A stretch of DNA of 64,000 nucleotides, taken from IMG/VR virus record IMGVR_UViG_2784746770_000001, positions 65,293-129,292 of that record; one strand, 5' to 3'. Positions 1-64,000 of this stretch are shown piece after piece. The notes under the pieces are model-generated. The model saw only the letters and a program-made list of their open reading frames with translations. It was not told where the DNA came from and ran no database searches. Source of the stretch: a virus. Taxonomy: Duplodnaviria > Caudoviricetes. The position numbers were made by a program, and so were the translations under genes. The stretch's first letter is position 1; every line of letters starts with the position of its first letter.

Positions 1-394
1 TCTTCGGGCCGGTGTAGTCCTCCGGCGGCGTCTCGTGGACGAAATAGATCTTCTTGACGCTGCCGTCCGGGCGCCGGTTGAGGCTGCCGTCCGGGCGCCG
101 GTCCTCGTCGATGGTGATGGCCCCGACCTTCGAGAGCTGCCGGAGGTAGGGGTCGACGGACTGCTCGCGGGTCCAGCCGAGCATCATCGAGAGGGCGAGG
201 CGGGTCGGCCACACCTTGCCGTCGCTCCGGCTGACGTTGACGTGGGCCGCGAGCGCGTCGTACAGAGCCTTCGCCTGCGGATCGAGGTCCGGGCAGACGG
301 TGACCCACTCGGGCACCATCGTGAACGGCGCCGCGCGGCGGCCGGCGGCGATCCTCAGCTGCTCGTCGACGTCGGCGAGGTCCTGGTCGCTCAC
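1..394 (-). CDS. Phage-type HTH replication initiator (partial, runs off the left edge)
   Basis: Manual translation from GTG 394, which overlaps the upstream stop: MSDQDLADVDEQLRIAAGRRAAPFTMVPEWVTVCPDLDPQAKALYDALAAHVN...KVWPTRLALSMMLG...LRQLSKVGAI. This is a typical HTH_36-like N-terminus. Confidence 0.7.
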   Translation of the reverse strand, partial: MSDQDLADVDEQLRIAAGRRAAPFTMVPEWVTVCPDLDPQAKALYDALAAHVNVSRSDGKVWPTRLALSMMLGWTREQSVDPYLRQLSKVGAITIDEDRRPDGSLNRRPDGSVKKIYFVHETPPEDYTGPK

Positions 395-699
395 TTCGCG
401 GCCTCCGCGGTCTCGACGGGCGTACGCAGGCGGTAGGTGACGACGCGTCGGTCCGAGCCGTCCACACGGCGCGGCTCGAAGGAGCGGTCCAGCAGCCCCT
501 CAGCGACGAGCGCGGCCAGCGTGGGGCGGGCCTGGTGGTGCTCGATCCTCAGCTGCTGTGCGAGCTGTCCGCACGTGTACCAGGTGTCCACCTCGACGTC
601 GCGCGTCAGTCGGTAGAGGCGCCGGAAGGCGGTGTCGTTGATTTCCGGGGTGTCGGCGAGGTCGAGCAGGGCGAGGCGGGTGTTCCTCGACGGTCTCAC
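391..699 (-). CDS. Small winged-helix DNA-binding protein
   Basis: TCGQLAQQLRIEHHQARPTLAALVAEGLL..TYRL pattern; translationally coupled to the downstream gene. Confidence 0.7.
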   Translation of the reverse strand: MRPSRNTRLALLDLADTPEINDTAFRRLYRLTRDVEVDTWYTCGQLAQQLRIEHHQARPTLAALVAEGLLDRSFEPRRVDGSDRRVVTYRLRTPVETAEAAK

Positions 700-775
700 G
701 GTGGTTCCTTGCGGCAGAGCCCAGCCCCGGCAGGGGCTGGGAAGGGAGCGGATCAGGCTGCGGAGGCGGAGCGGA

Positions 776-1336
776 TCACCGCTCGCGCTCCGGAACCGGG
801 TCGCTCTGCTGCTCGTCGTCGGCCGGGGCGATCATCGGCAGCGCCTTCGTAGTGGGCCCGAAGAGCTGTTCCACCACGGCTCGCACCGCGGCTCGTCCGC
901 CCTCGGTCCAGGAGGGGCTGACGGAGATGGTGTCGCCACCCGGGTCGTAGCCGACGCCCGGGATCGGCTCGCCGGTGCGCTTGTCGAAGGCGGTCTCGGT
1001 CGCGGCGTCCCAGACCGCGTTCCTGAGCGTGGCCTTCTCGAAGGCGGGGTTGACGACGAACCGGGCCTCGCCCTTCTCGTCGGCGAACTCCAGGAAGGCT
1101 TCCGTGTCCTCGACGAAGAAGGACGGCTTCCTGTGGGACTCCGTGAACGTGACGGCGAGCTGTCCGTCCAGGGCCGCGGTCGTGCTGCGCAGGCTCGGCG
1201 TGTTCTTGATGTACTCCTGGTTCGCCATGATGTGGGGGTCGCAAAGGTTGTTGAAGAACTCCTTGACGCCGTAGGCGACCATCGCGCGCTGCGCCAGCTC
1301 CGCCGCCGTGGGGGGCGTGGTCTCGTTGGTGCTCAT
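776..1336 (-). CDS. Hypothetical phage protein
   Basis: GAAAGG RBS before ATG 1336; high-GC3 codon usage. Confidence 0.75.
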   Translation of the reverse strand: MSTNETTPPTAAELAQRAMVAYGVKEFFNNLCDPHIMANQEYIKNTPSLRSTTAALDGQLAVTFTESHRKPSFFVEDTEAFLEFADEKGEARFVVNPAFEKATLRNAVWDAATETAFDKRTGEPIPGVGYDPGGDTISVSPSWTEGGRAAVRAVVEQLFGPTTKALPMIAPADDEQQSDPVPERER

Positions 1337-1358
1337 GGGGTGTTCTGCCTTTCTGGGA

Positions 1359-1380
1359 AGCCGGTTCGCTCTTGCCGGCT
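1359..1380 (-). promoter_or_regulatory. AAGAGCGA-loop leader hairpin, copy 1
   Basis: Minus strand AGCCGG-C-AAGAGCGA-A-CCGGCT, about 23 nt before ATG 1336; TAAGTTGGTGTACA box at 1496-1509. Confidence 0.7.
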
Positions 1381-1542
1381 GGGGGTGCGGATCCTGTGTC
1401 CCGGTCGCCTGCACGCCTATGGACGGAGTGGCACGCGATTCCGTTACACCAGACCCTGCGCACCTGCCCGCTCAGGACAGTTGCACGATCGTAACTGTAC
1501 ACCAACTTACGATGCGTGTGGAGAGTCGACCAGCCGCCCCAA

Positions 1543-1570
1543 GACACAAGCGCCCCTACCCATCTACGTT
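1543..1570 (+). promoter_or_regulatory. Putative class-2 (late) promoter GACACAAG-N14-TACGTT
   Basis: Same motif and near-identical spacing at five other sites; upstream of the ParB-like/terS/endolysin genes. Confidence 0.5.
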
Positions 1571-1799
1571 CCACTGGCCTGCGAGAAGCCCGACCGCGGA
1601 ACGCGCACCCGCGAACGGGCCTCCAGGCCCGCCGCGCTCTGTCCGGACACACCCAGGGGCGCGGCGGCACGGGGCAGGCGGCCCGGCCCGGCCATGACGG
1701 CACGTCCCGGTAGCGAGACGGGACGCCGCGGTTGAAGTCCGCGGGCTCGCTGGCCGGCCGCCGCCCCTCACCCCCGCCGGTGCGCCGAACGGACCCGCG

Positions 1800-2423
1800 A
1801 TGACCCTCACAGCCCCCCGCTACATCACCTACGTCCCGCTCACCGACCTCCCCGTCGACCCGGCCAACCCGAAGAGCCACGAGATCGAGCGCGTCATCGC
1901 CTCCATCACCGACCACGGCTTCGTGGAGACCGTCGTCGCCGACGAGCGCACCAGCATGCTCATCGCCGGCCACGGCCGCCGCGAGGCCCTGATCGAGATG
2001 CAGATACGCGGCCTGCCGCTGCCCGACGGCCTCCTCCTGGACGACGACGGCGGATGGCTCGTCCCCGTCACCCGCGGCTGGGCCTCCAGGAACGACCGCC
2101 AGGCCCGCGCCCTCCTCATTCTCCTCAACCGCCTCCCCGAGGCCGGCGGGTGGCTGCCCGGCCCGCTCGCCACCATCCTCGAAGACCTTGCCACCGCAGA
2201 CCCCGACCTCCTCGACTCGCTGTGCTTCACCGACGACGAGATGGAGAACCTCCTCCGACAGGTCGACCCCGAGACCCTGCCCCAGGGCCCCGACGGCACC
2301 GCATCGCCCGAGCACGACGACCTGTACAGCGGCGGCGACGGCCTCGCCGACAGCGGCGACAACGACCGCGCCACCACCACGTGCTGCCCGGCCTGCGGAC
2401 ACATCTTCTCGCCGGGACGCTAG
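1800..2423 (+). CDS. ParB/Srx N-terminal domain protein
   Basis: VPLTDLPVDPANPKSH..IASITDHGF..LIAGHGRREAL; C-terminal CPACGH knuckle. Confidence 0.8.
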   Translation: MTLTAPRYITYVPLTDLPVDPANPKSHEIERVIASITDHGFVETVVADERTSMLIAGHGRREALIEMQIRGLPLPDGLLLDDDGGWLVPVTRGWASRNDRQARALLILLNRLPEAGGWLPGPLATILEDLATADPDLLDSLCFTDDEMENLLRQVDPETLPQGPDGTASPEHDDLYSGGDGLADSGDNDRATTTCCPACGHIFSPGR

Positions 2424-2450
2424 ACCCTCCGCTGATCTAGGTTCCGGCCC

Positions 2451-3041
2451 ATGCCTCGACGTAAAGACCGGCGCCGTGCCAGACCGCGCGCCCAGCTCCT
2501 CACCACCGAGGTCGAGGCGCGGCTCATCGAGGCCACCCGCATGGGCCTGTCGGTTGACCTGGCCGCGGTCAACGCCGGCATCTCCCGCTCGACCTTCCTG
2601 CGCTGGCGCCGCATCGGCCACCACGAGCTCCAGGACCGCGAGAACGGCGCCGAGCCCAACCCCGAGAACGACCAACTCGTCGACTTCTTCCAGAAGATCG
2701 AGCAGGCCCGCGCCAACGCCGCCTTCCAGGCCGCCCTCGACATCCGCCGCGCGGCCCGAGGCGGCCTCGTCACCACGCACAGGAAGTTCGACCCGCACAC
2801 GGGCAAGGTCATCGAGGAGACCATCACCACGCCCCCCGACTGGAGGGCCGCCGCCTGGTACCTCGAACGCCAGCACCGCAAGCAGTACGGCAAGGAAGAC
2901 CACCTGGAGATCGAGCTCACCGGCGCCGCCGGTGGCCCGGTCACCGTCCACAACCAGGGGGCCGACGACCTCGCCAGCCGCCTGTCCGAGACCCTGTTCG
3001 CCCTCCAGTACCCCGACGCCGAAGACGAGCCGGAGACCTGA
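2451..3041 (+). CDS. Terminase small subunit-like HTH protein
   Basis: AAVNAGISRSTFLRW HTH, DWRAAAWYLERQH..YG and ELTGAAGGPV tail, typical of actinophage TerS-like proteins. Confidence 0.7.
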   Translation: MPRRKDRRRARPRAQLLTTEVEARLIEATRMGLSVDLAAVNAGISRSTFLRWRRIGHHELQDRENGAEPNPENDQLVDFFQKIEQARANAAFQAALDIRRAARGGLVTTHRKFDPHTGKVIEETITTPPDWRAAAWYLERQHRKQYGKEDHLEIELTGAAGGPVTVHNQGADDLASRLSETLFALQYPDAEDEPET

Positions 3042-3047
3042 GCCCGC

Positions 3048-3075
3048 GACACAAGCACCCCAGGCCCCCCATGGT
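3048..3075 (+). promoter_or_regulatory. Putative class-2 promoter GACACAAG-N14-CATGGT
   Basis: Directly upstream of the endolysin RBS (GGAGG). Confidence 0.55.
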
Positions 3076-3115
3076 GCTCCCTCCCAGCTCACCCACGACG
3101 GAGGAAGCCACACCC

Positions 3116-4165
3116 ATGAAGATCATCTCCCGTGACACCTGGGGCGCGAAGCCCTGGGCGGGCACCCCGGACACCGTCTCCCCCGCCCAGCGCACGGAGT
3201 TCTACGTCCACTACGACGGCGGCACCCCGGTCACCCGCACCGGCTACGCCATCATGCGAGCCATCGAGGCCGAACACCTCAGCAACGGCTGGTCGGGCGT
3301 CGGCTACCACTTCGTCGTCGACCAGGCGGGCAACGTCTACGAGGGCCGCGGCTGGGGCCTCCAGGGCGCACACTGCCCCGGCCACAACATCTCCGCCATC
3401 GGCGTGCAGATCGCCATCGGCGGCGACCAGGAGCCCAGCCCGGCCGCGCTCTCCGCCTGCCGCGCCCTGTACGAGGAGGCGAACCGGCGCTTCGGCCGCA
3501 CCCTGGCCAAGCACGGTCACCGCGACGGCTTCGCCACCGACTGCCCCGGCACGAAGCTCTACGCCTGGGTCCAGGCGGGCATGCCCGCCGGCGCCTACAA
3601 GCCCGCCCCGGACCCGGGCGGCGCCCTCCCCGGCGGCACCAGCCCCGACATCGCCCGCTACCAGGTCACGATCAACGGGCTCCGCTACGGCTACGGCGCG
3701 AAGGGGGACCACGTCACTCGCGTCGGCCAGGCCCTCGTCAAGAAGGGCTTCGGCACCCACTACACCAGCGGCCCCGGCCCCGTCTGGACCGATGCCGACA
3801 CGAAGGCGTACTCCGCCTTCCAGCGCTCCCTCGGCCTCAAGGGCCAGGCCGCTGACGGTGTCCCCGGCGAGGACTCCCTCAAGAAGCTCCTCGGCGCTCT
3901 GCCCGGGAAGGTCACCGCCAAGCCGGCCCCGCCGTTCCCCGGCGCCCAGAACTTCGGCCCCGGCTGCACCAACGGCCACATCACCCTGCTCGGTCAGCAG
4001 CTCGTCAAGAAGGGCTTCGGCAAGCACTACACGAGCGGTCCGGGCCCGAAGTGGTCCGACGCTGACCGCGAGAACACCCGCGACTTCCAGCTCTCCCGCC
4101 CCGAGCTGCGCGGCGACGCCGACGGCCTCCCCGGCCCGCAGACGTGGAAGGCGCTTTTCTCCTGA
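3116..4165 (+). CDS. N-acetylmuramoyl-L-alanine amidase (endolysin) with two peptidoglycan-binding repeats
   Basis: IISRDTWGA, VHY, GWSGVGYHFVV, YEGRGW..GAHC, HRD..TDCPG (Amidase_2/PGRP fold); duplicated LVKKGFG.HYTSGPGP.W..ADG.PG domains. Confidence 0.92.
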   Translation: MKIISRDTWGAKPWAGTPDTVSPAQRTEFYVHYDGGTPVTRTGYAIMRAIEAEHLSNGWSGVGYHFVVDQAGNVYEGRGWGLQGAHCPGHNISAIGVQIAIGGDQEPSPAALSACRALYEEANRRFGRTLAKHGHRDGFATDCPGTKLYAWVQAGMPAGAYKPAPDPGGALPGGTSPDIARYQVTINGLRYGYGAKGDHVTRVGQALVKKGFGTHYTSGPGPVWTDADTKAYSAFQRSLGLKGQAADGVPGEDSLKKLLGALPGKVTAKPAPPFPGAQNFGPGCTNGHITLLGQQLVKKGFGKHYTSGPGPKWSDADRENTRDFQLSRPELRGDADGLPGPQTWKALFS

Positions 4166-4261
4166 CCCCTTGGGGCCGTGCCGGTCAGGCACGGCCCTCC
4201 CTCCCCACGGGGCCGGCCCGCGCGAGCAGGCCGGCCCTCATCCACTCCCTGAAAGGCCCTC

Positions 4262-4699
4262 ATGGCAGGCGAGACCGTCATCACCGTCGTCGGAAACCTG
4301 GTCGACGACCCCGAGCTCCGCTTCACCCCGTCCGGCACCGCGGTCGCGAAGTTCCGCGTCGCGTCCACCCCCCGCACCTTCGACCGTCAGACCAACGAGT
4401 GGAAGGATGGCGAAGCGCTGTTCCTCTCCTGCTCCGTCTGGCGCCAGGCCGCGGAGAACGTTGCCGAATCCCTCCAGCGCGGGACGCGCGTGATCGCGCA
4501 GGGTCGACTGAAGCAGCGGTCCTACGAGGACAACCAGGGCGTCAAGCGCACGGTCTACGAGCTGGACGTCGAAGCCGTGGGGCCGGACTTGAACCGCGCT
4601 ACCGCGAAGGTCACGAAGATACCGGGGTCGCGCGCACCCGGGCCGGCGCCTTCCAGCGGCACCGACCCCTGGTCGAGAGACCAGGGGCCGCCCTTCTAG
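4262..4699 (+). CDS. ssb: Single-stranded DNA-binding protein
   Basis: [25 protein letters not shown], the actinobacterial SSB signature; C-terminal PPF. Confidence 0.96.
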
Positions 4700-6300
4700 C
4701 GCTGGCTGACCTGCACGACTCCGACTTCCTCTGGCCGCCCAGCAGCCTCGGGGGGTGGCCCAGCCGGGGTGTTGCCGGAAGGCTCGTCATCAGCAGGAAC
4801 CTCCGGCGCAGGCTCATCGGACGGCTCTCCCGGAGAGGGCGTTGGCTCCGGAACTGGATCGACCGTAGCTATCGGCGTGGGCGTCGGAGTCGGTGTAGGG
4901 ATCGGCTCGGACGTCGGGGTCGGTTCCAGGGACGGCTCCGGATCCGGATCCTGAGTCGGCGTGGGCGTCAAGACCGGGGCCGACGTGGGCGTCGGCGTCG
5001 GCGTGGGCGTCGGAGTCGGCGTGGGCGTCGGAGTCGGCGTCGGCTCGGGCGTCGGCGTGGGCGTCGGCGTGGGCGTCGGAGTCGGAGTCGGCTCGGGCGT
5101 CGGCGTGGGAGTCGGCGTGGGCGTCGGAGTCGGAGTCGGCGTGGGGGGCGGGACCGGTTCAAGAGACGGTGCGACGGTCTCCCGGGTCTCCTCCGGCTCC
5201 TCTGCCTCGCCGGTATGACCATCAGGAGAAGCCTTCGTGTCCTCGCCTGGCTCGTCCGGTGCGTCGACCACGATGGCGACTGCATCGTCCGCGCCAGCCT
5301 TCGCCTTGCCCGTGGTCGGCTCGGCGGTCCCAAGGACCAACTGCACCGCACGCAGAAGCTGCTCACTGGAGCCGCTGTTGTCGCCCAGGCCGTACGCGAA
5401 CGTCCGCTCGGTCACGCCCAGGGTGCCGAACGCCAACGCTGCCAGAGAAGCAGGCAGCGGGGCCCCCAGAGCCTGCGGATTGACCTTGGAACTGTTGTCC
5501 TTCTCCAGCGCAGCACGCCACTGCCTCAGCCGAATCGGGTCGGTTCCCCACAGCACGACTCGGCCATGCCGCCATACGTTTTGATAGACCTCGCGGTTGG
5601 AGTCCTCGGCCACCCATGCCTGTGCCGCATTGTCGTCAGGGAAGACCCTGAACCCGATCTTCTCGTCCCGGTAGGAGAACGTGAAGACGGTGGACGTGCC
5701 GATGGACGCCTCAGAGGTCATGATCTCCCCGTCGGCGTCCACGCACTTCGCCTCGAACTCGCCGATCGGGTCACACACGATCTGGCCGTCCCTGACGATC
5801 TTTTTGAACAGCGGCAGGCCGTAGGTCTGGGCGGCTTCCGCATCCGCGTTGCTCAGGTAGGGGGCGTTCCTGGCGGGGCTATCCCCGGTCACAGGGGAGA
5901 GGAAGTGCGCGGCGGCCGCGCCAAGGAGAACCGCCGGAGCAGCGACCGCGGCGAACCGGGCCCACCGCGAGGCTCGGAAGTGTCGAGGGGGCTCCGGTGC
6001 GAGTGGTTCGGCCGCGGCGCTGTCGGGTGCGGCCTCGAAGCGGGGGATGGAGCTGGTGTCGATGCCCAGTCGCTCGTTCATCTCGCGGATCTCGGGGCAG
6101 TGCGTACGGATCAAGTGCTGTGCACGGTCCAGAGACAGGCCGGGCACGGCTTTCGTCAGCTTGCCGACGGCCGAGCCGAAGGACTGCGCCGGCGAGACGA
6201 AGACGTAGGTCACGCCTTCCTCGTCCTCGTAGGCGATGCAGTCCCTTCCCAGGTTCTTGCAGACGACGTTGAGACGAGACCCGGTGTCGCCAGGTATCAC
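4696..6300 (-). CDS. Membrane-anchored protein with an extracellular domain and Pro/Thr-rich linker
   Basis: TM segment [22 protein letters not shown] and a (PT)n tract; coupled to the upstream genes in the sigma operon. Confidence 0.75.
4873..5150 (-). repeat. Hexanucleotide coding repeat encoding (Pro-Thr)n
   Basis: GGCGTC/GGCGTG/GGAGTC tandem units on the + strand. Confidence 0.9.
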
Positions 6301-6671
6301 GTACGGTCTCGGCTTTCCTGGCGCATTTCTGCCGCGACCCGGGCGGCGATGTCCTCGACGCTCGCGTCGTCGACCGGCTCGATGTCGACGACGCGCAGGC
6401 GGCCGCGTTCGCCGGTCTTGGCGGTGCGTACGTGCACCACGGGGGTGGTGAGGTCTTCCTGGGCGGTGCCGGCGACGGGGTGGGCGCGGCGGTCGGCTCG
6501 GCGCATCATCGCCTCGAAGGCGCGGGCGCGGCCGCTCTCGCTGATGGGACGGCGCGGCACCATGGCGGAGGCGAGTGCGGCCAGCTCTTCCGTCTCGCGA
6601 TCTGCGGCCTTCTCGCCGGACAGGCAGCGGTCCAGCTTCTCCGCTCCGCTATCCCGACGCCCCAGCCACAT
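6297..6671 (-). CDS. Hypothetical protein (possible anti-sigma partner)
   Basis: Overlaps the sigma-factor 3' end and the next start codon. Confidence 0.6.
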
Positions 6672-7359
6672 CGTCTTTCTCCCTCAGCTCCATGTGTGAT
6701 GCGTGCATTACATCGTCTTCCCCGGCATCTGGGGAAGCGGACAGCAAGTACAGCGCCGCTGTGGCGCTGTCCGGCAGCTCCTTGCGGAGTGCCTTGAGCG
6801 CGCGGTACTGCAAGACTCGAATGGTACCTACCTTCCGGCGCATGATCTCCGCCGTCTGGGTTGGGGTGAGACCGACCTTCAAGCGCAGGCGGAGGACCTC
6901 GCGGTAGTCCGGACGGAGCCGGTTGATCCGCTGGTTCAGTGCGCGGCCGAGCTCGCTCCACTCCACCGCTTCCGCGGGGCCGAGGTCGTGGCTGGGCTGG
7001 TCGAAGCGCCAGGTTTCGGAGGGCTGCTCGTACCCGCGGTTGCGCATGGGCCGGTAGTGGTCGGTGCACGCGTTGTCGGCGATGCGGAAGACCCAGGCCC
7101 AGACGCCGGCGCCGGTGTAGGTCTCGATCCGCTCGACCACGCGGGCGAAGGTGTCCTGGGCCAAGTCCTCTGCTGTAGCAGGGTCTTTGACCTTTGTTTC
7201 GAGGTAGCGCACGACGGGTTCGTACATGTGCTGGAAGAGCGTGGCGAGGTTGTCTCGGTCCTCGACGTCCTGCGCGGCGGCCAGGGCGACGGCGTTGAGG
7301 TCCAGCCCAGGGTCGCAGCTGTGCGACTGCGTGCTGCTCGGGCTGGGCGTCTCACGCAT
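6649..7359 (-). CDS. ECF-type RNA polymerase sigma factor
   Basis: Region 2 AEDLAQDTFARV..WVFRIADN..DHYR; region 4 LRPDYREVLRLR..TAEIM..GTIRVLQYRALKALRK. Start chosen by the GGAG RBS. Confidence 0.9.
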   Translation of the reverse strand: MRETPSPSSTQSHSCDPGLDLNAVALAAAQDVEDRDNLATLFQHMYEPVVRYLETKVKDPATAEDLAQDTFARVVERIETYTGAGVWAWVFRIADNACTDHYRPMRNRGYEQPSETWRFDQPSHDLGPAEAVEWSELGRALNQRINRLRPDYREVLRLRLKVGLTPTQTAEIMRRKVGTIRVLQYRALKALRKELPDSATAALYLLSASPDAGEDDVMHASHMELREKDDVAGASG

Positions 7360-7675
7360 CGGCTCCACTCCAGATGTCGGCTCTGTCGGAACGTCATCTT
7401 CCGACAGAGCCAGCGGCATGTGCCAGCGTCGATTAGAACGTAGAACCGAAAACCGCCGCTTCACCCCAAAATGGTCAAAAGGTCATCATGGGTCGTTCGC
7501 CCGTATTTGGGAGATAGTGAATCCCGCATGAACAGGGGCAAACACGACGTGAGCACCGTCGGTTCACAGATGAGCAGTTACGGAACTGTTACCGGGGGAT
7601 TGTCACGTCGGCGCTGCCCGTCTACCCGCGATCCGCGGATTCACTCTGGCGCGCTGGCGCGAATCGGAACCGCGC

Positions 7676-7726
7676 TATCTTGGTGTGCACTATCGTGTGC
7701 GCAACGCGCCGGGAAGAGCGACCCGG
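7676..7726 (+). promoter_or_regulatory. Degenerate box TATCTTGGTGTGCA, -10 TATCGT and AAGAGCGA hairpin copy 2
   Basis: CCGGG-AAGAGCGA-CCCGG at 7709-7726, 20 nt before ATG 7747. Confidence 0.65.
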
Positions 7727-7746
7727 GCACCGGAAAGGAGCGGCGC

Positions 7747-7947
7747 ATGGACAGCGCCTCGTGGAGGAAGGCTCTCGACCGCCTTCCGTTCAAGGAGTGG
7801 CTGCCGGCTGAAGAAGTGCCGGCGCACACCGGGATCAACCCCGACGACGCCCTCACCGTGCTGCGCCGTGCGCGGCGGGCGGGCTCCCTCTGCACGACCG
7901 GCCGCGGCAGTGAGATGCAGGTCATGCGCGTCCGGCGGATCGTGTGA
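7747..7947 (+). CDS. Small hypothetical (possible winged-helix) protein
   Basis: Strong AAAGGAG RBS; 66 aa. Confidence 0.6.
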   Translation: MDSASWRKALDRLPFKEWLPAEEVPAHTGINPDDALTVLRRARRAGSLCTTGRGSEMQVMRVRRIV

Positions 7948-7953
7948 TCCCAC

Positions 7954-8065
7954 TCGATAACCGGCCCCAGGCCCCCCTGCGTAGCTGGCGTCTTTTCACG
8001 CGCCAGGCCCGGGCCGCGCTTCCGCGCGGGCACCAAGGACGAGAGGGCCTGGGGCCGGTTATCGA
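7954..8065. repeat. Perfect 21-bp inverted repeat enclosing a 70-nt structured loop
   Basis: TCGATAACCGGCCCCAGGCCC (7954-7974) / GGGCCTGGGGCCGGTTATCGA (8045-8065). Confidence 0.85.
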
Positions 8066-8154
8066 CTCGACCAGATGAGGGCGTCTGCTGGCACGATGCA
8101 CGCAGCCCCGCCTGCCCCGGACTTTCCCGCCCGCTGACCCACAGGACGCCTGCC

Positions 8155-8712
8155 GTGTCGAACTCCTTCACCGACTGGAGCCGCAGCACCCTCCGCCGCC
8201 TCTCCCTCGCGCGCGCCACCGGCGACCGCGCCGAGGCTGAGACGATCGTCGCCGAGCTGAGCGCGGCCTACCTGCGGCTCGGGGCCCGAGAGGTGGGCAC
8301 CGAGGAGGAGCAGAACACCTACCTCCTCGCTCGCTACACCCACACCCCCGTAGCGGAGCTCAGCGCGGTAGGAATCGATTCCAACTCCTGGCCCCTGTCC
8401 GAACGTCGGAAAGCTGCTGACGTCCCGCTGGTCTCCGAGACCGAGGCGTCCCCCGAGACCTCCCGGCGCATCAGCGACCTGTTCGCCGCAGCCGGCCCGC
8501 TGCGCGCCCCCTCCACCGCCAAGACGACGGCCGCGTACATCGTCAAGCACCGGCCCGAAGACCACCAGGTCCACCAGGGCACCCCGCTGCCCTGGGCAAT
8601 CGTCGCCACGGCCCTGGACATCGCCGTGGCGTACCACGCCGACAAGGACCTGGCCGAGTACCAGGCCGAGAGGGCGAACGCGGCGTACGAGGCGAAGCGC
8701 GGCCAGAAGTGA
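8155..8712 (+). CDS. Hypothetical protein
   Basis: AGGA RBS, GTG start, high-GC3 codons. Confidence 0.65.
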   Translation: MSNSFTDWSRSTLRRLSLARATGDRAEAETIVAELSAAYLRLGAREVGTEEEQNTYLLARYTHTPVAELSAVGIDSNSWPLSERRKAADVPLVSETEASPETSRRISDLFAAAGPLRAPSTAKTTAAYIVKHRPEDHQVHQGTPLPWAIVATALDIAVAYHADKDLAEYQAERANAAYEAKRGQK

Positions 8713-8842
8713 CGGCCCGCCACCGACTCGGGGGACGCGCGGTGACGGATGCGCCCGTCAGCGTGAGCCGACGGTCTAGGCTGACCCCCGGGACCCCTGC
8801 GTCCGCCTCCCACCGGCTGGCGGACGACCGTCCCGACAAGAC

Positions 8843-9110
8843 CACACCGAGAGACCAGAAAAGCCCCGCCGGGCTCAGCTGCGAGGAAAAAGGCGGCGAA
8901 ACCTTTGGCAGCGAGCCCATTCGGCGGGGCATCTGGGAGACCAAGCAGGAGTACCAGGTCTCGATGAGCACCAATGTACCCGTCAGACGGCGGGGACACG
9001 CAACGGAAAGGCCCACCGGGTGGCGCGTCGTGCGCCGGCGTCCGGTGGGCCGTTGTGCGTTCGTGCTCTCGGTGTTCCCCGCTGCCTGTTCGTCGCTCCC
9101 CCTTGGGGTG
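8843..9110 (+). ncRNA. Structured leader / candidate copy-control RNA upstream of rep
   Basis: Long irregular hairpin 8854-8936, hairpin 8937-8962, nested stems 8966-9068, and alternative pairings 8843-8852/9066-9075 and 8983-8999/9072-9088. Confidence 0.5.
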
Positions 9111-9322
9111 GTCATGACCTAGCTTCCCCGGCGGCCGCCGGGCACCGGACCTTCCTACGGGTCCACCGCCCTCGTACCGCCTAGACCGCGGTCGTCACGA
9201 TCGGGCTCCTACCCCCGAGCGCTGCCACGGCCCATTGCGCCGGACTCACCCGTCCGACGCGGAGATCCGGTCCGAGAACCGAATCTCCGAATTTCACACC
9301 AGCCCCGCCGAGGCGGGCTCTG

Positions 9323-11629
9323 TTGTGCCCGCACAAGGTGGCCGAGCACGGAGCCATGATGCCGTATGCCCGCGCGCGCTTCCAGCCCTCCCAGGCGGCG
9401 CGCCGCACAACAAGCCCTCCAGAAGGCGACAAATCGACCCATGGAGAGGCGCAGCTCACCCTTTTCGCGCTCCCCCATCCGGGTGCTCCGGAAGCGCGTC
9501 CGATTCCCCTCCAGCACCAGCTCGGCCTTCCCGGGGTGATGCTCGACCTGTCGCCGCGCGCCGAGCTGCGCGTGGACACCCGCGACGAACTCGGACGCTG
9601 GCAGCACGAGTACAAGGAGGTCCCGCTCGCCGGATTCACCCCGAGCGGACCGTACGCACTGCACCTCACGGACGATCAACACCGCTTCCGGTGGCTCGTG
9701 TTCGACCTCGACACCGCACAGGGCGCGGTCGGCCTCGACCTGGCCAGACTGCTCCGCCACCTCACCGAGGCCGGCCTGAGCTTCGTCACGGTTGCCTCCG
9801 GCCCGACCGGCGGACGCCACGTGTGGGTCGCGGCGACCACTCCCCTGCCGCACCGACTCGTCCGGCTCATCAACACCGCGGCGAAGAAGGTCCTGCCCAC
9901 CCTCGACACCTCCGTGCTCAGCAACCCCGCCACCGGGGCCGTACGGCCGATCGGGTCACCACACCGCGACGGCGGCCGCGCCACGCTGATCTCCCCGGAC
10001 ACCGAGGTCGAAGCCGCTCGCCGCCTCACGCCGGCGTCGTGCGGCAATCCCGTCGAAGCGTTCGAGCGCCTGGCGGTCCTTCTCGGCGCCGACCCCCGAG
10101 ACGCCACGCCTGCCCCGCTCCAACGTCGATCCACAGTCGTCCACGACCGACTGGGCCCCCGCCTCGCCGGCACCCCTTCCACGCTCCTGGACACCGACAC
10201 CGCCGCCACCCTGCGAGCCGTCCCCGACGACGCGAGCCGCGCCCTGGCCTCCCTCCTCGTCCGCCTGGCCGTCCGCCGCTGGACGTGGCCGATGGTCCAG
10301 GCCCTGCTGAGGCAACAGGAGTACCGCCGCGGCGCGCTGCTGCACGCCTGCACCCGCCGCCGCGCCGGGTACCGCGTACAGGTGTCCGACGAGGCCGCCG
10401 AACGGCGCCTGGCCCGACAGTGGAGCCGGTGCGTCGAGTTCGCCTCGCGGATGCCCGCGCGGGATCTCCACGACGACGATGTCCCCTGGAACGATCGCCT
10501 GCGCGATGTTGTCGCTCTGGTCGTCGCGCTCCAGACAGCTGCCGACGCCACTCCTGACCGCTGGGCCATCGAGTCGGGCCCTGCAGACCGCGCGGTGCTC
10601 GACCTGCTGTGCCTGTACGCCCTCAAGGCGGGCACGCTCATTCTCGACCTCGATATCCGTCGGGCCGCCCTCGGCACCGGACACGGCCGGTCCACGATGG
10701 CGAGGGCCACCGGCCGGCTCGCTCTCGACGGGTTCGTCGTCGCCCGGGTGAGCGCAGGAAAGGCGGGAACCTGGGAACTGCTCCCCCTCGATGACGACCA
10801 CCCTCTCGCCCACGCCGCCTTCCAGATCGACATCAATGCCTGGGGTGGGACACAAGGACCCCGCCCATGGGTCGAGGCCGCCCGCACCAACATGGTGGAG
10901 AAGCTCCAGGAGCGTCTGGAGCACATCAGGGCGGACGTCTTCTCTTACGGCCGACTCGGCCACGGACCCACACGACGGCCAGGAGGAATCGGTCACCACA
11001 CGGGCCGGCTGTACGCGGCACTTGCTGAGCACCGGGCGGGCCCGCTGAGCGTTGCCGCGCTCATGGCCGCCACCGGATACGAACGCCGCTGCGTGAAGCG
11101 GAAGCTGGTCCGGATGCAGGAGCTCATGGTCGTGGCCAGGGCCTCTCTCGTACCCCACCATGAATGCCCGACCTGCCACGCGGCTCCGGGAAGTGCTTGT
11201 CGTACGCCCAGCGGGAGCGCCCTGCCGAAGGGTGAGAGGCACGCTCAGAGGACGGCGCTGGCCCGGGCCCGAGCGAAGGCCGGGTACTGGAGGGCGCGTG
11301 AAGGGGCCTGTCTGGTCCAGGCGGCCCAGACGATCGCCGTGCACGGGACGGTCGCCCGTCGGGCCCGGTTCTACGCGGCCGAGATCGAGCTGTGGAACTG
11401 GTGGCAGGACGAAGAGGACTGGATGCGCAGCCCGAAGAAGGGCGTCCGCCGGGGGCCGAGCACGCACGAGGACCAGACGGAAGTCGTCTTGACGACGCTG
11501 GGGCCGTGGAAGCAGCGTCGTCGGTATCCGCGGCATGTGGTCACCTCGGCCGATGGTGGGCGGAGGCCCGGTCGGGCAGACCACAAAGCCGCTTGGGAGC
11601 GGGTCCTGCGTCGGATGCCGATGGTGTAG
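9323..11629 (+). CDS. Putative replication initiator with AEP primase-polymerase-like N-terminus, HTH and Zn finger (start uncertain)
   Basis: WLVFDLD (DxD) and VASGPTGGRHVWV (SG..G.H) AEP motifs; C-terminal CPTCHAAPGSAC. Confidence 0.7.
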   Translation: MCPHKVAEHGAMMPYARARFQPSQAARRTTSPPEGDKSTHGEAQLTLFALPHPGAPEARPIPLQHQLGLPGVMLDLSPRAELRVDTRDELGRWQHEYKEVPLAGFTPSGPYALHLTDDQHRFRWLVFDLDTAQGAVGLDLARLLRHLTEAGLSFVTVASGPTGGRHVWVAATTPLPHRLVRLINTAAKKVLPTLDTSVLSNPATGAVRPIGSPHRDGGRATLISPDTEVEAARRLTPASCGNPVEAFERLAVLLGADPRDATPAPLQRRSTVVHDRLGPRLAGTPSTLLDTDTAATLRAVPDDASRALASLLVRLAVRRWTWPMVQALLRQQEYRRGALLHACTRRRAGYRVQVSDEAAERRLARQWSRCVEFASRMPARDLHDDDVPWNDRLRDVVALVVALQTAADATPDRWAIESGPADRAVLDLLCLYALKAGTLILDLDIRRAALGTGHGRSTMARATGRLALDGFVVARVSAGKAGTWELLPLDDDHPLAHAAFQIDINAWGGTQGPRPWVEAARTNMVEKLQERLEHIRADVFSYGRLGHGPTRRPGGIGHHTGRLYAALAEHRAGPLSVAALMAATGYERRCVKRKLVRMQELMVVARASLVPHHECPTCHAAPGSACRTPSGSALPKGERHAQRTALARARAKAGYWRAREGACLVQAAQTIAVHGTVARRARFYAAEIELWNWWQDEEDWMRSPKKGVRRGPSTHEDQTEVVLTTLGPWKQRRRYPRHVVTSADGGRRPGRADHKAAWERVLRRMPMV

Positions 11630-11647
11630 GTGGCAGGACCCGCTATC

Positions 11648-12139
11648 TCAGCGTCGACCGTTGCCCGAAGACGGGGAGGAGCCGCGGCGCCAGCTGGACG
11701 GCGCGCGGCTGCGGAAAGTCTCCCCCGACAGGACGGCTTGCCGGTTGCGCTCGAACGCGCTGTCCGCCCCGGAGCCCGAGCGGGTCTTGGGAGGGAAGAC
11801 GCAGTCACTATGGGCCCACCCAGCGAAGATCTTCGTCACCAGGGTCTTGGCTGGGTACGACTCTTCGCACATCGGGCACCTTCCCGGGTAGCGCGAAGGC
11901 GTGCCAGGGCCCTTTCGCTGCGGCTGGGGCTTTGAGGGCGTCCGGTCGGGGGGAGCCGGTGGTCCCGCCTGGCGCTGGCCTGCCAAGGTGGCTCGTTCCA
12001 GGCAAGAGGAATGGCAGGGTTTGCGTGACTTGCTCAGCTTGCGCTGGGCGCTACCGATCGGTCGACGGCAGATGGCACACAGATCGCCCGGCCGTCCTGG
12101 TGGTCCGTCGCGGCCCGCCCGGGGCCTAGGGGTCTTCAC
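11648..12139 (-). CDS. Hypothetical Cys/His-rich (Zn-binding) protein
   Basis: CAIC..CHSSC and CPMC..HSDC pairs; codon usage is atypical. Confidence 0.45.
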   Translation of the reverse strand: MKTPRPRAGRDGPPGRPGDLCAICRRPIGSAQRKLSKSRKPCHSSCLERATLAGQRQAGPPAPPDRTPSKPQPQRKGPGTPSRYPGRCPMCEESYPAKTLVTKIFAGWAHSDCVFPPKTRSGSGADSAFERNRQAVLSGETFRSRAPSSWRRGSSPSSGNGRR

Positions 12140-12233
12140 GCAGCGGATCGTAGTGGCGGCATGGCGCGGGAGGCCGGAAGTTTGTCAGGTTGCTCAGGCC
12201 GAGGCCGTTTATCGGCCACGAGGAGACGTCTTT

Positions 12234-12770
12234 TCAGGCAAGGCGGCGGACGGCTGCCCAGGTCTGGAAACCGTCGGGAAGCGTGGTCGAGCCGCACTCC
12301 TCGGTGAACACGTGGGCAGCGTGGAGCATGCGGTCCGGGGCCGTGAAGAACGGGCCGGTGTCCTCCTCGACAGCGACGAAGACGTGCTCGTCGTCCATCC
12401 AGATCTGGCACCACAGGGTGGTCCCCCAGGGCTGCCGGGCCGCCGCCGACCCCGCCAGTTCGGCAAGGCAGACCAGAGCCCGATGGGTCGTGACCTCGGC
12501 CCTGGGGTCGGTTGAACCCCGGAAGAAGAGCGTGTTCAGGAGCATGCCGCCCGTCTGCCGGGCGTCGGCGGCGCTGTCGGCGCCCGCGGTGAGGCAGAAG
12601 CGGCTGGAGCGCGCGGCGAGGAGCCGCGCGGCGTCGGTGGCGGCGTGATCAGGCCGGAGGGCCACTTGCTGTGTCGGTATGCCGCGGCGCTCGCCAGCGC
12701 TGGCCAGGACATTCGTGCGGGTGGTCATGGCGCGGCGGAAGCCCGCGGGCGAGTCCGGCGTCTCGGTCAC
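12234..12770 (-). CDS. Divergent HATPase/RsbW-like ATP-binding regulatory protein
   Basis: THRALVCLAELAGSA..LWCQIWMDDEHVFVAVEED and terminal QTWAAV resemble the Streptomyces ATP-binding proteins found divergent from XRE regulators. Confidence 0.55.
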   Translation of the reverse strand: MTETPDSPAGFRRAMTTRTNVLASAGERRGIPTQQVALRPDHAATDAARLLAARSSRFCLTAGADSAADARQTGGMLLNTLFFRGSTDPRAEVTTHRALVCLAELAGSAAARQPWGTTLWCQIWMDDEHVFVAVEEDTGPFFTAPDRMLHAAHVFTEECGSTTLPDGFQTWAAVRRLA

Positions 12771-12840
12771 TCTGTCTCGTCCCCGGTCGGTGGCGGATGG
12801 CTGGCTGCGATGGGCCGGGGCGCTTCACCCCCTGACCTCC

Positions 12841-12908
12841 CTAAACAATAGTTGCCTAGCATCGACCGACCGTCACATATGCCTGTGGCATAGTCAACTA
12901 TTGTTTAG
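12841..12908. promoter_or_regulatory. Operator pair: perfect 14-bp inverted repeat in a divergent promoter region
   Basis: CTAAACAATAGTTG (12841-12854) / CAACTATTGTTTAG (12895-12908); AT-rich. Confidence 0.75.
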
Positions 12909-12938
12909 AGCCCCTCCAGCGAGAGCAGCAACCCGCCC

Positions 12939-13454
12939 ATGCCCCACACACGCAGGCAGTCGTCCGAGAGCGACAGAAAGCCCGTGCCGGCCCCCGGCCC
13001 CGGCTCGTCGTTCGCCGATCGACTGAACTACCTGTTCGACAACCTGCGGCCGAGCGCCAGCGACGAGGACTACCGGAAGAAGGCCACCGCGACCGGGGAG
13101 TTCTCGAACGCCTACGTTGCCGACGCTGCCTCCGCCCTCGGTCCCATGAGCATCACGGCGTCCTACATCGGTCAGCTACGGAACCCGGCCGAATCGAAGA
13201 ACCCTAGCGGCAAGGTCATACAGACCCTGGCGAATTTCTTCGAAGTGAAGGCCGGCTACTTCCTCGACGACGAGGTCACACAGTCGATCGTCGGCCAGTT
13301 CGACCTGGTGAGGAAGCTGAACGACCAGGGCGTCACGAACATCGCCCTCCGGGTCGCCGACCTGTCTCCAACGAGCCGAGAGGCTGTGCTCGCCCTGGTC
13401 AATCAGGTGCGGCAGTTGGAGGGGCTACCCCCCGAGCCAGAAGAGCTGAAGTAA
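12939..13454 (+). CDS. XRE/EspR-like HTH regulator
   Basis: FADRLNYLFDNLRP..SNAYVA..ITASYIGQLR..NPSGKVIQTLANFFEVKAGYFLDD matches the EspR-like pattern. Confidence 0.85.
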   Translation: MPHTRRQSSESDRKPVPAPGPGSSFADRLNYLFDNLRPSASDEDYRKKATATGEFSNAYVADAASALGPMSITASYIGQLRNPAESKNPSGKVIQTLANFFEVKAGYFLDDEVTQSIVGQFDLVRKLNDQGVTNIALRVADLSPTSREAVLALVNQVRQLEGLPPEPEELK

Positions 13455-13508
13455 CTTGAACATGTTCAAACGACGATGAAGAACCGCACAGCCACGGAGG
13501 GGAGAACC

Positions 13509-14093
13509 ATGTGGAAGAGACGGCGTCGAGCGCGCCCCTCCCACCTGGAGCCGGACGAAGGGCACCAGCTCGCCCGGGAGTTCGTGACCGGCCTCAGCCT
13601 TCCGCCGGCACGCAGCGTCCGCGACCTCATCCCGTTCGTCGAGGACTACACCGGCCGGCCGATCCGGCTTGTCCCGGTCACCGAACGGGACGCCTTGCCG
13701 GACATGGGAGAGAGCTCGTCCCCATGCGGCGCGTGGCTTGCCACCGAAACGACGGACCACATCTTCTACGACGCCATGACCAGCGTCGCCCACCAGGACC
13801 TCATCATCGGCCACGAGCTCGCGCACATCCTCCGCGAGCATCGGAGGCTCGACGACGAGAGGAAAGCTGACAAACTCAGCGGCCTCGGTGACCTCGGCGG
13901 TCTGCTTCCCGACATGACGCCGAACATGATCAAGATGCTGCTCGGCCGCACCCGATACTCCGTACCGAAGGAGGCGGACGCCGAGCACATCGGTTCGATG
14001 CTCCAGGAGCACGTCAACTCCACCTCGCACCTAGTCGCCGCCCACCGCGACGACCCGATATCCCGCACGCTCCTGCGAAGGCCGCCTCGTTGA
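13509..14093 (+). CDS. ImmA/IrrE-like HEXXH metallopeptidase-domain regulator
   Basis: CGAWLAT..DHIFYD..HQDLIIGHELAHIL..EADAEHIG. Confidence 0.8.
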   Translation: MWKRRRRARPSHLEPDEGHQLAREFVTGLSLPPARSVRDLIPFVEDYTGRPIRLVPVTERDALPDMGESSSPCGAWLATETTDHIFYDAMTSVAHQDLIIGHELAHILREHRRLDDERKADKLSGLGDLGGLLPDMTPNMIKMLLGRTRYSVPKEADAEHIGSMLQEHVNSTSHLVAAHRDDPISRTLLRRPPR

Positions 14094-15313
14094 AAGACCT
14101 CCTGCACCCCCTGTGCTTGATCCTCGCCGGCACCGGGTTCCTCGTCCTGCTCCGCGACCTGACCCGTGACCGACGAGGGGATCCGGCCCTCGGCGCTCTT
14201 GCCTGGGCCTTCCTCGCCTCCGCCCTCAGCTACGCCGTCTCCATGACCTGGGTCTGGATCCGGGTCGACGACTTCTTCGGTGTGACGAACATCGTCGTCC
14301 CGATCGCCCAGGGCCTGGTGATCCTCGTCCTGACGCTCCAGAGCATTGTCCTGGCCTACTGGTCCCGGCCGGCCGAACAGGCACGGCGCCGGGCCAGGCA
14401 CCTGCTGATCGCGGGGGTGACGGTGATCGCGGGGATGGCGGCACTCTTCGTGCTGCTCACCCCAGCCACGCAGCGGCCGGTGGACTTCTCGCTGTACTAC
14501 GCCCACGACCCCTTCTACCAGGCGTACGTGCTGCTGTACTTCGGCACGTACTCGGCCGCCGAGATCTACCTCGCCCGGTCCTGCTGGAAGTACGCGCGCA
14601 CGGCTGCCCCCTCGGTCGCATTCGGCCTGCGTCTGGTCGCTGTCGGCGCCACCATCACCCTCGGCTACAGCGGCATCCGCATCGCCGGCATCATCGGCGC
14701 CGAGGCCGGATTCAGCGTCAGCCACCTCAACAACTTCGCCTGGGCCTGCGGCGACATCGGTGCCGCCATGACCCAGGTCGGCTACTTCATCCCGGTCATC
14801 GCCGCCCGGCTCGGCCCCTTCCTCGCTCTCGCCCGCGAGCACTACGCCTACGCCCGGCTCGACAACCTGTGGACCACCCTGGTTCGCAGCGACCCCAGCG
14901 TCGTCCTCCAGCCGCCGGTCTCCCAGCGGCAGTACCTGCGCGAGCGCAAGGGCCTCCACTACGAGCTCATCCGGCGCCGTGCCGAGATCCGCGACGCCAT
15001 GATCACGCTGCGCCCGTACCTCAGCGCCGAGGACCGCCGCGCCATCGAGGAGCGCCGGCGCCGCCCGTGGAGGTTCGGCCGCTGGCTCACAGCCGCCGTC
15101 ACCGCCGACCAGGTCCAGCGCGCCCTCGTCCTCCACGCGCAGGGCGCGCCGGTCGACGACCCCACCGAGTACGCCGACCGCGCGCTAGCGCTCGACACTG
15201 CCCGCGCTGAGGAACTACACCTCCTGCGTGTCGCCGCCTTCTTCTACGCGCCGCCGCAGCTCGCCCCCTCTGCTTCTTCCACCAGTACGACCTCTTCAGG
15301 AGCACGCACTTGA
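14090..15313 (+). CDS. MAB_1171c-family multi-pass membrane protein with a DUF6545-like C-terminus
   Basis: About 7 TM helices followed by LIRRRAEIRDAMITLRPY; usual context after an HEXXH regulator. Confidence 0.8.
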   Translation: MKDLLHPLCLILAGTGFLVLLRDLTRDRRGDPALGALAWAFLASALSYAVSMTWVWIRVDDFFGVTNIVVPIAQGLVILVLTLQSIVLAYWSRPAEQARRRARHLLIAGVTVIAGMAALFVLLTPATQRPVDFSLYYAHDPFYQAYVLLYFGTYSAAEIYLARSCWKYARTAAPSVAFGLRLVAVGATITLGYSGIRIAGIIGAEAGFSVSHLNNFAWACGDIGAAMTQVGYFIPVIAARLGPFLALAREHYAYARLDNLWTTLVRSDPSVVLQPPVSQRQYLRERKGLHYELIRRRAEIRDAMITLRPYLSAEDRRAIEERRRRPWRFGRWLTAAVTADQVQRALVLHAQGAPVDDPTEYADRALALDTARAEELHLLRVAAFFYAPPQLAPSASSTSTTSSGART

Positions 15314-16878
15314 TGTCCCGCCGCACTCTCCTCGCCGCGTCCGCGGCCGTCGCCGGCGCCCTCGGCATAGCCCGCCCTGCCGCCGCCGAGGAGGGCAGCG
15401 CCGCCCGCGCCGCCACCCCGCTCTACCTCGCCCCCGCCCGCCAGCAGCTCACCGCGCTCCGCAACGGCTACATCTCCAGCCGGGACCTGCTCGAACAGCT
15501 CCTCGCGCACCACGCCAAGCACAACCCGAGCCTGAACGCCGTCGCCACCCTCGACGCGGCTGCCGCCCGTGCCGCCGCCGACAAGGCCGACCAGTACCTC
15601 GCCAGCACCGGCTGGACCCTCGGCCCGCTCCACGGCCTGCCGATCACTGTCAAGGACGCTCTGGAGACGAAGGGGATGCGCACCACCTGCGGCTCCCCCG
15701 ACCTCACCGGCCACATCCCCACCACCGACGCCGACGCCGTCGCCCTCCTGCGCGCCGCCGGCGCCATCATCATCGGCAAGACCAACGTGCCGGTCATGTG
15801 CCAGGACATCCAAACGAGCAACCCGCTGTTCGGCACCACGAAGAACCCCTTCGCTGCCGACCGCACCGCCGGCGGCTCCTCCGGCGGCCCCGCGGCCGCC
15901 GTCGCCGCGGGCCTGTCCTCCCTCGAAGTCGGCTCCGACCTCGCCGGATCGCTTCGCCTCCCGGCCGCGTACTGCGGCGTCTACGCCCTGCGGACCAGCC
16001 GCGGCACCTCCCCCATCGTGCCCACGCGCGGTCACATCCCGCGCCCGCCCGGCTGGCTCACCAGCAGCGACATGCTCTCCCTCGGACCGATCGCCCGCAC
16101 GCCCGCCGACCTCGACCTCCTCCTGGACGTGCTCGCCGCCCCGGCCCCGGCCGACGCGTCCGCCTGGCAGATCAACCTCCCGGCCCCCACGAAGACGTGC
16201 CTGAGCCAGTACCGGATCGGTATCTGGGCCGATGACGCGTACTGCCGCGTCGGCGCCGATGTCCGCGGCCTGCTCGCCACGGTCGCCCAGGCCGTCCGCA
16301 CCGCCGGCGCGCGCGTCGACGACACCACGAAGCCCGTCGACTTCGCGGCCAGCGACAAGTTGTTCCAGCGCCTGATGTACGCGACGTCCGCCGCCAGCTC
16401 CACCGACGCCGCGTTCGCCGGCGAGGTCGCGGCCGCCGACGCCCTCGCCGACGACGACCCGAGCGCCCTCTACCTCAAGAGCCGCACCATGCGACACCGC
16501 GACTGGGCGCGCGCCGACGAGGACCGGCAGAAGCTCCGCGCCACCTGGGCCTCCTACTTCGAGACCCACGACATCCTCATCACCCCCGCGGCCCCGACCG
16601 CCGCCGTCCTCGACCAGACCTCCGTCCCGGTCCCCCAGCGGTACATCACCGTCGACGGCCAGAAGCGCTCGTACTACGACCAGACCGCGTGGATCAACCT
16701 CGCCGGACCGGTCGGCCTCCCCTCGCTCGTCGTCCCGGCCGGCCAGACCGCCGACGGCCTCCCGCTCGCCATCCAGCTCATCGGCCCGCACCTGACCGAC
16801 CGCACCCTCATCTCCGTCGCCCAGCTCCTCGCGAACGTCCTTCCGACCGCCCCGAAGGCCCCGGCGCTCGCCGGATAG
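15313..16878 (+). CDS. Tat-exported amidase-signature family amidase
   Basis: SRRTLL Tat signal with an AAA cleavage site; GPLHGLPITVKD, GKTNVP, GGSSGG and GSDLAGSLRLPAAYCG motifs. Confidence 0.92.
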   Translation: MSRRTLLAASAAVAGALGIARPAAAEEGSAARAATPLYLAPARQQLTALRNGYISSRDLLEQLLAHHAKHNPSLNAVATLDAAAARAAADKADQYLASTGWTLGPLHGLPITVKDALETKGMRTTCGSPDLTGHIPTTDADAVALLRAAGAIIIGKTNVPVMCQDIQTSNPLFGTTKNPFAADRTAGGSSGGPAAAVAAGLSSLEVGSDLAGSLRLPAAYCGVYALRTSRGTSPIVPTRGHIPRPPGWLTSSDMLSLGPIARTPADLDLLLDVLAAPAPADASAWQINLPAPTKTCLSQYRIGIWADDAYCRVGADVRGLLATVAQAVRTAGARVDDTTKPVDFAASDKLFQRLMYATSAASSTDAAFAGEVAAADALADDDPSALYLKSRTMRHRDWARADEDRQKLRATWASYFETHDILITPAAPTAAVLDQTSVPVPQRYITVDGQKRSYYDQTAWINLAGPVGLPSLVVPAGQTADGLPLAIQLIGPHLTDRTLISVAQLLANVLPTAPKAPALAG

Positions 16879-16944
16879 CCCAGCGGCAGCAAGTTCCGGT
16901 GGTCCGGCCCTCGCGGGGGTGGGGCGGGGCCGCCGAGCAAGACA

Positions 16945-16976
16945 AGGGGCCAGGGTTCGTGTGAACCCTGGCCCCT
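16945..16976. terminator. Bidirectional hairpin terminator
   Basis: 14-bp perfect stem AGGGGCCAGGGTTC-gtgt-GAACCCTGGCCCCT between convergent genes. Confidence 0.8.
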
Positions 16977-17010
16977 CGTTTATGCCGGACGACTTGGCAG
17001 CATCGGCACG

Positions 17011-18294
17011 TCAGATCGTACGCAGCCCCGCCCGAGGCGCGGTCACGCCCACCCGCCACCGAGACGGCTGCGCCGCACCCTTCCAGCGCGGCACACCGCT
17101 CGGGCGCGGCACGGCCCGCTCCGGCCGCTCACCCGGCAGGTCCCACCCGCTGATCACGACCTCGGGATCGATCAGCGCCTCCACCGCTGGCCAGACCATG
17201 AACGGCGACAGGCGGACCAGCTCGGCCAACTGCTCGCGCTCCTCTTCGGACTGCCCCAGCCCGGCCGCGGGCTGCGACACCTGCTCACGGGCGGAGGCCA
17301 GCAAGGTGGGCCGGTCAAGGTGGATCGGCACGCCGTGCAGGCCGTCCCACGTGCCGTCGCTGTCGATCAGGAGGCGCAGCTCGGGCCGCCCCGTGTTGGA
17401 GTCGTGCTCCAGGTGCACGAAGACTCCCCGGACCTGCGGGAGCGTCCCGGCCTCCGCCAGCGGAGTCGACGGCCAGGCGATGTAGACGCAGTGCTGCGGC
17501 AGTCCTTCGAGGATGCGCTCGCGCGGCAGCGGCTTCTCGGCGGGGACATCGGGCTGGGCCCACGCTGCTGCCACGTGCTTGGCCGCCGCCTCGTCGTCGA
17601 CCCAGTACACGCCCTTGGTCAGCCACCAGGCCGAGAGCGCCGCCACCCGCGCGATGTCGCCCGCGCGCGGGTCGCCCGGGAACCCGCCCCCGTGGGGGTA
17701 CACGACACCGGCCGCCGCTCCCATCGGCACCCAACACCAGTCCGGCCACGCGCCGACCTCCTGGGTCCCCTTGCGGTCCGCGTGCTGGGCCATCTCGGCG
17801 AGGACACCGGGGTACCGCTTGCGCATCTCGCGGACCAGGCCCATGCAGCGGTCGGCCGCCTCCGCGGTCACCTTCTCCGGATCGGACGGCGCGGTCTCGT
17901 ACGACTCCGCCGCCGGGGCCGGGACGGTGAACAGCGGCGTCGCCGGGACCTCCTCCACGCCGTCGCCGTACTCGTCGTCCGCCTCGTCCGTGATCAGACC
18001 CAGGGTGAGGTCATAGGGCAGCTTGCAGACGACGAAGCCGTCCACCATCCGCCACCCGGCCCGCTCGACCGACTTCACCGGCGCGGGCACCAAGTTGTCC
18101 AGCAGCGTCTTCCGGGCCGGGGCGTCGCCGAGCTCGCCCAGGTCGAGAACCACGAGGATGCTGTGCCCGCCGTCCAGCGTGTAGCAGTGCCAGGGGGCCA
18201 GGTCCTCGGGCAGCTTCCGCCCGTAGGTGCGTCCCGGCATGGTCATGCCGGCCAGTACGGTCGCGATGACCATGCCCGGGTCTACGGTGCTCAC
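17011..18294 (-). CDS. Hypothetical protein
   Basis: GAGGAGAGG RBS; 427 aa; high-GC3 codons. Confidence 0.8.
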   Translation of the reverse strand: MSTVDPGMVIATVLAGMTMPGRTYGRKLPEDLAPWHCYTLDGGHSILVVLDLGELGDAPARKTLLDNLVPAPVKSVERAGWRMVDGFVVCKLPYDLTLGLITDEADDEYGDGVEEVPATPLFTVPAPAAESYETAPSDPEKVTAEAADRCMGLVREMRKRYPGVLAEMAQHADRKGTQEVGAWPDWCWVPMGAAAGVVYPHGGGFPGDPRAGDIARVAALSAWWLTKGVYWVDDEAAAKHVAAAWAQPDVPAEKPLPRERILEGLPQHCVYIAWPSTPLAEAGTLPQVRGVFVHLEHDSNTGRPELRLLIDSDGTWDGLHGVPIHLDRPTLLASAREQVSQPAAGLGQSEEEREQLAELVRLSPFMVWPAVEALIDPEVVISGWDLPGERPERAVPRPSGVPRWKGAAQPSRWRVGVTAPRAGLRTI

Positions 18295-18344
18295 AGGTAC
18301 CTCTCCTCAGGGGTGAAGCGGGTAGGGGCGGTAGCGCGGTAGAC

Positions 18345-18510
18345 CGGCTCCGCCCGTTCTTTCCGCGCCTACGGGCGCGGTCGCGTCGGTACGCAGCCCC
18401 GCGGAGGCGGGGAGAAAGGGCTTCGGCCCTTCGTGGTGCCTCACGTGAGTGAGGAGCAGGGCCGCGAGTCGACTCGGGCCGAGAAGCTCACCCTAGCGGG
18501 GTGAGGGGAC
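18345..18510 (+). ncRNA. Candidate multi-hairpin ncRNA
   Basis: Seven consecutive short hairpins; + strand loops include C(UACG)G, C(UUCG)G, GUGA and GGAG. Confidence 0.55.
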
Positions 18511-18549
18511 GCCGCTCAGGCCAACAGTCCGGCCGGGCGACGCAGGTGG

Positions 18550-19278
18550 TCAGCGCAAGATGCGGGCCATCGGGCAGCGCGAGAGCCCAAAGGTCTCGGT
18601 GCACGCGTGCGGTGTCTCGGGGTGGGCGGCCTTCACGGCGGCCTTCACATCGTCGTCCAGGCGCCGGATGTGCTGGGGGCCTTGGATGCGGGGGTCCCCT
18701 TCCGCCGTCCACCCGCAGGAGCACACGGCGGCGGTGACCCGGATGGGCATGGGCCCATTTTTCGCCCGGCGGGGGAGTTCCACGAGTACCGGGACCAGGG
18801 TGTGAGGTCCGAGGCCCGCGCCCTGGAGGACGTCCAGGCGCCCGAGCGCGTCCGCGACCTCGTGGCCCGCGTCCCCCGCCATGGCCAGCAGCAGACTGCC
18901 CCGGTTGTCGATCCACCAGGACGCAGAGGCGTTCTTCAACGCCTTGTCCACGATGACCTCGCCGAGGTCCTTCCGCGCCTCAGGGAACGCCTTCCGCCAG
19001 CTGTCCGCCATACCTCGCACGGTGCCGATCGCGTCCGCTCGGAGCGTCTGCGCCCACGCCACCTGCCGCTCGGTCCCCGTCAGGTCCGGCCAGCCGGCGG
19101 CCGCGGCCGCCGCAGCGTTCACGGTGCTCTCCTCGCGCCGCTGGGCCTCGACACAGGAGGAACAGTCGCTCTTCTCCATCCACTCCATGGTTTCCCCGCG
19201 CCTCTTGTGCGGGCCGATCAGGTCCACCCGCTCCTCGTGCCCGCAGGCTCGGGTGATGTCGTACTTGGCCATACTCAT
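18550..19278 (-). CDS. Hypothetical protein with Cys motifs
   Basis: ACGHEE..DCSSC..LTGTERQVAWAQTLR..ASWWIDNR, a recurrent phage/plasmid protein pattern. Confidence 0.8.
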   Translation of the reverse strand: MSMAKYDITRACGHEERVDLIGPHKRRGETMEWMEKSDCSSCVEAQRREESTVNAAAAAAAGWPDLTGTERQVAWAQTLRADAIGTVRGMADSWRKAFPEARKDLGEVIVDKALKNASASWWIDNRGSLLLAMAGDAGHEVADALGRLDVLQGAGLGPHTLVPVLVELPRRAKNGPMPIRVTAAVCSCGWTAEGDPRIQGPQHIRRLDDDVKAAVKAAHPETPHACTETFGLSRCPMARILR

Positions 19279-19333
19279 CCTCTCGGTGATGGTGCCGGAC
19301 AGGATGCCGGGCGCCGCTGACAGCGCCCGGCAG

Positions 19334-19546
19334 TTACGCGGATTCAGCGAAGCACTCCGGGCACGTCGAGGCGGGCTCCTCAGGGTGCTCGGAGCACACC
19401 TCCATGACCGTGTAGGGGGTGTCTCCGTCGTCTTCGGCTATGAGTTGGGCGGCCACGGCCAGGGCCTCCGCGCGGCCGGCATCGCCGTAGAACGGGCCGT
19501 CGACCATGGCGGCGCCGTCCTCGAAGACGCCGTACTCGGCGCTCAC
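19334..19546 (-). CDS. Small hypothetical protein
   Basis: GTGA-coupled to the upstream gene; C-terminal C..H...CPEC. Confidence 0.65.
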   Translation of the reverse strand: MSAEYGVFEDGAAMVDGPFYGDAGRAEALAVAAQLIAEDDGDTPYTVMEVCSEHPEEPASTCPECFAESA

Positions 19547-20994
19547 TTCGCGGCTCCGGCCGGGCGCCGGTAGCGGTTGCACTCCTGGTCGTGCGGCCGG
19601 CCATGGCCCTCCTGGGCGTAGCAGTCGCAGTGACGTGAGACAGGAGCGGTGATCCAGTCGGCGACGGCGGCGGCCAGGACGGTGGAGTCCGCGAGGCAGT
19701 CGAGCACGGCAGAGTCGCCCCCGTTGATGTACACCGGGTCGCCGACGGCGTTGCCGTACTCGTCGTGCAGGAACATCGACCACCCGGTGTGCTCGTCGGC
19801 CGGATGGTCGACCGAGCCGTCACGATCGGCGATCGACAGGAAGCCGACAGCACCCCGGGTGAACGGGACCGGCACCCGGTACTGGGCGCTGCTGCTGTCG
19901 TAGACGCACGACAGCTCCCGGCCGGGGGTAATCCCGTACTCGCCGAGCACGGCCAGCAACCGGGCCCCGGCCGCGGGCACCGGCGCGGCGGCGGGAGGCT
20001 GCTCGTAGAGCGCCGCCGCGGCCTCCCACCACGTCTGGCGCAGGGCAGCGTCCTCCCGAGCCTGGGCGCACTGCCGGCGCTGTGTCCCCATGCCGCCGGC
20101 CAGCGGGGCGTACAGGTGCGGGATCGAGGGGCGCAGCAGGTCCGCGTACTCCTTCCCGCCGAGGAAGATGACGTCGGCGTCGTCCAGCCCGAGGCCGGCC
20201 GCGTGCTGGCCCATCCTCTCCGCCGTGACGGCGTTCTCGTCGCCGATCCTGACGTTGTACGGGTGGAGGGGGCGGGTAATGGGGACGAGCCCGTGGAGCG
20301 CGGAGGCTATGAAGATCAGAGACGGGTCGGTCAGGGCGTCGGCCACGCTGCGCAGGGATCGGTGGTAGTCGCCGATGTACAGCTCTCCGGCCGGGTAGCC
20401 CGGCAGGGAGCCGCCGTACTCGTTGAAGCCCGGGTGCGGCCGCTTCTTCTCCCCGCAGGCAATGATGACGACCCGTCGCCGCCGGACTCGGATGCCGCCG
20501 CGCTGCCGGGCGTACTCGCGGCCGAGCTCGGTGAGGTAGAGCGACCGGCCGGTGTCCTCCCACGTTGCCGGCGTCCTGTCCCACGACGCGGGCCGGATGT
20601 CGGCGTAGCCCTTCGCGTTGACCTGCCGGAGGGTGGGCCCGCGGAACCACGGCTCGTGCCGGTTCTCCCCATGCGCGTCGTCGCGCCCGGCCACAAGCTG
20701 GTCGGGCCGACGGGCGGCAGTGATCACAGCTTCGTGCTGCCGTTCGGGCAGCTTCGGCAGAACGCCCACGCTGGCCGGAAGGGACTGGAGGGACTGAGGG
20801 GACGGGTTCGCTTCACGCCATGCGTCCAGGGCCGCACGGCCGGCGTCGGTCACCCGGCGCGTGCCGTCGACCTGCCTGACGATCAGGTGGTCGGCTTCGA
20901 GCTTGGCCATGGCCGCCGGATGTCCGGTGACGAGCCCGTTGTCGTTGCTGTCGAGGATCTTCGCGCCTGTGGGGCTGAGCAGAGAGGTGGACAT
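19543..20994 (-). CDS. Multidomain protein with a DUF6884-like domain
   Basis: VVIIACGEKKR..PAGELYIG..IFIASALHGLV..PYN..FLGGKEY..PLAGGMG; GAAGGA RBS. Confidence 0.75.
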   Translation of the reverse strand: MSTSLLSPTGAKILDSNDNGLVTGHPAAMAKLEADHLIVRQVDGTRRVTDAGRAALDAWREANPSPQSLQSLPASVGVLPKLPERQHEAVITAARRPDQLVAGRDDAHGENRHEPWFRGPTLRQVNAKGYADIRPASWDRTPATWEDTGRSLYLTELGREYARQRGGIRVRRRRVVIIACGEKKRPHPGFNEYGGSLPGYPAGELYIGDYHRSLRSVADALTDPSLIFIASALHGLVPITRPLHPYNVRIGDENAVTAERMGQHAAGLGLDDADVIFLGGKEYADLLRPSIPHLYAPLAGGMGTQRRQCAQAREDAALRQTWWEAAAALYEQPPAAAPVPAAGARLLAVLGEYGITPGRELSCVYDSSSAQYRVPVPFTRGAVGFLSIADRDGSVDHPADEHTGWSMFLHDEYGNAVGDPVYINGGDSAVLDCLADSTVLAAAVADWITAPVSRHCDCYAQEGHGRPHDQECNRYRRPAGAAK

Positions 20995-21037
20995 GGGGTT
21001 CCTTCGGGGTACGAGGCGACCGAGGGGCCGCGGTGGG

Positions 21038-22021
21038 TCAGGAGTCGGTGCGGGAGAGCCAGGCGGCGACGGCCCGGGCGCACGTGGCGCTCTGCTCGGC
21101 ACATCCCATCTCGGCGGAGGCGGCGTAGACCTGGTCGACGTACTCGCCGGTCTCGTCGTGCACGTGGACGGACCACGGCTCGTCGTGCTCCCGAACGGGC
21201 CGGGTGGCCAGCTCGCCGGCGTACAGCAGCAGGTGCGGCCGGGTGTAGACGTTCTCCTCGGCGGTCCCCGGCTCGGTCGCCATCACTCGGTAGGTGACTC
21301 CGTCGACGCCGTCCAGGTAGGAGGTGAGGCCGTACGCGTTCAGCGCAGCGTCGAGCACGTCGCCTTCGGTGGGGGCGGTACGGACGGGGGAGAGTTCGAT
21401 GACGCGATCCGGGGTGGCGATGAACACGGTCCCGGCGCCGTCGCTGAGGATCCATGCTCCGTCGGCCTTCGCCCAGTTGTAGACGACCTTCTCTGCGAAC
21501 TCGCGGCTCCAGGGCCCGGGCGCGGCCGTGGCCCAGCCGCCGGCCGTGTGCCTGTCCCGGCGGCGATCCACAGCCGTGAACTCGAACGCGGCGAGCGCGG
21601 TGGGGTAGGCGGCGCGGCTGATCGGTTCGGCCCGCATGCCTGCCGGGAGCGGCTGGGTGGACGCGAGGTCGGCGGCGGTGGCATTCCACAGGGCGATCTC
21701 GGCGGCCCGAAGAACGGCCCCGGTCGCGGCGCACAGCGCTTCGGCGGACTTCTTGGCCTGGGTCGCCTCCTGCCGGTACGCGGTGCGGCTGCGGATTCCT
21801 GCCACGCGGCGCTGGCTGGGCGGCAGGTACTCGTCGGCCCGCAGGAGCATCGCCAGTGTGCTTTCGGTCCGGCTGCTGTGTCTCCGGGCCATGTGCAGGG
21901 CGTGCTTCGCGGCGGTGTGCTTCTCGTCGGCGGCCTGTCGCTCGGCCGTCAGTTTCCGGACCAGGTGGGCGCGGCGGGTGGTGACGGCGGACGCGATGTC
22001 GCCGGGGGTCGGTACGGACAT
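21038..22021 (-). CDS. Hypothetical protein
   Basis: GGAG RBS. The C-terminal HDEPWSVHVHDETGEYVDQVY resembles HTGWSMFLHDEYGNAVGDPVY at the end of the neighbouring protein. Confidence 0.75.
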   Translation of the reverse strand: MSVPTPGDIASAVTTRRAHLVRKLTAERQAADEKHTAAKHALHMARRHSSRTESTLAMLLRADEYLPPSQRRVAGIRSRTAYRQEATQAKKSAEALCAATGAVLRAAEIALWNATAADLASTQPLPAGMRAEPISRAAYPTALAAFEFTAVDRRRDRHTAGGWATAAPGPWSREFAEKVVYNWAKADGAWILSDGAGTVFIATPDRVIELSPVRTAPTEGDVLDAALNAYGLTSYLDGVDGVTYRVMATEPGTAEENVYTRPHLLLYAGELATRPVREHDEPWSVHVHDETGEYVDQVYAASAEMGCAEQSATCARAVAAWLSRTDS

Positions 22022-22128
22022 GGTGGAGCTCCAGGAAGGCGTGGGCAGCCGTACGCGGACGCGTGCGGGCCGTGGAAGGGGTTCGGGGCCGCCGCGCCCG
22101 GGCCGGTGCCGGGCGCGGCGGGGCGCGG

Positions 22129-22953
22129 TCAGAGCGCGCGGACGGCCGCGAGCACGTTGTCGGCGCCGTCGACCGTGACGTCGCAACAGGGCTCGTCGCC
22201 AGCGCCGCGGATCAAGACGTGGACGCGGTTGTCCACGGAGAGGGAGACCGTGTGCCGACCGCCGAGAGTCGGCCAGTTGAAGACGTCGTGCCCCCGCAGG
22301 AACGGGAAGGCGGCGTGGAGGCGGCGCGCGGGCAGGCCGCACACCGGCACGAACCGGCGCTTGTCGTTGTTGGCGAGGTCGAGCACGGACAGGACGGCCA
22401 CGGTCTGCTCGAACGGCAGGCGGGTGAAGTACGCGGTGACGTCGAGGGCGGGCCCGCGCTCCGTGCCCTCCTCCGGGGAGTTGTCGACCCACGCGCGGCG
22501 GGCTTCCAGGCGCGCGCTGCCGCCGGCGGGCAGGTCCCAGGACGTGTGGGCGGTGCCGAACTCGAAGAAGCTGGTGCGCTTCCGGTCGCCGAGGGCGGTG
22601 TTCATGGCGGCCTGGAAGCACGCGACGGGGCACAGCGCGTCGTGGAGCGGGACGAGGGTGCCGGTGACCAGCCGCGTGAAGGTGGCGGCGTACGCCTCGG
22701 GGGTGTTCTTGTCGGCGACGATGGTGAACGGGCTGCGCTCCCGGTTGGGGAGGTGCGCTGTCGCGTAGACCACGTGGTCGTGCGCGCCGAGGAGTTCGAT
22801 GTGGTGGCCGCGCGCCGAGCGGAGGACCGCGCGCAGGGGGTGGCGGGGGGAGTGGTCGGGGCGCAGCGTCCAGCCGGGGCCGAGCGCGGTGCGGACGGCG
22901 TCGAAGAAGACGTTGGCGGTGTCGACGCTGATCGGGCTCGCGGAAGGAGACAC
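22129..22953 (-). CDS. Hypothetical protein
   Basis: GAAAGG RBS, GTG start; first gene after hairpin copy 3. Confidence 0.75.
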   Translation of the reverse strand: MSPSASPISVDTANVFFDAVRTALGPGWTLRPDHSPRHPLRAVLRSARGHHIELLGAHDHVVYATAHLPNRERSPFTIVADKNTPEAYAATFTRLVTGTLVPLHDALCPVACFQAAMNTALGDRKRTSFFEFGTAHTSWDLPAGGSARLEARRAWVDNSPEEGTERGPALDVTAYFTRLPFEQTVAVLSVLDLANNDKRRFVPVCGLPARRLHAAFPFLRGHDVFNWPTLGGRHTVSLSVDNRVHVLIRGAGDEPCCDVTVDGADNVLAAVRAL

Positions 22954-22980
22954 AAGGGTGCCTTTCTGGAGGTCAAAGCG

Positions 22981-23034
22981 TTGGCCGGCCCCCTCGCTCT
23001 TGGGGGCCAATGAAGATGACTGTACACCAACTTA
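22981..23034 (-). promoter_or_regulatory. TAAGTTGGTGTACAGT promoter box and AAGAGCGA hairpin copy 3
   Basis: GGCCCCC-AAGAGCGA-GGGGGCC; 22981-23010 is identical to 29661-29690. Confidence 0.8.
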
Positions 23035-23087
23035 TTGAGTGGGGGGAGGGGTACGCGACCATCAACCCCTCCCCCGCCCCGGCCGGC

Positions 23088-25145
23088 CTACTTCTCCGGT
23101 GGCCGCACGGACAGCGTCCCGCCGGTCTCGTCCCGGCGCCCGAGCAGCCGCACCGTCCAGCCCGCCCCCCGGAAGATCTCGGCGTACCGCACGTGGGTGT
23201 CCCACTGCTTCGCCACGACCTCCTTCGCCCACAAGTCGCCGTTCGGGGCCTTGTCCCGCGGCGCCGTGACGATGATCGCGCCGTCGCTGGTCGGGAACAG
23301 GTGGAAGCCCGCGCCCGGCATGACCGTCGGGTTGGCGACGTCGTTGTTGTAGATGCCGCCGAAGTTGCCGTTGCCCTCCAGCGCCAGCAGGGCGGCGCGC
23401 ACGAGGGGCTGCTCATGGTCGACCATGTTGCAGCCGATCCCGGCGGGCACCGCCCACGCCTCCGGAGACACCTCCACCCGCAGGTGGACCGGCGACAAGA
23501 ACTCCGGCTCGCCGCCGGCCTCCGCCAGGTCCTCGCGAATCTGGGCCGCGCGCCTCTGCCGCTTCTCGGGGTCCTCGCCCCAGACCTTGAGCACGACCGA
23601 TCCCGTGTACCAGTGATTCCGGACCCGCAGCCCCTCCAGGTGCAGCGACTCCATGTCGTGGCCCCGCTCGTTCAGCACCTCCCAAACCGTGCGCACGTCC
23701 GCGAGTTCCTGGCCCACCATCCGGCGCGCGGAGATCTGGAAGTACCCGTCCATGTACGCGCCGAGGAACCCGCCAGCCGTCAGCGCGCGCCGGTACGCGT
23801 GCAGCTCCGCGTCCGTCGTCTTCCCGACCCGGTACTCCCCATCGATCAGGAACTGCACGTTCACGTGCGCCTCCTGCCCGGTCGATTGAACGAGGAACCC
23901 GTTCGCCAGACCGTCGTACTCCACGGCAGTCCCGTGGGGGGTGTCGACCTCCCGGGAGTTCCGGGTCTCAGCCGGGTTGAAGCCGCAGGAGAGCAGGAGA
24001 GCCACAGCGGCCTGAACGTGCTCGTTGCCCGCATCCATGGGGTAGTGGCCCAGCGTCGTCCCGGCCCGGCGCGGCTCAACCGTACCGGCGGGCGGGAAGG
24101 CTTCGTGGATCCCCTCGTAGTCGAACCCGGAGGGGTTCACCGTCCACCCTGCCTTGCGCAGCACCTCGACGGCGCGGGCGTGCTCGGCGAGCGCGATGCC
24201 GCGCCCGCACAGCGACACCCACACGCGCGGCGAATCCCGCTGAGCCAGCGGCGCCACGCCGACCTTGAAGCCCTCCTGCTCGACCATGAACCCGCCGTCA
24301 CCCACCGGCTCGCCGAAGCGCGCTGGCGTCAGGCCCGCGTCCGTCAGGAGCCGGATCGCCGCGTGTACCGACGGCGTCAACCGGTCCGCGTACCCGCGCC
24401 CGGGAAAGTAGCCGACCGCCGGCGTGCTGCTCTTCGGGCACCACGCCACGTCGAACTCGCCCGACGGCACCTCGTACGCCACTCGCCGCCCGGTCTGCTC
24501 AATGTCGACCCCGCGGCGTACGGCGTTGGCGACGTTGACCAGGACGTCAACGCGCTCGTGCACGGTCGGCGGCCGAACGTCGGTGCTGCTGTGTTCCTCG
24601 GTGCGCAGCCACCAGTACCCGTCCCCAAGAAGTTCGTCCGCCCGGCGAAGGTGCGGCTCCATGCCGCGCGCCGAGTTGATGATCGCGTCGGCCAGGGCCT
24701 GGCCCCGCTCCAGCTCAGCGCACCGCTCTTCCGCCCGCTCCCGGTCGGGGGAGGCCGCCATGTCGACGTTGGTGTAGGTGTCCAGGACGACGTGGGGACC
24801 GCCGAACAGTCGGCCGAGCACGGTGTCCGACTCCGTCACCACCTTGTACCGGGGCCCGGAGGCGTCGTGGGGCCGGTCGTCGAAGAAGACCATGTAGTAC
24901 GCGGTGGGCAGGCTGACGGCGTACCCGGCGGCCGCCAGCGCGTTCGCGAGCTCCAGCCGCTTCGGGGCCTGCACCTCCTCGTCCTTCCCGCTGGCGAGGT
25001 CCCACACGGCGGCCCACCGGCCGTTACGGGGAACGATCAGCCAGCCGTCGCGCTGGCCGGGAACGTGCTGGGGGAACTTGGCGCCGAGGACGGCGGCGAC
25101 CCGGTCGGGCAGGGGGAGGGACGGGTCAACGGCGGTACGGGACAT
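23088..25145 (-). CDS. Large hypothetical protein with internally repeated modules
   Basis: Recurrent motifs AAIRLLTDAG / AAVALLLSCG / AALLALEG and LRKAGWTV / FRGAGWTV; GGAG RBS. Confidence 0.8.
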   Translation of the reverse strand: MSRTAVDPSLPLPDRVAAVLGAKFPQHVPGQRDGWLIVPRNGRWAAVWDLASGKDEEVQAPKRLELANALAAAGYAVSLPTAYYMVFFDDRPHDASGPRYKVVTESDTVLGRLFGGPHVVLDTYTNVDMAASPDRERAEERCAELERGQALADAIINSARGMEPHLRRADELLGDGYWWLRTEEHSSTDVRPPTVHERVDVLVNVANAVRRGVDIEQTGRRVAYEVPSGEFDVAWCPKSSTPAVGYFPGRGYADRLTPSVHAAIRLLTDAGLTPARFGEPVGDGGFMVEQEGFKVGVAPLAQRDSPRVWVSLCGRGIALAEHARAVEVLRKAGWTVNPSGFDYEGIHEAFPPAGTVEPRRAGTTLGHYPMDAGNEHVQAAVALLLSCGFNPAETRNSREVDTPHGTAVEYDGLANGFLVQSTGQEAHVNVQFLIDGEYRVGKTTDAELHAYRRALTAGGFLGAYMDGYFQISARRMVGQELADVRTVWEVLNERGHDMESLHLEGLRVRNHWYTGSVVLKVWGEDPEKRQRRAAQIREDLAEAGGEPEFLSPVHLRVEVSPEAWAVPAGIGCNMVDHEQPLVRAALLALEGNGNFGGIYNNDVANPTVMPGAGFHLFPTSDGAIIVTAPRDKAPNGDLWAKEVVAKQWDTHVRYAEIFRGAGWTVRLLGRRDETGGTLSVRPPEK

Positions 25146-25192
25146 GACGGGGCTCCAGTTCGGTGCGGGAAGGGGCGGGCGGTCGCGGCGCG

Positions 25193-25510
25193 TCACGGCG
25201 CCGGTGGGGTGTTGTGCACGACGTCGTGCAAGGTTGGGTCAGTGGGCTGGATCGCGCGCCACTTCCGGATGTCGCGGTACTCCGCGTCCAGGGACTCGCG
25301 GCTGATCTCCAGGTTGACGATCTTGGCGACCTCCAGCAGGCGCCGGATGACCGTGTCGAGGCCCCACAGGGCGCTGGAGGCGGGCCAGCGCATGGGGTTG
25401 GTTGTCGCCCAGGTCTCACCCCGGTCGGCGAGGATGTCGGCGAAGTACTTCCACTCCTGCTGGAGCATCGCGGCGATGGCGTCGCGCTCGGTCTTGTTCG
25501 ACACGGTCAC
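25193..25510 (-). CDS. Hypothetical protein
   Basis: GTGA coupling to the upstream gene. Confidence 0.65.
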   Translation of the reverse strand: MTVSNKTERDAIAAMLQQEWKYFADILADRGETWATTNPMRWPASSALWGLDTVIRRLLEVAKIVNLEISRESLDAEYRDIRKWRAIQPTDPTLHDVVHNTPPAP

Positions 25511-26145
25511 GCACTCTCGGCGACGTCGGCGGCCGACGAGACGAACACGTGCAGGCACTTCACCGTGGGCGGCAGTCCCGGGCCCTCCCAGTCCATGTCG
25601 TGGCGCTCGTACCGGGCGTACAGGCGCCCCGTGGCGGCGTCGTAGGACACCTCGGGCCGGGCCTGTTCGGCGAGCACCATGACCAGGAGATACGCCGCGT
25701 CCGGGAACGCGATGCTCCGGGGGACGTCGTACGCGAAGTCCTCGTTGCGCTCGGCGATCAGATCCCGCAGCGGTACCAGGTCACCGGTCCGGACGGAACT
25801 CACGTACTGGGCGAAGGACTGGAAGTCGCCCAGAGGGAGGCGGGCCAAGTCGATGCTGCTGCGCATCGCCGTGCCGGGCAGGGTCTCCCCCGGGGGCACC
25901 GGGATGAAGCGGCGCCGCACGTCCCAGTGCACGATCGCCCGGTGAAGGGAGGCGCGCACCTCGGCGTCGGTGAGGTAGCCGCTCCCGTCGTCCGGGGTCG
26001 GCTTCCACTCACCGTCGGCGCGGGTCCACGTGTCGCCGGTCTCGGGCCACTGGTAGCGGTCGCCGTCGGCGAAGAGCATCGGGGCGGACGGCGGGGGGAA
26101 CATGGCCGGCCGTGCGGCCGGGGCGGACATCGTGGTCATGGTCAC
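25507..26145 (-). CDS. Hypothetical protein
   Basis: GGAG RBS, codon usage. Confidence 0.75.
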   Translation of the reverse strand: MTMTTMSAPAARPAMFPPPSAPMLFADGDRYQWPETGDTWTRADGEWKPTPDDGSGYLTDAEVRASLHRAIVHWDVRRRFIPVPPGETLPGTAMRSSIDLARLPLGDFQSFAQYVSSVRTGDLVPLRDLIAERNEDFAYDVPRSIAFPDAAYLLVMVLAEQARPEVSYDAATGRLYARYERHDMDWEGPGLPPTVKCLHVFVSSAADVAESA

Positions 26146-26278
26146 GGCAGATCTCCAGGAAGGTGGTGTTCATCGGGGCACGGTGCGCCCTGCTCACGGC
26201 CGTAACGGGTACGGCCGAGGGGAGGAAGCGCCGGGCGGCCCCCGGGGCGCGACGTGCACGCCCCGGGCCGGATGGGGG

Positions 26279-27325
26279 TCAGAGACGGTTCACGGCCGTG
26301 CGGACAGCGGCGCGGCGCTCCTTGTCGGGCCCAAGGGGGTAGAAGCGGTACTCCTCGTGCGTCCCGTCCTCGGCAATCCGACGGACCCGGACCGCGCCGT
26401 ACGGGCATCCGGCCACGAACGGCGGGGTGATCTCGAACATGTACGTCGCGCTGCCGATGCGGCGGGTGAAGTCCGCCCACGATTCCTCGGACGCCGGCTG
26501 ACGCATCCCGATCACGAACAGGCCGTAGGCGCGCGCGGCATCGGCCAGGGCCTCACGGACCTTGCACAGGGCCCGGCACACGATGGCGCGCTCCACAGAC
26601 GAGATGAACGCCATCCCGGCCGTGTACACCACCCGGGGGTCCTCCGAGCTGAGGATCACCTCGCCGAGCCTCCGCAGCAGGTTCAACCCGTCGAAGTAGC
26701 CCTGGCCCCAGCGGGAGCGGTCGACGTCCTGTATCTCGGACCGGGATCCGCACTGGGCGGCGAGCTGCACCACGGCGCGCACGGCGGGATGCCCCATCGT
26801 GACGCCTCCCCGCTCGGCGACGACCTCGGCGACCTCGCAGCGCACGGTGTCGAGCTGCGCCCACTCATCGGCGGCCTCGGCGAGCGACACGGCCCGGATC
26901 GCGTCGTGAAGGGAGATCTCGGCGGCGTCGTCCATCGCGTTCACCGGCATGTCGCACAGGGCCGCGTCCAGCGCCGCGAGGGTGTCGCGGGCGGGACGCT
27001 CCTCGGCGGCCCGCACGGCTGCCTGCACGGCGGTCACGTACGGGCGCAGCGGCTCGACCTCGGCCCGGGAGGCGTTGCGGCCGGCGATGTACTCCCAGGG
27101 GGACACTCGCCGCCACCCGTTGGCGTGGAGCAGCCGGTCATTGGCGAAGTGCTCCTTCGGGTCGTAGGGGGCGGTGAGGCGCGCGACGGGGTCCGAACTC
27201 TCCTTCGGTGCGGTGACCGTCACCCAGTCCTCGCGGCGCGCGCCCTCCGCACGGCGGGTGACCTGGACGCCGGCCCAGTGCTCGGCGAAGTAGCGGATGG
27301 GCGGGGTGGGCAGGGCGGTGGTCAT
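26279..27325 (-). CDS. Hypothetical protein
   Basis: GGAGG RBS, codon usage. Confidence 0.8.
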   Translation of the reverse strand: MTTALPTPPIRYFAEHWAGVQVTRRAEGARREDWVTVTAPKESSDPVARLTAPYDPKEHFANDRLLHANGWRRVSPWEYIAGRNASRAEVEPLRPYVTAVQAAVRAAEERPARDTLAALDAALCDMPVNAMDDAAEISLHDAIRAVSLAEAADEWAQLDTVRCEVAEVVAERGGVTMGHPAVRAVVQLAAQCGSRSEIQDVDRSRWGQGYFDGLNLLRRLGEVILSSEDPRVVYTAGMAFISSVERAIVCRALCKVREALADAARAYGLFVIGMRQPASEESWADFTRRIGSATYMFEITPPFVAGCPYGAVRVRRIAEDGTHEEYRFYPLGPDKERRAAVRTAVNRL

Positions 27326-27415
27326 GGTCGAGTCCTCCAGGGGCTCACGGCGAAGGCAGGGGAAGGGAGCGGCCGGGGCGCGGCACGTGCGGGCGCGCCC
27401 CGTGCCGGGAAGGGG

Positions 27416-28012
27416 TCAGTACAGGGCGTCAACGGCGGCGAGGACGGCGTACTCGACGAGGGCGTCAGCCTCCGCCTCCGTGGGGCCCTCGGCGGGCACG
27501 TAGGCGAGCGTCAGGGCAAGGGCGGGCTGCCGGACGAACACGGTGCCGGTCTCGGTGAGCGAGATCTCGCGGGCCGCCATCAGCGTCTCGTCGGCCGGGC
27601 CGCTCCCGTTCACCGTGACCGCAACCTGCGCAGGTCCCCAGACCGACGTCTTGCGGTTGACCACGGCCGAGATGAAGCCGCCCTGACGGGTCGAGCACAC
27701 CAGGTAGGACCGGTTCCGCTCGAACGGGTTCTGTCCCGCGACGATCGGGCGGCCGGGAAGCGGCTCGTCCACGTAGACGTGGGCAGGGGTGAACCGGGGC
27801 ACCCCGAACGCGTGCAGGAGCGACGGGTCGGTGAAGCGGTGCCGGACCATGGCGTCCGTGATCGTCACGGTGGGGTTGTCGCAGTTCGTGCACGCCCACT
27901 GACCAGACACCAGCCGTTCCAGGGTGCAGGTAGCGTCGGTGGCCAAGTCTCCTTCCGCGAACGTCGACGGGATCAGGGGCAGGACGGAGGGAGACAGGCG
28001 GGTCACGGACAC
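27416..28012 (-). CDS. Hypothetical protein
   Basis: GGAGAG RBS, CTNC motif. Confidence 0.75.
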   Translation of the reverse strand: MSVTRLSPSVLPLIPSTFAEGDLATDATCTLERLVSGQWACTNCDNPTVTITDAMVRHRFTDPSLLHAFGVPRFTPAHVYVDEPLPGRPIVAGQNPFERNRSYLVCSTRQGGFISAVVNRKTSVWGPAQVAVTVNGSGPADETLMAAREISLTETGTVFVRQPALALTLAYVPAEGPTEAEADALVEYAVLAAVDALY

Positions 28013-28187
28013 AGTGGCTCTCCAGGGGTGTTCGGGAAGGGCGGGCGCATGGTGGCCCGGCAGACGCGGTTACGGCGCGCCCTGCACACAGCCGCGGTGA
28101 CGGCGGACGCGGGCATGTGCGGGAGGCGACGGAACGGGGGCGGGGACCCCGGGGCGCGAGAGGGCGCACCCCGGGCCGGCGCGCGGG

Positions 28188-28658
28188 TCAGGCTTCGGTG
28201 AAGTCGTTGCAGGCGACGGTGTAGCGGCGCCCGTGGTGAAGGAGCGGCTGGCGGCAGCCGGAACACCGGCGGTGCACGAAGTCCTCGGGCGGGTGGACCA
28301 CGAAGACGTCGCACGCCGTGCCGTTGGGGTTCGCGTGCTCGCTCTCCCACTGTCCGCACGCCGTGCACTCCGGGAGCTGCGGATCGGGGTCGGGGTGCGC
28401 TACGAAGACGTCCGAGAGGTCCGGGTACCGGTACGCGAGCGCGCTCGACACCTCGTCTCGGCTCATGGCCCCGCCGTTGTCGACGGTGACGTTGATCAGA
28501 ACGGCGCGCATCAGCGCCCGGGACATGACCTGGCCCTTCTGCCCGGACAGGACGTGAGGTCCGTACACGAACAGGCGGTAGGCGGGGAACGTTGCGTCGG
28601 CCGGATCGGCGAAGGGGACGTACCCCTCGACGGCAGACGGAACTTCGTTGAACTCCAC
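28188..28658 (-). CDS. Hypothetical protein with C-terminal Zn-finger motifs
   Basis: CTACGQWESEH..ACD and CSGC..HH..ACND; GGGAG RBS. Confidence 0.7.
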   Translation of the reverse strand: MEFNEVPSAVEGYVPFADPADATFPAYRLFVYGPHVLSGQKGQVMSRALMRAVLINVTVDNGGAMSRDEVSSALAYRYPDLSDVFVAHPDPDPQLPECTACGQWESEHANPNGTACDVFVVHPPEDFVHRRCSGCRQPLLHHGRRYTVACNDFTEA

Positions 28659-28871
28659 GGTGGAACTCCCGTAGGGCGAAAGCGGGTGAAAGAGGGGCAG
28701 GACGGGCGCGCGGCGGGGAACTTCACCGCCAACGGCGCAAGCCTCTGACCTGCGAAAAGAACATCTCGTTGAACTTCGTGGAACCGTTCTACGCGCGCGC
28801 GTGTCACGAGAGCGGCTGTGGGCCGGCCCGGGGCGCACCGGCGGGTGCGGTGCGCCCCGGGCGGCCGGGGG

Positions 28872-29627
28872 TCAGCTGTCGCGGTCGATGCGGACGGTGA
28901 CCCGGTGGCGGTACTGGGAGTAGGTGAGGCGGGCCCGGTGCTTGAGGTTGCGCCAGTGGGGCGTCAGGCGCCACACGCCGATGCGGGTGCGCAGCCGCGC
29001 CAGGGGTCGAAGCTCATCGGGGGTGACGTCGCCCCAGTCGGCGAGCTGGATGAGGATCGCGGCAGCGACGCGGGCCGGCGAGGCGTTGGCGGGGGCGATC
29101 GGGGCGCCCCGGTGGAACCACCCCTCCATGTCGAGGAGATCGCGGGTGGCGAACTCCCATGCGCCGTCGGTGTTGCGGAACGCCCAGTGCTCATCGTTGC
29201 CGACGAGGGTGAGGCCGTAGCCCTGGCATCGGACGATGCCCGTGTAGCCGTCGGGGAACCCGGCGAGGATGAGGCGCGCTTCGACGGCCCGGAGGAATGC
29301 TCGCTCGTCGGTGTGGTCGTTGTAGAACGCCCTCGCGTGCTGCTCGCCCTTGCTCCACTCGGCGCCGTTCTCGTTGCGGTAGTCGACGGAGTGGGTGAGG
29401 TCGAGCACCTTCACCGCGTGGGCGGGGTCGCCTTCGTACTCGGGGAGGGGGGTCTGCCACACGGTGGAGCGGCCGTTTTCCCTGAACACGGAGTCGTTCC
29501 ACGGGGGGCAGTCGGTCAGTTCGACGGCGGTGACGCGCCCGTCGGGCTCGGCGCGCACGGTGATGTACAGCGGCTCGTCGGCGTCATCGGGGGTGCGGTC
29601 GGTGACCTTGACCATGGTGATGGACAT
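28872..29627 (-). CDS. Hypothetical protein
   Basis: AGAGG RBS; first gene of the leftward array. Confidence 0.75.
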   Translation of the reverse strand: MSITMVKVTDRTPDDADEPLYITVRAEPDGRVTAVELTDCPPWNDSVFRENGRSTVWQTPLPEYEGDPAHAVKVLDLTHSVDYRNENGAEWSKGEQHARAFYNDHTDERAFLRAVEARLILAGFPDGYTGIVRCQGYGLTLVGNDEHWAFRNTDGAWEFATRDLLDMEGWFHRGAPIAPANASPARVAAAILIQLADWGDVTPDELRPLARLRTRIGVWRLTPHWRNLKHRARLTYSQYRHRVTVRIDRDS

Positions 29628-29660
29628 GGGCGTATGGCCTCTCTGGGGGCACGGAAGTGC

Positions 29661-29869
29661 TTGGCCGGCCCCCTCGCTCTTGGGGGCCAACGAGAAAGAA
29701 TGTACACCGTCTTATGAGAACGGTGTCAAGCCCCGCCCTTCAATGGCTCCCTCTTCGGCCCGCATGGAGGGGTATCTCGGGTCTCTTTCATAAGTGGGTG
29801 TACAAATGGCATTGCTTGCCTCTATGATGGTGGAGCACCAACCGGCACGGAGCGGCAAGAGCGAGCCGC
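29661..29869. promoter_or_regulatory. Divergent control region with two boxes and two AAGAGCGA hairpins (copies 4 and 5)
   Basis: Leftward: TTGACA-N19-TACATT with dyad ACACCGT..ACGGTGT and hairpin 29667-29688. Rightward: TAAGTGGGTGTACA (29791-29804)-N18-TATGAT and hairpin GCGGC-AAGAGCGA-GCCGC at 29852-29869. Confidence 0.8.
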
Positions 29870-29903
29870 ACCCGTCGCCCGGCCACACCAGAAAGGGACC
29901 CCT

Positions 29904-30263
29904 GTGTCTGTTGCCGCCCGCCGCCGTACCGCCGCCGCCGTCCTGCGAGACCGCCGCCGCGCCACCCGCGAGCACCGCGACATGACCGAACGCGTCAAGG
30001 TGAGCGAGTACCTGACGATCCTCGGCATGGAGGAAGAGGAGATCGACCGCTACGGCTCGTGGGCGGGCCGGTACGTCGCCTCCGAGTACCGGGCCGCGCA
30101 CCACGGTCACCGGCCGCGTCAGACCCGTAAGCGCACCAAGCCGTGCAAGGGCTACCCCAAGGGCCGCTGGATCAAGGTCTTCGTCTACCGCCTGACCGAC
30201 CCGGCGCTCCCCGTCGGCTGTGGCAAGTACAAGCGGACCGCCGAGTACGTCCCCGCCGCGTAG
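29904..30263 (+). CDS. Small basic protein with an Arg-rich N-terminus
   Basis: MSVAARRRTAAAVLRDRRRATREHR; GAAAGGGA RBS. Confidence 0.75.
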   Translation: MSVAARRRTAAAVLRDRRRATREHRDMTERVKVSEYLTILGMEEEEIDRYGSWAGRYVASEYRAAHHGHRPRQTRKRTKPCKGYPKGRWIKVFVYRLTDPALPVGCGKYKRTAEYVPAA

Positions 30264-30365
30264 CGCCACCGCGCACCGCAGACCGCCGGGCGGCCGGCCC
30301 TCCCCCTCCGCCGCCGCCCGGCCCCTCTCCTTCACCCCGAACGCCCGTCCCCGGAGGACACCGTC

Positions 30366-31304
30366 ATGACCACGTTCCTCGACGCGCCCGCGCGCTCCGT
30401 CACCACCCCGATCTTCTGCGGCCAGTGCGGCGTGCACCCCTTCTCCATCGAATCGGACGGCGCCGCGCACTGCCCGTGCGGCCACACGATCACGACCGCC
30501 GACCTCGTCCTCGACCCCGGGGAGGAGTGGTGCGTCCTGCCCGATCAGACGCTCGCCTACATCACCGCCCCCGAGACCGCGCTCACCCGCTACCGGGCCG
30601 CGCTCGCCATGCTCAACAACCACGGCGTGTACGGCGAGGAGCGGGCCCGGGCGAACGACGAGTTCACTGCCGCGCTCGCGGACCTGACGACCGCCCGCTA
30701 CATGGGCGTGAAGTTCCCGGAGGACGCCCCCTCCGACATCGGCCGCATCTTCCTCGCGTGCATCCTCACCCCGCATGGCACGTACCAGGGTTCGAACGCC
30801 TACTGGCTCGGCCACCCGTGCGTCCCCTGCGCCCCGTACTCCCTCGACCCCTACTACCAGGAGGCGCACCCCTGCCGGAACCCGCGCGCCCACGCCTGGG
30901 GCACGTACGCGGACTGGACGAGCAATGCCGCGTGGGAGCGCCGGAACGGACGCACCCCCAGGCGGCCCGCCGTCTACTCCCCCGTGGCGCCCGATCCCGA
31001 CGCGGCGCGGGAGCGGGCCGTGCGCCGGTTCAACACCCTGCGGGTCACGGAAGCTCTCGCCGTCACCCTCGACGCCGCGACGGACCGGGTCCGCCGTACC
31101 CAGCTCCCCGACGTCCCCGGCGACGCCCTCAAGGCCCTCTCGGACATGCACGTCGCCCTCTGCCGCAACCCCGACCAGGGCGCGCCCCTCGGGCGTCTCG
31201 CCGGCCTGGAGGACACGTGCGAGCAGTACGGCGTGATCGCGGCCGACGAGCGCACCACGTGCCACAACCACCGCCAGCTCACCAGCGACTGCTGCCCCGC
31301 CTGA
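30366..31304 (+). CDS. Hypothetical Cys-rich protein
   Basis: GGAGG RBS; CGQC..CPCGH. Confidence 0.8.
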   Translation: MTTFLDAPARSVTTPIFCGQCGVHPFSIESDGAAHCPCGHTITTADLVLDPGEEWCVLPDQTLAYITAPETALTRYRAALAMLNNHGVYGEERARANDEFTAALADLTTARYMGVKFPEDAPSDIGRIFLACILTPHGTYQGSNAYWLGHPCVPCAPYSLDPYYQEAHPCRNPRAHAWGTYADWTSNAAWERRNGRTPRRPAVYSPVAPDPDAARERAVRRFNTLRVTEALAVTLDAATDRVRRTQLPDVPGDALKALSDMHVALCRNPDQGAPLGRLAGLEDTCEQYGVIAADERTTCHNHRQLTSDCCPA

Positions 31305-31370
31305 CCCCTGCCATCCCCGGGGCGCGGCACCCCCGCTGCGCCCCGCACCTTCCCGATCGGAGAACCCGTC

Positions 31371-31946
31371 ATGAGCCCTCCCGTCACCCGTCGGACTCGC
31401 GCCGCCGTTGCCATCGCCATGGCGATCGGGCTTCTCGTCATGGCCGCGTCCATGACGACCACCTACAACGGCGAGAACGCCGGTGCGACCGTCGGCCGTC
31501 CCGAATGCTCCGTCGGCGTCGAGTGGCGCGGCGACCCGGGCCTGTTCGTCTCCTGCGCGGGCAGCGACCCGGACGTGCCGGGCGACGACAACCACGACGG
31601 CCGCATCGATGAGGACGAATCCGGATGGGACTGCGCCACCATGGGCAACCGCCAGTGCGGCCCGTCCCCCGCCCCCGTGTCCATCGTGCTCCCCGTCGAC
31701 TGCACCGGCCCCGGCGGCTGCACCGTCGAAGGACTCCCCGACGAGTGCCAGGGTGCGCGCGACGCCACCGCCCTGTGCGTGACGGTAGCCACCCGGCCCC
31801 CGTACGGCTGGACGAACCCCGACGGATCCCGCGTCGACAACCCCGACGGCCGCGCCCAGCTCCGGGACCTCACGGAACGCCCCGGCACGCCCGAGTTCGC
31901 GGCCGCGCTCCGTGCCCTCGATGCCGAGTGGCGCGAGCACCACTGA
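31371..31946 (+). CDS. Secreted/membrane protein with a Dx[DN]xDG Ca-binding-like loop
   Basis: N-terminal hydrophobic segment; DDNHDGRIDEDE; paired Cys. Confidence 0.75.
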   Translation: MSPPVTRRTRAAVAIAMAIGLLVMAASMTTTYNGENAGATVGRPECSVGVEWRGDPGLFVSCAGSDPDVPGDDNHDGRIDEDESGWDCATMGNRQCGPSPAPVSIVLPVDCTGPGGCTVEGLPDECQGARDATALCVTVATRPPYGWTNPDGSRVDNPDGRAQLRDLTERPGTPEFAAALRALDAEWREHH

Positions 31947-32004
31947 CCCCGAACACCCCGCCGGCCCGGGCGCACCCCGGGCCGTCCCTCCCGAAAGGAA
32001 CCCC

Positions 32005-32427
32005 ATGCGCTTCGTGATCACCGACGACTCCCACCGCACGCTGGCCGCCGTCGACGCCCCCGACACCGTCACGGTTGTCGTCGAGCGGGCCGACCGGCCC
32101 GATCTGATGTACGCCGGTATCGACCTCCACGCGAACGGCTCCGTCACCGTTGGGCACTGGCCCGACGGGCAGGAGTGGGAGGTGCTCCACCACACGGAGG
32201 GGGTGCCCTCGGGCGGCGACGGTGAGGTCACCCCGCCCTTGCCGCCCGAGCAGTACACCCTCGACGCCATCCGGCGCGCCCTGGACGTCGCACTGGACCG
32301 GGCGCGCGCGTTCACCCACGACGCGTACGCGCTCAAGGTCCTCGTCGACGCCACCCTCGCCCTGCTGGTCAACCCGTCCTCGGAGTACCCCAACCCCGAC
32401 GACGAAGCCGCCCCGGCACTCTCCTGA
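32005..32427 (+). CDS. Hypothetical protein
   Basis: GAAAGGA RBS. Confidence 0.75.
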   Translation: MRFVITDDSHRTLAAVDAPDTVTVVVERADRPDLMYAGIDLHANGSVTVGHWPDGQEWEVLHHTEGVPSGGDGEVTPPLPPEQYTLDAIRRALDVALDRARAFTHDAYALKVLVDATLALLVNPSSEYPNPDDEAAPALS

Positions 32428-32518
32428 CCCGCAGTCGGCCCGGGGCGCGCCCTCCCGCGCCCCGGGCCGCAAGCCGTCGTCCTCTGCCATCCTCACCGCG
32501 CCCTGAAAGGACGCTTCT

Positions 32519-33229
32519 ATGACCGACGCCACCGCCGCCGAACCTCAGCTCACTTACCGGGCCGACGGCACGCCCCTGTCCATTCAGCTCTTCACCGTGG
32601 AGGGGTCCAGCTACGGCCCGTATGTCGCCCTCCCGCTCCGCGACCACTGGACGCCGCTCGCCGCCCACCTGTTCACCCGGGAGACGGCCGACCGGATCGT
32701 GGCCGACATGCACCGTGACGAGTGCGGCATCCGGGGCGTGTTCAACCCCGACACGGGTGCGCTCACGTTCACCTTGGACGAGACCTTCGACAGCAATACG
32801 GGGGCCGCGACCGTGGCCCCGGACGAGCACGGCCGGTACCTGATCGGCGGGCTGTGGGCGTGGGACGAGTGGGGCGACCACGTTCCGCACACTGCCGGGC
32901 AGGCGGCATTCGCCCGGGGGGCGGCCGAGTACCGGGGCGCCGATGACTCCGCATCGCTCTCGACGCCGCTCGACGGCCTGTATGCCCGGGGGCGCGAGGA
33001 AGCGCACCGCGTCACGCTGCGTCGGGAACAGCCCGTCGGCACGCCCGTGAATCGGCCGTACAGCGTTACGTGGGACATCGACGACGTGGAGGCCACCAGC
33101 CCTCAGGAAGCTGCCCGCATTGCGCTCTCGCTGATCTGCCGCGACCCCGGGCCGGACGCCGACACCCACGTCTTCACGGTGCACGGCCCCGACGGAACGA
33201 AGACCGAAGTGGATCTCGACTTCCCCTGA
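32519..33229 (+). CDS. Hypothetical protein
   Basis: GAAAGGA RBS. Confidence 0.75.
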   Translation: MTDATAAEPQLTYRADGTPLSIQLFTVEGSSYGPYVALPLRDHWTPLAAHLFTRETADRIVADMHRDECGIRGVFNPDTGALTFTLDETFDSNTGAATVAPDEHGRYLIGGLWAWDEWGDHVPHTAGQAAFARGAAEYRGADDSASLSTPLDGLYARGREEAHRVTLRREQPVGTPVNRPYSVTWDIDDVEATSPQEAARIALSLICRDPGPDADTHVFTVHGPDGTKTEVDLDFP

Positions 33230-33316
33230 GTCCTGAGCCGGCCCGGGGGTGCGCCGCCGCGCTGCGCCCCCGGGTCAAGCCCTTGTAGTCCTGCCACACC
33301 CGAGAGGACCCACGCC

Positions 33317-33949
33317 GTGACCACCGTTGTCGCTCCCATCTCGCTCGCTATCTCCCGCCCCCTGGACGCCCAGGCGGCCGCCTACGCCCTGAACGACGTG
33401 CGGCGCGACGGCGCCGCGGTACCGGTCTCCGGCGCGCTGCTGCGCTCCGTGCTCGCCTCCGCGCTCCACTCGCGCGGCGCCGCCGCCGTCGAGCCGGACG
33501 GCACCGTCGCCTTCACCTTCGGGCCGACCGCGAGCGTGCTGCCCGCCGTCCTCGGGCCGGTCTACCGGGCCGCGCCGTGCGAGCGGCCGCCGCGCACTCC
33601 CAGCTGCGCCCGGTGCGGGCACTGGGAGCGCGAGCACGACGAGCCGGGCGCCCCGACCGCGTGCACCCGCTACCGGCTGAGCATCGGGCCGGCCCGGTTC
33701 ACAGTCCCGGAACACGAGGGGGTGACGTACGCCTGGACGCGTCGACTCGGCCGTACCCGCGTCCGCTTCGAAGTCACTGAGCCGACCGGCGCGTTCCCCG
33801 GGGGGACGCTCGTGGTGCACCGGATGCCCGCCCTCGGCGACGGCCCGTACGAGTACGCGAAGCACCACCAGCCGATACCGCCCGAGCGGCGCAGGGCCGT
33901 CCTGGAGCGCGCCCGCCGCCGCGTCCACCCCCAGCCCTGCCCGGCCTGA
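33317..33949 (+). CDS. Hypothetical protein
   Basis: GAGGA RBS; CARCGHWEREH..ACT motif shared with 28188-28658. Confidence 0.7.
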   Translation: MTTVVAPISLAISRPLDAQAAAYALNDVRRDGAAVPVSGALLRSVLASALHSRGAAAVEPDGTVAFTFGPTASVLPAVLGPVYRAAPCERPPRTPSCARCGHWEREHDEPGAPTACTRYRLSIGPARFTVPEHEGVTYAWTRRLGRTRVRFEVTEPTGAFPGGTLVVHRMPALGDGPYEYAKHHQPIPPERRRAVLERARRRVHPQPCPA

Positions 33950-34098
33950 CCCGGGGCGCCGCGCGCGCGCCCGCTCACGTACATGACGACCGGGGGCGGC
34001 GATTCTCCCCTCCGTGCTCCCCGGTTCACCCGAACGGGTGACGGGCGTGCCGCCGCCCCCGCCCTGACCTGCTGCTCCCGTTCGCCCTGGAGGCCCCC

Positions 34099-34788
34099 AT
34101 GCCTGGCTTGATCCTGCTCGCGGACCGCGAGACGACCGACTACCCCACGCCGCACGGCCCGGTCCGGCTGAGGAAGTACGGCCGCGCCCCCGAGGGGGAG
34201 TTCGTCCGGGCCGCCGTCCGGGCGGCCGACGGCGAGCGGGCCGCCCTGGTGACGCTGCGTCCGACCGCGTACGGGTACGCGGGGGCGTGGCTGGCCGCGC
34301 TCGCTGCGCACGCGCCGGACGCCGCCGACCATCGGCGCCCGGACATCGCGCCCGCGTCCGTGCGGCTGGTGGCGAGGATGACGCGGACGCGCGCCAACGG
34401 GGTGCCCCGGCAGTCGGACGGGTCGGTGGGGTGGAGCGTGCACGGGGCGTCCGCGCGGGTCTGGCCGGACGGCCGGATCGTGGTGACGTCGGACGCGGGG
34501 GTAGAGCTGTCGGCGCGGCTGGAGGGGGCGCAGTGGGACGACTGGCGTGTCGCCGGCGTGGTGGACGCGGGCCTGAGGCTGCTGTGCGCCCCGGGCGCGC
34601 GGCATCTGACCCGGACGTCGGGGCCGTCCGGGTGGGCGCAGTCGTCCCTGTGGGCGGGCCGGTCGTACGACGCTTCGGTGGCGGCCACGTGCACGTGCGG
34701 TTGGCGGGGCACGTACCCGTCGCGGTTGGCCGCGCTCGCGGCGGCGGCGGAGCACCGGGAGAACTCCGGTCTGCCCGGGGCCGCTTGA
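34099..34788 (+). CDS. Hypothetical protein
   Basis: GGAGG RBS; C-terminal ATCTCGW..EH. Confidence 0.7.
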   Translation: MPGLILLADRETTDYPTPHGPVRLRKYGRAPEGEFVRAAVRAADGERAALVTLRPTAYGYAGAWLAALAAHAPDAADHRRPDIAPASVRLVARMTRTRANGVPRQSDGSVGWSVHGASARVWPDGRIVVTSDAGVELSARLEGAQWDDWRVAGVVDAGLRLLCAPGARHLTRTSGPSGWAQSSLWAGRSYDASVAATCTCGWRGTYPSRLAALAAAAEHRENSGLPGAA

Positions 34789-34850
34789 CCCATTGCCCAT
34801 AAGTGGGTGTACAGTTGTCGTTGTTGGCCCCCAAGAGCGAGGGGGGCAAC
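34785..34850 (+). promoter_or_regulatory. TTGACC-N19-TACAGT promoter with TAAGTGGGTGTACA box and AAGAGCGA hairpin copy 6
   Basis: GTTG-G-CCCCC-AAGAGCGA-GGGGG-G-CAAC at 34823-34850. Confidence 0.8.
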
Positions 34851-34882
34851 GCCAAGGCCACACGCCTCAGAAAGGGACACCC

Positions 34883-35908
34883 ATGCCTCGTATCGGCACC
34901 GACCCCTCCAGCGCCCGTGTCTGGGCCACCACCGAGTCCTCCTCCGAGCTCTGGCACGTCTTCGGCCCCGACGGCCACGCCCTGTGCAACCGCCGGATCC
35001 AGCCGCGCGGCCACTACAACGGCAGCACCAACTTCTTCACCCAGGCCAAGGCGGAGACCTTCCCGCTCTCCAACATCCACGACCGGTGCCGCGACAAGCT
35101 GAACGCGATGGCCGCAGCCAAGGCGGAGGCTCAGCGCGAGCGCGAGCAGTACACCCTCGCCGCCGACCTGTTCGCCGCCCTGCACCCGGCCGCCCGCAAG
35201 GCCGTTGAGAGCCAGCGCGGCAACGTGATCGACACGATCCGGGAGGGTGGCGCCTACATCGGCCCCCAGGAGGTCTGGGAGTACGTCGGCTACGAGCCGG
35301 GCGTGTGGCTCACCAGCGACGACTGGGTCACCGCCGAAGGCTTCAACAAGGCGTGGGCGGACCTCGACCGTCGTGCCGCCGCCGGCTCGCTCACCCGGCA
35401 CCACTGGGACCTCGCCCTCGACCGCGCCCGGGAGATCCTCGCCGCGCACCCCACGCCCGCGCCTGAGTCCCCCGACGAGTCCCCGGTTCCCCGACAGGTC
35501 CTGTACTACGTCGACTCGCCGCTCACCGGCGAGCAGGCGTACGACTTCCCCCTCCACTCGATCATCCGTACCGACTGGCTCCGGCGTGGCCGCTCCTGGG
35601 AAACCGTGGACGCCGAGCTCGCCGCACAGGGGCTCGCCCGGTACGGCTTCCTCCACGGCATGACCGACAGCGACGCGCACGCCCTCACCCTCGCCACTGA
35701 CTTCTGGGAGGAGGAGGGGCCGTACGCCGAGTGGTTCCGGTTCCTCGACGAGAACGCCGAGGAGATCGAAGCCGCGCGCGCCGAGCACAACCCGACCCAT
35801 GAGCAGGAGCAGGCCGCGTTCGCGGCGGCGACCGTCGCGTGCGAGTCCGGCGCGCTCCCCGACCTCGCCCTGAGCGACCTCGCGGGCGGACAGCCCCTCC
35901 TCGGCTAG
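34883..35908 (+). CDS. Hypothetical protein
   Basis: GAAAGGGA RBS. Confidence 0.8.
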   Translation: MPRIGTDPSSARVWATTESSSELWHVFGPDGHALCNRRIQPRGHYNGSTNFFTQAKAETFPLSNIHDRCRDKLNAMAAAKAEAQREREQYTLAADLFAALHPAARKAVESQRGNVIDTIREGGAYIGPQEVWEYVGYEPGVWLTSDDWVTAEGFNKAWADLDRRAAAGSLTRHHWDLALDRAREILAAHPTPAPESPDESPVPRQVLYYVDSPLTGEQAYDFPLHSIIRTDWLRRGRSWETVDAELAAQGLARYGFLHGMTDSDAHALTLATDFWEEEGPYAEWFRFLDENAEEIEAARAEHNPTHEQEQAAFAAATVACESGALPDLALSDLAGGQPLLG

Positions 35909-36036
35909 GTCCGGCCGTCCCCCGGCGGGAGCGCGCGACCCAAGCCGCTCCCGCCGGACACCATCCCCGCCCGTTACCCGCAGCACCCCGGCGCCGCGCG
36001 CCAGCGTGGTGCTGCCCCTTCCGACCGGAGGACCCC

Positions 36037-36471
36037 ATGTCTACGTCCATCCCCGCCGCCGCCCAGCTCCGAGACGCCGTCCTCGCCAGCCTCAGCAGCG
36101 CCGGATTCGCCGACGCCACCGCCGTCCGGCAGAGCGACAGCATCGTCATCGCGACCGTCCCCGCCGCCCGTGAGACCTGGGCTGCGTTCGCTCTCGCCGC
36201 GTTCCGCACCGTGCGCCTGGAGGACAAGGGCGGCCGCGCCCGCTACGCCATCTTCACGGCGCCGGAGGACGACGAGCCGTACTCCCGCACCGTGTACTTC
36301 CGCGCCACCGGCCCCGGCCTCGCCCCGAAGTACGAGGGCCGCAACCTGGCCCAGGCCGTGAGCATCGTCCCCGGCTACACCACCGAGACGGACATCCCGA
36401 AGGCCCTCGCCACCCTCCTCTTCGGCACCCCCGACCGGGCCGACGACATCACCATCACCGCCGTCGCCTGA
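36037..36471 (+). CDS. Hypothetical protein
   Basis: GGAGGA RBS. Confidence 0.75.
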   Translation: MSTSIPAAAQLRDAVLASLSSAGFADATAVRQSDSIVIATVPAARETWAAFALAAFRTVRLEDKGGRARYAIFTAPEDDEPYSRTVYFRATGPGLAPKYEGRNLAQAVSIVPGYTTETDIPKALATLLFGTPDRADDITITAVA

Positions 36472-36574
36472 CCACCGCCCCGCCCGCGCCCCGGGCACCC
36501 ACCGCAGCCGGCCCAGGGCGCGCCCTGGGCCGGGGCCAGACATAAGGCCCCGGCCCCCGGTACCCATCCCCGCC

Positions 36575-37267
36575 ATGACGAAGAACCTGACCCCCCTCGC
36601 CGTCGTCCACGCCGCCATCACCGACTACCGCGCGATGAACGCCGCCCACCTGGCCGCCCTGAGCGAGTACGCCGACGACGACGGAGACATCCCGGAGGCC
36701 GCGATGCCCGACTACGACGAGGACCGCTTCACCTACGCCCTGGAGGCGGACGAACGGCTCGACAGCGTGATGGAGGCGCTGGCGGAGGCGTTCGGCCTCC
36801 CCGACGACCGGCCCGTCACCGTCCTCGGCCAGTGGCACACCCGGTACGAGGTGATCCCGGGCCGGCTCGACGACACGGCCCGGAAGGCGTTCACCGAGGG
36901 CCAGTGCCACGCCCTGGCGCTCGCCCTGCACGAAGTCACCGGCTGGCCGACGACCGCGCTGCTCACCTCCGAATGCTGGGGCACCGACCGGATGTGCGGC
37001 GCCGAGATCGACGACGAGTGCCCGTGCCGGATCGGGCACATCGTCGTCACCCGGCCCGACGGCGCCCACGTCGACATCACCGGCGCCCACACCCCCGGCA
37101 CCGTCCCGCACTGCGAGAACGCCCCGGCCCTGCCCATGACCGAAGAGCGCTGGAAGGCCATCCGATCCACCTCCTCGTGGCGGGACGCCGACATGCCCCT
37201 TGCCCGCACCTTCGTGCGCCCCCTCCTCGCGTCGCTCGCCGACGCCCCGCAGCTCACCCCCGCCTGA
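36575..37267 (+). CDS. Hypothetical protein with a possible papain/transglutaminase-like Cys-His-Asp triad
   Basis: FTEGQCHALALAL..GHIVV..HVDITG spacing. Confidence 0.6.
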   Translation: MTKNLTPLAVVHAAITDYRAMNAAHLAALSEYADDDGDIPEAAMPDYDEDRFTYALEADERLDSVMEALAEAFGLPDDRPVTVLGQWHTRYEVIPGRLDDTARKAFTEGQCHALALALHEVTGWPTTALLTSECWGTDRMCGAEIDDECPCRIGHIVVTRPDGAHVDITGAHTPGTVPHCENAPALPMTEERWKAIRSTSSWRDADMPLARTFVRPLLASLADAPQLTPA

Positions 37268-37318
37268 CCCACCCCGCCGCCGGCCCGCGCGCCGCACAGC
37301 CAACCCGAAGGACACGCC

Positions 37319-38161
37319 TTGTCCCTGCACACCCGAACTCGCAGCACCGCCACTCCGGCCCTCGACTACCTGATGAGCGCCGCATTCCCCTCCCAGCGGG
37401 CGGAGCTCACCGACCTGGCGGCGCACCAGGGCCTCATGTGGCGCTGCGTCTGCCGGGCCGTCAACACCCTGAACACCACCCGCTGCGCCCAGTGCGAGAA
37501 GGGGCGCCTGTGGACCAACGACGTCACCCCGGACGCCCCGGAGAACTACGGCTCGCTCCTGGAGGACCTGCGCTCTGCTCTCGCCGACTGGTTCAACGAC
37601 GAGCCGAAGGAACGCCGCCCGGCCGCGATCGGCTTCACCATCACGACGGACTACGACGACGGCCCCGCGTGGGACACCTCGGATGCGACCGCCTACTACA
37701 CCAACGCCCCGGAAGGGACGCGGTACCCGAAGGACTTCGAGCGTTCGGGGGTAGCCGAGGCCCTGGTGGAGCTCGCCGACTTCGAGCAGCCGCAGGTCGG
37801 CGACACCCTGATCGTCGTCGTCCCGCCGCCGTTCGCCCCCGAAGACGAGAACGAGGGCTGGGGGCGGGAGTACGCCTACGGGATATCCGACTACGCCGTC
37901 GCGGCCGCCGCTGCCCTCGGCGACGGGTGGGGCGCGGAGTCCGGCTACATCGGCTCGTACGGGCTGCTGTGGGGCCCCGACGGCTCCCCGGAGCTGCGCC
38001 TGTACGTCGACGACTACGACGACCTGGTCCTCGGCTGGAAGCACTACCCGGACCGGGAGACGGTCACCATCGACCTCCCCGACGGCGCCCCGAGCCTCCC
38101 GGCCGAGCTGCGCACCGTCGGCAAGACCATCGCCAAGGCCGCCCGCACCTTCCTGACCTGA
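37319..38161 (+). CDS. Hypothetical protein with a RanBP2-like Zn ribbon
   Basis: WRCVCRAVN..RCAQC; GAAGGA RBS with TTG start. Confidence 0.7.
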   Translation: MSLHTRTRSTATPALDYLMSAAFPSQRAELTDLAAHQGLMWRCVCRAVNTLNTTRCAQCEKGRLWTNDVTPDAPENYGSLLEDLRSALADWFNDEPKERRPAAIGFTITTDYDDGPAWDTSDATAYYTNAPEGTRYPKDFERSGVAEALVELADFEQPQVGDTLIVVVPPPFAPEDENEGWGREYAYGISDYAVAAAAALGDGWGAESGYIGSYGLLWGPDGSPELRLYVDDYDDLVLGWKHYPDRETVTIDLPDGAPSLPAELRTVGKTIAKAARTFLT

Positions 38162-38244
38162 CCTCGCGCGCCCCGGGGCCACGCGGCGCGGCCCCGGGCA
38201 CCGCCACCGGCCCGACGGCCGGACGACCCCACCAGGAGATCCCC

Positions 38245-38502
38245 GTGGCGACCCTGCTCATCTGGACCGAAGACGACCAGACGCTCACGATCATCGACTC
38301 CCACCAGGTCCCCGACGGCGACCAGGAAGCGATCGACGCCCTGTTCGAGGACGCGGCCGCACGGGACGGCGCCGACAACGCGTGCGCGTTCGACGTCGAC
38401 TGGCACAGCCACGCCGTCCAGCGTGCGTACGAGGAGTACGCCCGCCCCTCCGGCCTGACGCTCGTCGACGACGTCGAAGGCCATATCCCCACCACCTACT
38501 GA
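38245..38502 (+). CDS. Small acidic hypothetical protein
   Basis: AGGAG RBS, GTG start. Confidence 0.7.
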   Translation: MATLLIWTEDDQTLTIIDSHQVPDGDQEAIDALFEDAAARDGADNACAFDVDWHSHAVQRAYEEYARPSGLTLVDDVEGHIPTTY

Positions 38503-38557
38503 CCGGGCGCGGGCCGTGTACCTCGCTGGCCCGCGCCCGGCCGCTCCAGGAGAGCCC

Positions 38558-38845
38558 GTGACCCAGCCTGACGCCCTGTGCGGCGCGCCCGGCCCCGAGG
38601 AGGGTTCGGCCGTCGACGTGACATGCGAGCTCGCCCCGCACGGCCCCGCCAAGAAGCATCGCGCGACGTACGTCGGTCCGTTCCTCCGGCACACGGTGCT
38701 GGAGTGGGCCGACCCCGAGCCGGCCGCCATCCTGCGCCTCGTCGCCGAGTACGTCGTCGAGTCCAACGGCGCCGCCGACCTCGTGGCGCGCCTGGAGACC
38801 GCCGGATACACCCTGCCCGAACTCACCGAAGGAACCCCCGCATGA
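38558..38845 (+). CDS. Hypothetical protein
   Basis: AGGAG RBS; ATGA-coupled to the next gene. Confidence 0.7.
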   Translation: MTQPDALCGAPGPEEGSAVDVTCELAPHGPAKKHRATYVGPFLRHTVLEWADPEPAAILRLVAEYVVESNGAADLVARLETAGYTLPELTEGTPA

Positions 38846-39351
38846 ACATCCCCGGCCGCTCCATCGAGGTCGGCGTGACCCGCGTCCCGGCCGCCCCGCT
38901 CCCGGCCGCCGTCGACCCCGCCGTGCTGCTCACCGACGAGGACCGGATGCGTGCGCTGCTCACGAGCATGAGCCGCGAAGCGCTGTACGACTGGATCGGC
39001 CGGTGCACCGAGGAACTGACTGTTCGTACCCGGAGCGAGCTCTTGGCCGCTCTGCGGGCCCTCGTCGACCCAGGGGACGTCGCCCGCGTCGAGTTCGTCA
39101 CGTGGGACGCCGACGACGGTAACGGCCCGCACTGGCACCAGGAGGACTTCTACCTGCACCGCAAGGACGGCATGGTCGTACGGATGGAGTACCCGGAGGT
39201 GGGGGAGGACGAGGCGTTCGAGGACGCCTACAGCCTGTACGGGGACCTGCTGGCGGACTACTCCCGGCTGCGCCCGCCGCTCACCGGGGCGCACCTCATC
39301 GTCGACCTGGCCTCTGGTGAGTTCGAGGAGTCCAGCCGCAACTCCCTGTGA
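38842..39351 (+). CDS. Hypothetical acidic protein
   Basis: GAAGGA RBS, coupling. Confidence 0.7.
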   Translation: MNIPGRSIEVGVTRVPAAPLPAAVDPAVLLTDEDRMRALLTSMSREALYDWIGRCTEELTVRTRSELLAALRALVDPGDVARVEFVTWDADDGNGPHWHQEDFYLHRKDGMVVRMEYPEVGEDEAFEDAYSLYGDLLADYSRLRPPLTGAHLIVDLASGEFEESSRNSL

Positions 39352-39460
39352 GCCCCCGCCGCTGCGCCCCGCCCGGCCCGACGCCGGCGGGGTGTAGCGG
39401 ATCCGCTGCTCACCCCGTCTGTACCGGTGTCCTGTCCTGCTCCCCGGAGGAACCTCTCCT

Positions 39461-39886
39461 ATGCCGTCCCTGTCGCGCGTCTTCCGCTACGGCACCGCGT
39501 ACGTCCGCGCTCGCGTACGGGAGGGTGAGGTCGTCTGGTTCACGCGAGACGTGGCCGCCGCCCTCGGGATCCACCGCATCCCCCACGGGCCGCTGCTCCC
39601 CGCCTCCCCGGCCGCGCTCCCCGGCATGGCCACGACCGCCCAGGTGTGGACGCTAACGGCCACGGCCGGCTGTGGTGCCCCGGACGCGTTCCGGGCGTGG
39701 ATGGCCGATGTCTCCGCGCAGCTCGCCGCGCAGCCCCGCCAGGGCCCCGCTGCGCCCGTACCGCGTCCTCACCCGACCCCCGGCCCGAGGAGCACCACAT
39801 GGACAGCAGCACCGTCGACGAGACGACCCGAATCATCCAGCAGCACGGGCACGCGATCCGCTGGGTCTTCGACCCGGACGGCGTGA
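39461..39886 (+). CDS. Divergent BRO-N-like protein
   Basis: VFRYGTAYVRARVREGEVVWFTRDVAAALG..AFRAWM; GGAGG RBS. The 3' end overlaps the next gene. Confidence 0.55.
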   Translation: MPSLSRVFRYGTAYVRARVREGEVVWFTRDVAAALGIHRIPHGPLLPASPAALPGMATTAQVWTLTATAGCGAPDAFRAWMADVSAQLAAQPRQGPAAPVPRPHPTPGPRSTTWTAAPSTRRPESSSSTGTRSAGSSTRTA

Positions 39887-40236
39887 AGCCGCCCTTCGCG
39901 TACACCGTGGGCCTGTGTGCCCGGCCCGGCCACGGGGACTACGAGGTCGCCCTCGCCGGTCTGCCCGCCGAGATCGCCGGCACGGTTCTCAACAAGACCG
40001 TCGACCAACTCATCCTCCAGGGGCTCGAACCCGCCGAGGGCCTGGAGGTAGGCGACGTCCTCGTCGGCTACCTCGTCCGGCTCCGGCGCGCGGCCGACAC
40101 CAGGCCGTTCACCGGTATGCGTGCCCTGTTCGGCCACCAGCCGGACGTCTGGCAGGTCCTCCTCCCCGACGTTGAGGGGCGCTTCCCGGACGCCGACGAC
40201 TACGGCGACAACCGCCAGGCGCAGCCGCTCATGTAG
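39799..40236 (+). CDS. DUF4262-like protein
   Basis: IIQQHGHAIRWVF..PFAYTVGL..EVALAGL..WQVLLPD.EGRFP..QPL. Confidence 0.8.
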   Translation: MDSSTVDETTRIIQQHGHAIRWVFDPDGVKPPFAYTVGLCARPGHGDYEVALAGLPAEIAGTVLNKTVDQLILQGLEPAEGLEVGDVLVGYLVRLRRAADTRPFTGMRALFGHQPDVWQVLLPDVEGRFPDADDYGDNRQAQPLM

Positions 40237-40340
40237 GTATCCGGCCGCGCGCCCCCTCGGCGCCCACGCGGAGGGGGTGTAACAGATCCGGCCCTGACTC
40301 CGTCTAGGCGACGTACCGGTTCAGCGTGGGAGGACACCTC

Positions 40341-40805
40341 ATGAGCAGCAAGACGCCGACGTTCGGCCTGTCCCTCGCGGGGCAGGCAGTCCCCCTCGGC
40401 CTGTCCCTCGCGGGAGGGACGGCTTTCCGGAGCCGCGCCGATGTCGAGGCGGAGAACGCGGTGCTGCGTGCGGAGGTGGCCCGGCTGCGCGCCGGCGAGG
40501 AACCGTGCGACTCGTTCCAGGGGATCAGCACGGGCGGACAGTTCCTGTGGGTCCTCGGGAGTTCCGATGCCAGCGTCCGCCAGCGGATCGCCGCGTCGGC
40601 CGTGCGCGCCCTCAACATCGCCGACCGATGCGTGATGGGCGACCACGAGTCTCTGCTGCGCTTCCACAGGGAGCGCAGCGCCCGTCTGGAGGGGACCGTC
40701 GCGGATCTGCGGGCGGAGACGCGGCGCCTGGGGCAGGTCCTCGACGGCAGCGGGCGCGGCGTGGCCATGGCGCTGGAGTTCCGGATCGCTCAGGCGGCCA
40801 CGTGA
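40341..40805 (+). CDS. Hypothetical coiled-coil protein
   Basis: GGAGGA RBS; coupled to the next gene. Confidence 0.65.
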   Translation: MSSKTPTFGLSLAGQAVPLGLSLAGGTAFRSRADVEAENAVLRAEVARLRAGEEPCDSFQGISTGGQFLWVLGSSDASVRQRIAASAVRALNIADRCVMGDHESLLRFHRERSARLEGTVADLRAETRRLGQVLDGSGRGVAMALEFRIAQAAT

Positions 40806-41206
40806 TCACCGGAAGCGAGCTCGTAAAGCACTCTCCCCGGCAGGCCGTCATGTTCGTGAACAGGCGACCGCTGGAGTTGCCGCCCGTCGCCTACACCCGC
40901 AGCCCCTTCGGGAGCGCGTACGGACTGGCCGTGTACAAGTTGCCGGCGTTGCTCGCGTTCTCCGTCATCGACAGGGCCGTCGAAGAGCTCCGCCGTGAGG
41001 GCTTGGAGCCCGCTGAGGGCCTGGAGCTGGGCGGGGTGCTGGCCGGTGGCTACATGGTTCGGCTGCGCCGTGTGTTGGACACCGCCGATTTCGAGGGTGT
41101 CGATCCGGCCTGGCCGTTCTGGCAGATCGTCACCCCTGACCGCTGGGGGCTCTTCCCCGGTGAGGCGTTCTACAGCGACGAGGGCCGCCCCCAGCCCCTC
41201 CCCTGA
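40802..41206 (+). CDS. Second, divergent DUF4262-like paralog
   Basis: Shares GLEPAEGLE.G.VL.GY.VRLRR..DT..F and WQ...PD..G.FP..QPL with 39799-40236. Confidence 0.7.
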   Translation: MITGSELVKHSPRQAVMFVNRRPLELPPVAYTRSPFGSAYGLAVYKLPALLAFSVIDRAVEELRREGLEPAEGLELGGVLAGGYMVRLRRVLDTADFEGVDPAWPFWQIVTPDRWGLFPGEAFYSDEGRPQPLP

Positions 41207-41222
41207 CCTCCGAAAGGCCCCC

Positions 41223-41561
41223 GTGAACTCCTCCTATTCCCCTCACCGTCTCGGCTGCGCCATAGCGGCCGCCGTGGTCGCCTTCGCCGCGCTCCTCAGC
41301 CTGGCCCTGGTCGGGCAGGACGACGGGCCGCCGTCCTGCCCGGTCTCCCGTACGGGCAGCGTGGACATCGTGCCTGCGGGGGTCCGTCCGTGCGTCCTGT
41401 ACGGCGCCGGGAAGACCGTGCTCGGCGACGACTCCGTTGTCCCGGCCGTGCCCGGCGGCACGCTGCAGAAGCCGAAGACACCCAAGACCTCGGCGCCGAA
41501 GGCCCCGGCCGTGAAGGTGCCTGCCGCACCCAGGCCGCCCTCTCGCACCACGCGTCGGTAG
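41223..41561 (+). CDS. Small secreted/membrane protein
   Basis: GAAAGG RBS; hydrophobic N-terminus; Lys/Pro-rich tail. Confidence 0.65.
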   Translation: MNSSYSPHRLGCAIAAAVVAFAALLSLALVGQDDGPPSCPVSRTGSVDIVPAGVRPCVLYGAGKTVLGDDSVVPAVPGGTLQKPKTPKTSAPKAPAVKVPAAPRPPSRTTRR

Positions 41562-41591
41562 GGCCCGCGTCGGCGGGTTGATCACGGCCTC

Positions 41592-41621
41592 GGGCCGCCG
41601 AGCACAACTGCTCGGCGGCCC
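41592..41621. terminator. Bidirectional hairpin terminator
   Basis: GGGCCGCCGAGCA-caac-TGCTCGGCGGCCC between convergent genes. Confidence 0.8.
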
Positions 41622-41641
41622 GTCTGCGTTCCCGCGCCCGT

Positions 41642-42034
41642 TCACCCGGCTGCGCCCAGGGCGGCGAGGAACAGCGCGGTGACGTGCGCGGCCTGGTCGA
41701 CGAGCGGCGCCCCGCCCCTGGTGTAGAAGTCCGCGCTGCCGGTGTTCTCCATCCACCACTGGATGGGCCACCGGCGGTCGATGAAGCCGTGCGACAGGCC
41801 CACCCACGCCAGGACGATGACCACGTCGGACGTGGTCAGGGGCAGGTCCAGAACGGCGATGCCGATGCCGAGTGCGGCCGCCGACGTCAGGACATGGGTT
41901 CCGGCGTGGATGGTGAGGGCCCGCCAGCCGGCGGCTGTGCGCAGGGCCTTGTGCTCGGACTGGTGATCGGTCTGGAAGGCGTAGTCGGACAGCAGATGGG
42001 CGGTGTAGAGCAGGATGAAGACGGACGCGAACAC
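41642..42034 (-). CDS. DUF3307 membrane protein
   Basis: AHLLSDYAFQTD..K..IH..HGFIDR..DQAAH motif set; GGAGG RBS. Confidence 0.85.
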   Translation of the reverse strand: MFASVFILLYTAHLLSDYAFQTDHQSEHKALRTAAGWRALTIHAGTHVLTSAAALGIGIAVLDLPLTTSDVVIVLAWVGLSHGFIDRRWPIQWWMENTGSADFYTRGGAPLVDQAAHVTALFLAALGAAG

Positions 42035-42473
42035 GGGTGACCTCCAGGTCATCGTGGGTGGGAACGGCTGAGCCGACCGCTTCACTGTCGGGCGGTCGGC
42101 TCGGTCGGTGTGCACTGTGCTGGGCACGGCATGGGTGGTGTACGTCTCGGGTGCGGCCTCGCGGGTCTACGTCCCGAGGTGCGGGCGGATCAGTCCCACA
42201 GGGATGCGATCGACTCCGACGCGGTGTCGGCCCAGTCCCGCGCTCGGTGGTGGAGCTGGGGCCCGGTCGGGTCGTAGGCAGCCGCGGGAGAGCTTTTCGG
42301 CCGGGACGGACGCCACCTCAGTACGACGGTGGCTTTCAGGACGGTGACGGCCGCCCCGATGCGCTTGCCATCGGTGCGCCGAGGCACTGAGTAGGCCCCG
42401 ACCCAGGGGTTAAGGGGGTTGAACCAGCAGTCCATCCCTCACCGCTGCGACAGCCGAAGGGATCGCACCGTGG

Positions 42474-42872
42474 TCATCGGTCGCCGCCGATGCGGCCCAC
42501 CCAGTCCCGCATGCGCCGCCGACGGCGTCGGGGCCGGGTCGGGTCGCACTGCGACAGCATGCGTCGGCGGCCGACGATCCAGAGGGCGAGCTGCACGGCG
42601 GCGAAGAACGCGGCGACCCAGAGACCGCCGAACGATGACAGCACGGCCGACGCCACCGTCCCGATCCCCATGTTCAGCAGGGATCGCCAGCCGACCTTCT
42701 CCCGGGGCATGAACCCGGCCGTGACACCGGCCAGGAAGCCCGCGGCGGCGTACCACGGCCAGTCGTGAAGCGCCGGGCCGAAGAACACGGTCAGCAGCAG
42801 GTGGAGAAGGGGGAGGGAGAGCGCGTACGCGACGGCGGTTCCGAAGACGTACGACAACGACGAGAAGGGCAT
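42474..42872 (-). CDS. Small multi-TM membrane protein
   Basis: About 4 hydrophobic segments and a basic tail; AGGAG RBS. Confidence 0.7.
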   Translation of the reverse strand: MPFSSLSYVFGTAVAYALSLPLLHLLLTVFFGPALHDWPWYAAAGFLAGVTAGFMPREKVGWRSLLNMGIGTVASAVLSSFGGLWVAAFFAAVQLALWIVGRRRMLSQCDPTRPRRRRRRMRDWVGRIGGDR

Positions 42873-42919
42873 GGTGCTCCTGCAGTCGAGGAGCGCCCGG
42901 TGCGCCCCGTTCGCCGCGC

Positions 42920-42997
42920 ACAATGCAGCTGCGCCGGACCTTGTGTCCCAGCCTGATTTCCGAGGACGCGACATAAACCGAGAGGCGCTCCTACGGT
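42920..42997. promoter_or_regulatory. Back-to-back class-2 promoters
   Basis: Minus: GACACAAG-N14-CATTGT (42947-42920). Plus: GACATAAA-N14-TACGGT (42970-42997), with the ATG 7 nt later (leaderless geometry). Confidence 0.6.
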
Positions 42998-43004
42998 CCG
43001 CGCC

Positions 43005-43442
43005 ATGACTACTCGCAGCACTGCCCGCCGTGGCCGCCCGACGCTCCTGACCCCCGTCGTCATCGAGAAGCTGGGCCAGGCCGTCGAAGCGGGCCTGACC
43101 CGCCCCCAGGCGGCGGAGGCCGCCGGGATCACGACCGGCTCGTTCGCCCGCTGGATGACGCGCGGCCGCGCCGCTCAGGTGCAGGCCGATCAGGGCAACC
43201 TCGTGGAGGAGTCCGAGCACCCGTACGGCAACCTCTACCGGCGGATCATGCAGGCGGACACCGCCCGCAAGTACAAGGCGGTGATGGCGGCCGGGGCGCA
43301 GCCGGTGCTCCTTCCCTCCGCGCCCGTCGTCGTCACCGTCGTGGAGGACGAGCCGGCCGCCGCCGTCGAGGAGCGCCCGGCGGGCGGCCTGTGGTCGCGT
43401 TTCCGCGCCCTGTTCTCCCGTTCGCCGCAGACGGCTTCCTGA
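43005..43442 (+). CDS. HTH protein resembling a terminase small subunit N-terminus
   Basis: RGRPTLLTP..AAEAAGITTGSFARWMTRG, similar to 2451-3041. Confidence 0.7.
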   Translation: MTTRSTARRGRPTLLTPVVIEKLGQAVEAGLTRPQAAEAAGITTGSFARWMTRGRAAQVQADQGNLVEESEHPYGNLYRRIMQADTARKYKAVMAAGAQPVLLPSAPVVVTVVEDEPAAAVEERPAGGLWSRFRALFSRSPQTAS

Positions 43443-43457
43443 CCTGCGAGTTTCTAC

Positions 43458-43630
43458 CCTCATGCGCTGTAGCGCATGAGGTCACCCACATGCGGCAGAG
43501 CGCATGAGGTCACCCCCCACATGCGCCACAGCGCATCCGGCCTCATGCGCTCTGGCGTACGCGGCCTCATGCGCTGTGGCGTACGTAAACAAGATGTAGT
43601 TCAACCCAGATGAACCGAACCAGATGAACT
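43458..43630. repeat. Array of five 18-bp palindromic units plus two CCAGATGAAC direct repeats
   Basis: CATGCG-N6-CGYAYS units at 43461, 43489, 43520, 43544 and 43568; direct repeats at 43606 and 43620. Confidence 0.85.
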
Positions 43631-43710
43631 TCACCGGTGGTGGCCCTCGGCCTGGCCCCTCGCGGCCCGCTCGGGCCGGGCGAGTCCGAGGCCGACGAGC
43701 GGCCTCGCGC

Positions 43711-43737
43711 GACACAAGCACCCCACGCCGGCACGGT
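43711..43737 (+). promoter_or_regulatory. Putative class-2 promoter GACACAAG-N13-CACGGT
   Basis: Upstream of 43817 and the HNH gene. Confidence 0.5.
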
Positions 43738-43816
43738 TCTCTCCGACCGAACCGCCCCCCGGCCGGCGGCCGCGCCCTGCGGGATGCCCGTGTCGGGAAG
43801 AACGGAGAGAACCACC

Positions 43817-44314
43817 ATGCGACCTGCCGTCACCGAAGCCATCGAAGTCTGGGAACGCGCCTGGAAGGACACCGAGGAAGCGGCCGCCGCCGCGATGCGG
43901 GCCGCCTTCCCCCCGCTCGACGACAACCCCACCCCCGCGTACTGCTGCGACGTGATGCTCGCCTACGACCAGCCCGGCCTCGGCTCCGGGCGGGTCTGCA
44001 TCGACAACGAGGGCCGCTCCACCGTCGAGTTCGAGGGCGTCCCCAACGACGTACTCGCCCAGGCCATCGACGAGGTCTTCGGCATCGCCTGGCTCGACAA
44101 CGCCGACGGCCCGCTCGCCGAGTGCGGCCCGGGCTCCTACTACTACGACGAGGAGACCACCGGCGCCGAGTTCGCCGTCACCCTCGGCGAGCAGGACGAG
44201 GGGAAGCTGCACATGTCCTACGTCCGGATCCCCGACGCCGCGACCGTCCTCGACGCCCTCACCCGCGCCGCCGACCCGGCCGACGAGGGCGAGCTCGCCG
44301 GCGCCGCGACGTAA
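43817..44314 (+). CDS. Hypothetical acidic protein
   Basis: GGAGAG RBS. Confidence 0.75.
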   Translation: MRPAVTEAIEVWERAWKDTEEAAAAAMRAAFPPLDDNPTPAYCCDVMLAYDQPGLGSGRVCIDNEGRSTVEFEGVPNDVLAQAIDEVFGIAWLDNADGPLAECGPGSYYYDEETTGAEFAVTLGEQDEGKLHMSYVRIPDAATVLDALTRAADPADEGELAGAAT

Positions 44315-44406
44315 GACCGACCCGAGGTGCATGTTCCCGTCCTCGCCCTGCGCGCTCACCAGCGGCCGCGCCCGCGGCCCGGCGCCGGGGCAGGACGGAG
44401 CACCCC

Positions 44407-44775
44407 GTGCCAGCCCGACGCCGTACCGGCCCCACCGACGCCGTCCGCCAACTCGTCCTCATCCGCGACGGCGGCCGCTGCACCCGCTGCAACACCCCCC
44501 GGGACCTGACCATCCACCACCGGGTCAACCGCGGCATGGGCGGGGCCCGGGAGGAGTGGATCAACCAGCCCCACAACCTCCTCCTCGCGTGCCGGACCTG
44601 CAACGGATGGTTCGAGGACCACCCCCGCGAGAGCTACAGCCACGGCTGGAAGGTCCGCCGCCCGATGCTCCCCGGCGAGACGCCCGTCACCTACCCGAAC
44701 GGCGCCCAGTACGTCCTCCACCCCGACGGCACCCGCACCCGCGTCAGCATTCCGCTGACCCCCGCGAAGCAGTAG
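44407..44775 (+). CDS. HNH endonuclease
   Basis: VLIRDGGRCTRC..TIHHRVNRGMGG..NLLLACRTCN. Confidence 0.88.
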   Translation: MPARRRTGPTDAVRQLVLIRDGGRCTRCNTPRDLTIHHRVNRGMGGAREEWINQPHNLLLACRTCNGWFEDHPRESYSHGWKVRRPMLPGETPVTYPNGAQYVLHPDGTRTRVSIPLTPAKQ

Positions 44776-44800
44776 CCACCGCGGTTGGGCCATGCGGGGG

Positions 44801-44816
44801 TAACTTGGTGTACATT
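44801..44816 (+). promoter_or_regulatory. TAACTTGGTGTACATT box
   Basis: Matches the box found at six other promoters; no clear hairpin follows. Confidence 0.55.
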
Positions 44817-44893
44817 CCGAAGAGAAGGACTAAGGGCTAGGGGCTTCCCCTGCCACCAGCGCCCACCGGGCGCGCTCCCGTACGGGATCCGCC

Positions 44894-45931
44894 ATGACCA
44901 GCACCCTCCCCGTCGTCGACTACGACAAGGTCCGCAGCAAGGCCGTCGACGAGGTCCGCAAGATCCTCAAGCCGATCAAGGACCCGAAGGCCCGCCGCAC
45001 CGCCGCCGATGAGATCCGCGAAGCCGCGTACCTCAACATGGCCATCGTCAAGCCCGAGCGCGACCAGCTGATCGCCGCCTACGCCTTCCACCACGCCGGC
45101 GAGCACAAGCTCGCCGACCTGGCCGCAGCCTTCGGCATCGCCCACTCCAGCCTGCGCCGCATCCGGATCGAAGCGCTCGGGCAGACCTGGGGCGTCACCG
45201 GCACCGCGCTCCCGCCGAAGGAAGACATGGCCCGCGTCGCCGACGGCCTAGGCCTGCACTGCACCGAGGAGACCGGCGCCCAGGCCATCGAGCTCGCGGT
45301 CCAGTACCAGGAGAACGACGCCCAGTGGCAGGAAGCCCGTCGCCAGTTCGGGCTCGCCGCCGCCAAGCTTGCCGCCCGCCGAAGCGCCGTGCCGCCGCTG
45401 GAGCGCCCCGACTTCGACAAGATCCGCAAGGACGCCCACGACCAGGTCCTCGCCGCGTTCGCCGACATCACCCGGCCCGAGGAGCGCCTGGAGCGCGCCG
45501 CCGAGATCAGCAGCGATGCGCAAGACGAGATGGACCGCCTCATCGTCGAACGCGACCAGGCCATCGCCTCCCTGAACTGCTACACCACCGCCAAGGCGGT
45601 CTACTACTCCGCGGGCCTGAGCCGTACCGGCGTCAAGCGCGTCATGGAGCGGGCCCTCGGGCTCGAACGCGACGCCAAGCTCCCCGTCCGCGACGACCTC
45701 GTGCAGGCGGGCAAGGACGCCGGCGTGCCGTTCGTGGAGGACGCGCACGAGACGCTGCCCGGTATCGCCCGCGAGTACGAGCGGCACCGAGCTATCCGCG
45801 AAGCCGCCCTCCCGATCCGCGACGCCGCGATGCCCGTGCTGGCCGCCGCGCCGTACGAGTGGACGCACCAGCGGATCGCCGACACGGCAGGCGTCTTCCA
45901 GCCGTACGTCACGGCGGTCGTGAACGGCTGA
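44894..45931 (+). CDS. Internally duplicated helical protein with HTH-like segments
   Basis: The two halves align (DYDKVR..P..R..A.EI..ERDQLIA vs DFDKIR..P..R..AAEI..ERDQAIA); LADLAAAFGIAHSSLRRI and THQRIADTAGVFQPYV are HTH-like. Confidence 0.75.
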   Translation: MTSTLPVVDYDKVRSKAVDEVRKILKPIKDPKARRTAADEIREAAYLNMAIVKPERDQLIAAYAFHHAGEHKLADLAAAFGIAHSSLRRIRIEALGQTWGVTGTALPPKEDMARVADGLGLHCTEETGAQAIELAVQYQENDAQWQEARRQFGLAAAKLAARRSAVPPLERPDFDKIRKDAHDQVLAAFADITRPEERLERAAEISSDAQDEMDRLIVERDQAIASLNCYTTAKAVYYSAGLSRTGVKRVMERALGLERDAKLPVRDDLVQAGKDAGVPFVEDAHETLPGIAREYERHRAIREAALPIRDAAMPVLAAAPYEWTHQRIADTAGVFQPYVTAVVNG

Positions 45932-46205
45932 GACCGGGCCCGAAAAAAGTTCTGCGGACCCCTGTAACACTTCCGGGCCCCACTCCGTCTGTAGTCGGTG
46001 AGGCAATCCCCCGCCTCACCCACCCGGGCCCGATGCCCGGGGCCCACGGTGGCCGGCTCCCTCCCACCCGGAGCCGGCCACCGGAGAACTGAACACTGGC
46101 ACCGGCCCCCGTCCCCGATCACGCGCCAACCCGGACTCCCCTCCGCGGGCGGATGCACGAGACCGGACGGGGGCCGCCTACATTCCCGCAGGCCACGCAG
46201 CCCGC

Positions 46206-46233
46206 GACACAAGCTCACCCGCCCCGGCACCGT
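46206..46233 (+). promoter_or_regulatory. Class-2 promoter GACACAAG-N14-CACCGT (leaderless terL)
   Basis: ATG 46241 lies 7 nt downstream and has no RBS. Confidence 0.6.
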
Positions 46234-46240
46234 GCGCGCC

Positions 46241-48013
46241 ATGCCCACGCCGCCTCCGTCCCGCACCGCCGCCGCCGAAGCGGCCACCGCCTCCAAGGAG
46301 AAGCGGTCCGGCGTGCGGTCCAAGGAAGCCGGGAGCCTCGCCGACCAACTGCTGAGTGCTCCCGTCCCCGTCCGGCGCGAAGCCTTCCGTCGGTTCGGCC
46401 ACGCCGACCAGGCGCAGATCCTGACCGAGGTCGAGCGTGAGACCGGCTCCCTGTACGGCCTGTGGCACGACACCCCGAGCGGGTTCATCGAGGACGTCCT
46501 CGGCGAAAGCATCTGGTCGAAGCAGCGGGAGATCGTCGACGCCATCCCGAAGTACAAGCGGACGATGGTCCCCGCGGGGTTCGGCGTCGGGAAGACCTGG
46601 ATCGCGGGCCGCCTCGTCGCCTGGGCTGGCGCGGTGAACCCGCCCGGCACCATGCTGATCGTCACCACCGCGACCCGCTTCCGGCAGGTCCGCAACCAGC
46701 TCTGGCCCCACATCCGGAAGACGATCGCCCGCGCGGGCCTGCCCGGCTTCTGCGACGAGGTCCAATGGAAGATCCCCGACCAGTGGGGCAACGACGTCCG
46801 AGTCGCCTACGGCTTCACCGCCCAGGCCCACGACGAAGCCTCCATGCAGGGCATCCACGGCACCCCGAAGCTCCTCATCGTCGTCGACGAGGCCGGCGGC
46901 ATCGCCCGCGCGATCGGCAACGGCACCAACAACCTCCTCACCGGCGAAGCGGCGCTCCTCGGCATCGGCAACCCCGCGATGGACGACCCCCGATCCTGGT
47001 TCGAGCTGATGTGCGAGGAGGGCGAGAACCCCGACGAGCCGACCACCGTCACCATCCCCATCGCCACCTTCGACAGCCCGGCCATCACCGGCGAACGCGT
47101 CCCCTACTGCAACGACTGTCCCCCCGGCGTGCCCAGGCACTCCCTCGCCACCCACCTGCCGGACATGGACTGGGTCAACCGCACGATCCGCGAGTACGGC
47201 GAGGACCACCCCTACGTGATCGCGAAGGTGCACGCCAAGTTCCCGAAGGGCGGCGGCGGCAAGGTCATCCCCATCACCTGGATCGAGGACGCCAAGGCGG
47301 TCGAGGACCCCACCGGCCCGGGCTGGGTCCGGCTGTGCGACCTCGGCCTCACCGGCGAGACCGCGAAGCACACCGTCCGCCGCGGCGCCTGGGTCCGTCT
47401 CGGCGTCGACGTCGCGGCCGACGGCGGCGACGAGTTCACCATCTACCGGATCGTCGGCGACGTCGTCGAGCACCGCCACCACTCCAGCGGCTCCGCCAAC
47501 GACAACCAGGTCCGCGTCGCCAAGAAGATCCTGGAGGAGATCCACGCTGCCGAACGCCTCGCGCAGGCCCTCGGCAGCCCCCACCAGGTCCGCGTCAAGG
47601 TCGACAAGAACGGCCTCGGCCACGGCGCCGTGTCGATGCTCAAGACCTGGGGGGAGAACGGCCGGCACAACTCCGCCATCGTCGGCGTCATGGTCTCCGA
47701 AGCGCCCCTCCGAGACGACCCCGGCGCCGTCATGCGGCCCTACACCAAGCGCGACGAGATGTGGCTCGCCACCCGAGCCCTCCTCCAGCCCGACCCCGAG
47801 ACCGGGGTCGGCCGACTGCGCCTCCGCGTCGACCATGACGCCGCCATCCAGCTCTCCACCCCCAACCTCGAATACAACTCCGGCGGTCACGTCGTCGTGG
47901 AGTCCAAGAAGAAGATGCGGGCCCGCGGGATGAAGAGCCCCGACCGCGCCGAGGGCATCCTCCTGTCCATCTACGAGTCCGAGCCGATCCGGAACCGCGG
48001 CCTGCTCAACTGA
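46241..48013 (+). CDS. terL: Phage terminase large subunit
   Basis: WSKQ adenine motif, Walker A PAGFGVGKT, Walker B IVVDEA, GNP coupling motif, nuclease LGVDVAADGGD..VKVD..SPDRAE. Confidence 0.93.
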   Translation: MPTPPPSRTAAAEAATASKEKRSGVRSKEAGSLADQLLSAPVPVRREAFRRFGHADQAQILTEVERETGSLYGLWHDTPSGFIEDVLGESIWSKQREIVDAIPKYKRTMVPAGFGVGKTWIAGRLVAWAGAVNPPGTMLIVTTATRFRQVRNQLWPHIRKTIARAGLPGFCDEVQWKIPDQWGNDVRVAYGFTAQAHDEASMQGIHGTPKLLIVVDEAGGIARAIGNGTNNLLTGEAALLGIGNPAMDDPRSWFELMCEEGENPDEPTTVTIPIATFDSPAITGERVPYCNDCPPGVPRHSLATHLPDMDWVNRTIREYGEDHPYVIAKVHAKFPKGGGGKVIPITWIEDAKAVEDPTGPGWVRLCDLGLTGETAKHTVRRGAWVRLGVDVAADGGDEFTIYRIVGDVVEHRHHSSGSANDNQVRVAKKILEEIHAAERLAQALGSPHQVRVKVDKNGLGHGAVSMLKTWGENGRHNSAIVGVMVSEAPLRDDPGAVMRPYTKRDEMWLATRALLQPDPETGVGRLRLRVDHDAAIQLSTPNLEYNSGGHVVVESKKKMRARGMKSPDRAEGILLSIYESEPIRNRGLLN

Positions 48014-48158
48014 TCACCGCAGGTCGCTTCGATGGCCGGATTTCCGACCGCACGACCGCGGCCGCCGATCACCCGAAAGGGCGGCTCTCCGCCGGCCTCC
48101 CCCGGGACGATTTCCGGCCCCGGCCCCACCACACAGCCGGACCCGCCATCATGGACCC

Positions 48159-49181
48159 ATGTCCACAGCCCTACAGCTCCCGCTCGTGCCGTCCCTGCAC
48201 GCCATGGGCCGCGTCGTGGACGCGCTGTGCAGGGACCCTGACATCGGCCTCTCCCGGCAGAAACAGCTCCGCGCCCTCCTCGGCGCCTACGAGCGCGCCT
48301 TCGCCCTCGGCGGCCTACCCCCCGACGCGTACGACAACCTCCCCTCCCTGCTCGCCTACGACGCGACCCGCGCCTTCTTCGACCTGGTGGTCAAGGGCCT
48401 CGTCCGCGGCGACGGCAAGACCGGCGAGAGCGAGTCCGACTCCGCCCTCCGCGCCCGCGGCCGCTGCCTCGAACTCATCGCCGCCAAGGCCGGCGTCCCC
48501 TTCGAGCTCCCCGACATGCCCCCCACGCCCGACCTCGCGCCCGTCGTGGCCGCCCCCGTCCGCCAGCTCCTGATGCAGCGCTTCGAGAAGCAGGTCGACC
48601 GGCAAGTCACCGAGCCGTTCCGCATCCGGTTCCTCGCGATGTACGGAGTCGTGCTCGACACCGCCTCCAGCTCCGGCAGCCTCGTAGCCCAGCACATGGC
48701 CCACCTGGCAGCCGACCTGTCCACCCTTCGCGTCCACCGGCCCCGCGGCGGCCGCGCCACCACACCCCCGCCGCTGGAGGAATGGCCCCTCTCCCCCGCC
48801 ACCCGGCAGGCCCTCCGCGCCTACCTCCCTCTGCGCGAAAGCCTCGTCACGCCGCTGGAGCATCCGGTCAACCACCTGTGGGTCAGCCTGGAACACAACC
48901 ACACCGGCCACCGCCCAGACGGCGCCACCATCCAGGAGCCGCCCGGCGTCCCTCTGCGCAAGGGCGGCATCCAGCGAGTCTTCGCCCGGGCTGCCGATCT
49001 CCTGAACGACGAGATGGAGGACCTGATCCGCAGGCGCGCCGCCGGCCGCCCGCCGGAGTGGCAGCCGATGCCGACTCGCCTCGAACCGCTCCGCCGCGCC
49101 GTCGCCCTGGAGCTCCAGCAGCGCGACGAACGCCGAACCGACGCCCCGCAGCTCCTCGTCGTTCGCGGGCGCCCGACCTGA
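48159..49181 (+). CDS. Tyrosine-recombinase-fold protein lacking catalytic residues
   Basis: RFLAMYGVVLDTASSSGSL (aligns to L.TG.R..EL without the Arg), PLSPATRQALRAYL, LWVS, EPLRRA; no C-terminal Tyr. Confidence 0.55.
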   Translation: MSTALQLPLVPSLHAMGRVVDALCRDPDIGLSRQKQLRALLGAYERAFALGGLPPDAYDNLPSLLAYDATRAFFDLVVKGLVRGDGKTGESESDSALRARGRCLELIAAKAGVPFELPDMPPTPDLAPVVAAPVRQLLMQRFEKQVDRQVTEPFRIRFLAMYGVVLDTASSSGSLVAQHMAHLAADLSTLRVHRPRGGRATTPPPLEEWPLSPATRQALRAYLPLRESLVTPLEHPVNHLWVSLEHNHTGHRPDGATIQEPPGVPLRKGGIQRVFARAADLLNDEMEDLIRRRAAGRPPEWQPMPTRLEPLRRAVALELQQRDERRTDAPQLLVVRGRPT

Positions 49182-49384
49182 GCCCGCCCCGGGCCCTTCA
49201 CCCGGAAGAGCGACGAGGCGGGATCGTCCGGGCGCGAGCGCAAACGGAGCCGATACGGTGACTCCGGGCCCGGGCGCGGCCCAACTCTTCGGATCCACCG
49301 AGCGAGGAGCGAAGGAGCAAGGCCCCGGCGCCCCGCGCGCCGTCGTCCTGGTGCCCCACGAGGAGCACCAGGACGACGAGACGC

Positions 49385-50755
49385 CTACACGAAGTCGCCG
49401 CGGTCGAGATCGAAGCGGTGCTCCGACTGCGACATCAGGTAGCCGTAGACCGCCTCGATCGTGTCAGCCGGATGCCGACCGACCCTCGTGTCGGGCTGGA
49501 ACGGCTTGTCAGCCACCTTGCTCCAGCCGCCGAGCTCGTCGGCCACCTGCCCGAAGAAGTACGGCAGGTTCTCGGCGACCTCGACGTAGTACCGCGGGTT
49601 CTGAGTCCACTCCCGCAGCACCGTGATCACGCTCTTCACGCAGTCCTCGCTGTACCGCTTCGGCTTCTCGTCCAGGTCACCGCCGATCGTCCAGGCCAGC
49701 CGGTACAGCGCCTCGGCCTCCCAGGATCCCTCGCGGCCGGCGCGCAGCGAGCCGCCCTCGAACCCGCCCGGCGATGACCCGCGGGTGTACTCCACCGCCA
49801 GGCGGTACAGGGCGACGAGCACGGAGCCCGCGGCCTTCACACCGGCGTTGTGGAGCGCCCCGCGCAGGACCATCGCGTCGCTCGGGTCCGGGGACGTGAC
49901 CGGGCGCAACGGTCCGTGTGCTGCCTCCAGCTCGTCGAGGGACAGCAGTTCCTCGGGACGGTCCGGGCGGAGGCCAGCCCAGTCCACCGTGTACCTCAGC
50001 AGTTCGTCCCGGCCGGAGGCGATGTGCCAGCCGCGGTTCAGCTGGTCCACGACCCGGTACGTCGGCGCCGCTTCGGCTGCTGCAGGACTCTCCATGCCCG
50101 GCTCGTCCTCCTCGTCGTCGAGCGAGGGGTGGACGTCTGCGGTCACGATTGCCGCGTCCATCCCACCGGCCTTCGCGATGATGGCCTCCGCCTTGTCCGG
50201 CCCGAGGGGGAGGAGCGCCGCAGGCGAGGCCCCGGCGGTCGGGTAGAGGTAGGCGAGGGCCGCGCCGATCGCCCGCTGCGCGTCCGTGGCGACTTCCTCC
50301 ACCTCGCCCTCGGTCGGGGTGCCATCCGGCTGGAACCATGGACGCCTCGCGGCCACCGAGACGAGCAGCGACTCCAGCACATGGCCAGGATGCTCCGGGT
50401 CCGGCTGGCGGGTCGGGGTCGTCCACACATACGCCATCGCCGGGTACCAGCCCTCGCCATCCCGTACGAGCCGCGAGCAGGCGTCAGCGACGTGCGCGCC
50501 GACGTCGTCGGGCTCCGACTCCTCGGGCACCGTCGCGATCAGCAGGATCGGGATCGAGAACGCCTGGAGGGAATCATCCTCGGCGTAGGGGGACTGGGGT
50601 GTACCAGCCGGGGGCCACTCGAAGCCGGCGGCGCGCCGCTGGTCGTTCTCCCGCATCAGCTTGGTGTACTTCGCGCCCGTCGCCCGGCTGCTCGCGTGCA
50701 GCTCTACCGACCGCTTCCGGGGCTTCCTGGGCTTGCCCGGCTTGTTCCTCGCCAT
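49385..50755 (-). CDS. Hypothetical multidomain protein with a basic N-terminus
   Basis: MARNKPGKPRKPRKR..RATGAKYT; GGAG RBS. Confidence 0.75.
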   Translation of the reverse strand: MARNKPGKPRKPRKRSVELHASSRATGAKYTKLMRENDQRRAAGFEWPPAGTPQSPYAEDDSLQAFSIPILLIATVPEESEPDDVGAHVADACSRLVRDGEGWYPAMAYVWTTPTRQPDPEHPGHVLESLLVSVAARRPWFQPDGTPTEGEVEEVATDAQRAIGAALAYLYPTAGASPAALLPLGPDKAEAIIAKAGGMDAAIVTADVHPSLDDEEDEPGMESPAAAEAAPTYRVVDQLNRGWHIASGRDELLRYTVDWAGLRPDRPEELLSLDELEAAHGPLRPVTSPDPSDAMVLRGALHNAGVKAAGSVLVALYRLAVEYTRGSSPGGFEGGSLRAGREGSWEAEALYRLAWTIGGDLDEKPKRYSEDCVKSVITVLREWTQNPRYYVEVAENLPYFFGQVADELGGWSKVADKPFQPDTRVGRHPADTIEAVYGYLMSQSEHRFDLDRGDFV

Positions 50756-50779
50756 GTCTCACTCCGTGCCGCAGCGCGC

Positions 50780-50870
50780 CCCACGCACACGCCGCGTTGA
50801 AGCGGACGAAGAAGGGGGTGCCACGATGCGTCGAAGGACGGCTTGGCCTCCGGCGAGGGCCTGGCGTGGG
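50780..50870 (-). ncRNA. Candidate structured 5' leader RNA
   Basis: CCCACGC/GCGUGGG closing helix enclosing three small stems, just before the RBS. Confidence 0.4.
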
Positions 50871-50956
50871 CAGGGACCTCTTCGGCGGGGGACGGTCGTG
50901 GCCGCCCGGCGGTCAGCATATCCGCCGCCGAGGCAGGCCGTTGACCGTCCTGCAGA

Positions 50957-51253
50957 TCACGATCCGAGCGCCCGCCCGCCCTGAGGAAGAGCTCTCCGGC
51001 CCCTGGTGTGCCGGGGTTTGTCGTCCGCGCGTTCCACCGTCACGTCCTGGTCCTCCGCCGCGCCCGTCGGTGTGCGGGCCTCCAGCAGGATCGTCTCCAG
51101 GTAGACCCGGCCGCCCGGCCCGCGCCGGTTCGGCACCACCTCCGACATGTTCGGCACCACCAGCTCCGGCGACGCCTCCAGCGCCCGCATGATGGCGGCC
51201 GCTGTACGCCGGGCCCGCTCGGGGTCGGAGTCCATCAAACGAATCTGCGACAT
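50957..51253 (-). CDS. Small hypothetical protein
   Basis: GGAGG RBS; coupled to the exonuclease stop. Confidence 0.7.
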   Translation of the reverse strand: MSQIRLMDSDPERARRTAAAIMRALEASPELVVPNMSEVVPNRRGPGGRVYLETILLEARTPTGAAEDQDVTVERADDKPRHTRGRRALPQGGRALGS

Positions 51254-52299
51254 CACGCCTCCCCGACCGCGGCGAGGCGAGCCGCCTCCTGGCCGTCTGC
51301 CCGGCCCATGAGGCGCAGCCGTTCCACGACCGCCTCGCAGTCTCCGCGGGCGCTGTGAGGGCCGTTCAGGCGCTGCCAGACATAGCTCTGGTAGTAGGGG
51401 TCCCAGTCCCCGTACCACTCGGCGTGCCGTTCCATCACGCACTCCGGCACCAGGAACGTCCGCAGCCACTCATCAGCTTGCCGAGCCGCCTCCGTCGGCA
51501 CCCCACAATCGAAGTGCCGCACGAGCTCGTTGCGGATCACCTCGCTGTCGAAAGCCGCGCCCCAGCCGACCGTGCGGCGCCCGCGCAGGGCCTCGGCCAG
51601 TTGCTCCAGCACCATGTCGAACGTGGGGGCCGACGCGACCATCGCGTTGGTGATGCGGTGGATCCTCGTGCTCGACTCCGGGATCGGCACCTGCGGGTTC
51701 ACGAGCGTGTCGAGGAGGACATCGCCGCCCACCGTCACCACAGCGATCTGCACGACGAACGGGTGATCGTCCAGAAGGCCCGTGGTCTCCGTGTCGATGA
51801 CGGCACAGCGGGGGTCAGCGAGCACGTCCCGAGCCCACTCGGCGGCCGATGCCCGATCCTTCGCCAGCATCTGCTCGAACGCCTGCCGCTGCGCCCTGTG
51901 CCGCTCGGCTGACGCCTTCTTCGCTGCCGCCCGAAGAGCGGGCAGACACGGGCCGCAGACCGGCTTCCCCCGCTCCTCCCAGTCCGCCGGCGACCACTTC
52001 GTGCGCACCCCGCACAGCTGGCACGGGCTCGTGCCTGCCAGAAGGCGCCCTGCCGCCAAGACCTCCCGCTGCCGCTCCGTCAGGGGACGTACCGGGCGCG
52101 CCGCCTGGCGGTCGAACAGCTGGCAGATCCCGTGATGCGGGCTGTAGTGCAGGTAGCCCGCCGGCCTCAGCCCGGCCGCGCTCAGCCCGACTGCCCGGAG
52201 CTGTCGCCGGGTCATCAGCCCCTCCGGCGCCCGGTCCGACCGGTACACCGGCACTTCCCCGTGGTACCGCAGCACCGCCTCATCTGCCTTCGCCACCAT
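51253..52299 (-). CDS. DEDDh 3'-5' exonuclease (DnaQ-like) fused to an RRQLR-motif Zn-binding domain
   Basis: VIDTETTGL, IHRIT, AAFD, HSARGDC; N-terminal PVYR..APEGLMTRRQLRAVGL..CQLC..CGPC. Confidence 0.88.
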   Translation of the reverse strand: MVAKADEAVLRYHGEVPVYRSDRAPEGLMTRRQLRAVGLSAAGLRPAGYLHYSPHHGICQLFDRQAARPVRPLTERQREVLAAGRLLAGTSPCQLCGVRTKWSPADWEERGKPVCGPCLPALRAAAKKASAERHRAQRQAFEQMLAKDRASAAEWARDVLADPRCAVIDTETTGLLDDHPFVVQIAVVTVGGDVLLDTLVNPQVPIPESSTRIHRITNAMVASAPTFDMVLEQLAEALRGRRTVGWGAAFDSEVIRNELVRHFDCGVPTEAARQADEWLRTFLVPECVMERHAEWYGDWDPYYQSYVWQRLNGPHSARGDCEAVVERLRLMGRADGQEAARLAAVGEA

Positions 52300-52432
52300 G
52301 ACCCTCCACGCACTCGCTCCAATTCCCGACAGGAAATGTCTAGCGCATTCTTTTAGTGAAATGCAACGCCAATCCTTTATGGCGGCCGTAAATGGCCGAA
52401 CTGGCCATTTCGAGGGAGGGTTAAATAGAAAA

Positions 52433-52451
52433 CCTTGAAAGGAGGTCCTTA
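52433..52451. promoter_or_regulatory. Operator-like site AAGGA-NN-TCCTT, copy A
   Basis: CCTTGAAAGGAGGTCCTTA; 17/19 inverted match to 53079-53097; beside an AT-rich promoter region. Confidence 0.6.
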
Positions 52452-52471
52452 GAAGGACCGGCCCAAGGGCC

Positions 52472-53077
52472 TCAGACACCTTCCTCTTCCCGGGCCGCCA
52501 CAGGCTTCGGCCCGTACCGGTCCAGCGCCTCCCTGACGATCCGCGGTGGCGAGTACACCCTCTCGATCAGCTCCTCCCTCTCCTCCATCTCCTCCACGGT
52601 CAGATCACGGCTGTAGTGCGTCAGGCCCTTCTCCTCCAGCTCGGCGAGCGGCCCCTCGCTCACCCGCCACGCCGCCGTACGCAGCGCGGAGAGTATTGAC
52701 ACAGGGAGCTCATAATTCCGTTGGCGCAGGCCGCCGACGTTGTGGCCCGGCCACCGGCCCGAGAGCCGCAGCTGCTCCTCCTCCTCGGGCGTGAGCGGAG
52801 CCCATGGACCGCGCAGGTCTTCCTCCTCCAGGCGCAGACGGATCGAGTCCGCGACGATCTTCGTCACCGGCGGCCACCACCGGGCCCGCCGGCGTGCTCC
52901 CCGCAGCCGGGCCTCCCGTGGCGGCATCCCTCTCTGGATCAGCCGTTCCACGTAGGACGACTCCCGGAGGCGGTTCAATCGCACAAGGAGGCGAAAATGC
53001 GAGGCCAGGCTTACGGAGACCCACACGGTGTACTTCTCGCGGGCCGCTTTCCCGTTCGGTTCAGAATTCGATCCCAT
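52472..53077 (-). CDS. Hypothetical basic protein (candidate DNA-binding regulator)
   Basis: GAAAGGA RBS; flanked on both sides by the same operator-like site. Confidence 0.65.
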   Translation of the reverse strand: MGSNSEPNGKAAREKYTVWVSVSLASHFRLLVRLNRLRESSYVERLIQRGMPPREARLRGARRRARWWPPVTKIVADSIRLRLEEEDLRGPWAPLTPEEEEQLRLSGRWPGHNVGGLRQRNYELPVSILSALRTAAWRVSEGPLAELEEKGLTHYSRDLTVEEMEEREELIERVYSPPRIVREALDRYGPKPVAAREEEGV

Positions 53078-53078
53078 G

Positions 53079-53097
53079 TAAGGAGGTCCTTTCAAGG
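53079..53097. promoter_or_regulatory. Operator-like site AAGGA-NN-TCCTT, copy B
   Basis: TAAGGAGGTCCTTTCAAGG overlapping the RBS of 52472-53077. Confidence 0.6.
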
Positions 53098-53141
53098 AAC
53101 GGCGTCTTGGAAGCGTCCCACAAGATCACCAGCGGGCAGCG

Positions 53142-53564
53142 TTATCCAGCCGGGTTCGCGGCGAGCCAGTCCTCCAGGGCGTGCGCCGGCTGCAGCACCA
53201 GGGTCCGGTTCCAGCCCGCGTCCCCCTCGACCTTCGCCCGCCCGGCCTCGATCTGGTCGATCAGCTTGTACGCGGGCCCCCAGAACGCGGGGCCGGCCGA
53301 GTCGGCGTTCATCGCCTTCCGCAGCGCCCGGGCGTTCACCACGACCTCGTCCAGATCGCGCGCGCAGTCGTCCGGGCAGCCGTCCCACGCGAGCGCGTCC
53401 AGGTCGTCCTCGAACACCGTCCGGGCCCGCGACACCGACGGCGCCGGGCTCGCGCTCGCCGCAGCCTTCCCCGTCTCCCCCGCGTCCTCACCGCACCCTG
53501 CGACCGCCACAACGGCCGAGGCCGCGAGCAGCACGCTCGCGGCCTTCCCCCACCACTTGATCAT
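53142..53564 (-). CDS. Putative lipoprotein
   Basis: MIKWWGKAASVLLAASAVVAVAG-C lipobox. Confidence 0.75.
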   Translation of the reverse strand: MIKWWGKAASVLLAASAVVAVAGCGEDAGETGKAAASASPAPSVSRARTVFEDDLDALAWDGCPDDCARDLDEVVVNARALRKAMNADSAGPAFWGPAYKLIDQIEAGRAKVEGDAGWNRTLVLQPAHALEDWLAANPAG

Positions 53565-53587
53565 GGCGCCGATCATCCCACGAGACG

Positions 53588-55552
53588 TCAACCACCGACC
53601 GTGGTCCGCTCCTTCTCCCTCACGGGCGCGGCCGCCGGCGCCGTACGCCGCGGTGCGACCCTGAACCGCATCGCCCGGTTCTCGTCCTTCCCGGCCTCCA
53701 CGACCCAGCCCTTCGCCCGCCACTGCTGCACCGGCCCGTCCGCCGACGTCCTGGAGCCGACGTTCGGCAGACCGAGAGCCACCAGCCCGTTGAGCGTGAT
53801 GCCCGCCGGGCCCGCCTTCTCGATCGCCTGCCATAGCGCGAGCCGGTGATCCGGGATCTCCGACCCGTCAGGGAAGGTTGGCACGACGTGCAGCGTCGGT
53901 CGCTCCCCGCCGCCCCCGCCGTCCGGCGGCCCCTGAGGCGGCTCCGGTGGCTTCGGCCGCTCCTCCGACGGCCGCTCCGAGACCAGATCCACCGCCTCAA
54001 CACCGCCGTACCGGTGCACGGTCGCCGCGATCTGGTCGTCCGACATCATGAATGCGCGGCGCTCCATCGGCTCGGCGTGCTCCGGCGCGCGCGAGGAGAT
54101 CATGAACTTGCCCGGCAGGTTCAGCTCGTTCAGGTACCAGCCGGCGCCGAGCGCCCCCGGGCCCATGATCAGGTTGATCGGGGTGGTCTCCGTGACGCCC
54201 AGACCGATGCGGATCTGGTACTGCTGTCGGGCGTCGGTGTCGCCACCGAACACCTTCTTCGAGGGCGACTGCGTGGCCTCCACGAAGTGGATCGCGACGA
54301 ACCGGGCGAGCTGGCGCAGCGACTCCAGCTCCGGGGACTGCTTCGGATCCTGGCGGATCAGCTCGGCGAGCTCGTCGACGATGACGAACCAGGCCGTGCC
54401 GTGAACGCCGGGCACCCACTTCCGCACCGGCTTCCCCGTCTCCAGGCTCAGCTGGGCCAGGATCCTCCCGCGCCGCTCCACCTCCTGGCGGACCAACCGC
54501 AGCAGCGCCCGGGCCTTCGCCGGAGTGTCGGCGAAGGCCCGCGCGCAGGCGCGCCATGGCCCGAGCTCGACGGCGCCCGGCTTCATGTCCACGAGCAGCA
54601 TCTCGGCGTCGGTCGCGGCCGCGATGTTCCCGGCCAGGACGTTCAGCAGGCCCGATTTGCCGTTGTCGGTGGCCCCGCCGATCAGGGTGTGGCTGTAGAG
54701 CAGGCAGACCCGCACCTCCGACCCGTCCCGGGACCGGCCGAGGGTGATCTCCTCTGTGATGGAGGTGATCGACGGCCCCTCCCACGGGATGGTCTCGGCC
54801 AGAGGGTCGTGCACCTGCATCCGGACGAGGAGCTGGTTGTCTTGGCCGCCGATGGACAGCAGCAGCCGCCCGGGCAGCCCCAGGTTCGCCGAAAGCTGCT
54901 GGCGCTGGGCGATGACGGCCTCCGCAGACGTCCTCCGGCCCGGCGGCAACGTCACCAGCGCCGTCCACCCGTTGTCGGTGAAGTGCAGCGCTGTGACGTC
55001 CAAGGGCGGGATCCCCAACGCCGTCAGGGCGCGGCGCAGCGCGGTCTCCTCCTCGCTCTCGCCGGTCACCCCCGGCGCCCCGGCATCGATCCCGAGCGCC
55101 CCGGGCAGCGAGCCCGCCTTTGCGGCGTCGATCTGGAGACGCATCCGCTCGTCCCGGCGGCGCGACAGCCAGGGCACGTACGCGCAGTAGGCGCCCAAGG
55201 TGGTAATCCCGGTCGCGACGAAGGCAGGGGCGGACGGGCCGGCCGCCGCGTTGATCCACGTGTCGCCGAGCACGACGGTCATCCCCGCGCCCGCCGCCGC
55301 GAGAACGGTCTTCTTGTGCTTCACGCCACCGGCCGTCAGCGCCGCCGTGGCGACGGTGCTCAGCCCGTAGACGACGTGCTCGCCCACGCTGACGTCTGAG
55401 ACGTGGTGCAGCCAGCCCAGACCCGTCAGCGAGGCCGAGGCGGCGGCGGGAGCGAGCTCGTAGCGGCGGCGAAGGCACCAGCGGTACGCCGTACCGGCCA
55501 CACTCGAAACGGCTATGGCGGCGCGCAGCAGCGCGCGGTCCCTGGCGGGCAT
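53588..55552 (-). CDS. traB: FtsK/SpoIIIE-family conjugative DNA translocase (TraB-like)
   Basis: N-terminal TMs, HTLIGGATDNGKS Walker A, VDMK, IVDELAEL Walker B, LARFVAIHFVEATQ, C-terminal winged helix. Confidence 0.88.
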   Translation of the reverse strand: MPARDRALLRAAIAVSSVAGTAYRWCLRRRYELAPAAASASLTGLGWLHHVSDVSVGEHVVYGLSTVATAALTAGGVKHKKTVLAAAGAGMTVVLGDTWINAAAGPSAPAFVATGITTLGAYCAYVPWLSRRRDERMRLQIDAAKAGSLPGALGIDAGAPGVTGESEEETALRRALTALGIPPLDVTALHFTDNGWTALVTLPPGRRTSAEAVIAQRQQLSANLGLPGRLLLSIGGQDNQLLVRMQVHDPLAETIPWEGPSITSITEEITLGRSRDGSEVRVCLLYSHTLIGGATDNGKSGLLNVLAGNIAAATDAEMLLVDMKPGAVELGPWRACARAFADTPAKARALLRLVRQEVERRGRILAQLSLETGKPVRKWVPGVHGTAWFVIVDELAELIRQDPKQSPELESLRQLARFVAIHFVEATQSPSKKVFGGDTDARQQYQIRIGLGVTETTPINLIMGPGALGAGWYLNELNLPGKFMISSRAPEHAEPMERRAFMMSDDQIAATVHRYGGVEAVDLVSERPSEERPKPPEPPQGPPDGGGGGERPTLHVVPTFPDGSEIPDHRLALWQAIEKAGPAGITLNGLVALGLPNVGSRTSADGPVQQWRAKGWVVEAGKDENRAMRFRVAPRRTAPAAAPVREKERTTVGG

Positions 55553-55697
55553 GCGGGTCCTCCCCGAGTGACGTGACGTAGATGTGCGGGCCCCAGACGA
55601 CGGGGTACGTCACGTCACGGACGGGGAGACAGCAGCACTGATCAGGGGGGTACGGGTGCGCGTCATCGGCATGCCCTTCTGGAGTTCTCGGCCGGGG

Positions 55698-55719
55698 CCA
55701 GCGCTCGCTCTTGCGCCAG
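55698..55719 (-). promoter_or_regulatory. AAGAGCGA leader hairpin copy 7, upstream of the traB operon
   Basis: CUGGCGC-AAGAGCGA-GCGCUGG; two G-U pairs are possible only on the minus strand. Confidence 0.7.
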
Positions 55720-55816
55720 TCTCATACGAAGGGTACCGGCCATGATCGGCCGGTGCGCGGGTGGAATTCGCGCCACGGGCCCCGAAGTTGAGGTGAGGGA
55801 TCGTTACGCTCGCGAG

Positions 55817-56152
55817 GTGACCGTGGAACTTCCGCCACCTCCCGGCCCGTGCTGCCCCCTCGGTCTCGTCTTCCAGGCCCAGCTCGACCGGGCGCGCACC
55901 CGCGCGACCGAGGCCGACAGTCCGGAAGCGGAGACTACGGCGGTCGACCGGACCCTCCTCGCCATCGAGACCTGGGCCGAGCACCAGATCGACGCCCACG
56001 GCGCCGAGGCCGCAGCCGTTCCGTCCTGCCCGGCCTGCCAGCGGTTCGACTTCCCGCCGCCATACGACATGAGCACGGAGGACTGGAGCTACATGCGCAG
56101 GATCCACCGCATCGCGCACCGCCTCATGCCCACCGTCATCCGTCCGAGCTGA
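55817..56152 (+). CDS. Hypothetical protein (start uncertain)
   Basis: High-GC3 codons; CC..H..CPAC..H residues. Confidence 0.55.
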   Translation: MTVELPPPPGPCCPLGLVFQAQLDRARTRATEADSPEAETTAVDRTLLAIETWAEHQIDAHGAEAAAVPSCPACQRFDFPPPYDMSTEDWSYMRRIHRIAHRLMPTVIRPS

Positions 56153-56286
56153 CCTCAGGGAAGACGGACCACTCCACCGCCAGGCCCTCCTCGTCGAAGC
56201 AGACGGTCAAGGAGGGCACGGACTCCAGCAGCCGGCGGCGTGCCAGCTCCTCGACGTACGAGCGGGGGACGAGCCTGGTGCGACCG

Positions 56287-56667
56287 TCAGCGGAGCGGCT
56301 GCATCGACCGCAGCCGGTCCGCGATGTCGTACACGGACAGCCGCAGCCCGCGGATGTCACGGACCAGGGCCTCCCACGGCTCGAAAGCGTCATCGATGGT
56401 CTCCCCGGACGCCCGGATGTACGCCACCGCCACGCCGTACGCGAAGAAGGCGTTGCGAGCCGGCAGCGGGCGCAGCAGCACGAGCGCATCGAGCAGCGCC
56501 GCGGCGCGCCAGTAGGCGTCCGGCTCGCCGGCTTCGAGACCGGGGGTGTTGACCTTGTGCCGGGCGACGGCGGCCACGAGGCCGGACCAGTCGCGGACAC
56601 CGAGTTCCTTGCCGAGCAAGTCCTCCTGGCGGTCGAGGAGCCACCGGAGGTCGACGTGCAGCTCCAA
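56287..56667 (-). CDS. Doc/Fic-like toxin (degenerate Fic motif)
   Basis: VRDWSGLVAAVARH..RAAALLDALVLLRPLPARNAFFA; downstream of a small antitoxin. Confidence 0.8.
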   Translation of the reverse strand: MELHVDLRWLLDRQEDLLGKELGVRDWSGLVAAVARHKVNTPGLEAGEPDAYWRAAALLDALVLLRPLPARNAFFAYGVAVAYIRASGETIDDAFEPWEALVRDIRGLRLSVYDIADRLRSMQPLR

Positions 56668-56669
56668 GG

Positions 56670-56921
56670 TCAGGCCGCCCGGCGTGCAGCATCTCGGGGA
56701 GCCGGAGCGTCCTCGGGGAACGCGGCGTCGAACGCCTCGGCGATGCCCGGCCGCCGGGTGACCTCGCGGAACTCAGCGGTCGCCCGGGTCAGCCGAAGAT
56801 GGTTCTCCTCCTGGACGGCCAGGTCAGCCAGGAACGCGCGCAGGCTCATGCCGCGGGCCTCGGCGACGGCGGCCAACCGGTCCCTGGTCTCGGCGCTGAC
56901 CTTCACTGTGGTGTCTGCCAT
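56670..56921 (-). CDS. Ribbon-helix-helix antitoxin
   Basis: MADTTVKVSAETRDRLAAVAEARGMSLRAFLADL. Confidence 0.85.
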   Translation of the reverse strand: MADTTVKVSAETRDRLAAVAEARGMSLRAFLADLAVQEENHLRLTRATAEFREVTRRPGIAEAFDAAFPEDAPAPRDAARRAA

Positions 56922-56973
56922 GCCTCCGAGTATGCACCGATAGGCACCTCTGTGAATACCGGTCGTCCGTGAA

Positions 56974-57291
56974 TCACGCGCCCGGGTACGCGGGCGTCGG
57001 CCGCGGAGACGCCGACACCCAGCCGTCCGGCGTCTTGTACTCCATCCCCGAGGTGACATGCAGCTTCACCGGCCGCTCCTCGCCGTCGCGCTGCACCACC
57101 AGGTACTGCCCAGCCGTGTCCACGACCGTCCCCTCACGCCCCTCCGAGCGGACCCGGATGCCGATGTCGACCCGGATCCCGCACCGCTCCTCCAGACCGT
57201 AGTAAGTCCGGATGTGCTCCAGGTTCGAGGCCCGACGCTCACGGTCCAGCCGCTCCTGCTCCAACTGCTCTTCGTCGAAGTCGTAGTTCAC
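56974..57291 (-). CDS. Hypothetical phage-type protein
   Basis: LEHIRTYYG..GIRV..GREGTVV..GQYLVVQRDGE..H; GTGA-coupled. Confidence 0.7.
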   Translation of the reverse strand: MNYDFDEEQLEQERLDRERRASNLEHIRTYYGLEERCGIRVDIGIRVRSEGREGTVVDTAGQYLVVQRDGEERPVKLHVTSGMEYKTPDGWVSASPRPTPAYPGA

Positions 57292-57713
57292 GGGGTGCTG
57301 CTCTCCTTGGAGATCGGGGCAGGGCGGAGCTCGGTGAGCACCAGGACGACGCGGCCGCCGGCCTGCGCGCACCGCTCGCCCGGCCGCGGGTCGGGACCTT
57401 TGAGCCGGGAGGCGTTGTCGTCGGGCAGGACGCCAGCGTCGACCAGTCCGTCGACCGCAGCCTTCACGGTCGGGGACCAGTTTCCCGGATCGAAGCGGGT
57501 GGTGCGCGGGCCGGGGTGCACGCGGTAGACGACGTGCGCCCACAGCAGCGGCGGAACCCGCATCGAGCGGGCGGTCGCAGCCACCTCGCGGCGAATCTCC
57601 GCCGTCCGGCCCGCGGCCTGCATCCAGTGCATCCGTGCGTTGCTGTTCAGGAGCTTCACCCCGTCGGGCACAGCGATCTCCCACGACCGCCCCGGGACGA
57701 GACCGGCGGGCAT
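57288..57713 (-). CDS. RusA-like Holliday junction resolvase
   Basis: LNSNARMHW..RFDPGNWSPTVKAAVDGLVDAGVLPDDN. Confidence 0.8.
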   Translation of the reverse strand: MPAGLVPGRSWEIAVPDGVKLLNSNARMHWMQAAGRTAEIRREVAATARSMRVPPLLWAHVVYRVHPGPRTTRFDPGNWSPTVKAAVDGLVDAGVLPDDNASRLKGPDPRPGERCAQAGGRVVLVLTELRPAPISKESSTP

Positions 57714-57960
57714 GACGACGTCCTCGCCCAGTCGTCGACGGCGCTGCCGTCGACCTGGCGCTGGTCTCTTCAGGCGAGCTCGAAGCGCGGTGAACCCTCG
57801 GCGCTCGGTATGGACGGACTCGGGCACCTTCACGACAGTCCCTTTCGCTCGGCACGGGCGGCAGGGGTGCACGATGAAGGAAGGCCCGGGATACGGTCGC
57901 CCTCCTCGGTTTCGAAGAGTCGCGGGCGTCTGGCCTCGGCGCGAAGCAAGGGAAGTCGGA

Positions 57961-58266
57961 TTGATCACGACCAGGCAGTACAAGGCGATCCACCACTTCA
58001 TCGCCGATCGGATCAGCGAGACGGGGCACCGCGCAATGACCGATCCGTTCGTCGCAGCGGTCACCGCCCAGGTCATCGTGCATGAAGAGGTTTTGCCCTA
58101 CCGCGAACACAAGACCCTCGACAGACGTGACGCCGGCTTCATCGACGGACTTGGCTTGGCACTGCTCCACGTTGCAGCGCGATGGAAGGATCACCCGGAC
58201 TACAAGGCCGCCTGGGCGCCGCCGCGCGTCGAGGGACGTCATCTCATGGACGGCGACTACACCTGA
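57961..58266 (+). CDS. DUF6221-like protein (start uncertain)
   Basis: FIADRISE..ALLHVAARWKDHPDYKAAW. Confidence 0.6.
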   Translation: MITTRQYKAIHHFIADRISETGHRAMTDPFVAAVTAQVIVHEEVLPYREHKTLDRRDAGFIDGLGLALLHVAARWKDHPDYKAAWAPPRVEGRHLMDGDYT

Positions 58267-58345
58267 TGGGGGGAGGCAGGGTTATCGGTGAGATCGACCT
58301 TGGCTGGCTAGCGCACCCGAGGGCCGGACGCATCGTTGGACAGGC

Positions 58346-58552
58346 ATGACGACCACAGACCCCAGCCAGTCGTTCGACACCCTCCTCGACGAGTACGAAC
58401 AGCGTTTGCGCCGACAAGGCACATCCGATCTCGGCGTTTCAATTGCCGTGTGGCGAGTGCGCAGCGTGCGCGACGACGATCCCGAAGTCAGCTTCGAGGA
58501 CGCCCTTGAGTACGCCGAGATCGTCAGCTCCGTCTTGGATCCGCACACGTGA
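58346..58552 (+). CDS. Small hypothetical protein
   Basis: Fills the gap between genes; plausible composition. Confidence 0.5.
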   Translation: MTTTDPSQSFDTLLDEYEQRLRRQGTSDLGVSIAVWRVRSVRDDDPEVSFEDALEYAEIVSSVLDPHT

Positions 58553-58621
58553 GTCAACCGTGAGAAGGACGTGGGCCACCTATCCCTCTGTGGGGCCAGG
58601 TATCGGTCGACGTCACAGGTC

Positions 58622-59227
58622 CTACGTGGTCGGAGCGCCGGCGGCGACGCGGTCCGCATTCGCCAGGTCCTCGATGCTCTGCTCCGTCCCCCCGGTGTTC
58701 CGCAGCAAGTAGATGCGGGCCTCGTCCTCCAGGCAGGTCGCGGTCTTCACCGTCTCGCTCTGGATCGAGGCTTCCAGCGTCATCTTGTTCCGGCCAAGCC
58801 GGCTCAGGTACGAGAAGCGGACGTAGGGGCCGTCCTCGGTGTCCTCGGTCCGCTCGACGTGCTCCGGAGGGAACCAGCTGGCCGGGACCGCGAACTCGTT
58901 GGCGAACCACATCTTCGCGGTGGTGATGCGCTGTTGGCCATCCACGCAGGCGAGAGAGGGATCCGACTCCGGGTTGAAGGGTTTGCCGTCGGCGTCACGC
59001 CACCGGGAGTTCCAGCGGTCGGCCAGAACGACCGAGCCCACGGAGATCCCGCGCAGCCAGGACTCCACTAGACGGATTCGCTGGTCGAGCGTCCACACGT
59101 CCCCTCGCTGGTAGGGCGGGTTCAGGTCCAGGTGGCCCTCCTCCACCATGCGGGCCAGGGAGCTGGCGCGCTCGTGCTTGATCTCGAAGTTGGTGTACTC
59201 GATGGGAGCGTCGGTCTGGCGGGTCAC
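58622..59227 (-). CDS. Stand-alone DUF262 (ParB/Srx-fold, DGQQR) protein
   Basis: LNPPYQRGDVWT..LVESWLRGISVGSV..VDGQQRITT..YLLRNTGG. Confidence 0.88.
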   Translation of the reverse strand: MTRQTDAPIEYTNFEIKHERASSLARMVEEGHLDLNPPYQRGDVWTLDQRIRLVESWLRGISVGSVVLADRWNSRWRDADGKPFNPESDPSLACVDGQQRITTAKMWFANEFAVPASWFPPEHVERTEDTEDGPYVRFSYLSRLGRNKMTLEASIQSETVKTATCLEDEARIYLLRNTGGTEQSIEDLANADRVAAGAPTT

Positions 59228-59535
59228 TGGGAGTCCTTCGGGGTCGTCTTGACAGCGGCAGAGGGCCCTGCGTAGGGCGACACCCGCACGATCAGGCGCA
59301 GGAGCGCCTGCTCCAGGTAGTGGCGGTGCGACGCCCACTGCGCTGCGAGGTCTTCCGGGTGGTGCTCTTGTGCGCGGTCGGCGGCTGCATCGAGGTCCTC
59401 GCGCGCCTTGCTGACAGCCTCGCGGATTCGCGCCCCTCGCTCGACGTCCTCAGCGGTTCTGCCTGCGGCTGACTGCGCCTTCGCCTTCCCGACGAGCTGG
59501 CTCAACTCGGCCAGCGTCACGTCAAGTTCGGTCAC
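59224..59535 (-). CDS. Hypothetical protein
   Basis: GAGGAG RBS; coupled on both sides. Confidence 0.65.
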   Translation of the reverse strand: MTELDVTLAELSQLVGKAKAQSAAGRTAEDVERGARIREAVSKAREDLDAAADRAQEHHPEDLAAQWASHRHYLEQALLRLIVRVSPYAGPSAAVKTTPKDSQ

Positions 59536-59960
59536 TGGGACTCCTCCTCGGGGATGGCCTTGATGATGGCCTGGGCGAAGACGTCCTTGACGTCGTCGCG
59601 GAGCCGGTAGCCGCGGACCTGGCCGTAGCCGGGACCGATGTAGTCCATCGGCGGCTTCGTGCCGTTGGGCCACCACCCCGCGACCACGCCCTTGCCCAGG
59701 GTGGTGGTGAGGCCCCTGGAGTGCCCCTGCAGTCCCTTGCCCTCCTCGCGCAGCTCCTCGGCCGGCACGTACCCTCCGCGGCGCACGGCTTCGCGGAGGA
59801 TGCGCGCGGCGCGGGGCGGGAGCTCGCGGTAGTACCGTTCGGCGCGCTCCAGGGTCCACTCGGTGTCGACCTCGACCTTGGCCGTGTGCCGGTCAGCCCA
59901 TGCGAGCAGCTCGTCCTTGGCTGTGCCGGTCGCATTCTCGATGGTGATGGTGATTCGCAC
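59532..59960 (-). CDS. Hypothetical protein
   Basis: GGGAGG RBS; codon usage. Confidence 0.75.
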   Translation of the reverse strand: MRITITIENATGTAKDELLAWADRHTAKVEVDTEWTLERAERYYRELPPRAARILREAVRRGGYVPAEELREEGKGLQGHSRGLTTTLGKGVVAGWWPNGTKPPMDYIGPGYGQVRGYRLRDDVKDVFAQAIIKAIPEEESQ

Positions 59961-60091
59961 TCAGCCCTCCCGTTACATAAGGCGTGGATAGATGCCGTGT
60001 AGGCGTGATGGTGCGACTGTAGTGCCGTGGGGCCTCGGCTATGCGGCCTTTACCCACATCGAGTGAACGAGAGTGATAGTAAGGATCCCCT

Positions 60092-60121
60092 TACCTCCTA
60101 TTCGTGGAAGAATAGGAGGTA
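60092..60121. other. Candidate tyrosine-recombinase core site (12-6-12 inverted repeat)
   Basis: TACCTCCTATTC-GTGGAA-GAATAGGAGGTA in an AT-rich intergenic region upstream of the recombinase operon. Confidence 0.5.
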
Positions 60122-60201
60122 GTGAGGCCCCGTCAGGAAGCCCCGCAGTAGCAAGCTTTCAGGTCCTGAAACTTAGCGAACCGAAACAATCGGGAGCGCG
60201 C

Positions 60202-60918
60202 GTGCAGATCGAGCACCACCCCCTCACCGGCCGGCCCGTCGCCGTCCACCACGAGACCGCTACCAGCTGGGGCAAGCAGCTCCTCGCCGAGCACGGGCTC
60301 GACGAGCTCAAGCGCGAGGTGTACGAGGAGCTGACCGACGACCCGGCGTGGTGCCGCCCCGCCTCCGGCACGATCGGGCTCACCGTCACCACCGAAGGTG
60401 AGATGACCACGGTCACCGCCTGGAGTCGCTGCACCCGGCCGGCCTGCGTCGCGTACGGTGCCGCGCTCGCCGCGCTGAACGCCCTGCCCATGGGCGACGA
60501 CCCCGACAGCATCCCCGCCCTCCCGGCCGTGCTCGCCGACGTACGCGCTCAACTCGCCCCGCCTGTCATGCAGTTCGGCGACGAATTGGACGACGAGCCG
60601 CTGGTGTGGGCCTATCGCACCGGCGTCCTGCGCGAAGCGGCGATGTACCTGTCCTGGAGCGCCCGCGCACACGCTCGCGACACCGCGGGCCCGGCCGAGG
60701 ATGCGCTGCGCGCCGCCAACACCGAGGTCCTCGCCCGGGCCGCCGACCTCGGCCTGGACCTCACCGGCGGCCCCGTCGAACTCACCCACCTCGACAACCC
60801 CGGCATCTGGCGGGCCCTGGCCCGCCCGCTGCTCGACATCTTCACAACCCTCGCCACCGCGGTCGAGGCATACCCCGCCGCGACCGAGGCCCACCCCTCT
60901 GCGGAGGCAGCCTCGTGA
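60202..60918 (+). CDS. Hypothetical protein
   Basis: GGGAG RBS, GTG start. Confidence 0.7.
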   Translation: MQIEHHPLTGRPVAVHHETATSWGKQLLAEHGLDELKREVYEELTDDPAWCRPASGTIGLTVTTEGEMTTVTAWSRCTRPACVAYGAALAALNALPMGDDPDSIPALPAVLADVRAQLAPPVMQFGDELDDEPLVWAYRTGVLREAAMYLSWSARAHARDTAGPAEDALRAANTEVLARAADLGLDLTGGPVELTHLDNPGIWRALARPLLDIFTTLATAVEAYPAATEAHPSAEAAS

Positions 60919-61256
60919 ACGTCACCTACCTGCCGGGCGCCCGCGGCGGCGAAGATCCGAACCCCCCTGCCGAACGGCAGCAGAGCGAGGAGCTGATCCA
61001 GTTCGTCACCGACCGCATCGCGGACGCCGGCACCGGTCTTGCGCTGCCCCTCGCTGCGGGCGTCAGCGGACTACTGGCGACTTACGCGCACATCCTCCCC
61101 TTCCTCGACGACATGGGCCCCGAGTACTCCTCCGGCGTCGGCGACGGCCTCGGCCAGGCCCTGCGCTACATCGCGGCCGGCTGGAACCGCCACCCGGACT
61201 ACCGCCCCTACTTCGTCCCCCAGGCGCCCGCAACGATCTCGGAGTGGCCCGCATGA
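60915..61256 (+). CDS. DUF6221-like protein
   Basis: FVTDRIAD..ALRYIAAGWNRHPDYRP; GGAGG RBS; coupled. Confidence 0.65.
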   Translation: MNVTYLPGARGGEDPNPPAERQQSEELIQFVTDRIADAGTGLALPLAAGVSGLLATYAHILPFLDDMGPEYSSGVGDGLGQALRYIAAGWNRHPDYRPYFVPQAPATISEWPA

Positions 61257-62215
61257 GCGACAAGGCGCGCGAGCCCGAGCTCAGCTACCCCGCGGTGCGC
61301 AACGGCCTCGACTTCCTGCGCAGCGTCGTCGAGCACCTGGACGGGCCGGAGCCGGATTCCCGAGCCGTGAAGTTCGCCGTCCTCCACCTCCAGGCCGCCA
61401 CCGAGATCCTCCTGAAGGCTGCCCTCGCATCGATCGACTGGACGCTCGTCTTCCAGAACCCCGACGAAGCCGACGAGGCCGCGTACCAGGCGGGCGACTT
61501 CGTCAGCATCAAGCACGGCCGGGCGGTCGCTCTCCTGAAGGATCACGAGGTCACGATCACGGGCGGGGAGAAGCGGCAGATTGAGAAACTGGCGGGGGAC
61601 CGCAACAAGATCGCGCACTTCGGCGGCACGCTGAGCGCCGCGGCGGTCGAGGAACGTGCCGGGAAGGTACTGGAGTTCCTCCTCCGCTTCATAGACGACC
61701 ACTTGCCGTACGACCTGGGCGGCGCCGACGCCGAGGACATGGCGGTCGTCCGGGAGAGCGTCCCCCGTATCCGCTCCTACGTCACCGCCCGGATGGCCAA
61801 GCTCCAGCCCGAACTCGAAGCGCTCAAGGCGAGCACGCTGCAGTGCCCGAACTGCGAGCAGTGGGCCCTCGTAGTAGACGGCGGGTTCCACTGCCGGCTC
61901 TGCCCGGACGACCAGCAGGCGTGGGAGCCGTACCGGTTCGCGCTGGAGTACGCGGTCGGCGTGCTCGGCCACTCGTGGCGCGACTACCGCAAGACAGGTG
62001 CGGGCGAGACCTGCCCCAACTGCGGCCGGCACACCCTGTGCGGTGAGGTGTACTTCGCCGACGCTCCGGAGAAACGGCGCCAGTTCTGCCCCAGCTGCTC
62101 GATGACCTTCGACGGCCTCGACAACTGCATCCGCTGCACCCTGCCCTTCCAGCCCAGAGCCGAGGACGACCTGGCGTGCGATAACTGCTGGGCCGATGTG
62201 CTCGCGTCCGACTGA
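61253..62215 (+). CDS. HEPN-like protein with multiple C-terminal Zn ribbons
   Basis: AVLHLQAATEILLK and RNKIAH (Rx4H); CPNC/CRLC/CPNC/CPSC/CIRC/CDNC. Confidence 0.75.
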   Translation: MSDKAREPELSYPAVRNGLDFLRSVVEHLDGPEPDSRAVKFAVLHLQAATEILLKAALASIDWTLVFQNPDEADEAAYQAGDFVSIKHGRAVALLKDHEVTITGGEKRQIEKLAGDRNKIAHFGGTLSAAAVEERAGKVLEFLLRFIDDHLPYDLGGADAEDMAVVRESVPRIRSYVTARMAKLQPELEALKASTLQCPNCEQWALVVDGGFHCRLCPDDQQAWEPYRFALEYAVGVLGHSWRDYRKTGAGETCPNCGRHTLCGEVYFADAPEKRRQFCPSCSMTFDGLDNCIRCTLPFQPRAEDDLACDNCWADVLASD

Positions 62216-62238
62216 CGACCCTGAAAGGAGCAGGCGCG

Positions 62239-63573
62239 ATGAGCGATGCAGCGACCGAAGCGACTGAGGATCAGGAGATCGTCTTCGGCGAGCTCGTGGA
62301 CGACGGGCCCGGGCACCTGCCCGCCAACGTCGTCATCGAGGCCGCGCCGGCGCCCGCCTTCCACATCACCCGCCACACCGTGCTCGGCGAGGGCGAGCTG
62401 CCGCCCCGCGTCGACGAGGTCGCCCGCTTCACCACCGCGGACTTCTACGTTCCCGACTCCGTGAAGCAGCGCTACGACAACCGCGGGTCTCGCAACACCC
62501 GGGTGAACCGGGACGCCACCCGCAAGCGCTACCGCACCTGGTGCGAGCAGCAGAAGCCCCGCCGCGCCGCGTGGCCGGAGACCACCACCTCCAACCTCGC
62601 CGCGTACATCGGCCACCTCATGGAGACTGGCCAGGGCAAGCCTCGCGAGCCATACCAGCCGTACAGCCCCGACAGTCTCCTCGCCTACTGCACCCACATC
62701 ACCACCTGGTATCCCAAGGGCAAACGGCCCGACGACTCCGCGATCCGCGAGATGATCGAGGGCTACCGGCTGGAGGAGTACATCCCGGCCGGCGGCGAGA
62801 AGAAGGAGGCCGCGGCCCTGACCATGAAGTACCTGGTCACGGTCCTCGACCGCATCGACGAGACCACCCGGATCGGCCGCCGCGACGCCGCCATGCTCGC
62901 GCTCCAGTACGGCATGCTCTACCGCTCGGTCGAGGTCACACACCTGCTCGTCAAGAACGTCCGCATCCACGCCGAGGGCGTCTCGGTGTGGACCTCGAAG
63001 TCCAAGACCAGGAGGAAGGGCAACGGCCGGTGGCGGTTCATCCGCGACCGCGAGGACCTGCGACTCGTCGCCCGCGTCCGGGCCTGGCTCGCCGACCTCC
63101 GCGACCTGCGCGAGCCCAGCGCCACCGAGCAGAACCCGACCGACGGCGAGAGCGCCTACCTCCCGAACAAACCCCTCTTCCGGGCCCTGACAACGAAGGG
63201 TGACCTCACCCGCCGCCAGAACGCCAAGGTCAGCGGCCAGTTCCTCAGTGGCCGGTCCGTCAACGTGATGGTCAAGGCCCGCGTGGCGGCCGTCGGCCTC
63301 TCCTACATCGACGGGCTCAAGGTCACCTCGCATTCGCTGCGCGCTGGCCCGAACACTGACATGGCCGAGGCCCAGGTGCCGCTCGAAGAACGCAACGAAG
63401 CCGGCGACTGGAGCCGGGACTCCACCCTCGCCGATGATGTTTACAACCGGCCCGACGGCTCCGTCGACATCACCAAGCACGACCCGCTCGACGCCGTTCC
63501 GCTGTACGGCGGACCGGCGCACGCCGCCGTGGCGCACGCCCGCGCGGAGGCCACCGGCGCGAAAGAGGCATAA
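62239..63573 (+). CDS. Cre-like tyrosine recombinase
   Basis: RDAAMLALQYGMLYRSVEV (R), SKSKT (K), HSLRAG (HxxR), AGDWS (W), DDVYNR (Y). Confidence 0.9.
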   Translation: MSDAATEATEDQEIVFGELVDDGPGHLPANVVIEAAPAPAFHITRHTVLGEGELPPRVDEVARFTTADFYVPDSVKQRYDNRGSRNTRVNRDATRKRYRTWCEQQKPRRAAWPETTTSNLAAYIGHLMETGQGKPREPYQPYSPDSLLAYCTHITTWYPKGKRPDDSAIREMIEGYRLEEYIPAGGEKKEAAALTMKYLVTVLDRIDETTRIGRRDAAMLALQYGMLYRSVEVTHLLVKNVRIHAEGVSVWTSKSKTRRKGNGRWRFIRDREDLRLVARVRAWLADLRDLREPSATEQNPTDGESAYLPNKPLFRALTTKGDLTRRQNAKVSGQFLSGRSVNVMVKARVAAVGLSYIDGLKVTSHSLRAGPNTDMAEAQVPLEERNEAGDWSRDSTLADDVYNRPDGSVDITKHDPLDAVPLYGGPAHAAVAHARAEATGAKEA

Positions 63574-63587
63574 CCGGATCCGACAAC

Positions 63588-63630
63588 GACCCTGCCAGGC
63601 TTCCCCGAGCGGGCTGGCCTGGCAGGGTCT
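63588..63630. terminator. Hairpin terminator between convergent genes
   Basis: GACCCTGCCAGGC..GCCTGGCAGGGTC 13-bp stem. Confidence 0.8.
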
Positions 63631-63682
63631 CTTGCTCTCCGCGGTCGCGGGGAAGGTGCCGCCCCGCACTGGAGATAGGCCG

Positions 63683-64000
63683 CTACCCGATGCCGTACTC
63701 GCGCAGGTACGCCGCGCGCTCTGCGGCCGTCCGCATCGGGCCGGTGTAGGGGCGGTCACGCCATGACGGGCGCGGGGACGAGACGGGGGCCGGTGGCTCC
63801 GAGAGCGGCACGCCAGCCATGATGTCGGTCTCGTTGTAGTTGGCCGGGGTCTGGGCGACGAATACGGTCGTCTCGTTCGGCTCATCGACCCAGTCGCCGT
63901 GCAGGTGCCAGCCAGCGGCGAGGAGCGCCGCGGCGGCCGCCTCCTTCGCCTCGTCGAGCGTGTCCGGCCCGGACGGGACGTCGAGGGTCTGCTCGATGTC
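63683..64000 (-). CDS. Hypothetical protein, 3' part (runs off the right edge)
   Basis: Manual translation ..DIEQTLDVPSGPDTLDEAKEAAAAALLAAGWHLHGDW..YLREYGIG*. Confidence 0.6.
   Translation of the reverse strand, partial: DIEQTLDVPSGPDTLDEAKEAAAAALLAAGWHLHGDWVDEPNETTVFVAQTPANYNETDIMAGVPLSEPPAPVSSPRPSWRDRPYTGPMRTAAERAAYLREYGIG

Follow-up and report, generated by a model that had tools for sequence, protein, structure and literature searches.

A Gilgamesh-like Streptomyces siphophage/phage-plasmid carries nine 5'-leader hairpins that share the loop AAGAGCGA, and the same element recurs in eight complete relatives as well as at nine additional loci. The leading interpretation, to which we give a probability of roughly 45%, is that the hairpins act in cis as a lineage-specific regulatory RNA operator in the ~130-kb Gilgamesh-like Streptomyces phage-plasmids, read by a phage factor. 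Judged from its sequence, the element is most plausibly an RNA hairpin that would be bound by a protein and act in the transcript; which protein would bind it, and in which direction and at which level it would take effect, we infer in the same manner. That the device is kept with other loops in relatives points to an undescribed phage-encoded gene switch at the RNA level.

Replicon

The analysed window (64,000 bp) is part of a contig of 129,292 bp, and positions refer to the window unless the contig is named. The first-pass annotation had taken the replicon for a traB-type conjugative plasmid, an identity that did not stand; it encodes a portal, capsid, tape measure, ERF, SSB and lysin. Beside the ERF recombinase, the phage has an HNH nuclease and a sigma-70-family (ECF-type) sigma gene (6649-7368, minus strand). 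About nine genes of this contig, non-structural ones, are hairpin-led, and the structural arm has zero hairpin sites.

Nine leader hairpins with a common loop

Counting AAGAGCGA on both strands of the window gave nine copies versus an expectation of 1.22 (S.D. 1.0, maximum 4) from 100 dinucleotide-preserving shuffles, none of which reached nine. Seven copies are the loops of the hairpins reported in the first-pass annotation, which were found in place, each enclosed by 5-10-bp inverted repeats. The copies at 19166(-) and 49206(+) were rejected as hairpins, with stems of just 2 and 1 bp. The stem-loop search over the whole contig that had been proposed at that stage added two further sites, making nine in total; of the 13 copies of AAGAGCGA in the contig, nine are leader hairpins and four are non-hairpin. 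The sites, with loop positions, covariance-model scores and distances from loop to start codon, are:

Hairpin 1, 1359-1380(-), loop 1366-1373: stem AGCCGG/CCGGCT with C.A adjoining the loop AAGAGCGA; 30.8 bits; ATG 1336 at 29 nt; 186-aa core gene (776-1336), then the replication module
Hairpin 2, 7707-7728(+), loop 7714-7721: stem CCGGG/CCCGG, loop AAGAGCGA; 28.3 bits; ATG 7747 at 25 nt; 66-aa basic protein
Hairpin 3, 22987-23008(-), loop 22994-23001: stem (TT)GGCCCCC/GGGGGCC(GG); 34 bits; GTG 22953 at 40 nt; 274-aa gene with no assigned function
Hairpin 4, 29667-29688(-), loop 29674-29681: stem GGCCCCC/GGGGGCC, extended to 10 bp; 34 bits; ATG 29627 at 46 nt; leftward array follows
Hairpin 5, 29850-29871(+), loop 29857-29864: stem GCGGC/GCCGC; 31.3 bits; GTG 29904 at 39 nt; 119-aa candidate reader gene
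Hairpin 6, 34826-34847(+), loop 34833-34840: stem GCCCCC/GGGGGC plus extension; 32.6 bits; ATG 34883 at 42 nt; 341-aa gene, rightward array
Hairpin 7, 55698-55719(-), loop 55705-55712: stem CUGGCGC/GCGCUGG; 28.8 bits; ATG 55666 at 38 nt; 18-codon ORF (55666-55610)
Extra leader hairpin, loop at contig 61899-61906(-), 3.4 kb left of the window
Extra leader hairpin, loop at contig 63650-63657(-), 1.6 kb left of the window; stem 4 bp only, folded loop P(unpaired) = 0.44

The replication module behind hairpin 1 has a weak Replic_Relax match, with an IstB-like loader further left. The unit led by hairpin 2 is divergent from the sigma gene, and the 18-codon ORF behind hairpin 7 is followed by inverted GACGTGAC repeats and then an FtsK/SpoIIIE (TraB-like) gene (55552-53588).

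At 9/9 sites the loop is AAGAGCGA when read in the direction of the gene that follows, as first described. An unbiased scan of all 7-mers within stems of at least 5 bp ranked AAGAGCG top in this genome, where hairpin-enclosed cores outside called genes numbered 10 versus 1 for the reversed-core controls. The covariance model built from the nine sites scored them at 24.8-34 bits, which is so by construction as they trained the model, and the next-best place in the contig reached just 16.9 bits; therefore, the family has exactly nine members here.

Stems covary around a fixed loop

The stems were originally said to differ in sequence yet stay paired, and the covariation check proposed for this claim upheld it: in a nine-sequence alignment (A2), 7/7 stem pairs were changed on both sides. 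Among the nine sites of this genome, 85.7% of the pairing cells paired versus 52.3% after shuffling, none of 500 shuffles matched the covariation, and sliding the partner columns by 1-3 dropped pairing to 34-60%. Similarly, 78.5% of the cells paired in the set of 26 sites with the loop CACAGCGA versus 46.4% after shuffling, a value that 0/500 shuffles reached. The excess of G.U over A.C at inner stem positions was weak (34 vs 20). In group II, the register slid by +1 paired equally well because the loops there are 6-8 nt.

Stems are 5-10 bp long and free in sequence, and the loop letters are fixed within one genome. The loop has 8 nt here and 6-10 in relatives, with AGC (A4-G5-C6) invariant across the family. 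When the leaders were folded, the loop was open in 8/9 (P(unpaired) 0.84-1.0), the SD region was mostly open, and the leaders displayed had one hairpin only ahead of the SD. Covariation and sense polarity thus bear out a strand-specific, structure-constrained 5'-leader feature.

Hairpins lie at a narrow distance from gene starts

The polarity was counted on 102 intergenic hairpins from 8 genomes. An SD and start codon lay within 60 nt downstream of 76/102 in the sense direction and of 6/102 in the antisense direction. The distance of 20-40 nt to the start given in the first-pass annotation held roughly, as an AGAAAGG-type SD and a start follow 25-46 nt past the loop. Across the family, loop and start codon are ~28-45 nt apart; counted from AGC, the distance was 28-45 nt in 45/48 group-II sites having a found start, 28-42 nt in 9/9 MBT27 sites, and 30-51 nt in 7/8 own sites. 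The narrow spacing could partly reflect conservation of the whole leader rather than a mechanical need. Lineage-specific motifs (CAACGCTCC, ACCACGAAG, CCACACACC) lie 3' of the hairpins.

The description of the sites as heading transcription units fits the long arrays of this genome, but in relatives some hairpins also lie within operons with the start-codon distance kept narrow. At Gilgamesh 114203 and 111610, the hairpin stands directly behind a terminator-like hairpin, leaving no room for a promoter. The narrow distance and the within-operon sites are more easily reconciled with action on translation or on the 5' end of the mRNA than with one nut site per operon.

Promoter-like sequences precede several of the hairpins here. 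A GGTGTACA motif associated with a promoter lies at:

29797-29804(+), GGTGTACA motif
34806(+), 29708(-), 23028(-), 1503(-) and 44807(+), other copies of GGTGTACA

Hairpin 5 follows a sigma-70-like promoter (TGTACA 29799-29804, 18-nt spacer, TATGAT 29823-29828), hairpin 4 a TTGACA-N19-TACATT containing the palindrome ACACCGT-N9-ACGGTGT (29704-29726), and hairpin 6 a TTGACC-N19-TACAGT; hairpin 3 begins ~12 nt past a promoter-like ATAAGnnGGTGTACAGT motif. In three cases the hairpin begins 11-13 nt past TACAnT. The GGTGTACA copy at 44807 has no AAGAGCGA hairpin behind it.

Relatives keep the hairpin and change the loop

The loop AAGAGCGA was found in this genome alone. The relatives have the lineage-specific loops CACAGCGA, NCGAGCRA and GAGAGCA(C/A), so that the loop called 'invariant' at first is fixed within each genome but differs between lineages across the family. 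Orthologous genes retain the hairpin while its stem and loop type change. The 7-mer scan (stems of at least 5 bp) placed GAGAGCA at the top in Gilgamesh, NBC_01220, S. zaomyceticus and S. anulatus. Counts of hairpin-enclosed cores outside called genes, versus reversed-core controls, were 9 vs 0 in MBT27, 9 vs 0 in 11x1, 10 vs 0 in NBC_01278, 19 vs 3 in zaomyceticus, 15 vs 4 in NBC_01220, 17 vs 2 in Gilgamesh and 13 vs 0 in anulatus. The number of sites per genome is 9-19.

The hairpin is not a host motif and is absent from host chromosomes: five host genomes gave 2 marginal matches, both on phage-plasmid contigs, and 151 Streptomyces genomes gave single matches in 3 at E<=0.01. No Rfam 15 family matched the window at gathering score, no match overlapped any hairpin even at E<=5, and contig 58-66 kb gave 0 matches at E<=1. 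Literature searches found no paper describing such hairpins. The first-pass remark that it knew of no such described system in Streptomyces mobile elements agrees with both the Rfam and the literature searches.

An arginine-rich protein is encoded directly behind a hairpin

The first gene past the loop at 29857 encodes the best candidate for the factor, and a second hairpin of a different kind follows it:

29904-30263(+), candidate reader gene (119 aa, pI 10.4)
30285-30322(+), strong terminator-like GC hairpin without a U tract, between the stop of the reader gene and the next gene (30366)

Residues 3-27 of the 119-aa protein are arginine-rich and predicted to form a single long helix (model pLDDT 89.7), followed in the predicted structure by a small alpha/beta domain without known relative. 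The protein has 39 homolog clusters, most of them on ~122-138 kb contigs. It matched no Pfam family at E<=0.01 and no PDB entry at E<=10 in a profile search, and fold searches were without match; its neighbours in the atlas (ANT, KilA-N and Rha, DNA-binding phage regulators) were weak, with chance-level scores. An arginine-rich protein is encoded directly behind a hairpin in 14/14 group-I and 4/4 group-II genomes (18/18), and the terminator-like hairpin was in the same place after the reader gene in 5/5 genomes examined.

The N-terminal prefix of the protein follows the loop type: MP[NK] goes with CACAGCGA in 6/6 cases and MS..RR.RRR with NCGAGCRA in 7/7. In the tree of the C-terminal domain, this genome and MBT27 are sisters (97/90), and their prefixes and loops differ. 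This covariation of prefix and loop depends on what amounts to a single discordant event, phylogeny being a confounder in all other cases. The 119-aa protein may bind DNA, e.g. the lineage-varying GGTGTACA promoter motif.

A possible mechanism and its alternatives

The hairpin borders the ribosome-binding region on its 5' side, in many cases coinciding with or lying close to the predicted mRNA 5' end; in the operator reading, a phage-encoded factor would read the loop and set the protein output from the hairpin-led messages. It might do so (i) by promoting or hindering the loading of 30S subunits, or (ii) by shielding the 5' end from 5'-dependent decay. The strongest candidate for this factor is the 119-aa protein with the arginine-rich helix; since its own message carries a hairpin, it would be autoregulated.

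The main rival of this translation or 5'-end-stability reading, which we regard as rather unlikely, is antitermination of the N/nut kind: the arginine-rich protein, made first from the rightward promoter, would bind the nascent leader hairpin and let RNA polymerase read through the terminators, GC-rich and U-less, behind its gene and many other early genes. The analogy with lambda N, drawn in the first-pass annotation, found partial support that was unexpected. In both systems there is a sense-strand leader hairpin of early operons, whose loop is recognised in lambdoid phages and would be recognised on the RNA here, the first gene behind the site encodes a small protein whose N-terminal helix is rich in arginine, here past a promoter and hairpin, and a strong terminator-like hairpin lies directly past its stop; that hairpin suits antitermination equally well. 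Many Gilgamesh genes are trailed by strong GC hairpins, whose terminator function is putative, and long gene arrays of this genome are headed by hairpins. Lambda, P22 and phi21 have phage-specific loop/peptide recognition, which the lineage-specific pairs of loop and prefix recall, specificities differing among related phages in both cases.

The analogy fails in other respects. BoxB has a 5-bp stem and a 5-nt GNRA-like purine loop, whereas the loop here has 8 nt with the invariant AGC and is not of the boxB type. The 9-19 sites per genome are not one per operon, several of them, some within operons, lie immediately downstream rather than upstream of a terminator-like hairpin, and the nut model gives the narrow start-codon distance no role. 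On inspection of the flanks, no motif common to all sites was evident 5' of the hairpins, where a boxA would lie. Lambda N is a disordered protein, whereas the candidate is predicted to be folded, shows no N homology in the Pfam and PDB profile searches and resembles N in its arginine-rich N-terminal helix alone; the host here, moreover, is actinobacterial.

It is still less probable that the hairpin is a purely cis-acting 5' element without a dedicated reader, guarding the message against 5'-end-dependent RNases and insulating the SD from GC-rich upstream sequence, with folding or a host factor as the sole reason for keeping the loop. At three sites here and several in Gilgamesh, the hairpin starts 5-13 nt past a -10-like TAC(A/T)nT, so it would be placed at the extreme 5' terminus of the RNA, and downstream there is a strong extended SD in a region that is mostly open when folded. 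Such an element leaves unexplained why all 8 loop letters are fixed in 9/9 sites and are other letters in relatives whose hosts belong to the same genus, and why stems drift freely beside fixed loops. The absence of the motif from host chromosomes also speaks against it.

A DNA-level element, i.e. a cruciform or ssDNA hairpin serving a phage sigma factor or a protein of replication or recombination, or else a dispersed repeat spread by the enzyme of a mobile element, is highly improbable. The phage does have its own sigma factor, ERF recombinase and HNH nuclease, and the loop lies 19 nt past TGTACA, in the -10 position, at three sites; the distance to the promoter motif, however, varies here (19, 24, 52 and about 130 nt), and many sites of relatives are without the motif. 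The strict gene/SD polarity (76 vs 6 of 102), the position tied to the start codon and the lack of sites in the structural arm also argue against it.

Least probable of all is RNA-RNA control, in which the loops would kiss a conserved phage non-coding RNA of ~215 nt (contig 58766-58981, plus strand): this RNA, just left of the window and syntenic in 9/9 genomes, has a very stable fold (-139.5 kcal/mol over 240 nt) and carries AAGAGCGA, one of the four non-hairpin copies, paired to its complement UCGCUCU, but the matching position in relatives has partial loop-like strings only, with the complement of their own loop missing or buried in another helix, the loops lack U and the U-turn motif usual in kissing loops, and a single copy would have to serve 9-19 targets.

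Comparison with other phage and RNA elements

The coat-protein operators of MS2 and PP7 are likewise short hairpins, specific in loop sequence and free in stem sequence, read by a phage protein that sets translation. They include the start codon or SD of one gene, whereas here the SD follows 10-30 nt downstream of the hairpin, and the hairpins serve 9-19 genes of a dsDNA phage as a regulon. The stoperators of Cluster A mycobacteriophages resemble the sites as many copies of an asymmetric motif oriented with transcription and spread over the non-structural portion of an actinophage's genome; they differ as double-stranded DNA repressor sites with neither hairpin nor covariation, both of which are found here.

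The RNA targets of ANTAR proteins (PMC3369931) consist of a tandem pair of hairpins, of which the second overlaps a terminator, with loops that need A1 and G4. The likeness lies in a mini-hairpin with a conserved terminal loop, and the hexaloop cores AGAGCG, ACAGCG and AGAGCA have A1 and G4; the loops here, however, are of 8 nt unless a flanking A.A closes, and the NCGAGCRA type has C at hexaloop position 1. The hairpin here is single rather than tandem, and its loop varies with the phage lineage. A search of this genome for ANTAR (PF03861) gave no match and was equally silent in all 14 control genomes.

SAS and ESAS (PMC3203893) are, respectively, a linear motif of 13 bp at the RBS of Cluster K mycobacteriophages, 3-8 bp before the start, and inverted-repeat arms of 17 bp that are conserved around a variable spacer, for which the authors found little support as mRNA hairpins. 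They share with our element that a multi-copy, orientation-specific motif lies just upstream of the starts of a subset of genes in actinobacteriophages, that the consensus varies by sub-lineage, and that the function is suspected to be translational. In contrast to the ESAS pattern, the hairpins reported here show the reverse, a fixed loop with covarying arms, and do not belong to SAS/ESAS.

Leader hairpins of this genome

The 8-nt word AAGAGCGA, which forms the loop of the leader hairpins of this genome, occurs nine times in the window against 1.22 copies expected, and none of 100 shuffles reached nine. The window makes up the right half of one contig of 129,292 bp, which as a whole holds 13 copies, nine of them hairpin loops and four not. 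The seven hairpins that the first-pass annotation had reported in the window were all found exactly where it had placed them, each within an inverted repeat of 5–10 bp. The other two lie 3.4 and 1.6 kb to the left of the window, the one at 1.6 kb being weak, with a 4-bp stem. The following elements are referred to by position below:

29667–29688 (-), hairpin 4
29850–29871 (+), hairpin 5, with the loop beginning at 29857
29904–30263 (+), gene of the candidate reader protein
55698–55719 (-), hairpin 7

In all nine cases the loop reads AAGAGCGA on the strand of the next gene, the sense that had been claimed for it, and a start codon preceded by an AGAAAGG-type Shine-Dalgarno sequence follows 25–46 nt after the loop. 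The annotation had also described the stems as differing in sequence while staying paired, and this was borne out by the nine-row alignment: changes on both sides were seen in 7 of 7 pairs, and 85.7% of the cells were paired compared with 52.3% after shuffling; the observed covariation was reached by none of 500 shuffles. When the partner columns were slid, pairing fell to 34–60%. When the leaders were folded, the hairpin formed and its loop was open in eight of the nine (probability of being unpaired 0.84–1.0).

We performed the exhaustive search of the contig that had been proposed earlier, using a covariance model derived from the nine sites. Their own scores were 24.8–34 bits, which is high by construction, and elsewhere in the contig the top score was 16.9 bits, so that the contig has no hidden members. 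The proposed comparison with Rfam showed no family matching the hairpins, either at the gathering score or at lenient E-values, and we found no paper on such hairpins or on the phage Gilgamesh in the literature. Elsewhere in the window, a sub-threshold match to the Rfam L31-Actinobacteria ribosomal-protein leader at 24347–24389 (-) (29.2 bits, gathering score 35, E 0.12) lies inside a 702-aa gene and is probably due to chance.

Occurrence in a family of Streptomyces phage-plasmids

The replicon had been taken for a conjugative plasmid with a replication-initiator operon. Its left arm encodes a portal, a prohead protease, a major capsid protein, a tape measure and tail proteins, and the window carries the neighbour region of an ERF recombinase, an IstB-like loader, an SSB, an amidase-type lysin, a sigma-70-family sigma factor, an HNH protein, an FtsK/SpoIIIE (TraB-like) protein and a tyrosine recombinase. 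Identity of the capsid protein is 69.5% to its counterpart in Streptomyces phage Gilgamesh (129,136 bp), an isolated phage with the recorded host S. lividans JI 1326, and 68–83% to those of seven Streptomyces 'plasmids' of 125–132 kb. As the annotation of Gilgamesh includes ParA- and ParB-like proteins, the virion genes and the capsid kinship assign the replicon to a phage-plasmid lineage instead. The head module also contains a single uninterrupted frame of 6062 codons, with GC3 of the coding type (contig 15861–34049, +), which shows 35–69% identity in all eight relatives, and the palindrome GTGTCTCACATGTGAGACAC is present in three copies in the structural arm (contig 44547, 44587 and 46587).

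Eight relatives were compared as whole genomes, together with nine further loci from other Streptomyces genomes; a search for further relatives among viral contigs found none. Unbiased counts of loop words over all predicted starts and upstream regions were dominated by chance GC-rich hairpins, and success came from orthology-guided inspection and from a scan in which every 7-mer was scored for the frequency of its enclosure by a stem of at least 5 bp. The top-ranking word was AAGAGCG in this genome and GAGAGCA in Gilgamesh, NBC_01220, S. zaomyceticus and S. anulatus; Gilgamesh and its kin are called group II below. The loop is (A)CACAGCGA(A) in MBT27, 11x1 and NBC_01278 and NACGAGCA(A/C) in NBC_00536, and the nine further loci contribute CACAGCGA, ACGAGCGA, ACGAGCAA and CCGAGCAA. 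In the 8-nt register, A4-G5-C6 is common to all loops, and positions 1–3 and 7–8 vary.

Hairpin-enclosed cores outside called genes strongly exceeded the reversed-core control in eight of nine genomes (17 versus 2 in Gilgamesh, 9 versus 0 in MBT27). The core pattern GAGCA[AC] of NBC_00536 was too loose (14 versus 11 in the control), and this genome was left out of the polarity count and judged by orthologous sites only. A separate dispersed or tandem repeat was seen on the NBC_00536 plasmid, where GGGTTCGGGTT words are heavily enriched outside called genes (e.g. 42 of 64 copies of GGGTTCG).

The stems were also examined in the relatives. Paired cells made up 78.5% at the 26 CACAGCGA sites (46.4% shuffled) and 65% at the 55 group-II sites (47% shuffled), with none of 500 shuffles reaching either value; both sets had been pre-selected for stems of at least 5 bp, which inflates the percentage paired and leaves the counts of double changes unaffected. 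In group II a slide by +1 performs equally well, because the loops there are 6–8 nt long. The hairpin is kept, with changed stems and loop types, at orthologous genes: the gene at 29904, the gene of a 186-aa protein at 776–1336, the small gene beside the sigma gene, and the traB leader.

Position relative to genes and promoters

Among 102 intergenic hairpins from eight genomes, a Shine-Dalgarno sequence and a start codon lie within 60 nt downstream in 76 cases in the sense orientation versus 6 in the antisense orientation. The distance from AGC to the start codon is 28–45 nt, mostly 34–38 nt, in 45 of the 48 group-II sites for which a start was identified, 28–42 nt in 9 of 9 sites of MBT27, and 30–51 nt in 7 of 8 sites of this genome.

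A promoter-like motif, (C)ATAAGnnGGTGTACAnT, precedes five to seven sites in this genome, and one site has a canonical promoter, TGTACA-18-TATGAT. At three sites the hairpin begins 11–13 nt past TACAnT, so that it would form the very 5′ end of the RNA. Several Gilgamesh hairpins have no such motif and lie within operons, 5–20 nt past a strong GC hairpin that trails the previous stop codon. In the non-structural arms, many stop codons are trailed by strong GC-rich hairpins without a U-tract, for example at 11509–11652 and 14144–14243 of the Gilgamesh segment and at 30285–30322 of the window; these hairpins are often only 5–20 nt ahead of the conserved-loop hairpin of the next gene.

The structural arm contains no member of the hairpin family. 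A search of five whole host genomes gave only two marginal matches, both on phage-plasmid contigs, and only 3 of 151 sampled Streptomyces genomes had a single match at E ≤ 0.01, which is about chance level. The hairpin motif is thus not a host regulon.

A candidate reader protein

The first gene behind hairpin 5 (29904–30263) encodes a protein of 119 aa with a pI of 10.4 and an arginine-rich N-terminus. Its homologs form 39 clusters, most of them on contigs of approximately 122–138 kb; such elements are common, the candidate reader alone having this many clusters. L14, R15, R18 and R22 are invariant across the homologs. AlphaFold2, run with the homolog alignment, predicted one long helix (residues 3–27) followed by a small alpha/beta domain (pLDDT 89.7). 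The protein gave no Pfam family and no PDB sequence-profile match, and fold searches were equally without a match (best E 0.69 with Foldseek against PDB, best Z 4.5 in the wide VIA-align search, best E 0.12 in BFVD). Its neighbours in the ESM atlas, at scores of 0.83 or lower and thus at chance level, were DNA-binding phage regulators.

The gene is led by a hairpin in 18 of 18 genomes examined, and a strong GC hairpin without a U-tract lies past its stop codon in 5 of 5 genomes examined. The Gilgamesh homolog, gp129, has the N-terminal motif AAVLRDR.R.NR in common with its three group-II homologs, and the genes of all four stand directly behind a promoter and a hairpin. The N-terminal prefix MP[NK].R goes with the loop CACAGCGA in 6 of 6 cases and MS..RR.RRR with NCGAGCRA in 7 of 7, and AAGAGCGA occurs in this genome alone. 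In a tree of the C-terminal domain, this genome and MBT27 are sisters (support 97/90) with both prefix and loop different, and in MBT27 both match those of a separate clade. This is a single event of joint change in prefix and loop, at odds with the remainder of the protein.

Proposed mechanism and comparison with known systems

The results confirmed and extended the original observation: the element is real and conserved, is specific to one strand and is undescribed, and its mechanism is inferred. In kind it would be a protein-read leader hairpin regulon, a known kind. The fixed loop, the free stem, the strict polarity, the narrow spacing to the start, the occurrence gene by gene and the switching of the loop together point to an operator in the sense RNA and to a reader encoded by the phage. 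Such a factor would recognize the loop and exert its effect at the site of ribosome loading or at a 5′ end exposed to attack. We put the probability of a sense-RNA operator with a phage-encoded reader at somewhat under one half (about 0.45); the arginine-rich protein is the best candidate for the reader, though an unproven one.

The main rival, which the first-pass annotation had put forward, is antitermination of the lambda N/nut type. An arginine-rich first gene with a terminator-like hairpin behind it fits this idea well; however, the number of sites fits poorly, the sites are placed after terminator-like hairpins, and the spacing of the hairpins to the start codons would go unexplained, and on this analysis we consider antitermination unlikely. 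In its logic the element comes closest to lambda N/boxB, yet of the five features that define that system, four are lacking or not judgeable here. The closest published actinophage feature, the SAS/ESAS of Cluster K mycobacteriophages, has conserved arms and no compensatory changes as far as the excerpted text of PMC3203893 describes it, an arm and loop pattern opposite to that of the present hairpins. ANTAR targets, in the excerpted text of PMC3369931, follow an A1/G4 hexaloop rule, which the cores AGAGCG, ACAGCG and AGAGCA would fit while the NCGAGCRA type has C at position 1, and need two hairpins, in which they differ. A search for ANTAR domains gave no match, and the control genomes were equally silent.

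Next in order, a hairpin that stabilizes the 5′ end without any reader is improbable, and a role of the element at the DNA level still more so. Least credible is pairing of the loop with a conserved RNA left of the window, a trans-partner idea that we have mostly rejected. This very stable, RNA-like structure of approximately 215 nt (contig 58766–58981, +, some 6.3–6.5 kb to the left of where the window begins) is preceded by a TATCAT box, and its MFE is -139.5 kcal/mol over 240 nt. In 9 of 9 genomes it is found in synteny, behind the same 120-aa gene; it has a conserved GGGGCCGGGGAG core and gave no Rfam match at E ≤ 1. A loop serving as the -10 element for the phage sigma factor was rejected because of the variable spacing and the promoter-less sites, and an RNase III site because of stems that, on general reasoning, are too short.

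A more far-reaching and tentative reading is that a family of ~130-kb Streptomyces phage-plasmids may run its non-structural genes by a private RNA code. A small protein with an arginine-rich helix and no fold match would read the 8-nt loop xxxAGCxx on otherwise free hairpins ahead of 9–19 genes, and loop and prefix would have been co-switched into at least four classes (AAGAGCGA, CACAGCGA, NCGAGCRA and GAGAGCAC/A). If true, this would be the first N-like regulon (arginine-rich-motif peptide and hairpin) in actinophages, possibly acting on translation, read-through or both, and it would provide high-GC hosts with a set of naturally occurring, orthogonal RNA-protein pairs. Should the pairing of peptide and loop hold, the arginine-rich-motif/hairpin principle would reach Actinobacteria and provide orthogonal RNA tags for Streptomyces engineering.

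To our knowledge, post-transcriptional control has hardly been described in the phages and phage-plasmids of Streptomyces. The present cis-element is clean and statistically solid, has a concrete candidate reader, and offers a built-in comparative experiment, with the loop fixed per genome and switching between genomes while the stems covary. As Gilgamesh is an isolated phage, the hypothesis is directly testable.

Other elements near the hairpins

Between hairpins 4 and 5 lies a divergent control region whose leftward promoter-like site is overlapped by a perfect palindrome, ACACCGT-N9-ACGGTGT (29704–29726). This palindrome looks like a repressor operator, and the terminator scan additionally listed it as terminator-like. 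The promoter motif GGTGTACA at 44807–44814 (+) stands before the gene of a 345-aa protein, upstream of HNH and large conserved (terminase-like) genes; instead of a AAGAGCGA hairpin, a small hairpin of another sequence, AGGGG-CTT-CCCCT, comes after it. The region 55560–55666 (-), which separates hairpin 7 from the TraB-like gene, holds an 18-codon ORF and then inverted GACGTGAC repeats (GTGACGTGACGT ... ACGTCACGTCAC), which may be an operator or a TraB recognition (clt-like) site; similar inverted repeats are found ahead of traB in eight relatives.

Follow-up and report, generated by a model that had tools for sequence, protein, structure and literature searches.

The window (the whole 64,000-nucleotide stretch of virus DNA analysed here) carries four tightly coupled genes on its plus strand (12939-16878), encoding an EspR-like HTH regulator, an HExxH peptidase, a MAB_1171c/DUF6545 membrane protein and a twin-arginine amidase, and a gene for a 178-aa protein diverges from them on the minus strand (12234..12770). 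GC3 is of the coding type in all five ORFs (0.85-0.96), and 4-nt overlaps join the stop of the peptidase gene to the start of the membrane-protein gene and the stop of the latter to the start of the amidase gene, so that the five ORFs and the tight operon described in the first-pass annotation are confirmed at their positions. The first gene of the unit (12939..13454, plus strand) encodes a 171-aa protein, presumably an autorepressor, that matches EspR (Rv3849) of Mycobacterium tuberculosis (PDB 3qf3, E 6.6e-16; query residues 21-163 against chain residues 2-131). The similarity is full-length and includes the HTH and the C-terminal dimerisation domain; however, the window protein has about 20 more N-terminal residues, and its gene is followed in the operon by those of a peptidase and a membrane protein.

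The second gene (13476..14093, plus strand; the true start is likely the ATG at 13509, with GGAGGGGAG just before it, which agrees with the MW.. start of the homologs) encodes a divergent ImmA/IrrE-like metallopeptidase with HELAH at residues 113-117 and no predicted transmembrane segment. Across 65 HExxH sequences G85, H113, E114 and H117 are invariant, R61, R158, E166, A169 and E170 are conserved in 90% or more, and the downstream E..AE is nearly invariant. The best three fold matches, PrpR 6d2s (Z 7.4), PprI 8sln (Z 7.1) and CapP 7t5t (Z 7.0), are all of the ImmA/IrrE type, and all fold matches have Z below 8, a range that according to the tool can reflect a common arrangement. PF06114 was matched by 23 of the 65 relatives and not by the window's own protein, even at E 10; a paralog on pFRL6 is named 'ImmA/IrrE family metallo-endopeptidase' in RefSeq. 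The fold matches and the Pfam matches among relatives bear out the proposed ImmA/IrrE kinship, as that of a divergent relative.

The 407-aa product of the third gene (14090..15313, plus strand), the presumed sensor, is a clear member of the MAB_1171c family (NF042915, 198 bits, cut-off 100) and of DUF6545 (PF20182, 69.6 bits, cut-off 24.4); the NF042915 profile matched none of 14 control genomes, a set that may or may not include M. tuberculosis. Hydropathy and the positive-inside rule indicate a 7-TM bundle at about residues 1-248 with the N-terminus outside, and residues ~249-407 constitute the cytoplasmic helical DUF6545 domain. With the AF2 model (pLDDT 91.4, pTM 0.83), the best 50 matches in VIA were all GPCRs or designed GPCR-like folds (Z 14.4-18.6; 199-245 residues aligned, in most cases at an rmsd of 3.4-4.3 Å and at the highest of 5.0 Å), with no transporter among these 50, and GPCRs made up 49 of 49 among the Foldseek matches listed (E 0.02-0.2). 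By its predicted GPCR-like bundle, a fold that alone shows no function, the protein looks like a receptor rather than a transporter, as had been suggested from the sequence, whereas NCBIfam calls the family 'putative transporter', a label for which we found no supporting experiment. A single transposon-mutant paper surfaced in the literature searched, in agreement with the earlier view that the HTH-HEXXH-MAB_1171c trio is uncharacterised; according to that study of M. abscessus (PMC8707978), which lists the gene among those for transport, a MAB_1171c transposon mutant had a cefoxitin MIC of 4 instead of 16 and a clarithromycin MIC of 0.5 instead of 2, and formed roughly half as much biofilm.

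The last gene (15310..16878, plus strand) encodes a 522-aa amidase-signature enzyme, the presumed exported output, with 327 bits to PF01425 and 491.9 bits to PRK06170, slightly short of the equivalog cut-off of 503, and with the motifs VKD at 114, GGSSGG at 188 and GSLR at 213. Its N-terminus carries SRRTLL, a hydrophobic stretch and AAA-EE, and an RRT[LV][LIV] motif recurs in the amidases of 23 of 23 loci, so the terminal Tat amidase proposed earlier is well supported, its export being predicted from these signals. The closest solved structures, ClbL (8es6, 4e-64) and the UMG-SP urethanases, share the AS fold and signature motifs; in contrast to them, the window amidase has a twin-arginine signal, and its gene is joined to a regulatory trio. 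Between its stop codon and the end of a convergent gene at 17011 lies a GC-rich hairpin (16946..16975; 13-bp stem, 4-nt loop), likely a bidirectional terminator, which is not listed by a consensus terminator scan that requires a T-run.

The region between the divergent genes contains exact inverted 14-mers, CTAAACAATAGTTG at 12841-12854 and CAACTATTGTTTAG at 12895-12908, which grow into 18-nt arms complementary at 17 of 18 positions: a distal arm, CTAAACAATAGTTGCCTA (12841..12858), 71 nt upstream of the start of the divergent gene, and a proximal arm, TAGTCAACTATTGTTTAG (12891..12908), 30 nt upstream of the EspR-like start codon. When the intergenic region was shuffled 300 times, no inverted repeat exceeded 12 matches, against the 17 observed, and the 14-mer recurs nowhere else in the 129,292-bp phage genome, even with three mismatches allowed. 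A core, AACTAT(A/T)GTT, lies upstream of the HTH gene, at a place equivalent to the proximal arm, in 24 of 24 related loci, as two direct copies 26 nt apart (9 loci), a single copy (12) or an inverted pair (3, in addition to the window). Inverted pairs with this core are present at L005, L006 and L108, and plasmid NZ_CP107821.1 carries the same inverted pair too. The 14-bp operator pair noted at first pass is upheld by these results. Since the core contains TATAGT or TATTGT, part of it may serve as a -10 promoter element, so that it would not be purely an operator, and TGG-CATAGT (12886-12894), before and overlapping the proximal arm, may be an extended -10 element.

The divergent gene (GC3 0.89) had been labelled HATPase-like and regarded as part of the same cassette. 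Remote evidence agrees with the label: language-model clustering puts the protein nearest to 'sensor histidine kinase' and 'ATP-binding' clusters, lower-ranked ones have HATPase_c_2 in 31-42% of members, PF13581 was matched by 2 of 22 family members, and the family profile reached the ATP-binding domain of DevS at E 0.0017. The protein itself has no Pfam, NCBIfam or PDB sequence match, so that a degenerate HATPase_c_2-like protein is as far as the label goes; the position at which we would expect the N-box Asn reads ELAGSA. A word-index search returned three homologs, all on contigs of 127-131 kb, and among about 100 loci a relative of the gene was present at L005 only, which places it outside the conserved cassette, as a gene specific to the phage-plasmid lineage.

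The other four genes are conserved as a unit. The HExxH profile brought up 24 related Streptomyces loci; the EspR-like gene always comes first in them, and 23 keep the order EspR-like, HExxH, MAB, amidase, the exception (L022) being truncated within MAB. Conservation is highest in the amidase (67-79% identity; HTH and HExxH proteins, 41-58%), whose start overlaps the stop of MAB at all 23 loci, and the amidase-linked MAB proteins form one clade of 23 with 100% SH-aLRT (quick IQ-TREE, 65 sequences), to which amidase coupling within the MAB_1171c family is limited. By these comparisons the enzyme is an integral, co-conserved part of the unit and not a passenger, the alternative raised earlier.

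Beyond this clade the trio recurs as had been stated: 28 of 30 loci in one count and 37 of 40 in another have an HExxH relative directly upstream of MAB, and no EspR-like gene was seen within the retrieved flank at 9 of 40 loci that lack the amidase. A survey of the fourth position, which the first-pass annotation had proposed as a check, indicates that unrelated enzymes hold the place of the amidase in other clades; among 30 neighbouring ORFs scanned, the same-strand gene abutting MAB encodes PAP2 (7), an FAD monooxygenase (5), a P450 (1) or an SDR (1), and convergent neighbours are an α/β-hydrolase (4), an FAD monooxygenase (2), bestrophin-like (2) or YkuD (1). At L080 and L101 the enzyme gene is separate from the HExxH-MAB pair and shares a transcription unit with the EspR-like gene on the opposite strand. 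This neighbour pattern suggests that a sensor-peptidase-repressor core is a general actinobacterial module driving different small-molecule enzymes in different clades; no fused peptidase-receptor protein was found, which is weak evidence against the switch favoured below.

The unit occupies syntenic positions in three or more relatives of the element, among them the window, L005 and the circular plasmid NZ_CP107821.1, and the portal proteins of the latter two are 68% and 69% identical to that of the window element, which makes the earlier suggestion of a phage-plasmid plausible. In the tree, the three element-type copies are separated from the other 20 of the 23 amidase-linked loci; in the four genomes of those 20 that were tested (L009, L010, L027 and pFRL6) no portal match was found, nor was a MAB relative among 50,697 phage records. 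The unit is best read as long-standing cargo of a Streptomyces phage-plasmid lineage.

We tentatively favour, at somewhat less than even confidence, a ligand-gated proteolytic derepression switch with the logic of BlaR1/BlaI/BlaZ, borne as phage-plasmid cargo. The EspR-like protein would bind AACTAT(A/T)GTT operators at its own promoter and keep the operon low; in the phage-plasmid lineage the operators, arranged as an inverted pair, would also face the divergent 178-aa gene. The 7-TM bundle, with its short outer loops, might sense a membrane-soluble or extracellular small molecule and, through the cytoplasmic DUF6545 domain, activate or release the soluble ImmA/IrrE-like zinc peptidase, which would cleave the repressor. 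Derepression would raise the whole operon, including the translationally coupled amidase, which outside the cell might hydrolyse the inducer itself or an amide related to it. The identities of the genes, their linkage, the conservation of the operator and the neighbour pattern were computed and the fold was predicted; from this wholly computational evidence we infer the binding partners, the ligand, the cleavage of the repressor and the direction in which the signal runs. If the reading is true, a lysogen probably gains an inducible detoxifying or scavenging activity.

Since, to our knowledge, ImmA/IrrE/CapP switches have no obligate membrane partner, the 7-TM protein could be an output and not a sensor, and the HTH and ImmA-like pair could be a self-contained stress switch, whose peptidase senses DNA damage or infection and whose outputs are the 7-TM protein and the amidase, for example as an envelope-remodelling or defence effector pair upon prophage induction or superinfection. 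The fold matches PprI and CapP come from such switches, the unit is located on a phage-plasmid, and the regulator stands first with the membrane protein and enzyme last, a regulator-then-cargo order. We nevertheless consider this unlikely: MAB is nearly constant beside the peptidase while the enzyme changes, which marks MAB as core and not cargo, the enzyme stands with the EspR-like gene at L080 and L101, and the GPCR-like bundle with a cytoplasmic domain resembles, in the predicted model, a transducer. A catabolic or scavenging operon, in which MAB_1171c imports the product made outside by the amidase and the HTH and peptidase merely regulate, would fit the NCBIfam name, the grouping with transport genes in the M. 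abscessus paper (PMC8707978) and the translational coupling of MAB to a predicted exported amidase; it seems distinctly improbable, as the best 50 structural matches are all GPCR-type bundles and the family also adjoins typically cytoplasmic enzymes (P450, FAD monooxygenases, SDR), beside which no import step is called for. Least probable, and unsupported as to a density or lysis decision, is the circuit of the first-pass annotation, in which an amide signal, produced or degraded by the amidase, is perceived by the 7-TM receptor in a density, lysis-lysogeny or transfer decision: synteny in the element relatives and a lineage with its own operator layout and divergent gene favour it, but most copies of the unit lie on contigs without any trace of this phage, the 50,697 phage records lack MAB relatives, the 14-mer stands at no other promoter of the 129-kb genome and so shows no visible link to lytic or transfer genes, the divergent side is one small gene and not an early operon, and the replacement of the amidase by unrelated enzymes suits a generic sensor-plus-output-enzyme module more than a dedicated amide signal.

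The favoured derepression switch can be set beside two kinds of known system. ImmR/ImmA (ICEBs1), DdrO/IrrE-PprI (Deinococcus) and CapH/CapP (CBASS) each pair an XRE-type repressor with a COG2856/M78 peptidase; the window likewise has an HTH repressor beside an HExxH peptidase, and PprI and CapP are among its best three fold matches, with PF06114 in 23 of 65 relatives. However, the window peptidase itself falls below the PF06114 model, genes of its subfamily almost always have a MAB_1171c/DUF6545 gene after them, and the repressor is EspR-like. The staphylococcal systems BlaR1/BlaI/BlaZ and MecR1/MecI control a secreted hydrolase through a membrane sensor, a zinc peptidase and cleavage of a repressor. 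By analogy, the window unit would share the sensor, the zinc peptidase, a cleaved repressor on paired operators at a divergent promoter and, as output, a secreted hydrolase of an amide bond. BlaR1, however, holds an M56 peptidase within the sensor protein and has a large penicillin-binding outer domain, whereas the window peptidase is separate, soluble and ImmA/IrrE-like and the presumed sensor is a 7-TM bundle with short loops; BlaI is a winged helix, the window repressor EspR-like. The proposed switch would therefore be the Bla logic split over separate proteins and built from unrelated parts.

The cassette, which the first-pass annotation had described as a tightly linked operon, comprises four genes on the plus strand: an EspR-like HTH regulator (12939-13454), an HExxH peptidase (13476-14093), a membrane protein of the MAB_1171c/DUF6545 family (MAB; 14090-15313) and an amidase (15310-16878), with a gene of 178 aa (12234-12770) divergent from it on the minus strand. 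Each of the five ORFs was confirmed and has a GC3 typical of coding sequence (0.85-0.96), and the linkage is borne out by 4-nt overlaps at two junctions, between the HExxH stop and the MAB start and between the MAB stop and the amidase start. The 3' end of the unit is marked by a GC-rich hairpin (16946-16975), which a consensus terminator scan did not pick up. A profile of HExxH homologs yielded 32 loci from species-representative genomes. Close relatives occur at 24 Streptomyces loci, on contigs of 4.6 kb to 1.6 Mb. The order EspR-like gene, HExxH, MAB and amidase on one strand is kept at 23 of these loci (the 24th ends within MAB), and in 23/23 the last two genes overlap at the MAB stop and the amidase start. 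Identity is highest for the amidase (67-79%), followed by MAB (54-69%) and by the HTH and HExxH proteins (41-58%). In a quick IQ-TREE phylogeny of 65 MAB sequences, the 23 amidase-linked proteins form a single clade (100% SH-aLRT), which includes a subclade (99%) of the window and two related loci, L005 and L006. The conserved order, the start/stop overlap and the single clade argue for the amidase as an integral part of the unit and not a catabolic passenger.

The amidase (522 aa) matches PF01425 with 327 bits and belongs to the amidase signature family by its motifs (VKD at 114, GGSSGG at 188 and GSLR at 213), which we take to represent the Lys/cis-Ser/Ser catalytic triad; with 491.9 bits it falls below the 503-bit cut-off of the PRK06170 equivalog (NF004816). 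Its N-terminus reads SRRTLL, followed by a hydrophobic stretch and AAA-EE, and inspection of the twin-arginine, the hydrophobic region and the AxA site suggests a predicted Tat signal, MMSRRTLLAASAAVAGALGIARPAAA-EE. The motif RRT[LV][LIV] is found at the N-terminus of 23/23 amidase homologs.

A survey of the class revealed that the first three genes recur, whereas the fourth varies. MAB proteins scored above the NF042915 cut-off in 40 of 401 sampled genomes, often in several copies, and in none of 14 control genomes. An HExxH relative lies directly upstream of MAB in 28 of the 30 best places (which include L053, from the unpublished genome G267); the remaining two are a locus with HExxH downstream only and a partial MAB match without HExxH. 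We refetched 40 places without the amidase with longer flanks: HExxH was directly upstream of MAB in 37 and an amidase was found in none. The EspR-like gene was found upstream in the same orientation in 25, accompanies a neighbouring enzyme gene on the opposite strand in 4, and was not seen in the fetched flanks in 9; L071 has it in the same orientation at a distance of 1.9 kb upstream, and the one in L067 is part of the next cassette. Neighbouring ORFs, 30 in all, were scanned for enzyme families. Same-strand genes abutting MAB encode PAP2 (7), FAD-dependent monooxygenase (5), P450 (1), SDR (1) or no assigned family (1), those farther off an ABC ATPase, an epimerase, an AMP-binding enzyme, a weak CHAP match and an S11 carboxypeptidase, and convergent neighbours α/β-hydrolase (4), FAD monooxygenase (2), bestrophin-like protein (2), YkuD (1) or no family (1). 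The fourth position, which the first-pass annotation had singled out for such a survey, is thus held by the amidase in one Streptomyces clade and by PAP2, FAD monooxygenase, P450 or SDR elsewhere, with hydrolases among the convergent neighbours. Enzymes of the classes found (amidase, PAP2, flavin monooxygenase, P450 and hydrolases) typically modify small molecules, many of them lipophilic. The idea of one putative receptor clade per enzyme did not hold for PAP2 and FAD, because their labels are scattered on the tree and do not form single clades (5 and 4 changes, no improvement on shuffled labels); it is clear for the amidase only.

Several loci show further arrangements. A paralogous second peptidase-DUF6545 unit stands divergent beside the amidase unit in L023 (6817-8593, minus strand), L025 (6741-8488, minus) and L027 (6743-8490, minus), and in the linear plasmid pFRL6 (1-2669, minus) such a unit is followed by an FAD-dependent monooxygenase. 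In L080 (4249-5718, minus), L101 (4368-6230, minus), L074 (5012-5539, minus) and L077 (1903-2379, minus), the EspR-like gene lies beyond the 3' end of the HExxH-MAB pair and is encoded on the other strand; in L080 and L101 it immediately precedes the neighbouring gene (in L080 encoding an α/β-hydrolase) and is oriented convergently to the pair. Tandem MAB_1171c arrays of 2-3 copies, in some cases with a separate peptidase and HTH gene for each copy, occur in L094, L097, L100, L086, L098 and L104.

The 171-aa regulator aligns end to end with EspR (3qf3; E 6.6e-16; residues 21-163 to chain positions 2-131), covering both the HTH and the C-terminal dimerisation domain that define the family. Upstream of its gene, the proposed 14-bp operator pair was confirmed: exact inverted 14-mers at 12841-12854 and 12895-12908 extend to 18-nt arms with 17/18 complementary positions, compared with at most 12 matches for the best inverted repeat in 300 shuffles of the intergenic region. 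No further copy of the 14-mer was found in the 129-kb genome, even with 3 mismatches allowed. The operator core is a 10-bp palindrome, and GTCAACTATAGTT(T/A)(A/C)G or the variant AACTATTGTT is located 5' of the EspR-like gene in 24/24 loci, about 25-30 nt before the start codon, as two direct copies 26 nt apart (9 loci), as a single copy (12 loci) or as an inverted pair (L005, L006 and the window); the same inverted pair is also present in the plasmid NZ_CP107821.1. The conserved motif therefore has strong comparative support as a candidate binding site of the local regulator. TATAGT or TATTGT inside the motif could double as a -10 element, and TGG-CATAGT, just upstream in copies of the element type, may be an extended -10, in which case the proximal site would cover the transcription start. 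A sigma-70 consensus scan found no promoter. Between the operator arms, a palindrome, ATGCCTGTGGCAT (12879-12891), overlaps this possible extended -10; it is kept in the element-type copies (window, L005 and NZ_CP107821.1) but not in L006. A perfect 14-bp palindrome directly after the EspR-like stop, TTGAACATGTTCAA (13456-13469), was considered as a second operator and rejected, being absent at that place in the 24 related loci.

The divergent gene shares the operator-bearing intergenic region and may therefore be co-regulated with the operon. Its ORF and position are as first annotated; its identity as a HATPase depends on remote signals. The 178-aa protein had no direct match at E up to 10 in Pfam, and none in NCBIfam or PDB sequence searches. 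Its language-model neighbours are histidine kinases or ATP-binding proteins (0.93-0.96), PF13581 (HATPase_c_2) is matched by 2 of 22 relatives, and the family profile finds the ATP-binding domain of DevS at E 0.0017; at the candidate N-box, where the Asn presumably sits, the sequence reads ELAGSA, without Asn. A word-index search returned 3 homologs, all on contigs of 127-131 kb, an exhaustive search 25 related cluster representatives, and among about 100 loci L005 alone has a relative of the gene. Judged from these sequences, relatives of the protein are confined to the phage-plasmid lineage to which the window belongs, and the gene is outside the conserved cassette.

The HExxH protein (205 aa) carries HELAH at 113-117 together with a downstream conserved acidic ligand, and has no predicted membrane segment. 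Across 65 relatives taken from the loci above, no substitutions occur at G85, H113, E114 or H117, and conservation reaches at least 90% at R61, R158, E166, A169 and E170. The starts of homologs and a ribosome-binding site, GGAGGGGAG, indicate a true start at 13509. Direct Pfam, NCBIfam and PDB sequence searches returned nothing for the window protein, including PF06114 at E up to 10, and PF06114 is matched by 23 of the 65 relatives at E up to 0.1 (best 3.8e-05). For the structure model (pLDDT 74.5), the best three VIA matches among 48,161 chains are the COG2856 domain of M. tuberculosis PrpR (Z 7.4), PprI (Z 7.1) and CapP (Z 7.0), followed by generic zincins (Z up to 5.1); Foldseek ranks IrrE first, at E 0.1. 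We read the protein, short of proof, as a putative divergent ImmA/IrrE-type peptidase. ImmA, IrrE and CapP cleave their adjacent repressor, and with an HTH gene adjacent here as well, we favour a putative role of the HExxH protein in cleaving the EspR-like repressor.

MAB (407 aa) is a member of its family (NF042915, 198 bits vs a cut-off of 100; DUF6545, 69.6 vs 24.4). Hydropathy and the positive-inside rule predict seven helices with the N-terminus outside, outer loops of up to about 38 residues and a basic intracellular C-terminal domain of 159 residues. An AlphaFold model from 65 sequences (pLDDT 91.4, pTM 0.83) was compared with known structures by VIA: the best 50 matches are all GPCRs or designed GPCR-like folds (Z 14.4-18.6, exceeding the level that the tool states for chance helical bundles), aligned over 199-245 residues, from residue 1 to about 244 of the model, with an rmsd that is mostly 3.4-4.3 Å and at most 5.0 Å. 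The 49 Foldseek rows listed are likewise all GPCRs (E 0.02-0.2). On this model, MAB looks like a transducer, although the fold does not settle its function.

We favour a mechanism in which the 7-TM protein would gate proteolytic derepression, with the exported amidase as the output, because HTH, peptidase and membrane protein are constant and the enzyme variable, known members of the peptidase family cleave a neighbouring repressor, MAB looks like a transducer, and the operator is local. The main rival places sensing in the peptidase itself and makes the membrane protein the output. A transporter role for MAB is less likely: none of the 50 best VIA matches has a transporter fold, and the predicted GPCR-type bundle sides with the first-pass annotation in suggesting a receptor instead. 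An M. abscessus transposon mutant of MAB_1171c is described in PMC8707978 as more sensitive to cefoxitin and clarithromycin, a phenotype that weakly hints at a response to xenobiotics or envelope stress.

The window is the right half of one 129,292-bp virus record (G000:C1:65293-129292, where G000:C1 denotes the whole record), which is linear, has a GC content of about 71% and is 94% complete according to CheckV. Genes for portal, head protease, major capsid, tape-measure and minor tail proteins lie in the left half, where one uninterrupted ORF of 6,062 aa with coding-type GC3 (G000:C1:15861-34049) separates the portal and head-protease genes. The element also encodes a ParA-like ATPase (G000:C1:44763-45275, plus strand), an FtsK/SpoIIIE-type protein (window 53588-55552, minus) and a tyrosine integrase (window 62239-63573, plus); no ParB_N domain was found on it. 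ORFs were compared by blastp after GC3 filtering, unfiltered tblastx giving compositional noise only. The complete plasmid NZ_CP107821.1 (Streptomyces sp. NBC_00536; circular, 132,597 bp) carries the cassette, adjoined by a DUF6884 neighbour as in the window, and encodes a portal with 69% identity; in L005, a 134-kb contig of Streptomyces sp. DT224, the portal is 68% identical and the cassette syntenic. A phage-plasmid setting of the window, as first annotated, is therefore reasonable on these gene contents, combining phage structural genes with extrachromosomal maintenance, the record itself being linear and with an integrase. The cassette is flanked in the window by a 768-aa protein with a phage zinc-finger domain (Phage_zn_bind_8; 9323-11629, plus) and by the DUF6884 protein (19543-21102, minus). 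A tblastn search of the MAB protein against 50,697 phage records gave no match, and a megablast search with the region matched no phage record and a single plasmid, the latter over the amidase gene alone. A search of public sequencing runs found no RNA run, and two DNA runs from one study contain 0.14-0.21 of the words. A phage decision circuit, suggested by this setting, is another less likely reading: the portal of the window has no match in the genomes of L006, L009, L010 and L027, nor in pFRL6, which also carries all four cassette genes, so the four-gene unit is not confined to this element.

Beyond gated derepression, we offer a bolder proposal, towards which we remain more sceptical than convinced: that MAB_1171c/DUF6545 proteins might be bacterial receptors of GPCR fold which signal without G proteins or kinases, each controlling an ImmA/IrrE-like peptidase as its partner, which in turn would destroy an EspR-like repressor. 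Actinobacteria would then have, in addition to two-component systems and anti-sigma factors, a third and so far undescribed way of signalling across the membrane; every receptor clade would be matched to a particular enzyme acting on small molecules (amidase, PAP2, FAD monooxygenase, P450 or hydrolase), and the module would be mobile on phage-plasmids and linear plasmids. If the favoured derepression model is right, a family labelled 'putative transporter' would be a receptor family, EspR-type regulators would gain a defined signal input, and 7-TM sensor, soluble zinc peptidase and repressor would together form a small, transferable system for inducing enzymes that act on small molecules and modify them. 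The model would also help to find out what many orphan amidases, monooxygenases and phosphatases of antibiotic producers act on and are induced by, and it would show that temperate phage-plasmids of Streptomyces bring modules of this sense-and-degrade kind as cargo for lysogenic conversion. With its operator and its few genes, the cassette lends itself to direct tests of the model in laboratory Streptomyces strains.

In the literature searched, we found no description of the trio of EspR-like regulator, HExxH peptidase and MAB, the parts of which are named in annotation pipelines. The likeness to BlaR1/BlaI is one of logic only: there, the sensor and an M56 peptidase are combined in one membrane protein acting with a BlaI-type repressor, whereas here they are separate proteins and the repressor is EspR-like. 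A search for longer, fused HExxH relatives found none, which is weak evidence. The cassette would represent a variant of the proteolytic-derepression switches or, in the bolder reading, a new class of receptor.

Follow-up and report, generated by a model that had tools for sequence, protein, structure and literature searches.

Genomic context of the hairpin-rich spacer

The analyzed window of 64,000 nucleotides spans bases 65293-129292 of an IMG/VR virus record that is 129,292 nt long and an estimated 94% complete. The window is the right half of a Gilgamesh-like Streptomyces phage genome (~129 kb), with a GC content of 67-74%. Among 50,697 phage records, the sole near relative was Streptomyces phage Gilgamesh (129,136 nt); we found no literature naming both ‘Streptomyces phage’ and ‘Gilgamesh’. 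Genes were called by a simple method based on third-position GC. The hairpins described here sit in a 255-nt non-coding gap (18295-18549) with a leftward gene on either side:

18550-19278, − strand: upstream gene, gp107-like, 242 aa, homologue of Gilgamesh gp107; third-position GC 0.90
18300-18308, − strand: Shine-Dalgarno sequence GAGGAGAGG of the downstream gene, 5 nt before the GTG start at 18294
17011-18294, − strand: downstream gene, 427 aa, mosaic, GTG start at 18294

The gp107-like protein was 50% identical in amino acid sequence to Gilgamesh gp107 over its full length, and Gilgamesh was the only phage record with a full-length match. It matched the PHROG family phrog_16123, which has no assigned function, and a Pfam search returned no match. 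In the downstream gene, the N-terminal 110 aa correspond to the C-terminal domain of Gilgamesh gp105 (its final 110 aa). What follows matches a distinct gene for a 260-aa protein on a Streptomyces linear plasmid (75% DNA identity). The domain shared with gp105 is N-terminal in the plasmid proteins. The start of the downstream gene and its first residues (VSTVDP) are common to the related loci L006, L131 and L132.

The two genes are the last of a leftward block that runs from ~29690 down to 17011 and meets a convergent rightward block at a 14-bp hairpin within 16879-17010. This hairpin is perfect, with the loop GTGT, and on both strands the gap that holds it yields some of the most stable 166-nt windows genome-wide. 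It is probably a bidirectional terminator.

We observed no coding signal in the gap 18295-18549, where third-position GC was 0.64-0.79 compared to at least 0.82 in genes. A small protein gene was rejected because every frame contains stops and the third-position GC signal is absent. A tRNA or tmRNA remnant was rejected, as the window contained no such genes. A mobile element or a repeat family was rejected as well: a BLAST comparison of the gap with the phage genome returned nothing beyond matches of 21-25 nt (E ≥ 0.05).

Hairpin content of the spacer

The first-pass annotation had described seven hairpins in this spacer, and we found all of them, at the coordinates listed below. Their stems (H1-H7) contain 4-8 pairs, Watson-Crick only, with loops of 4-5 nt. 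Together with two further hairpins, the spacer contains the following:

18326-18355: P2, a 12-pair GC-rich hairpin with two bulges (−22.1 kcal/mol on +, −21.6 kcal/mol on −)
18363-18380: H1, CCGCGCC-TACG-GGCGCGG, perfect 7-bp stem, loop TACG
18383-18505: distal array, six tandem hairpins (H2-H7) with linkers of 2-7 nt
18383-18394: H2, GCGT-CGGT-ACGC
18397-18412: H3, CCCCGC-GGAG-GCGGGG
18416-18431: H4, AAGGGC-TTCG-GCCCTT
18439-18454: H5, CCTCAC-GTGA-GTGAGG
18460-18480: H6, GGCC(G)CGAG-TCGA-CTCGGGCC
18487-18505: H7, CTCACCC-TAGCG-GGGTGAG
18507-18547, − strand: stop-proximal irregular hairpin, 14 pairs, 4 of them G·U pairs that form on − only

In density of perfect hairpins, the spacer is among the top two sites genome-wide. 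Counted over 250-nt bins, its bin shares the maximum of the 129,292-nt genome, with five perfect hairpins (stem of at least 6 pairs). The 255-nt gap likewise has five, compared to 2.7 per kb in genes and 3.6 per kb elsewhere between genes. Against dinucleotide shuffles, the RNA fold of 18345-18510 had a z score of −2.66 on the + strand (2/200 as good) and −3.84 on the − strand (0/200). With DNA parameters, which give no credit for G·T pairs, the z scores were −5.09 and −4.98 on the two strands (0/200 each). For the whole spacer, the minimum free energy was −138.7 kcal/mol on + versus −133.0 kcal/mol on −, and the z score was −2.42 versus −4.52. The stop-proximal hairpin reached −20.3 kcal/mol on − (z = −2.20; 8/200 shuffles as good) compared to −17.0 kcal/mol on + (z = −1.07), and it recurred in the − strand fold of the whole spacer.

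The boundaries of the element as first annotated did not hold. Its start at 18345 splits P2 midway. Of the two closing helices that had been suggested, GCTCC/GGAGC is lost because GCTCC (18347-18351) is the 3′ arm of P2 instead, and TTCT/AGAA appeared only in folds of the truncated stretch, being missing from the whole-spacer fold.

Other hairpin-rich sites were recorded in this genome. The second hairpin-dense gap (43443-43636) lies between two rightward genes and holds five hairpins, one with a 10-bp stem, none with a UNCG or GNRA loop. Left of the window, G000:C1:44532-44672 and 46559-46697 contain perfect palindromes centred on CATG, with stems of 11, 20 and 21 bp, which give the most stable windows genome-wide. 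Two divergent gaps, 7465-8154 and 29691-29903, share a 5-bp hairpin with the loop AAGAGCGA, possibly a repeated regulatory site.

The distal array is shared with Gilgamesh

H2-H7 matched, hairpin by hairpin, a six-hairpin array behind Gilgamesh gp107 (L005 4457-4600), which is the densest hairpin cluster in its 10-kb locus. A seventh scanner call in Gilgamesh (4560-4582) overlaps two of the six hairpins and was left out of the count. The two arrays are equal in number, order and register of hairpins and differ in stem sequences; H3 is the sole hairpin whose stem is identical in both phages. The stop-proximal hairpin, like the distal module, corresponds to the Gilgamesh spacer after gp107. Three consecutive hairpins aligned between the phages with one one-base gap (61 vs 62 nt). 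The outer two comprise 12 pairs, of which four were changed on both sides and none was broken, a covariation that carries little statistical weight with two array carriers only. The middle hairpin showed one further double change by eye, the aligner being one column out of register. We counted no wobble pairs in H1-H7 or in the six Gilgamesh stems, as in terminator stems. The Gilgamesh spacer had fold z scores of −3.64 on − versus −3.21 on +.

Because the flanking proteins are only 50% identical and six perfect hairpins nevertheless stay in register, this comparison indicates that pairing in the distal array is under selection. The original suggestion that the hairpins are selected is thereby borne out: Gilgamesh carries the same tandem set in register, with two-sided changes that keep the pairing. 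An alternative is that the hairpins have no function of their own and arose as template-switch by-products in a GC-rich spacer, their likeness to Gilgamesh reflecting shared descent. The known carriers number two, a third relative (below) manages without the array, and hairpin density in other gaps barely exceeds that in genes, all of which would fit such an origin. However, neutral drift would have broken pairing at 50% protein identity, and six hairpins are intact, perfect and in register with changed stems. We therefore consider this alternative very unlikely.

Alternative pairings were also observed within the arrays. In Gilgamesh (L005 4542-4600), the segments CGCGCAC/GTGCGCG/CGCGCAC/GTGCGCG can form three mutually exclusive hairpins in an attenuator-like manner, and CCTCAC/GTGAGG/CTCACCC/GGGTGAG permit similar alternative pairing in this phage.

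The gene order differs among the relatives. Gilgamesh has gp107, six hairpins, gp106, a promoter block with P2, and gp105. The provirus contig L006 has a gp107-like gene, 43 nt with one short hairpin (by eye), a promoter block with P2, and the next gene; the six-hairpin array is missing. Its absence from this third relative means that the array is not indispensable, and it counts against the RNA element as first annotated. The stretch 18345-18510 had also been read as a single folded RNA, and it proved to be made up of two modules, between which Gilgamesh has a gene. The L006 record (G404) is classed as a provirus in IMG/VR and is 87% complete, and Gilgamesh has a ParA-like gene two genes away. 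The Gilgamesh-like phage group may be temperate.

We found no further array carriers in searches of phages, IMG/VR, metagenome contigs and genome contigs. A single-protein search of IMG/VR for carriers returned none, and in an alignment search of IMG/VR the L006 contig alone, of 45 loci, was full length. All 80 loci kept from metagenome contigs share the N-terminal domain only, and six loci with the downstream domain came from genome contigs.

The array could instead act at the DNA level, as cruciforms or single-strand hairpins (a priming or initiation signal, or a landing pad for a protein), or mark a recombination boundary between mosaic modules. The stems of the tandem array are all perfect Watson-Crick, and the DNA-parameter z scores are equally exceptional on both strands. 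The spacer is also a mosaic junction, since gp106 is found in Gilgamesh only and the domain make-up of the downstream gene varies by relative. Against this, every hairpin differs in sequence, so no single binding protein fits; the region is not repeated elsewhere in the genome; no replication genes were recognised adjoining the spacer; and L006 does without the array. We give a DNA-level signal only a small chance.

A portable promoter and leader module

The proximal module (18326-18380) consists of P2, a pyrimidine linker and H1. Counterparts of P2 and H1 lie directly upstream of gp105-like or related genes in six other records (L140, the same place as L137, was counted once with it). In all six, the block at the H1 position reads TGTCAGTG-N8-(A/C)AGAGT on the gene strand:

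L005 4107-4128: Gilgamesh, gp106-gp105
L006 4770-4791: provirus contig
L131 2900-2921: linear plasmid
L133 4036-4057: linear plasmid
L135 678-699: Streptomyces chromosome
L137 705-726: Streptomyces chromosome

The RecA-NDp motif, tTGTCRgtg-8nt-TannnT, marks an actinobacterial RecA-independent DNA-damage promoter (PMC5656591) and is the binding motif of PafBC (PMC6789036). The block in the relatives fits this motif except at the first −10 base, which is A or C for T. P2 of the relatives begins a few bases after the −10-like hexamer. With transcription starting a few bases before P2, P2 would thus be the 5′-terminal hairpin of the mRNA.

We scored the motif as TGTCRGTG-N8-NANNNT. It was not found within 18295-18549 of this phage, where the best match had 4 of 11 specified bases wrong. 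Comparison with the six relatives indicates that the proximal module of this phage is a decayed copy of the promoter and leader, with the motif lost and H1 in place. A better match was observed before the upstream gene:

19301-19322, − strand: RecA-NDp-like promoter motif TGTCAGCG-N8-CATCCT, 23 nt before the gp107-like start

This site has one mismatch to the scored motif and C instead of T at the first −10 position, and a 10-bp hairpin (19305-19332) holds it in its loop and 3′ arm. The equivalent site in Gilgamesh (L005 5421-5442) is exact, TGTCAGTG-N8-CATGCT, with the first −10 base left free. These motifs before gp107-like genes suggest that host DNA-damage control of the PafBC type may act on the phage genes. 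We found no WYL-domain (WYL/PafBC-like) regulator gene in the phage. The gp107-like gene and the downstream gene probably share a single promoter near 19300.

Across 401 Streptomyces genomes, the DNA of the element had one true match (G002) and 16 other short matches. The four of these 16 that we checked (L142, L144, L150, L156) all carry the promoter motif. In two of them (L142 1490-1511, L144 1502-1523), the motif is followed after 6-8 nt by a leaderless ORF, for an AlkZ-like DNA glycosylase and for a methyladenine glycosylase. Its place before DNA glycosylase genes fits a DNA-damage regulon and supports the reading as a DNA-damage promoter. The portable module is made up of the RecA-NDp-like motif, a GC hairpin of 9-13 bp, a Shine-Dalgarno sequence and a GTG start. 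Phages, linear plasmids and Streptomyces chromosomes carry it ahead of genes that are unrelated or mosaic, and the 401-genome sample contained one full match.

Tetraloops and the transcribed strand

The first-pass annotation had placed a folded RNA of unknown class on the + strand, opposite to both flanking genes. Among the four perfect tetraloop hairpins of the gap, three have UNCG or GNRA loops on + (C-UACG-G, C-UUCG-G and C-GUGA-G) compared to none on −. The other 262 tetraloop hairpins of the genome (stem of at least 5) have such loops 5 times on + and 15 times on − (3.8% per strand; background 3.8-5.1% per strand). The enrichment is significant (binomial P = 2e-4; 5e-4 with stems of at least 6), as a post hoc value for a region picked for its loops. 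The + strand bias claimed for these loops is thus statistically real within this genome (3/4 vs ~4%). A post hoc chance effect, as the reading without function would have it, is consistent with a region chosen for its loops, and we hold it to be very improbable. As a conserved hallmark the special loops fared less well: the Gilgamesh tetraloops are GGUG, GCCA, CGAG and CAGU, none of the four being UNCG or GNRA on either strand.

Because the array stems are Watson-Crick only, the comparison of the two phages is blind to strand, and other hints as to the transcribed strand point both ways. Each hairpin is 0.5-1.8 kcal/mol more stable on +. In a GC-regressed ranking of 3229 genome windows of 166 nt, in which G/C skew is uncorrected, the + strand ranked 33 and the − strand 491. 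The linkers are purine-rich on + (19/25 in this phage, 19/28 in Gilgamesh). By eye, one pair in P2 of Gilgamesh, L137 and L131 is G·T on + and would be A·C in the mRNA, the variable pair of P2 across relatives reads A-T, G·T and G-C in + orientation, and the H1 counterpart of L006 has a T·G pair that likewise fits + orientation. On the other side, T was more frequent within 8 nt after the 13 hairpins of both phages on − than on + (19/104 vs 7/104; Fisher P = 0.02). The shuffle z scores of the whole spacer, of 18345-18510 and of the Gilgamesh spacer are all stronger on −, and the four G·U pairs of the stop-proximal hairpin likewise point to that strand. We found no canonical terminator (a hairpin with at least 5 T in 8) on either strand of 16500-20000; the best hairpin tail had 3 T of 8.

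A small structured RNA read rightward, lying antisense to the intercistronic region and acting as a cis-antisense regulator or decoy, would fit the special loops, the lower absolute free energy on +, the high + strand rank, the purine-rich linkers and the wobble pairs of the P2 and H1 counterparts. It might be antisense to the downstream ribosome-binding site, with hyperstable tetraloops that would confer RNase resistance. Several results argue against such an RNA. A scan for sigma-70-like promoters and for terminator-like sites found none on +, which told against the element as first proposed, and left of the array the two phages share no sequence able to act as a promoter. The special loops are lost in Gilgamesh (0/4), L006 lacks the array, and the stretch is a composite of two modules. 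No Rfam family was matched at gathering score in the window or at five related loci, so that the Rfam check gave the proposed RNA no known class. Local matches only reached E values of at least 0.38 (mir-3960, ar14, mir-197 and RAGATH-10; E = 0.38-6) and were rejected as chance. UNCG and GNRA loops are poor partners for loop-loop antisense pairing. On this evidence we consider a rightward structured RNA unlikely, and its action on the ribosome-binding site no likelier.

Hairpin H3 and CRISPR repeats

RNA anti-CRISPRs (Racrs) are solitary repeat units (PMC10651486). A more specific alternative is that a transcript bearing H3 binds Cas6e as a Racr-like decoy for a host type I-E CRISPR system. 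The stem and loop size of H3 (CCCCGC-N4-GCGGGG) equal those of the repeats in 4/4 casE-adjacent Streptomyces CRISPR arrays (five casE regions were inspected, one without an array). casE was present in 65/151 sampled Streptomyces genomes, and H3 is the only stem identical in Gilgamesh. However, the flanks of H3 are unlike repeat handles on either strand (by eye), and the pattern occurred at least once in 13/100 shuffles of the window. A 9.9-Mb genome without casE has 11 copies of the pattern versus 8 of a reversed control, and the Rfam CRISPR-DR models were unmatched even at E ≤ 10. With unlike flanks and a chance-level pattern, H3 as a mimic of a CRISPR repeat (Racr or solitary repeat unit) was set aside, and we judge the decoy extremely unlikely.

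We regard it as distinctly unlikely that the array is an RNase-resistant rightward multi-hairpin RNA (UACG/UUCG/GUGA) that silences the downstream gene or soaks up a host factor. In its fullest form, and with the same slight chance, this RNA would run antisense through the spacer of a phage operon of the DNA-damage type and, to silence the downstream gene, would pair across its leader and ribosome site. One of its hairpins has the stem found in type I-E CRISPR repeats of the host genus, and the RNA would represent a class of antisense or decoy RNA without a described family. A rightward RNA, should there be one, would count as a new regulatory or decoy RNA of phages. The data do not support the claim of a new antisense RNA.

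Proposed role of the hairpin cluster in a leftward mRNA

We favor an array that acts through the leftward RNA as an intercistronic cluster of terminators, attenuators or stabilisers, to which we assign a probability of about 0.5; the strand and the termination activity are what we infer. The leftward mRNA is favored by where the array lies, by the composition of the hairpin tails and by the masking predicted for the ribosome site. The cluster starts 3 nt past the gp107-like stop (18550), and in the relatives the array ends before the promoter-like block. With a stop codon on one side and the next promoter block on the other, the array occupies the place expected of a terminator or attenuator. 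Its linkers of 2-7 nt and a first hairpin 3 nt past the stop fit the hairpin-cluster termination units of Gupta & Pal 2021 (two or more hairpins less than 15 nt apart and within 80 nt of the stop). Clusters with spacings below 15 nt have been put forward as units of termination that are commoner in GC-rich genomes and need no U-tails (PMC8355165). In the Term-seq data of S. clavuligerus, 353/535 highly structured 3′ ends had no U-tract (PMC8269248).

Partition-function folding of the leftward RNA gave one further feature:

18450-18460, − strand: pyrimidine-rich anti-Shine-Dalgarno sequence CCUGCUCCUCA, overlapping an H5 arm and the H5-H6 linker

This stretch pairs with 18300-18309 (pair probability 0.92 for 18456-18303), and the total pairing probability of the Shine-Dalgarno bases was 0.89-1.00. 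H5 had a probability of 0.03 in the leftward RNA, being displaced by this pairing. The same pairing was present in the minimum free energy and centroid structures of the leftward fold.

Under this model, transcription would start at the RecA-NDp-like promoter near 19300 and cross the gp107-like gene. The transcript would then reach eight GC-rich hairpins spaced 2-7 nt apart, which may serve as terminators or attenuators without U-tails and as blocks to 3′ exonucleases, setting how much message reaches the second gene. In RNA that reads through, the pyrimidine stretch 18450-18460 is predicted to pair with, and mask, the Shine-Dalgarno sequence of the second gene. By comparison with the relatives, P2 and H1 are the remnant of that gene's own promoter and leader module.

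Several observations weigh against the leftward reading: there is no canonical terminator, hyperstable loops are confined to +, L006 lacks the array, the − strand ranks 491/3229, the promoter near 19300 is imperfect, and only two phages carry the array. The + strand bias of the hyperstable loops is a residue that the leftward reading leaves unexplained. If this reading is true, the spacer is an unusually large and clean hairpin cluster that sets expression between two actinophage cistrons. The cluster stays in register across phages with half-identical proteins. In addition, a host DNA-damage-type promoter and leader module moves between phages, linear plasmids and chromosomes, and shows decay too.

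Comparison with known systems

Like the Racrs of PMC10651486, H3 is a hairpin in non-coding phage sequence, and it has the stem and the loop length of a host-genus I-E repeat. It differs in showing no handle likeness, and its pattern arises in 13% of shuffles; we do not file it as a member. It was in the mRNA of phage T4 that UUCG hairpins first drew attention (PMC4371310). The spacer shares with the T4 C(UUCG)G hairpins, as that source presents them, hyperstable UNCG loops on a C:G closing pair in a phage non-coding stretch. The T4 hairpins are on the mRNA strand, whereas those found here are opposite to both flanking genes and are unconserved in the nearest relative.

With the RecA-NDp/PafBC promoters, as outlined in PMC5656591 and PMC6789036, the relatives share a gene-strand motif exactly at the H1 position, and this phage has a one-mismatch copy before its upstream gene (19301-19322). 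The H1 spacer itself is different in lacking the motif (at least 4/11 bases wrong), the phage has no WYL-domain gene, and the first −10 base in the relatives is A or C.

A further comparison is with hairpin-cluster (‘I-shaped’, U-tail-less) intrinsic terminators of GC-rich bacteria. There are eight hairpins here, compared to the usual two or three in the accounts that PMC8355165 and PMC8269248 give of such clusters. The cluster also differs in lying inside an apparent operon, with special tetraloops on the opposite strand and termination that is only inferred. As in those clusters, the hairpins are short, GC-rich and less than 15 nt apart; they begin just past a stop codon and have no U-tract, in a genome of 71% GC. 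The hairpin cluster is a real, selected structure of a known general kind.
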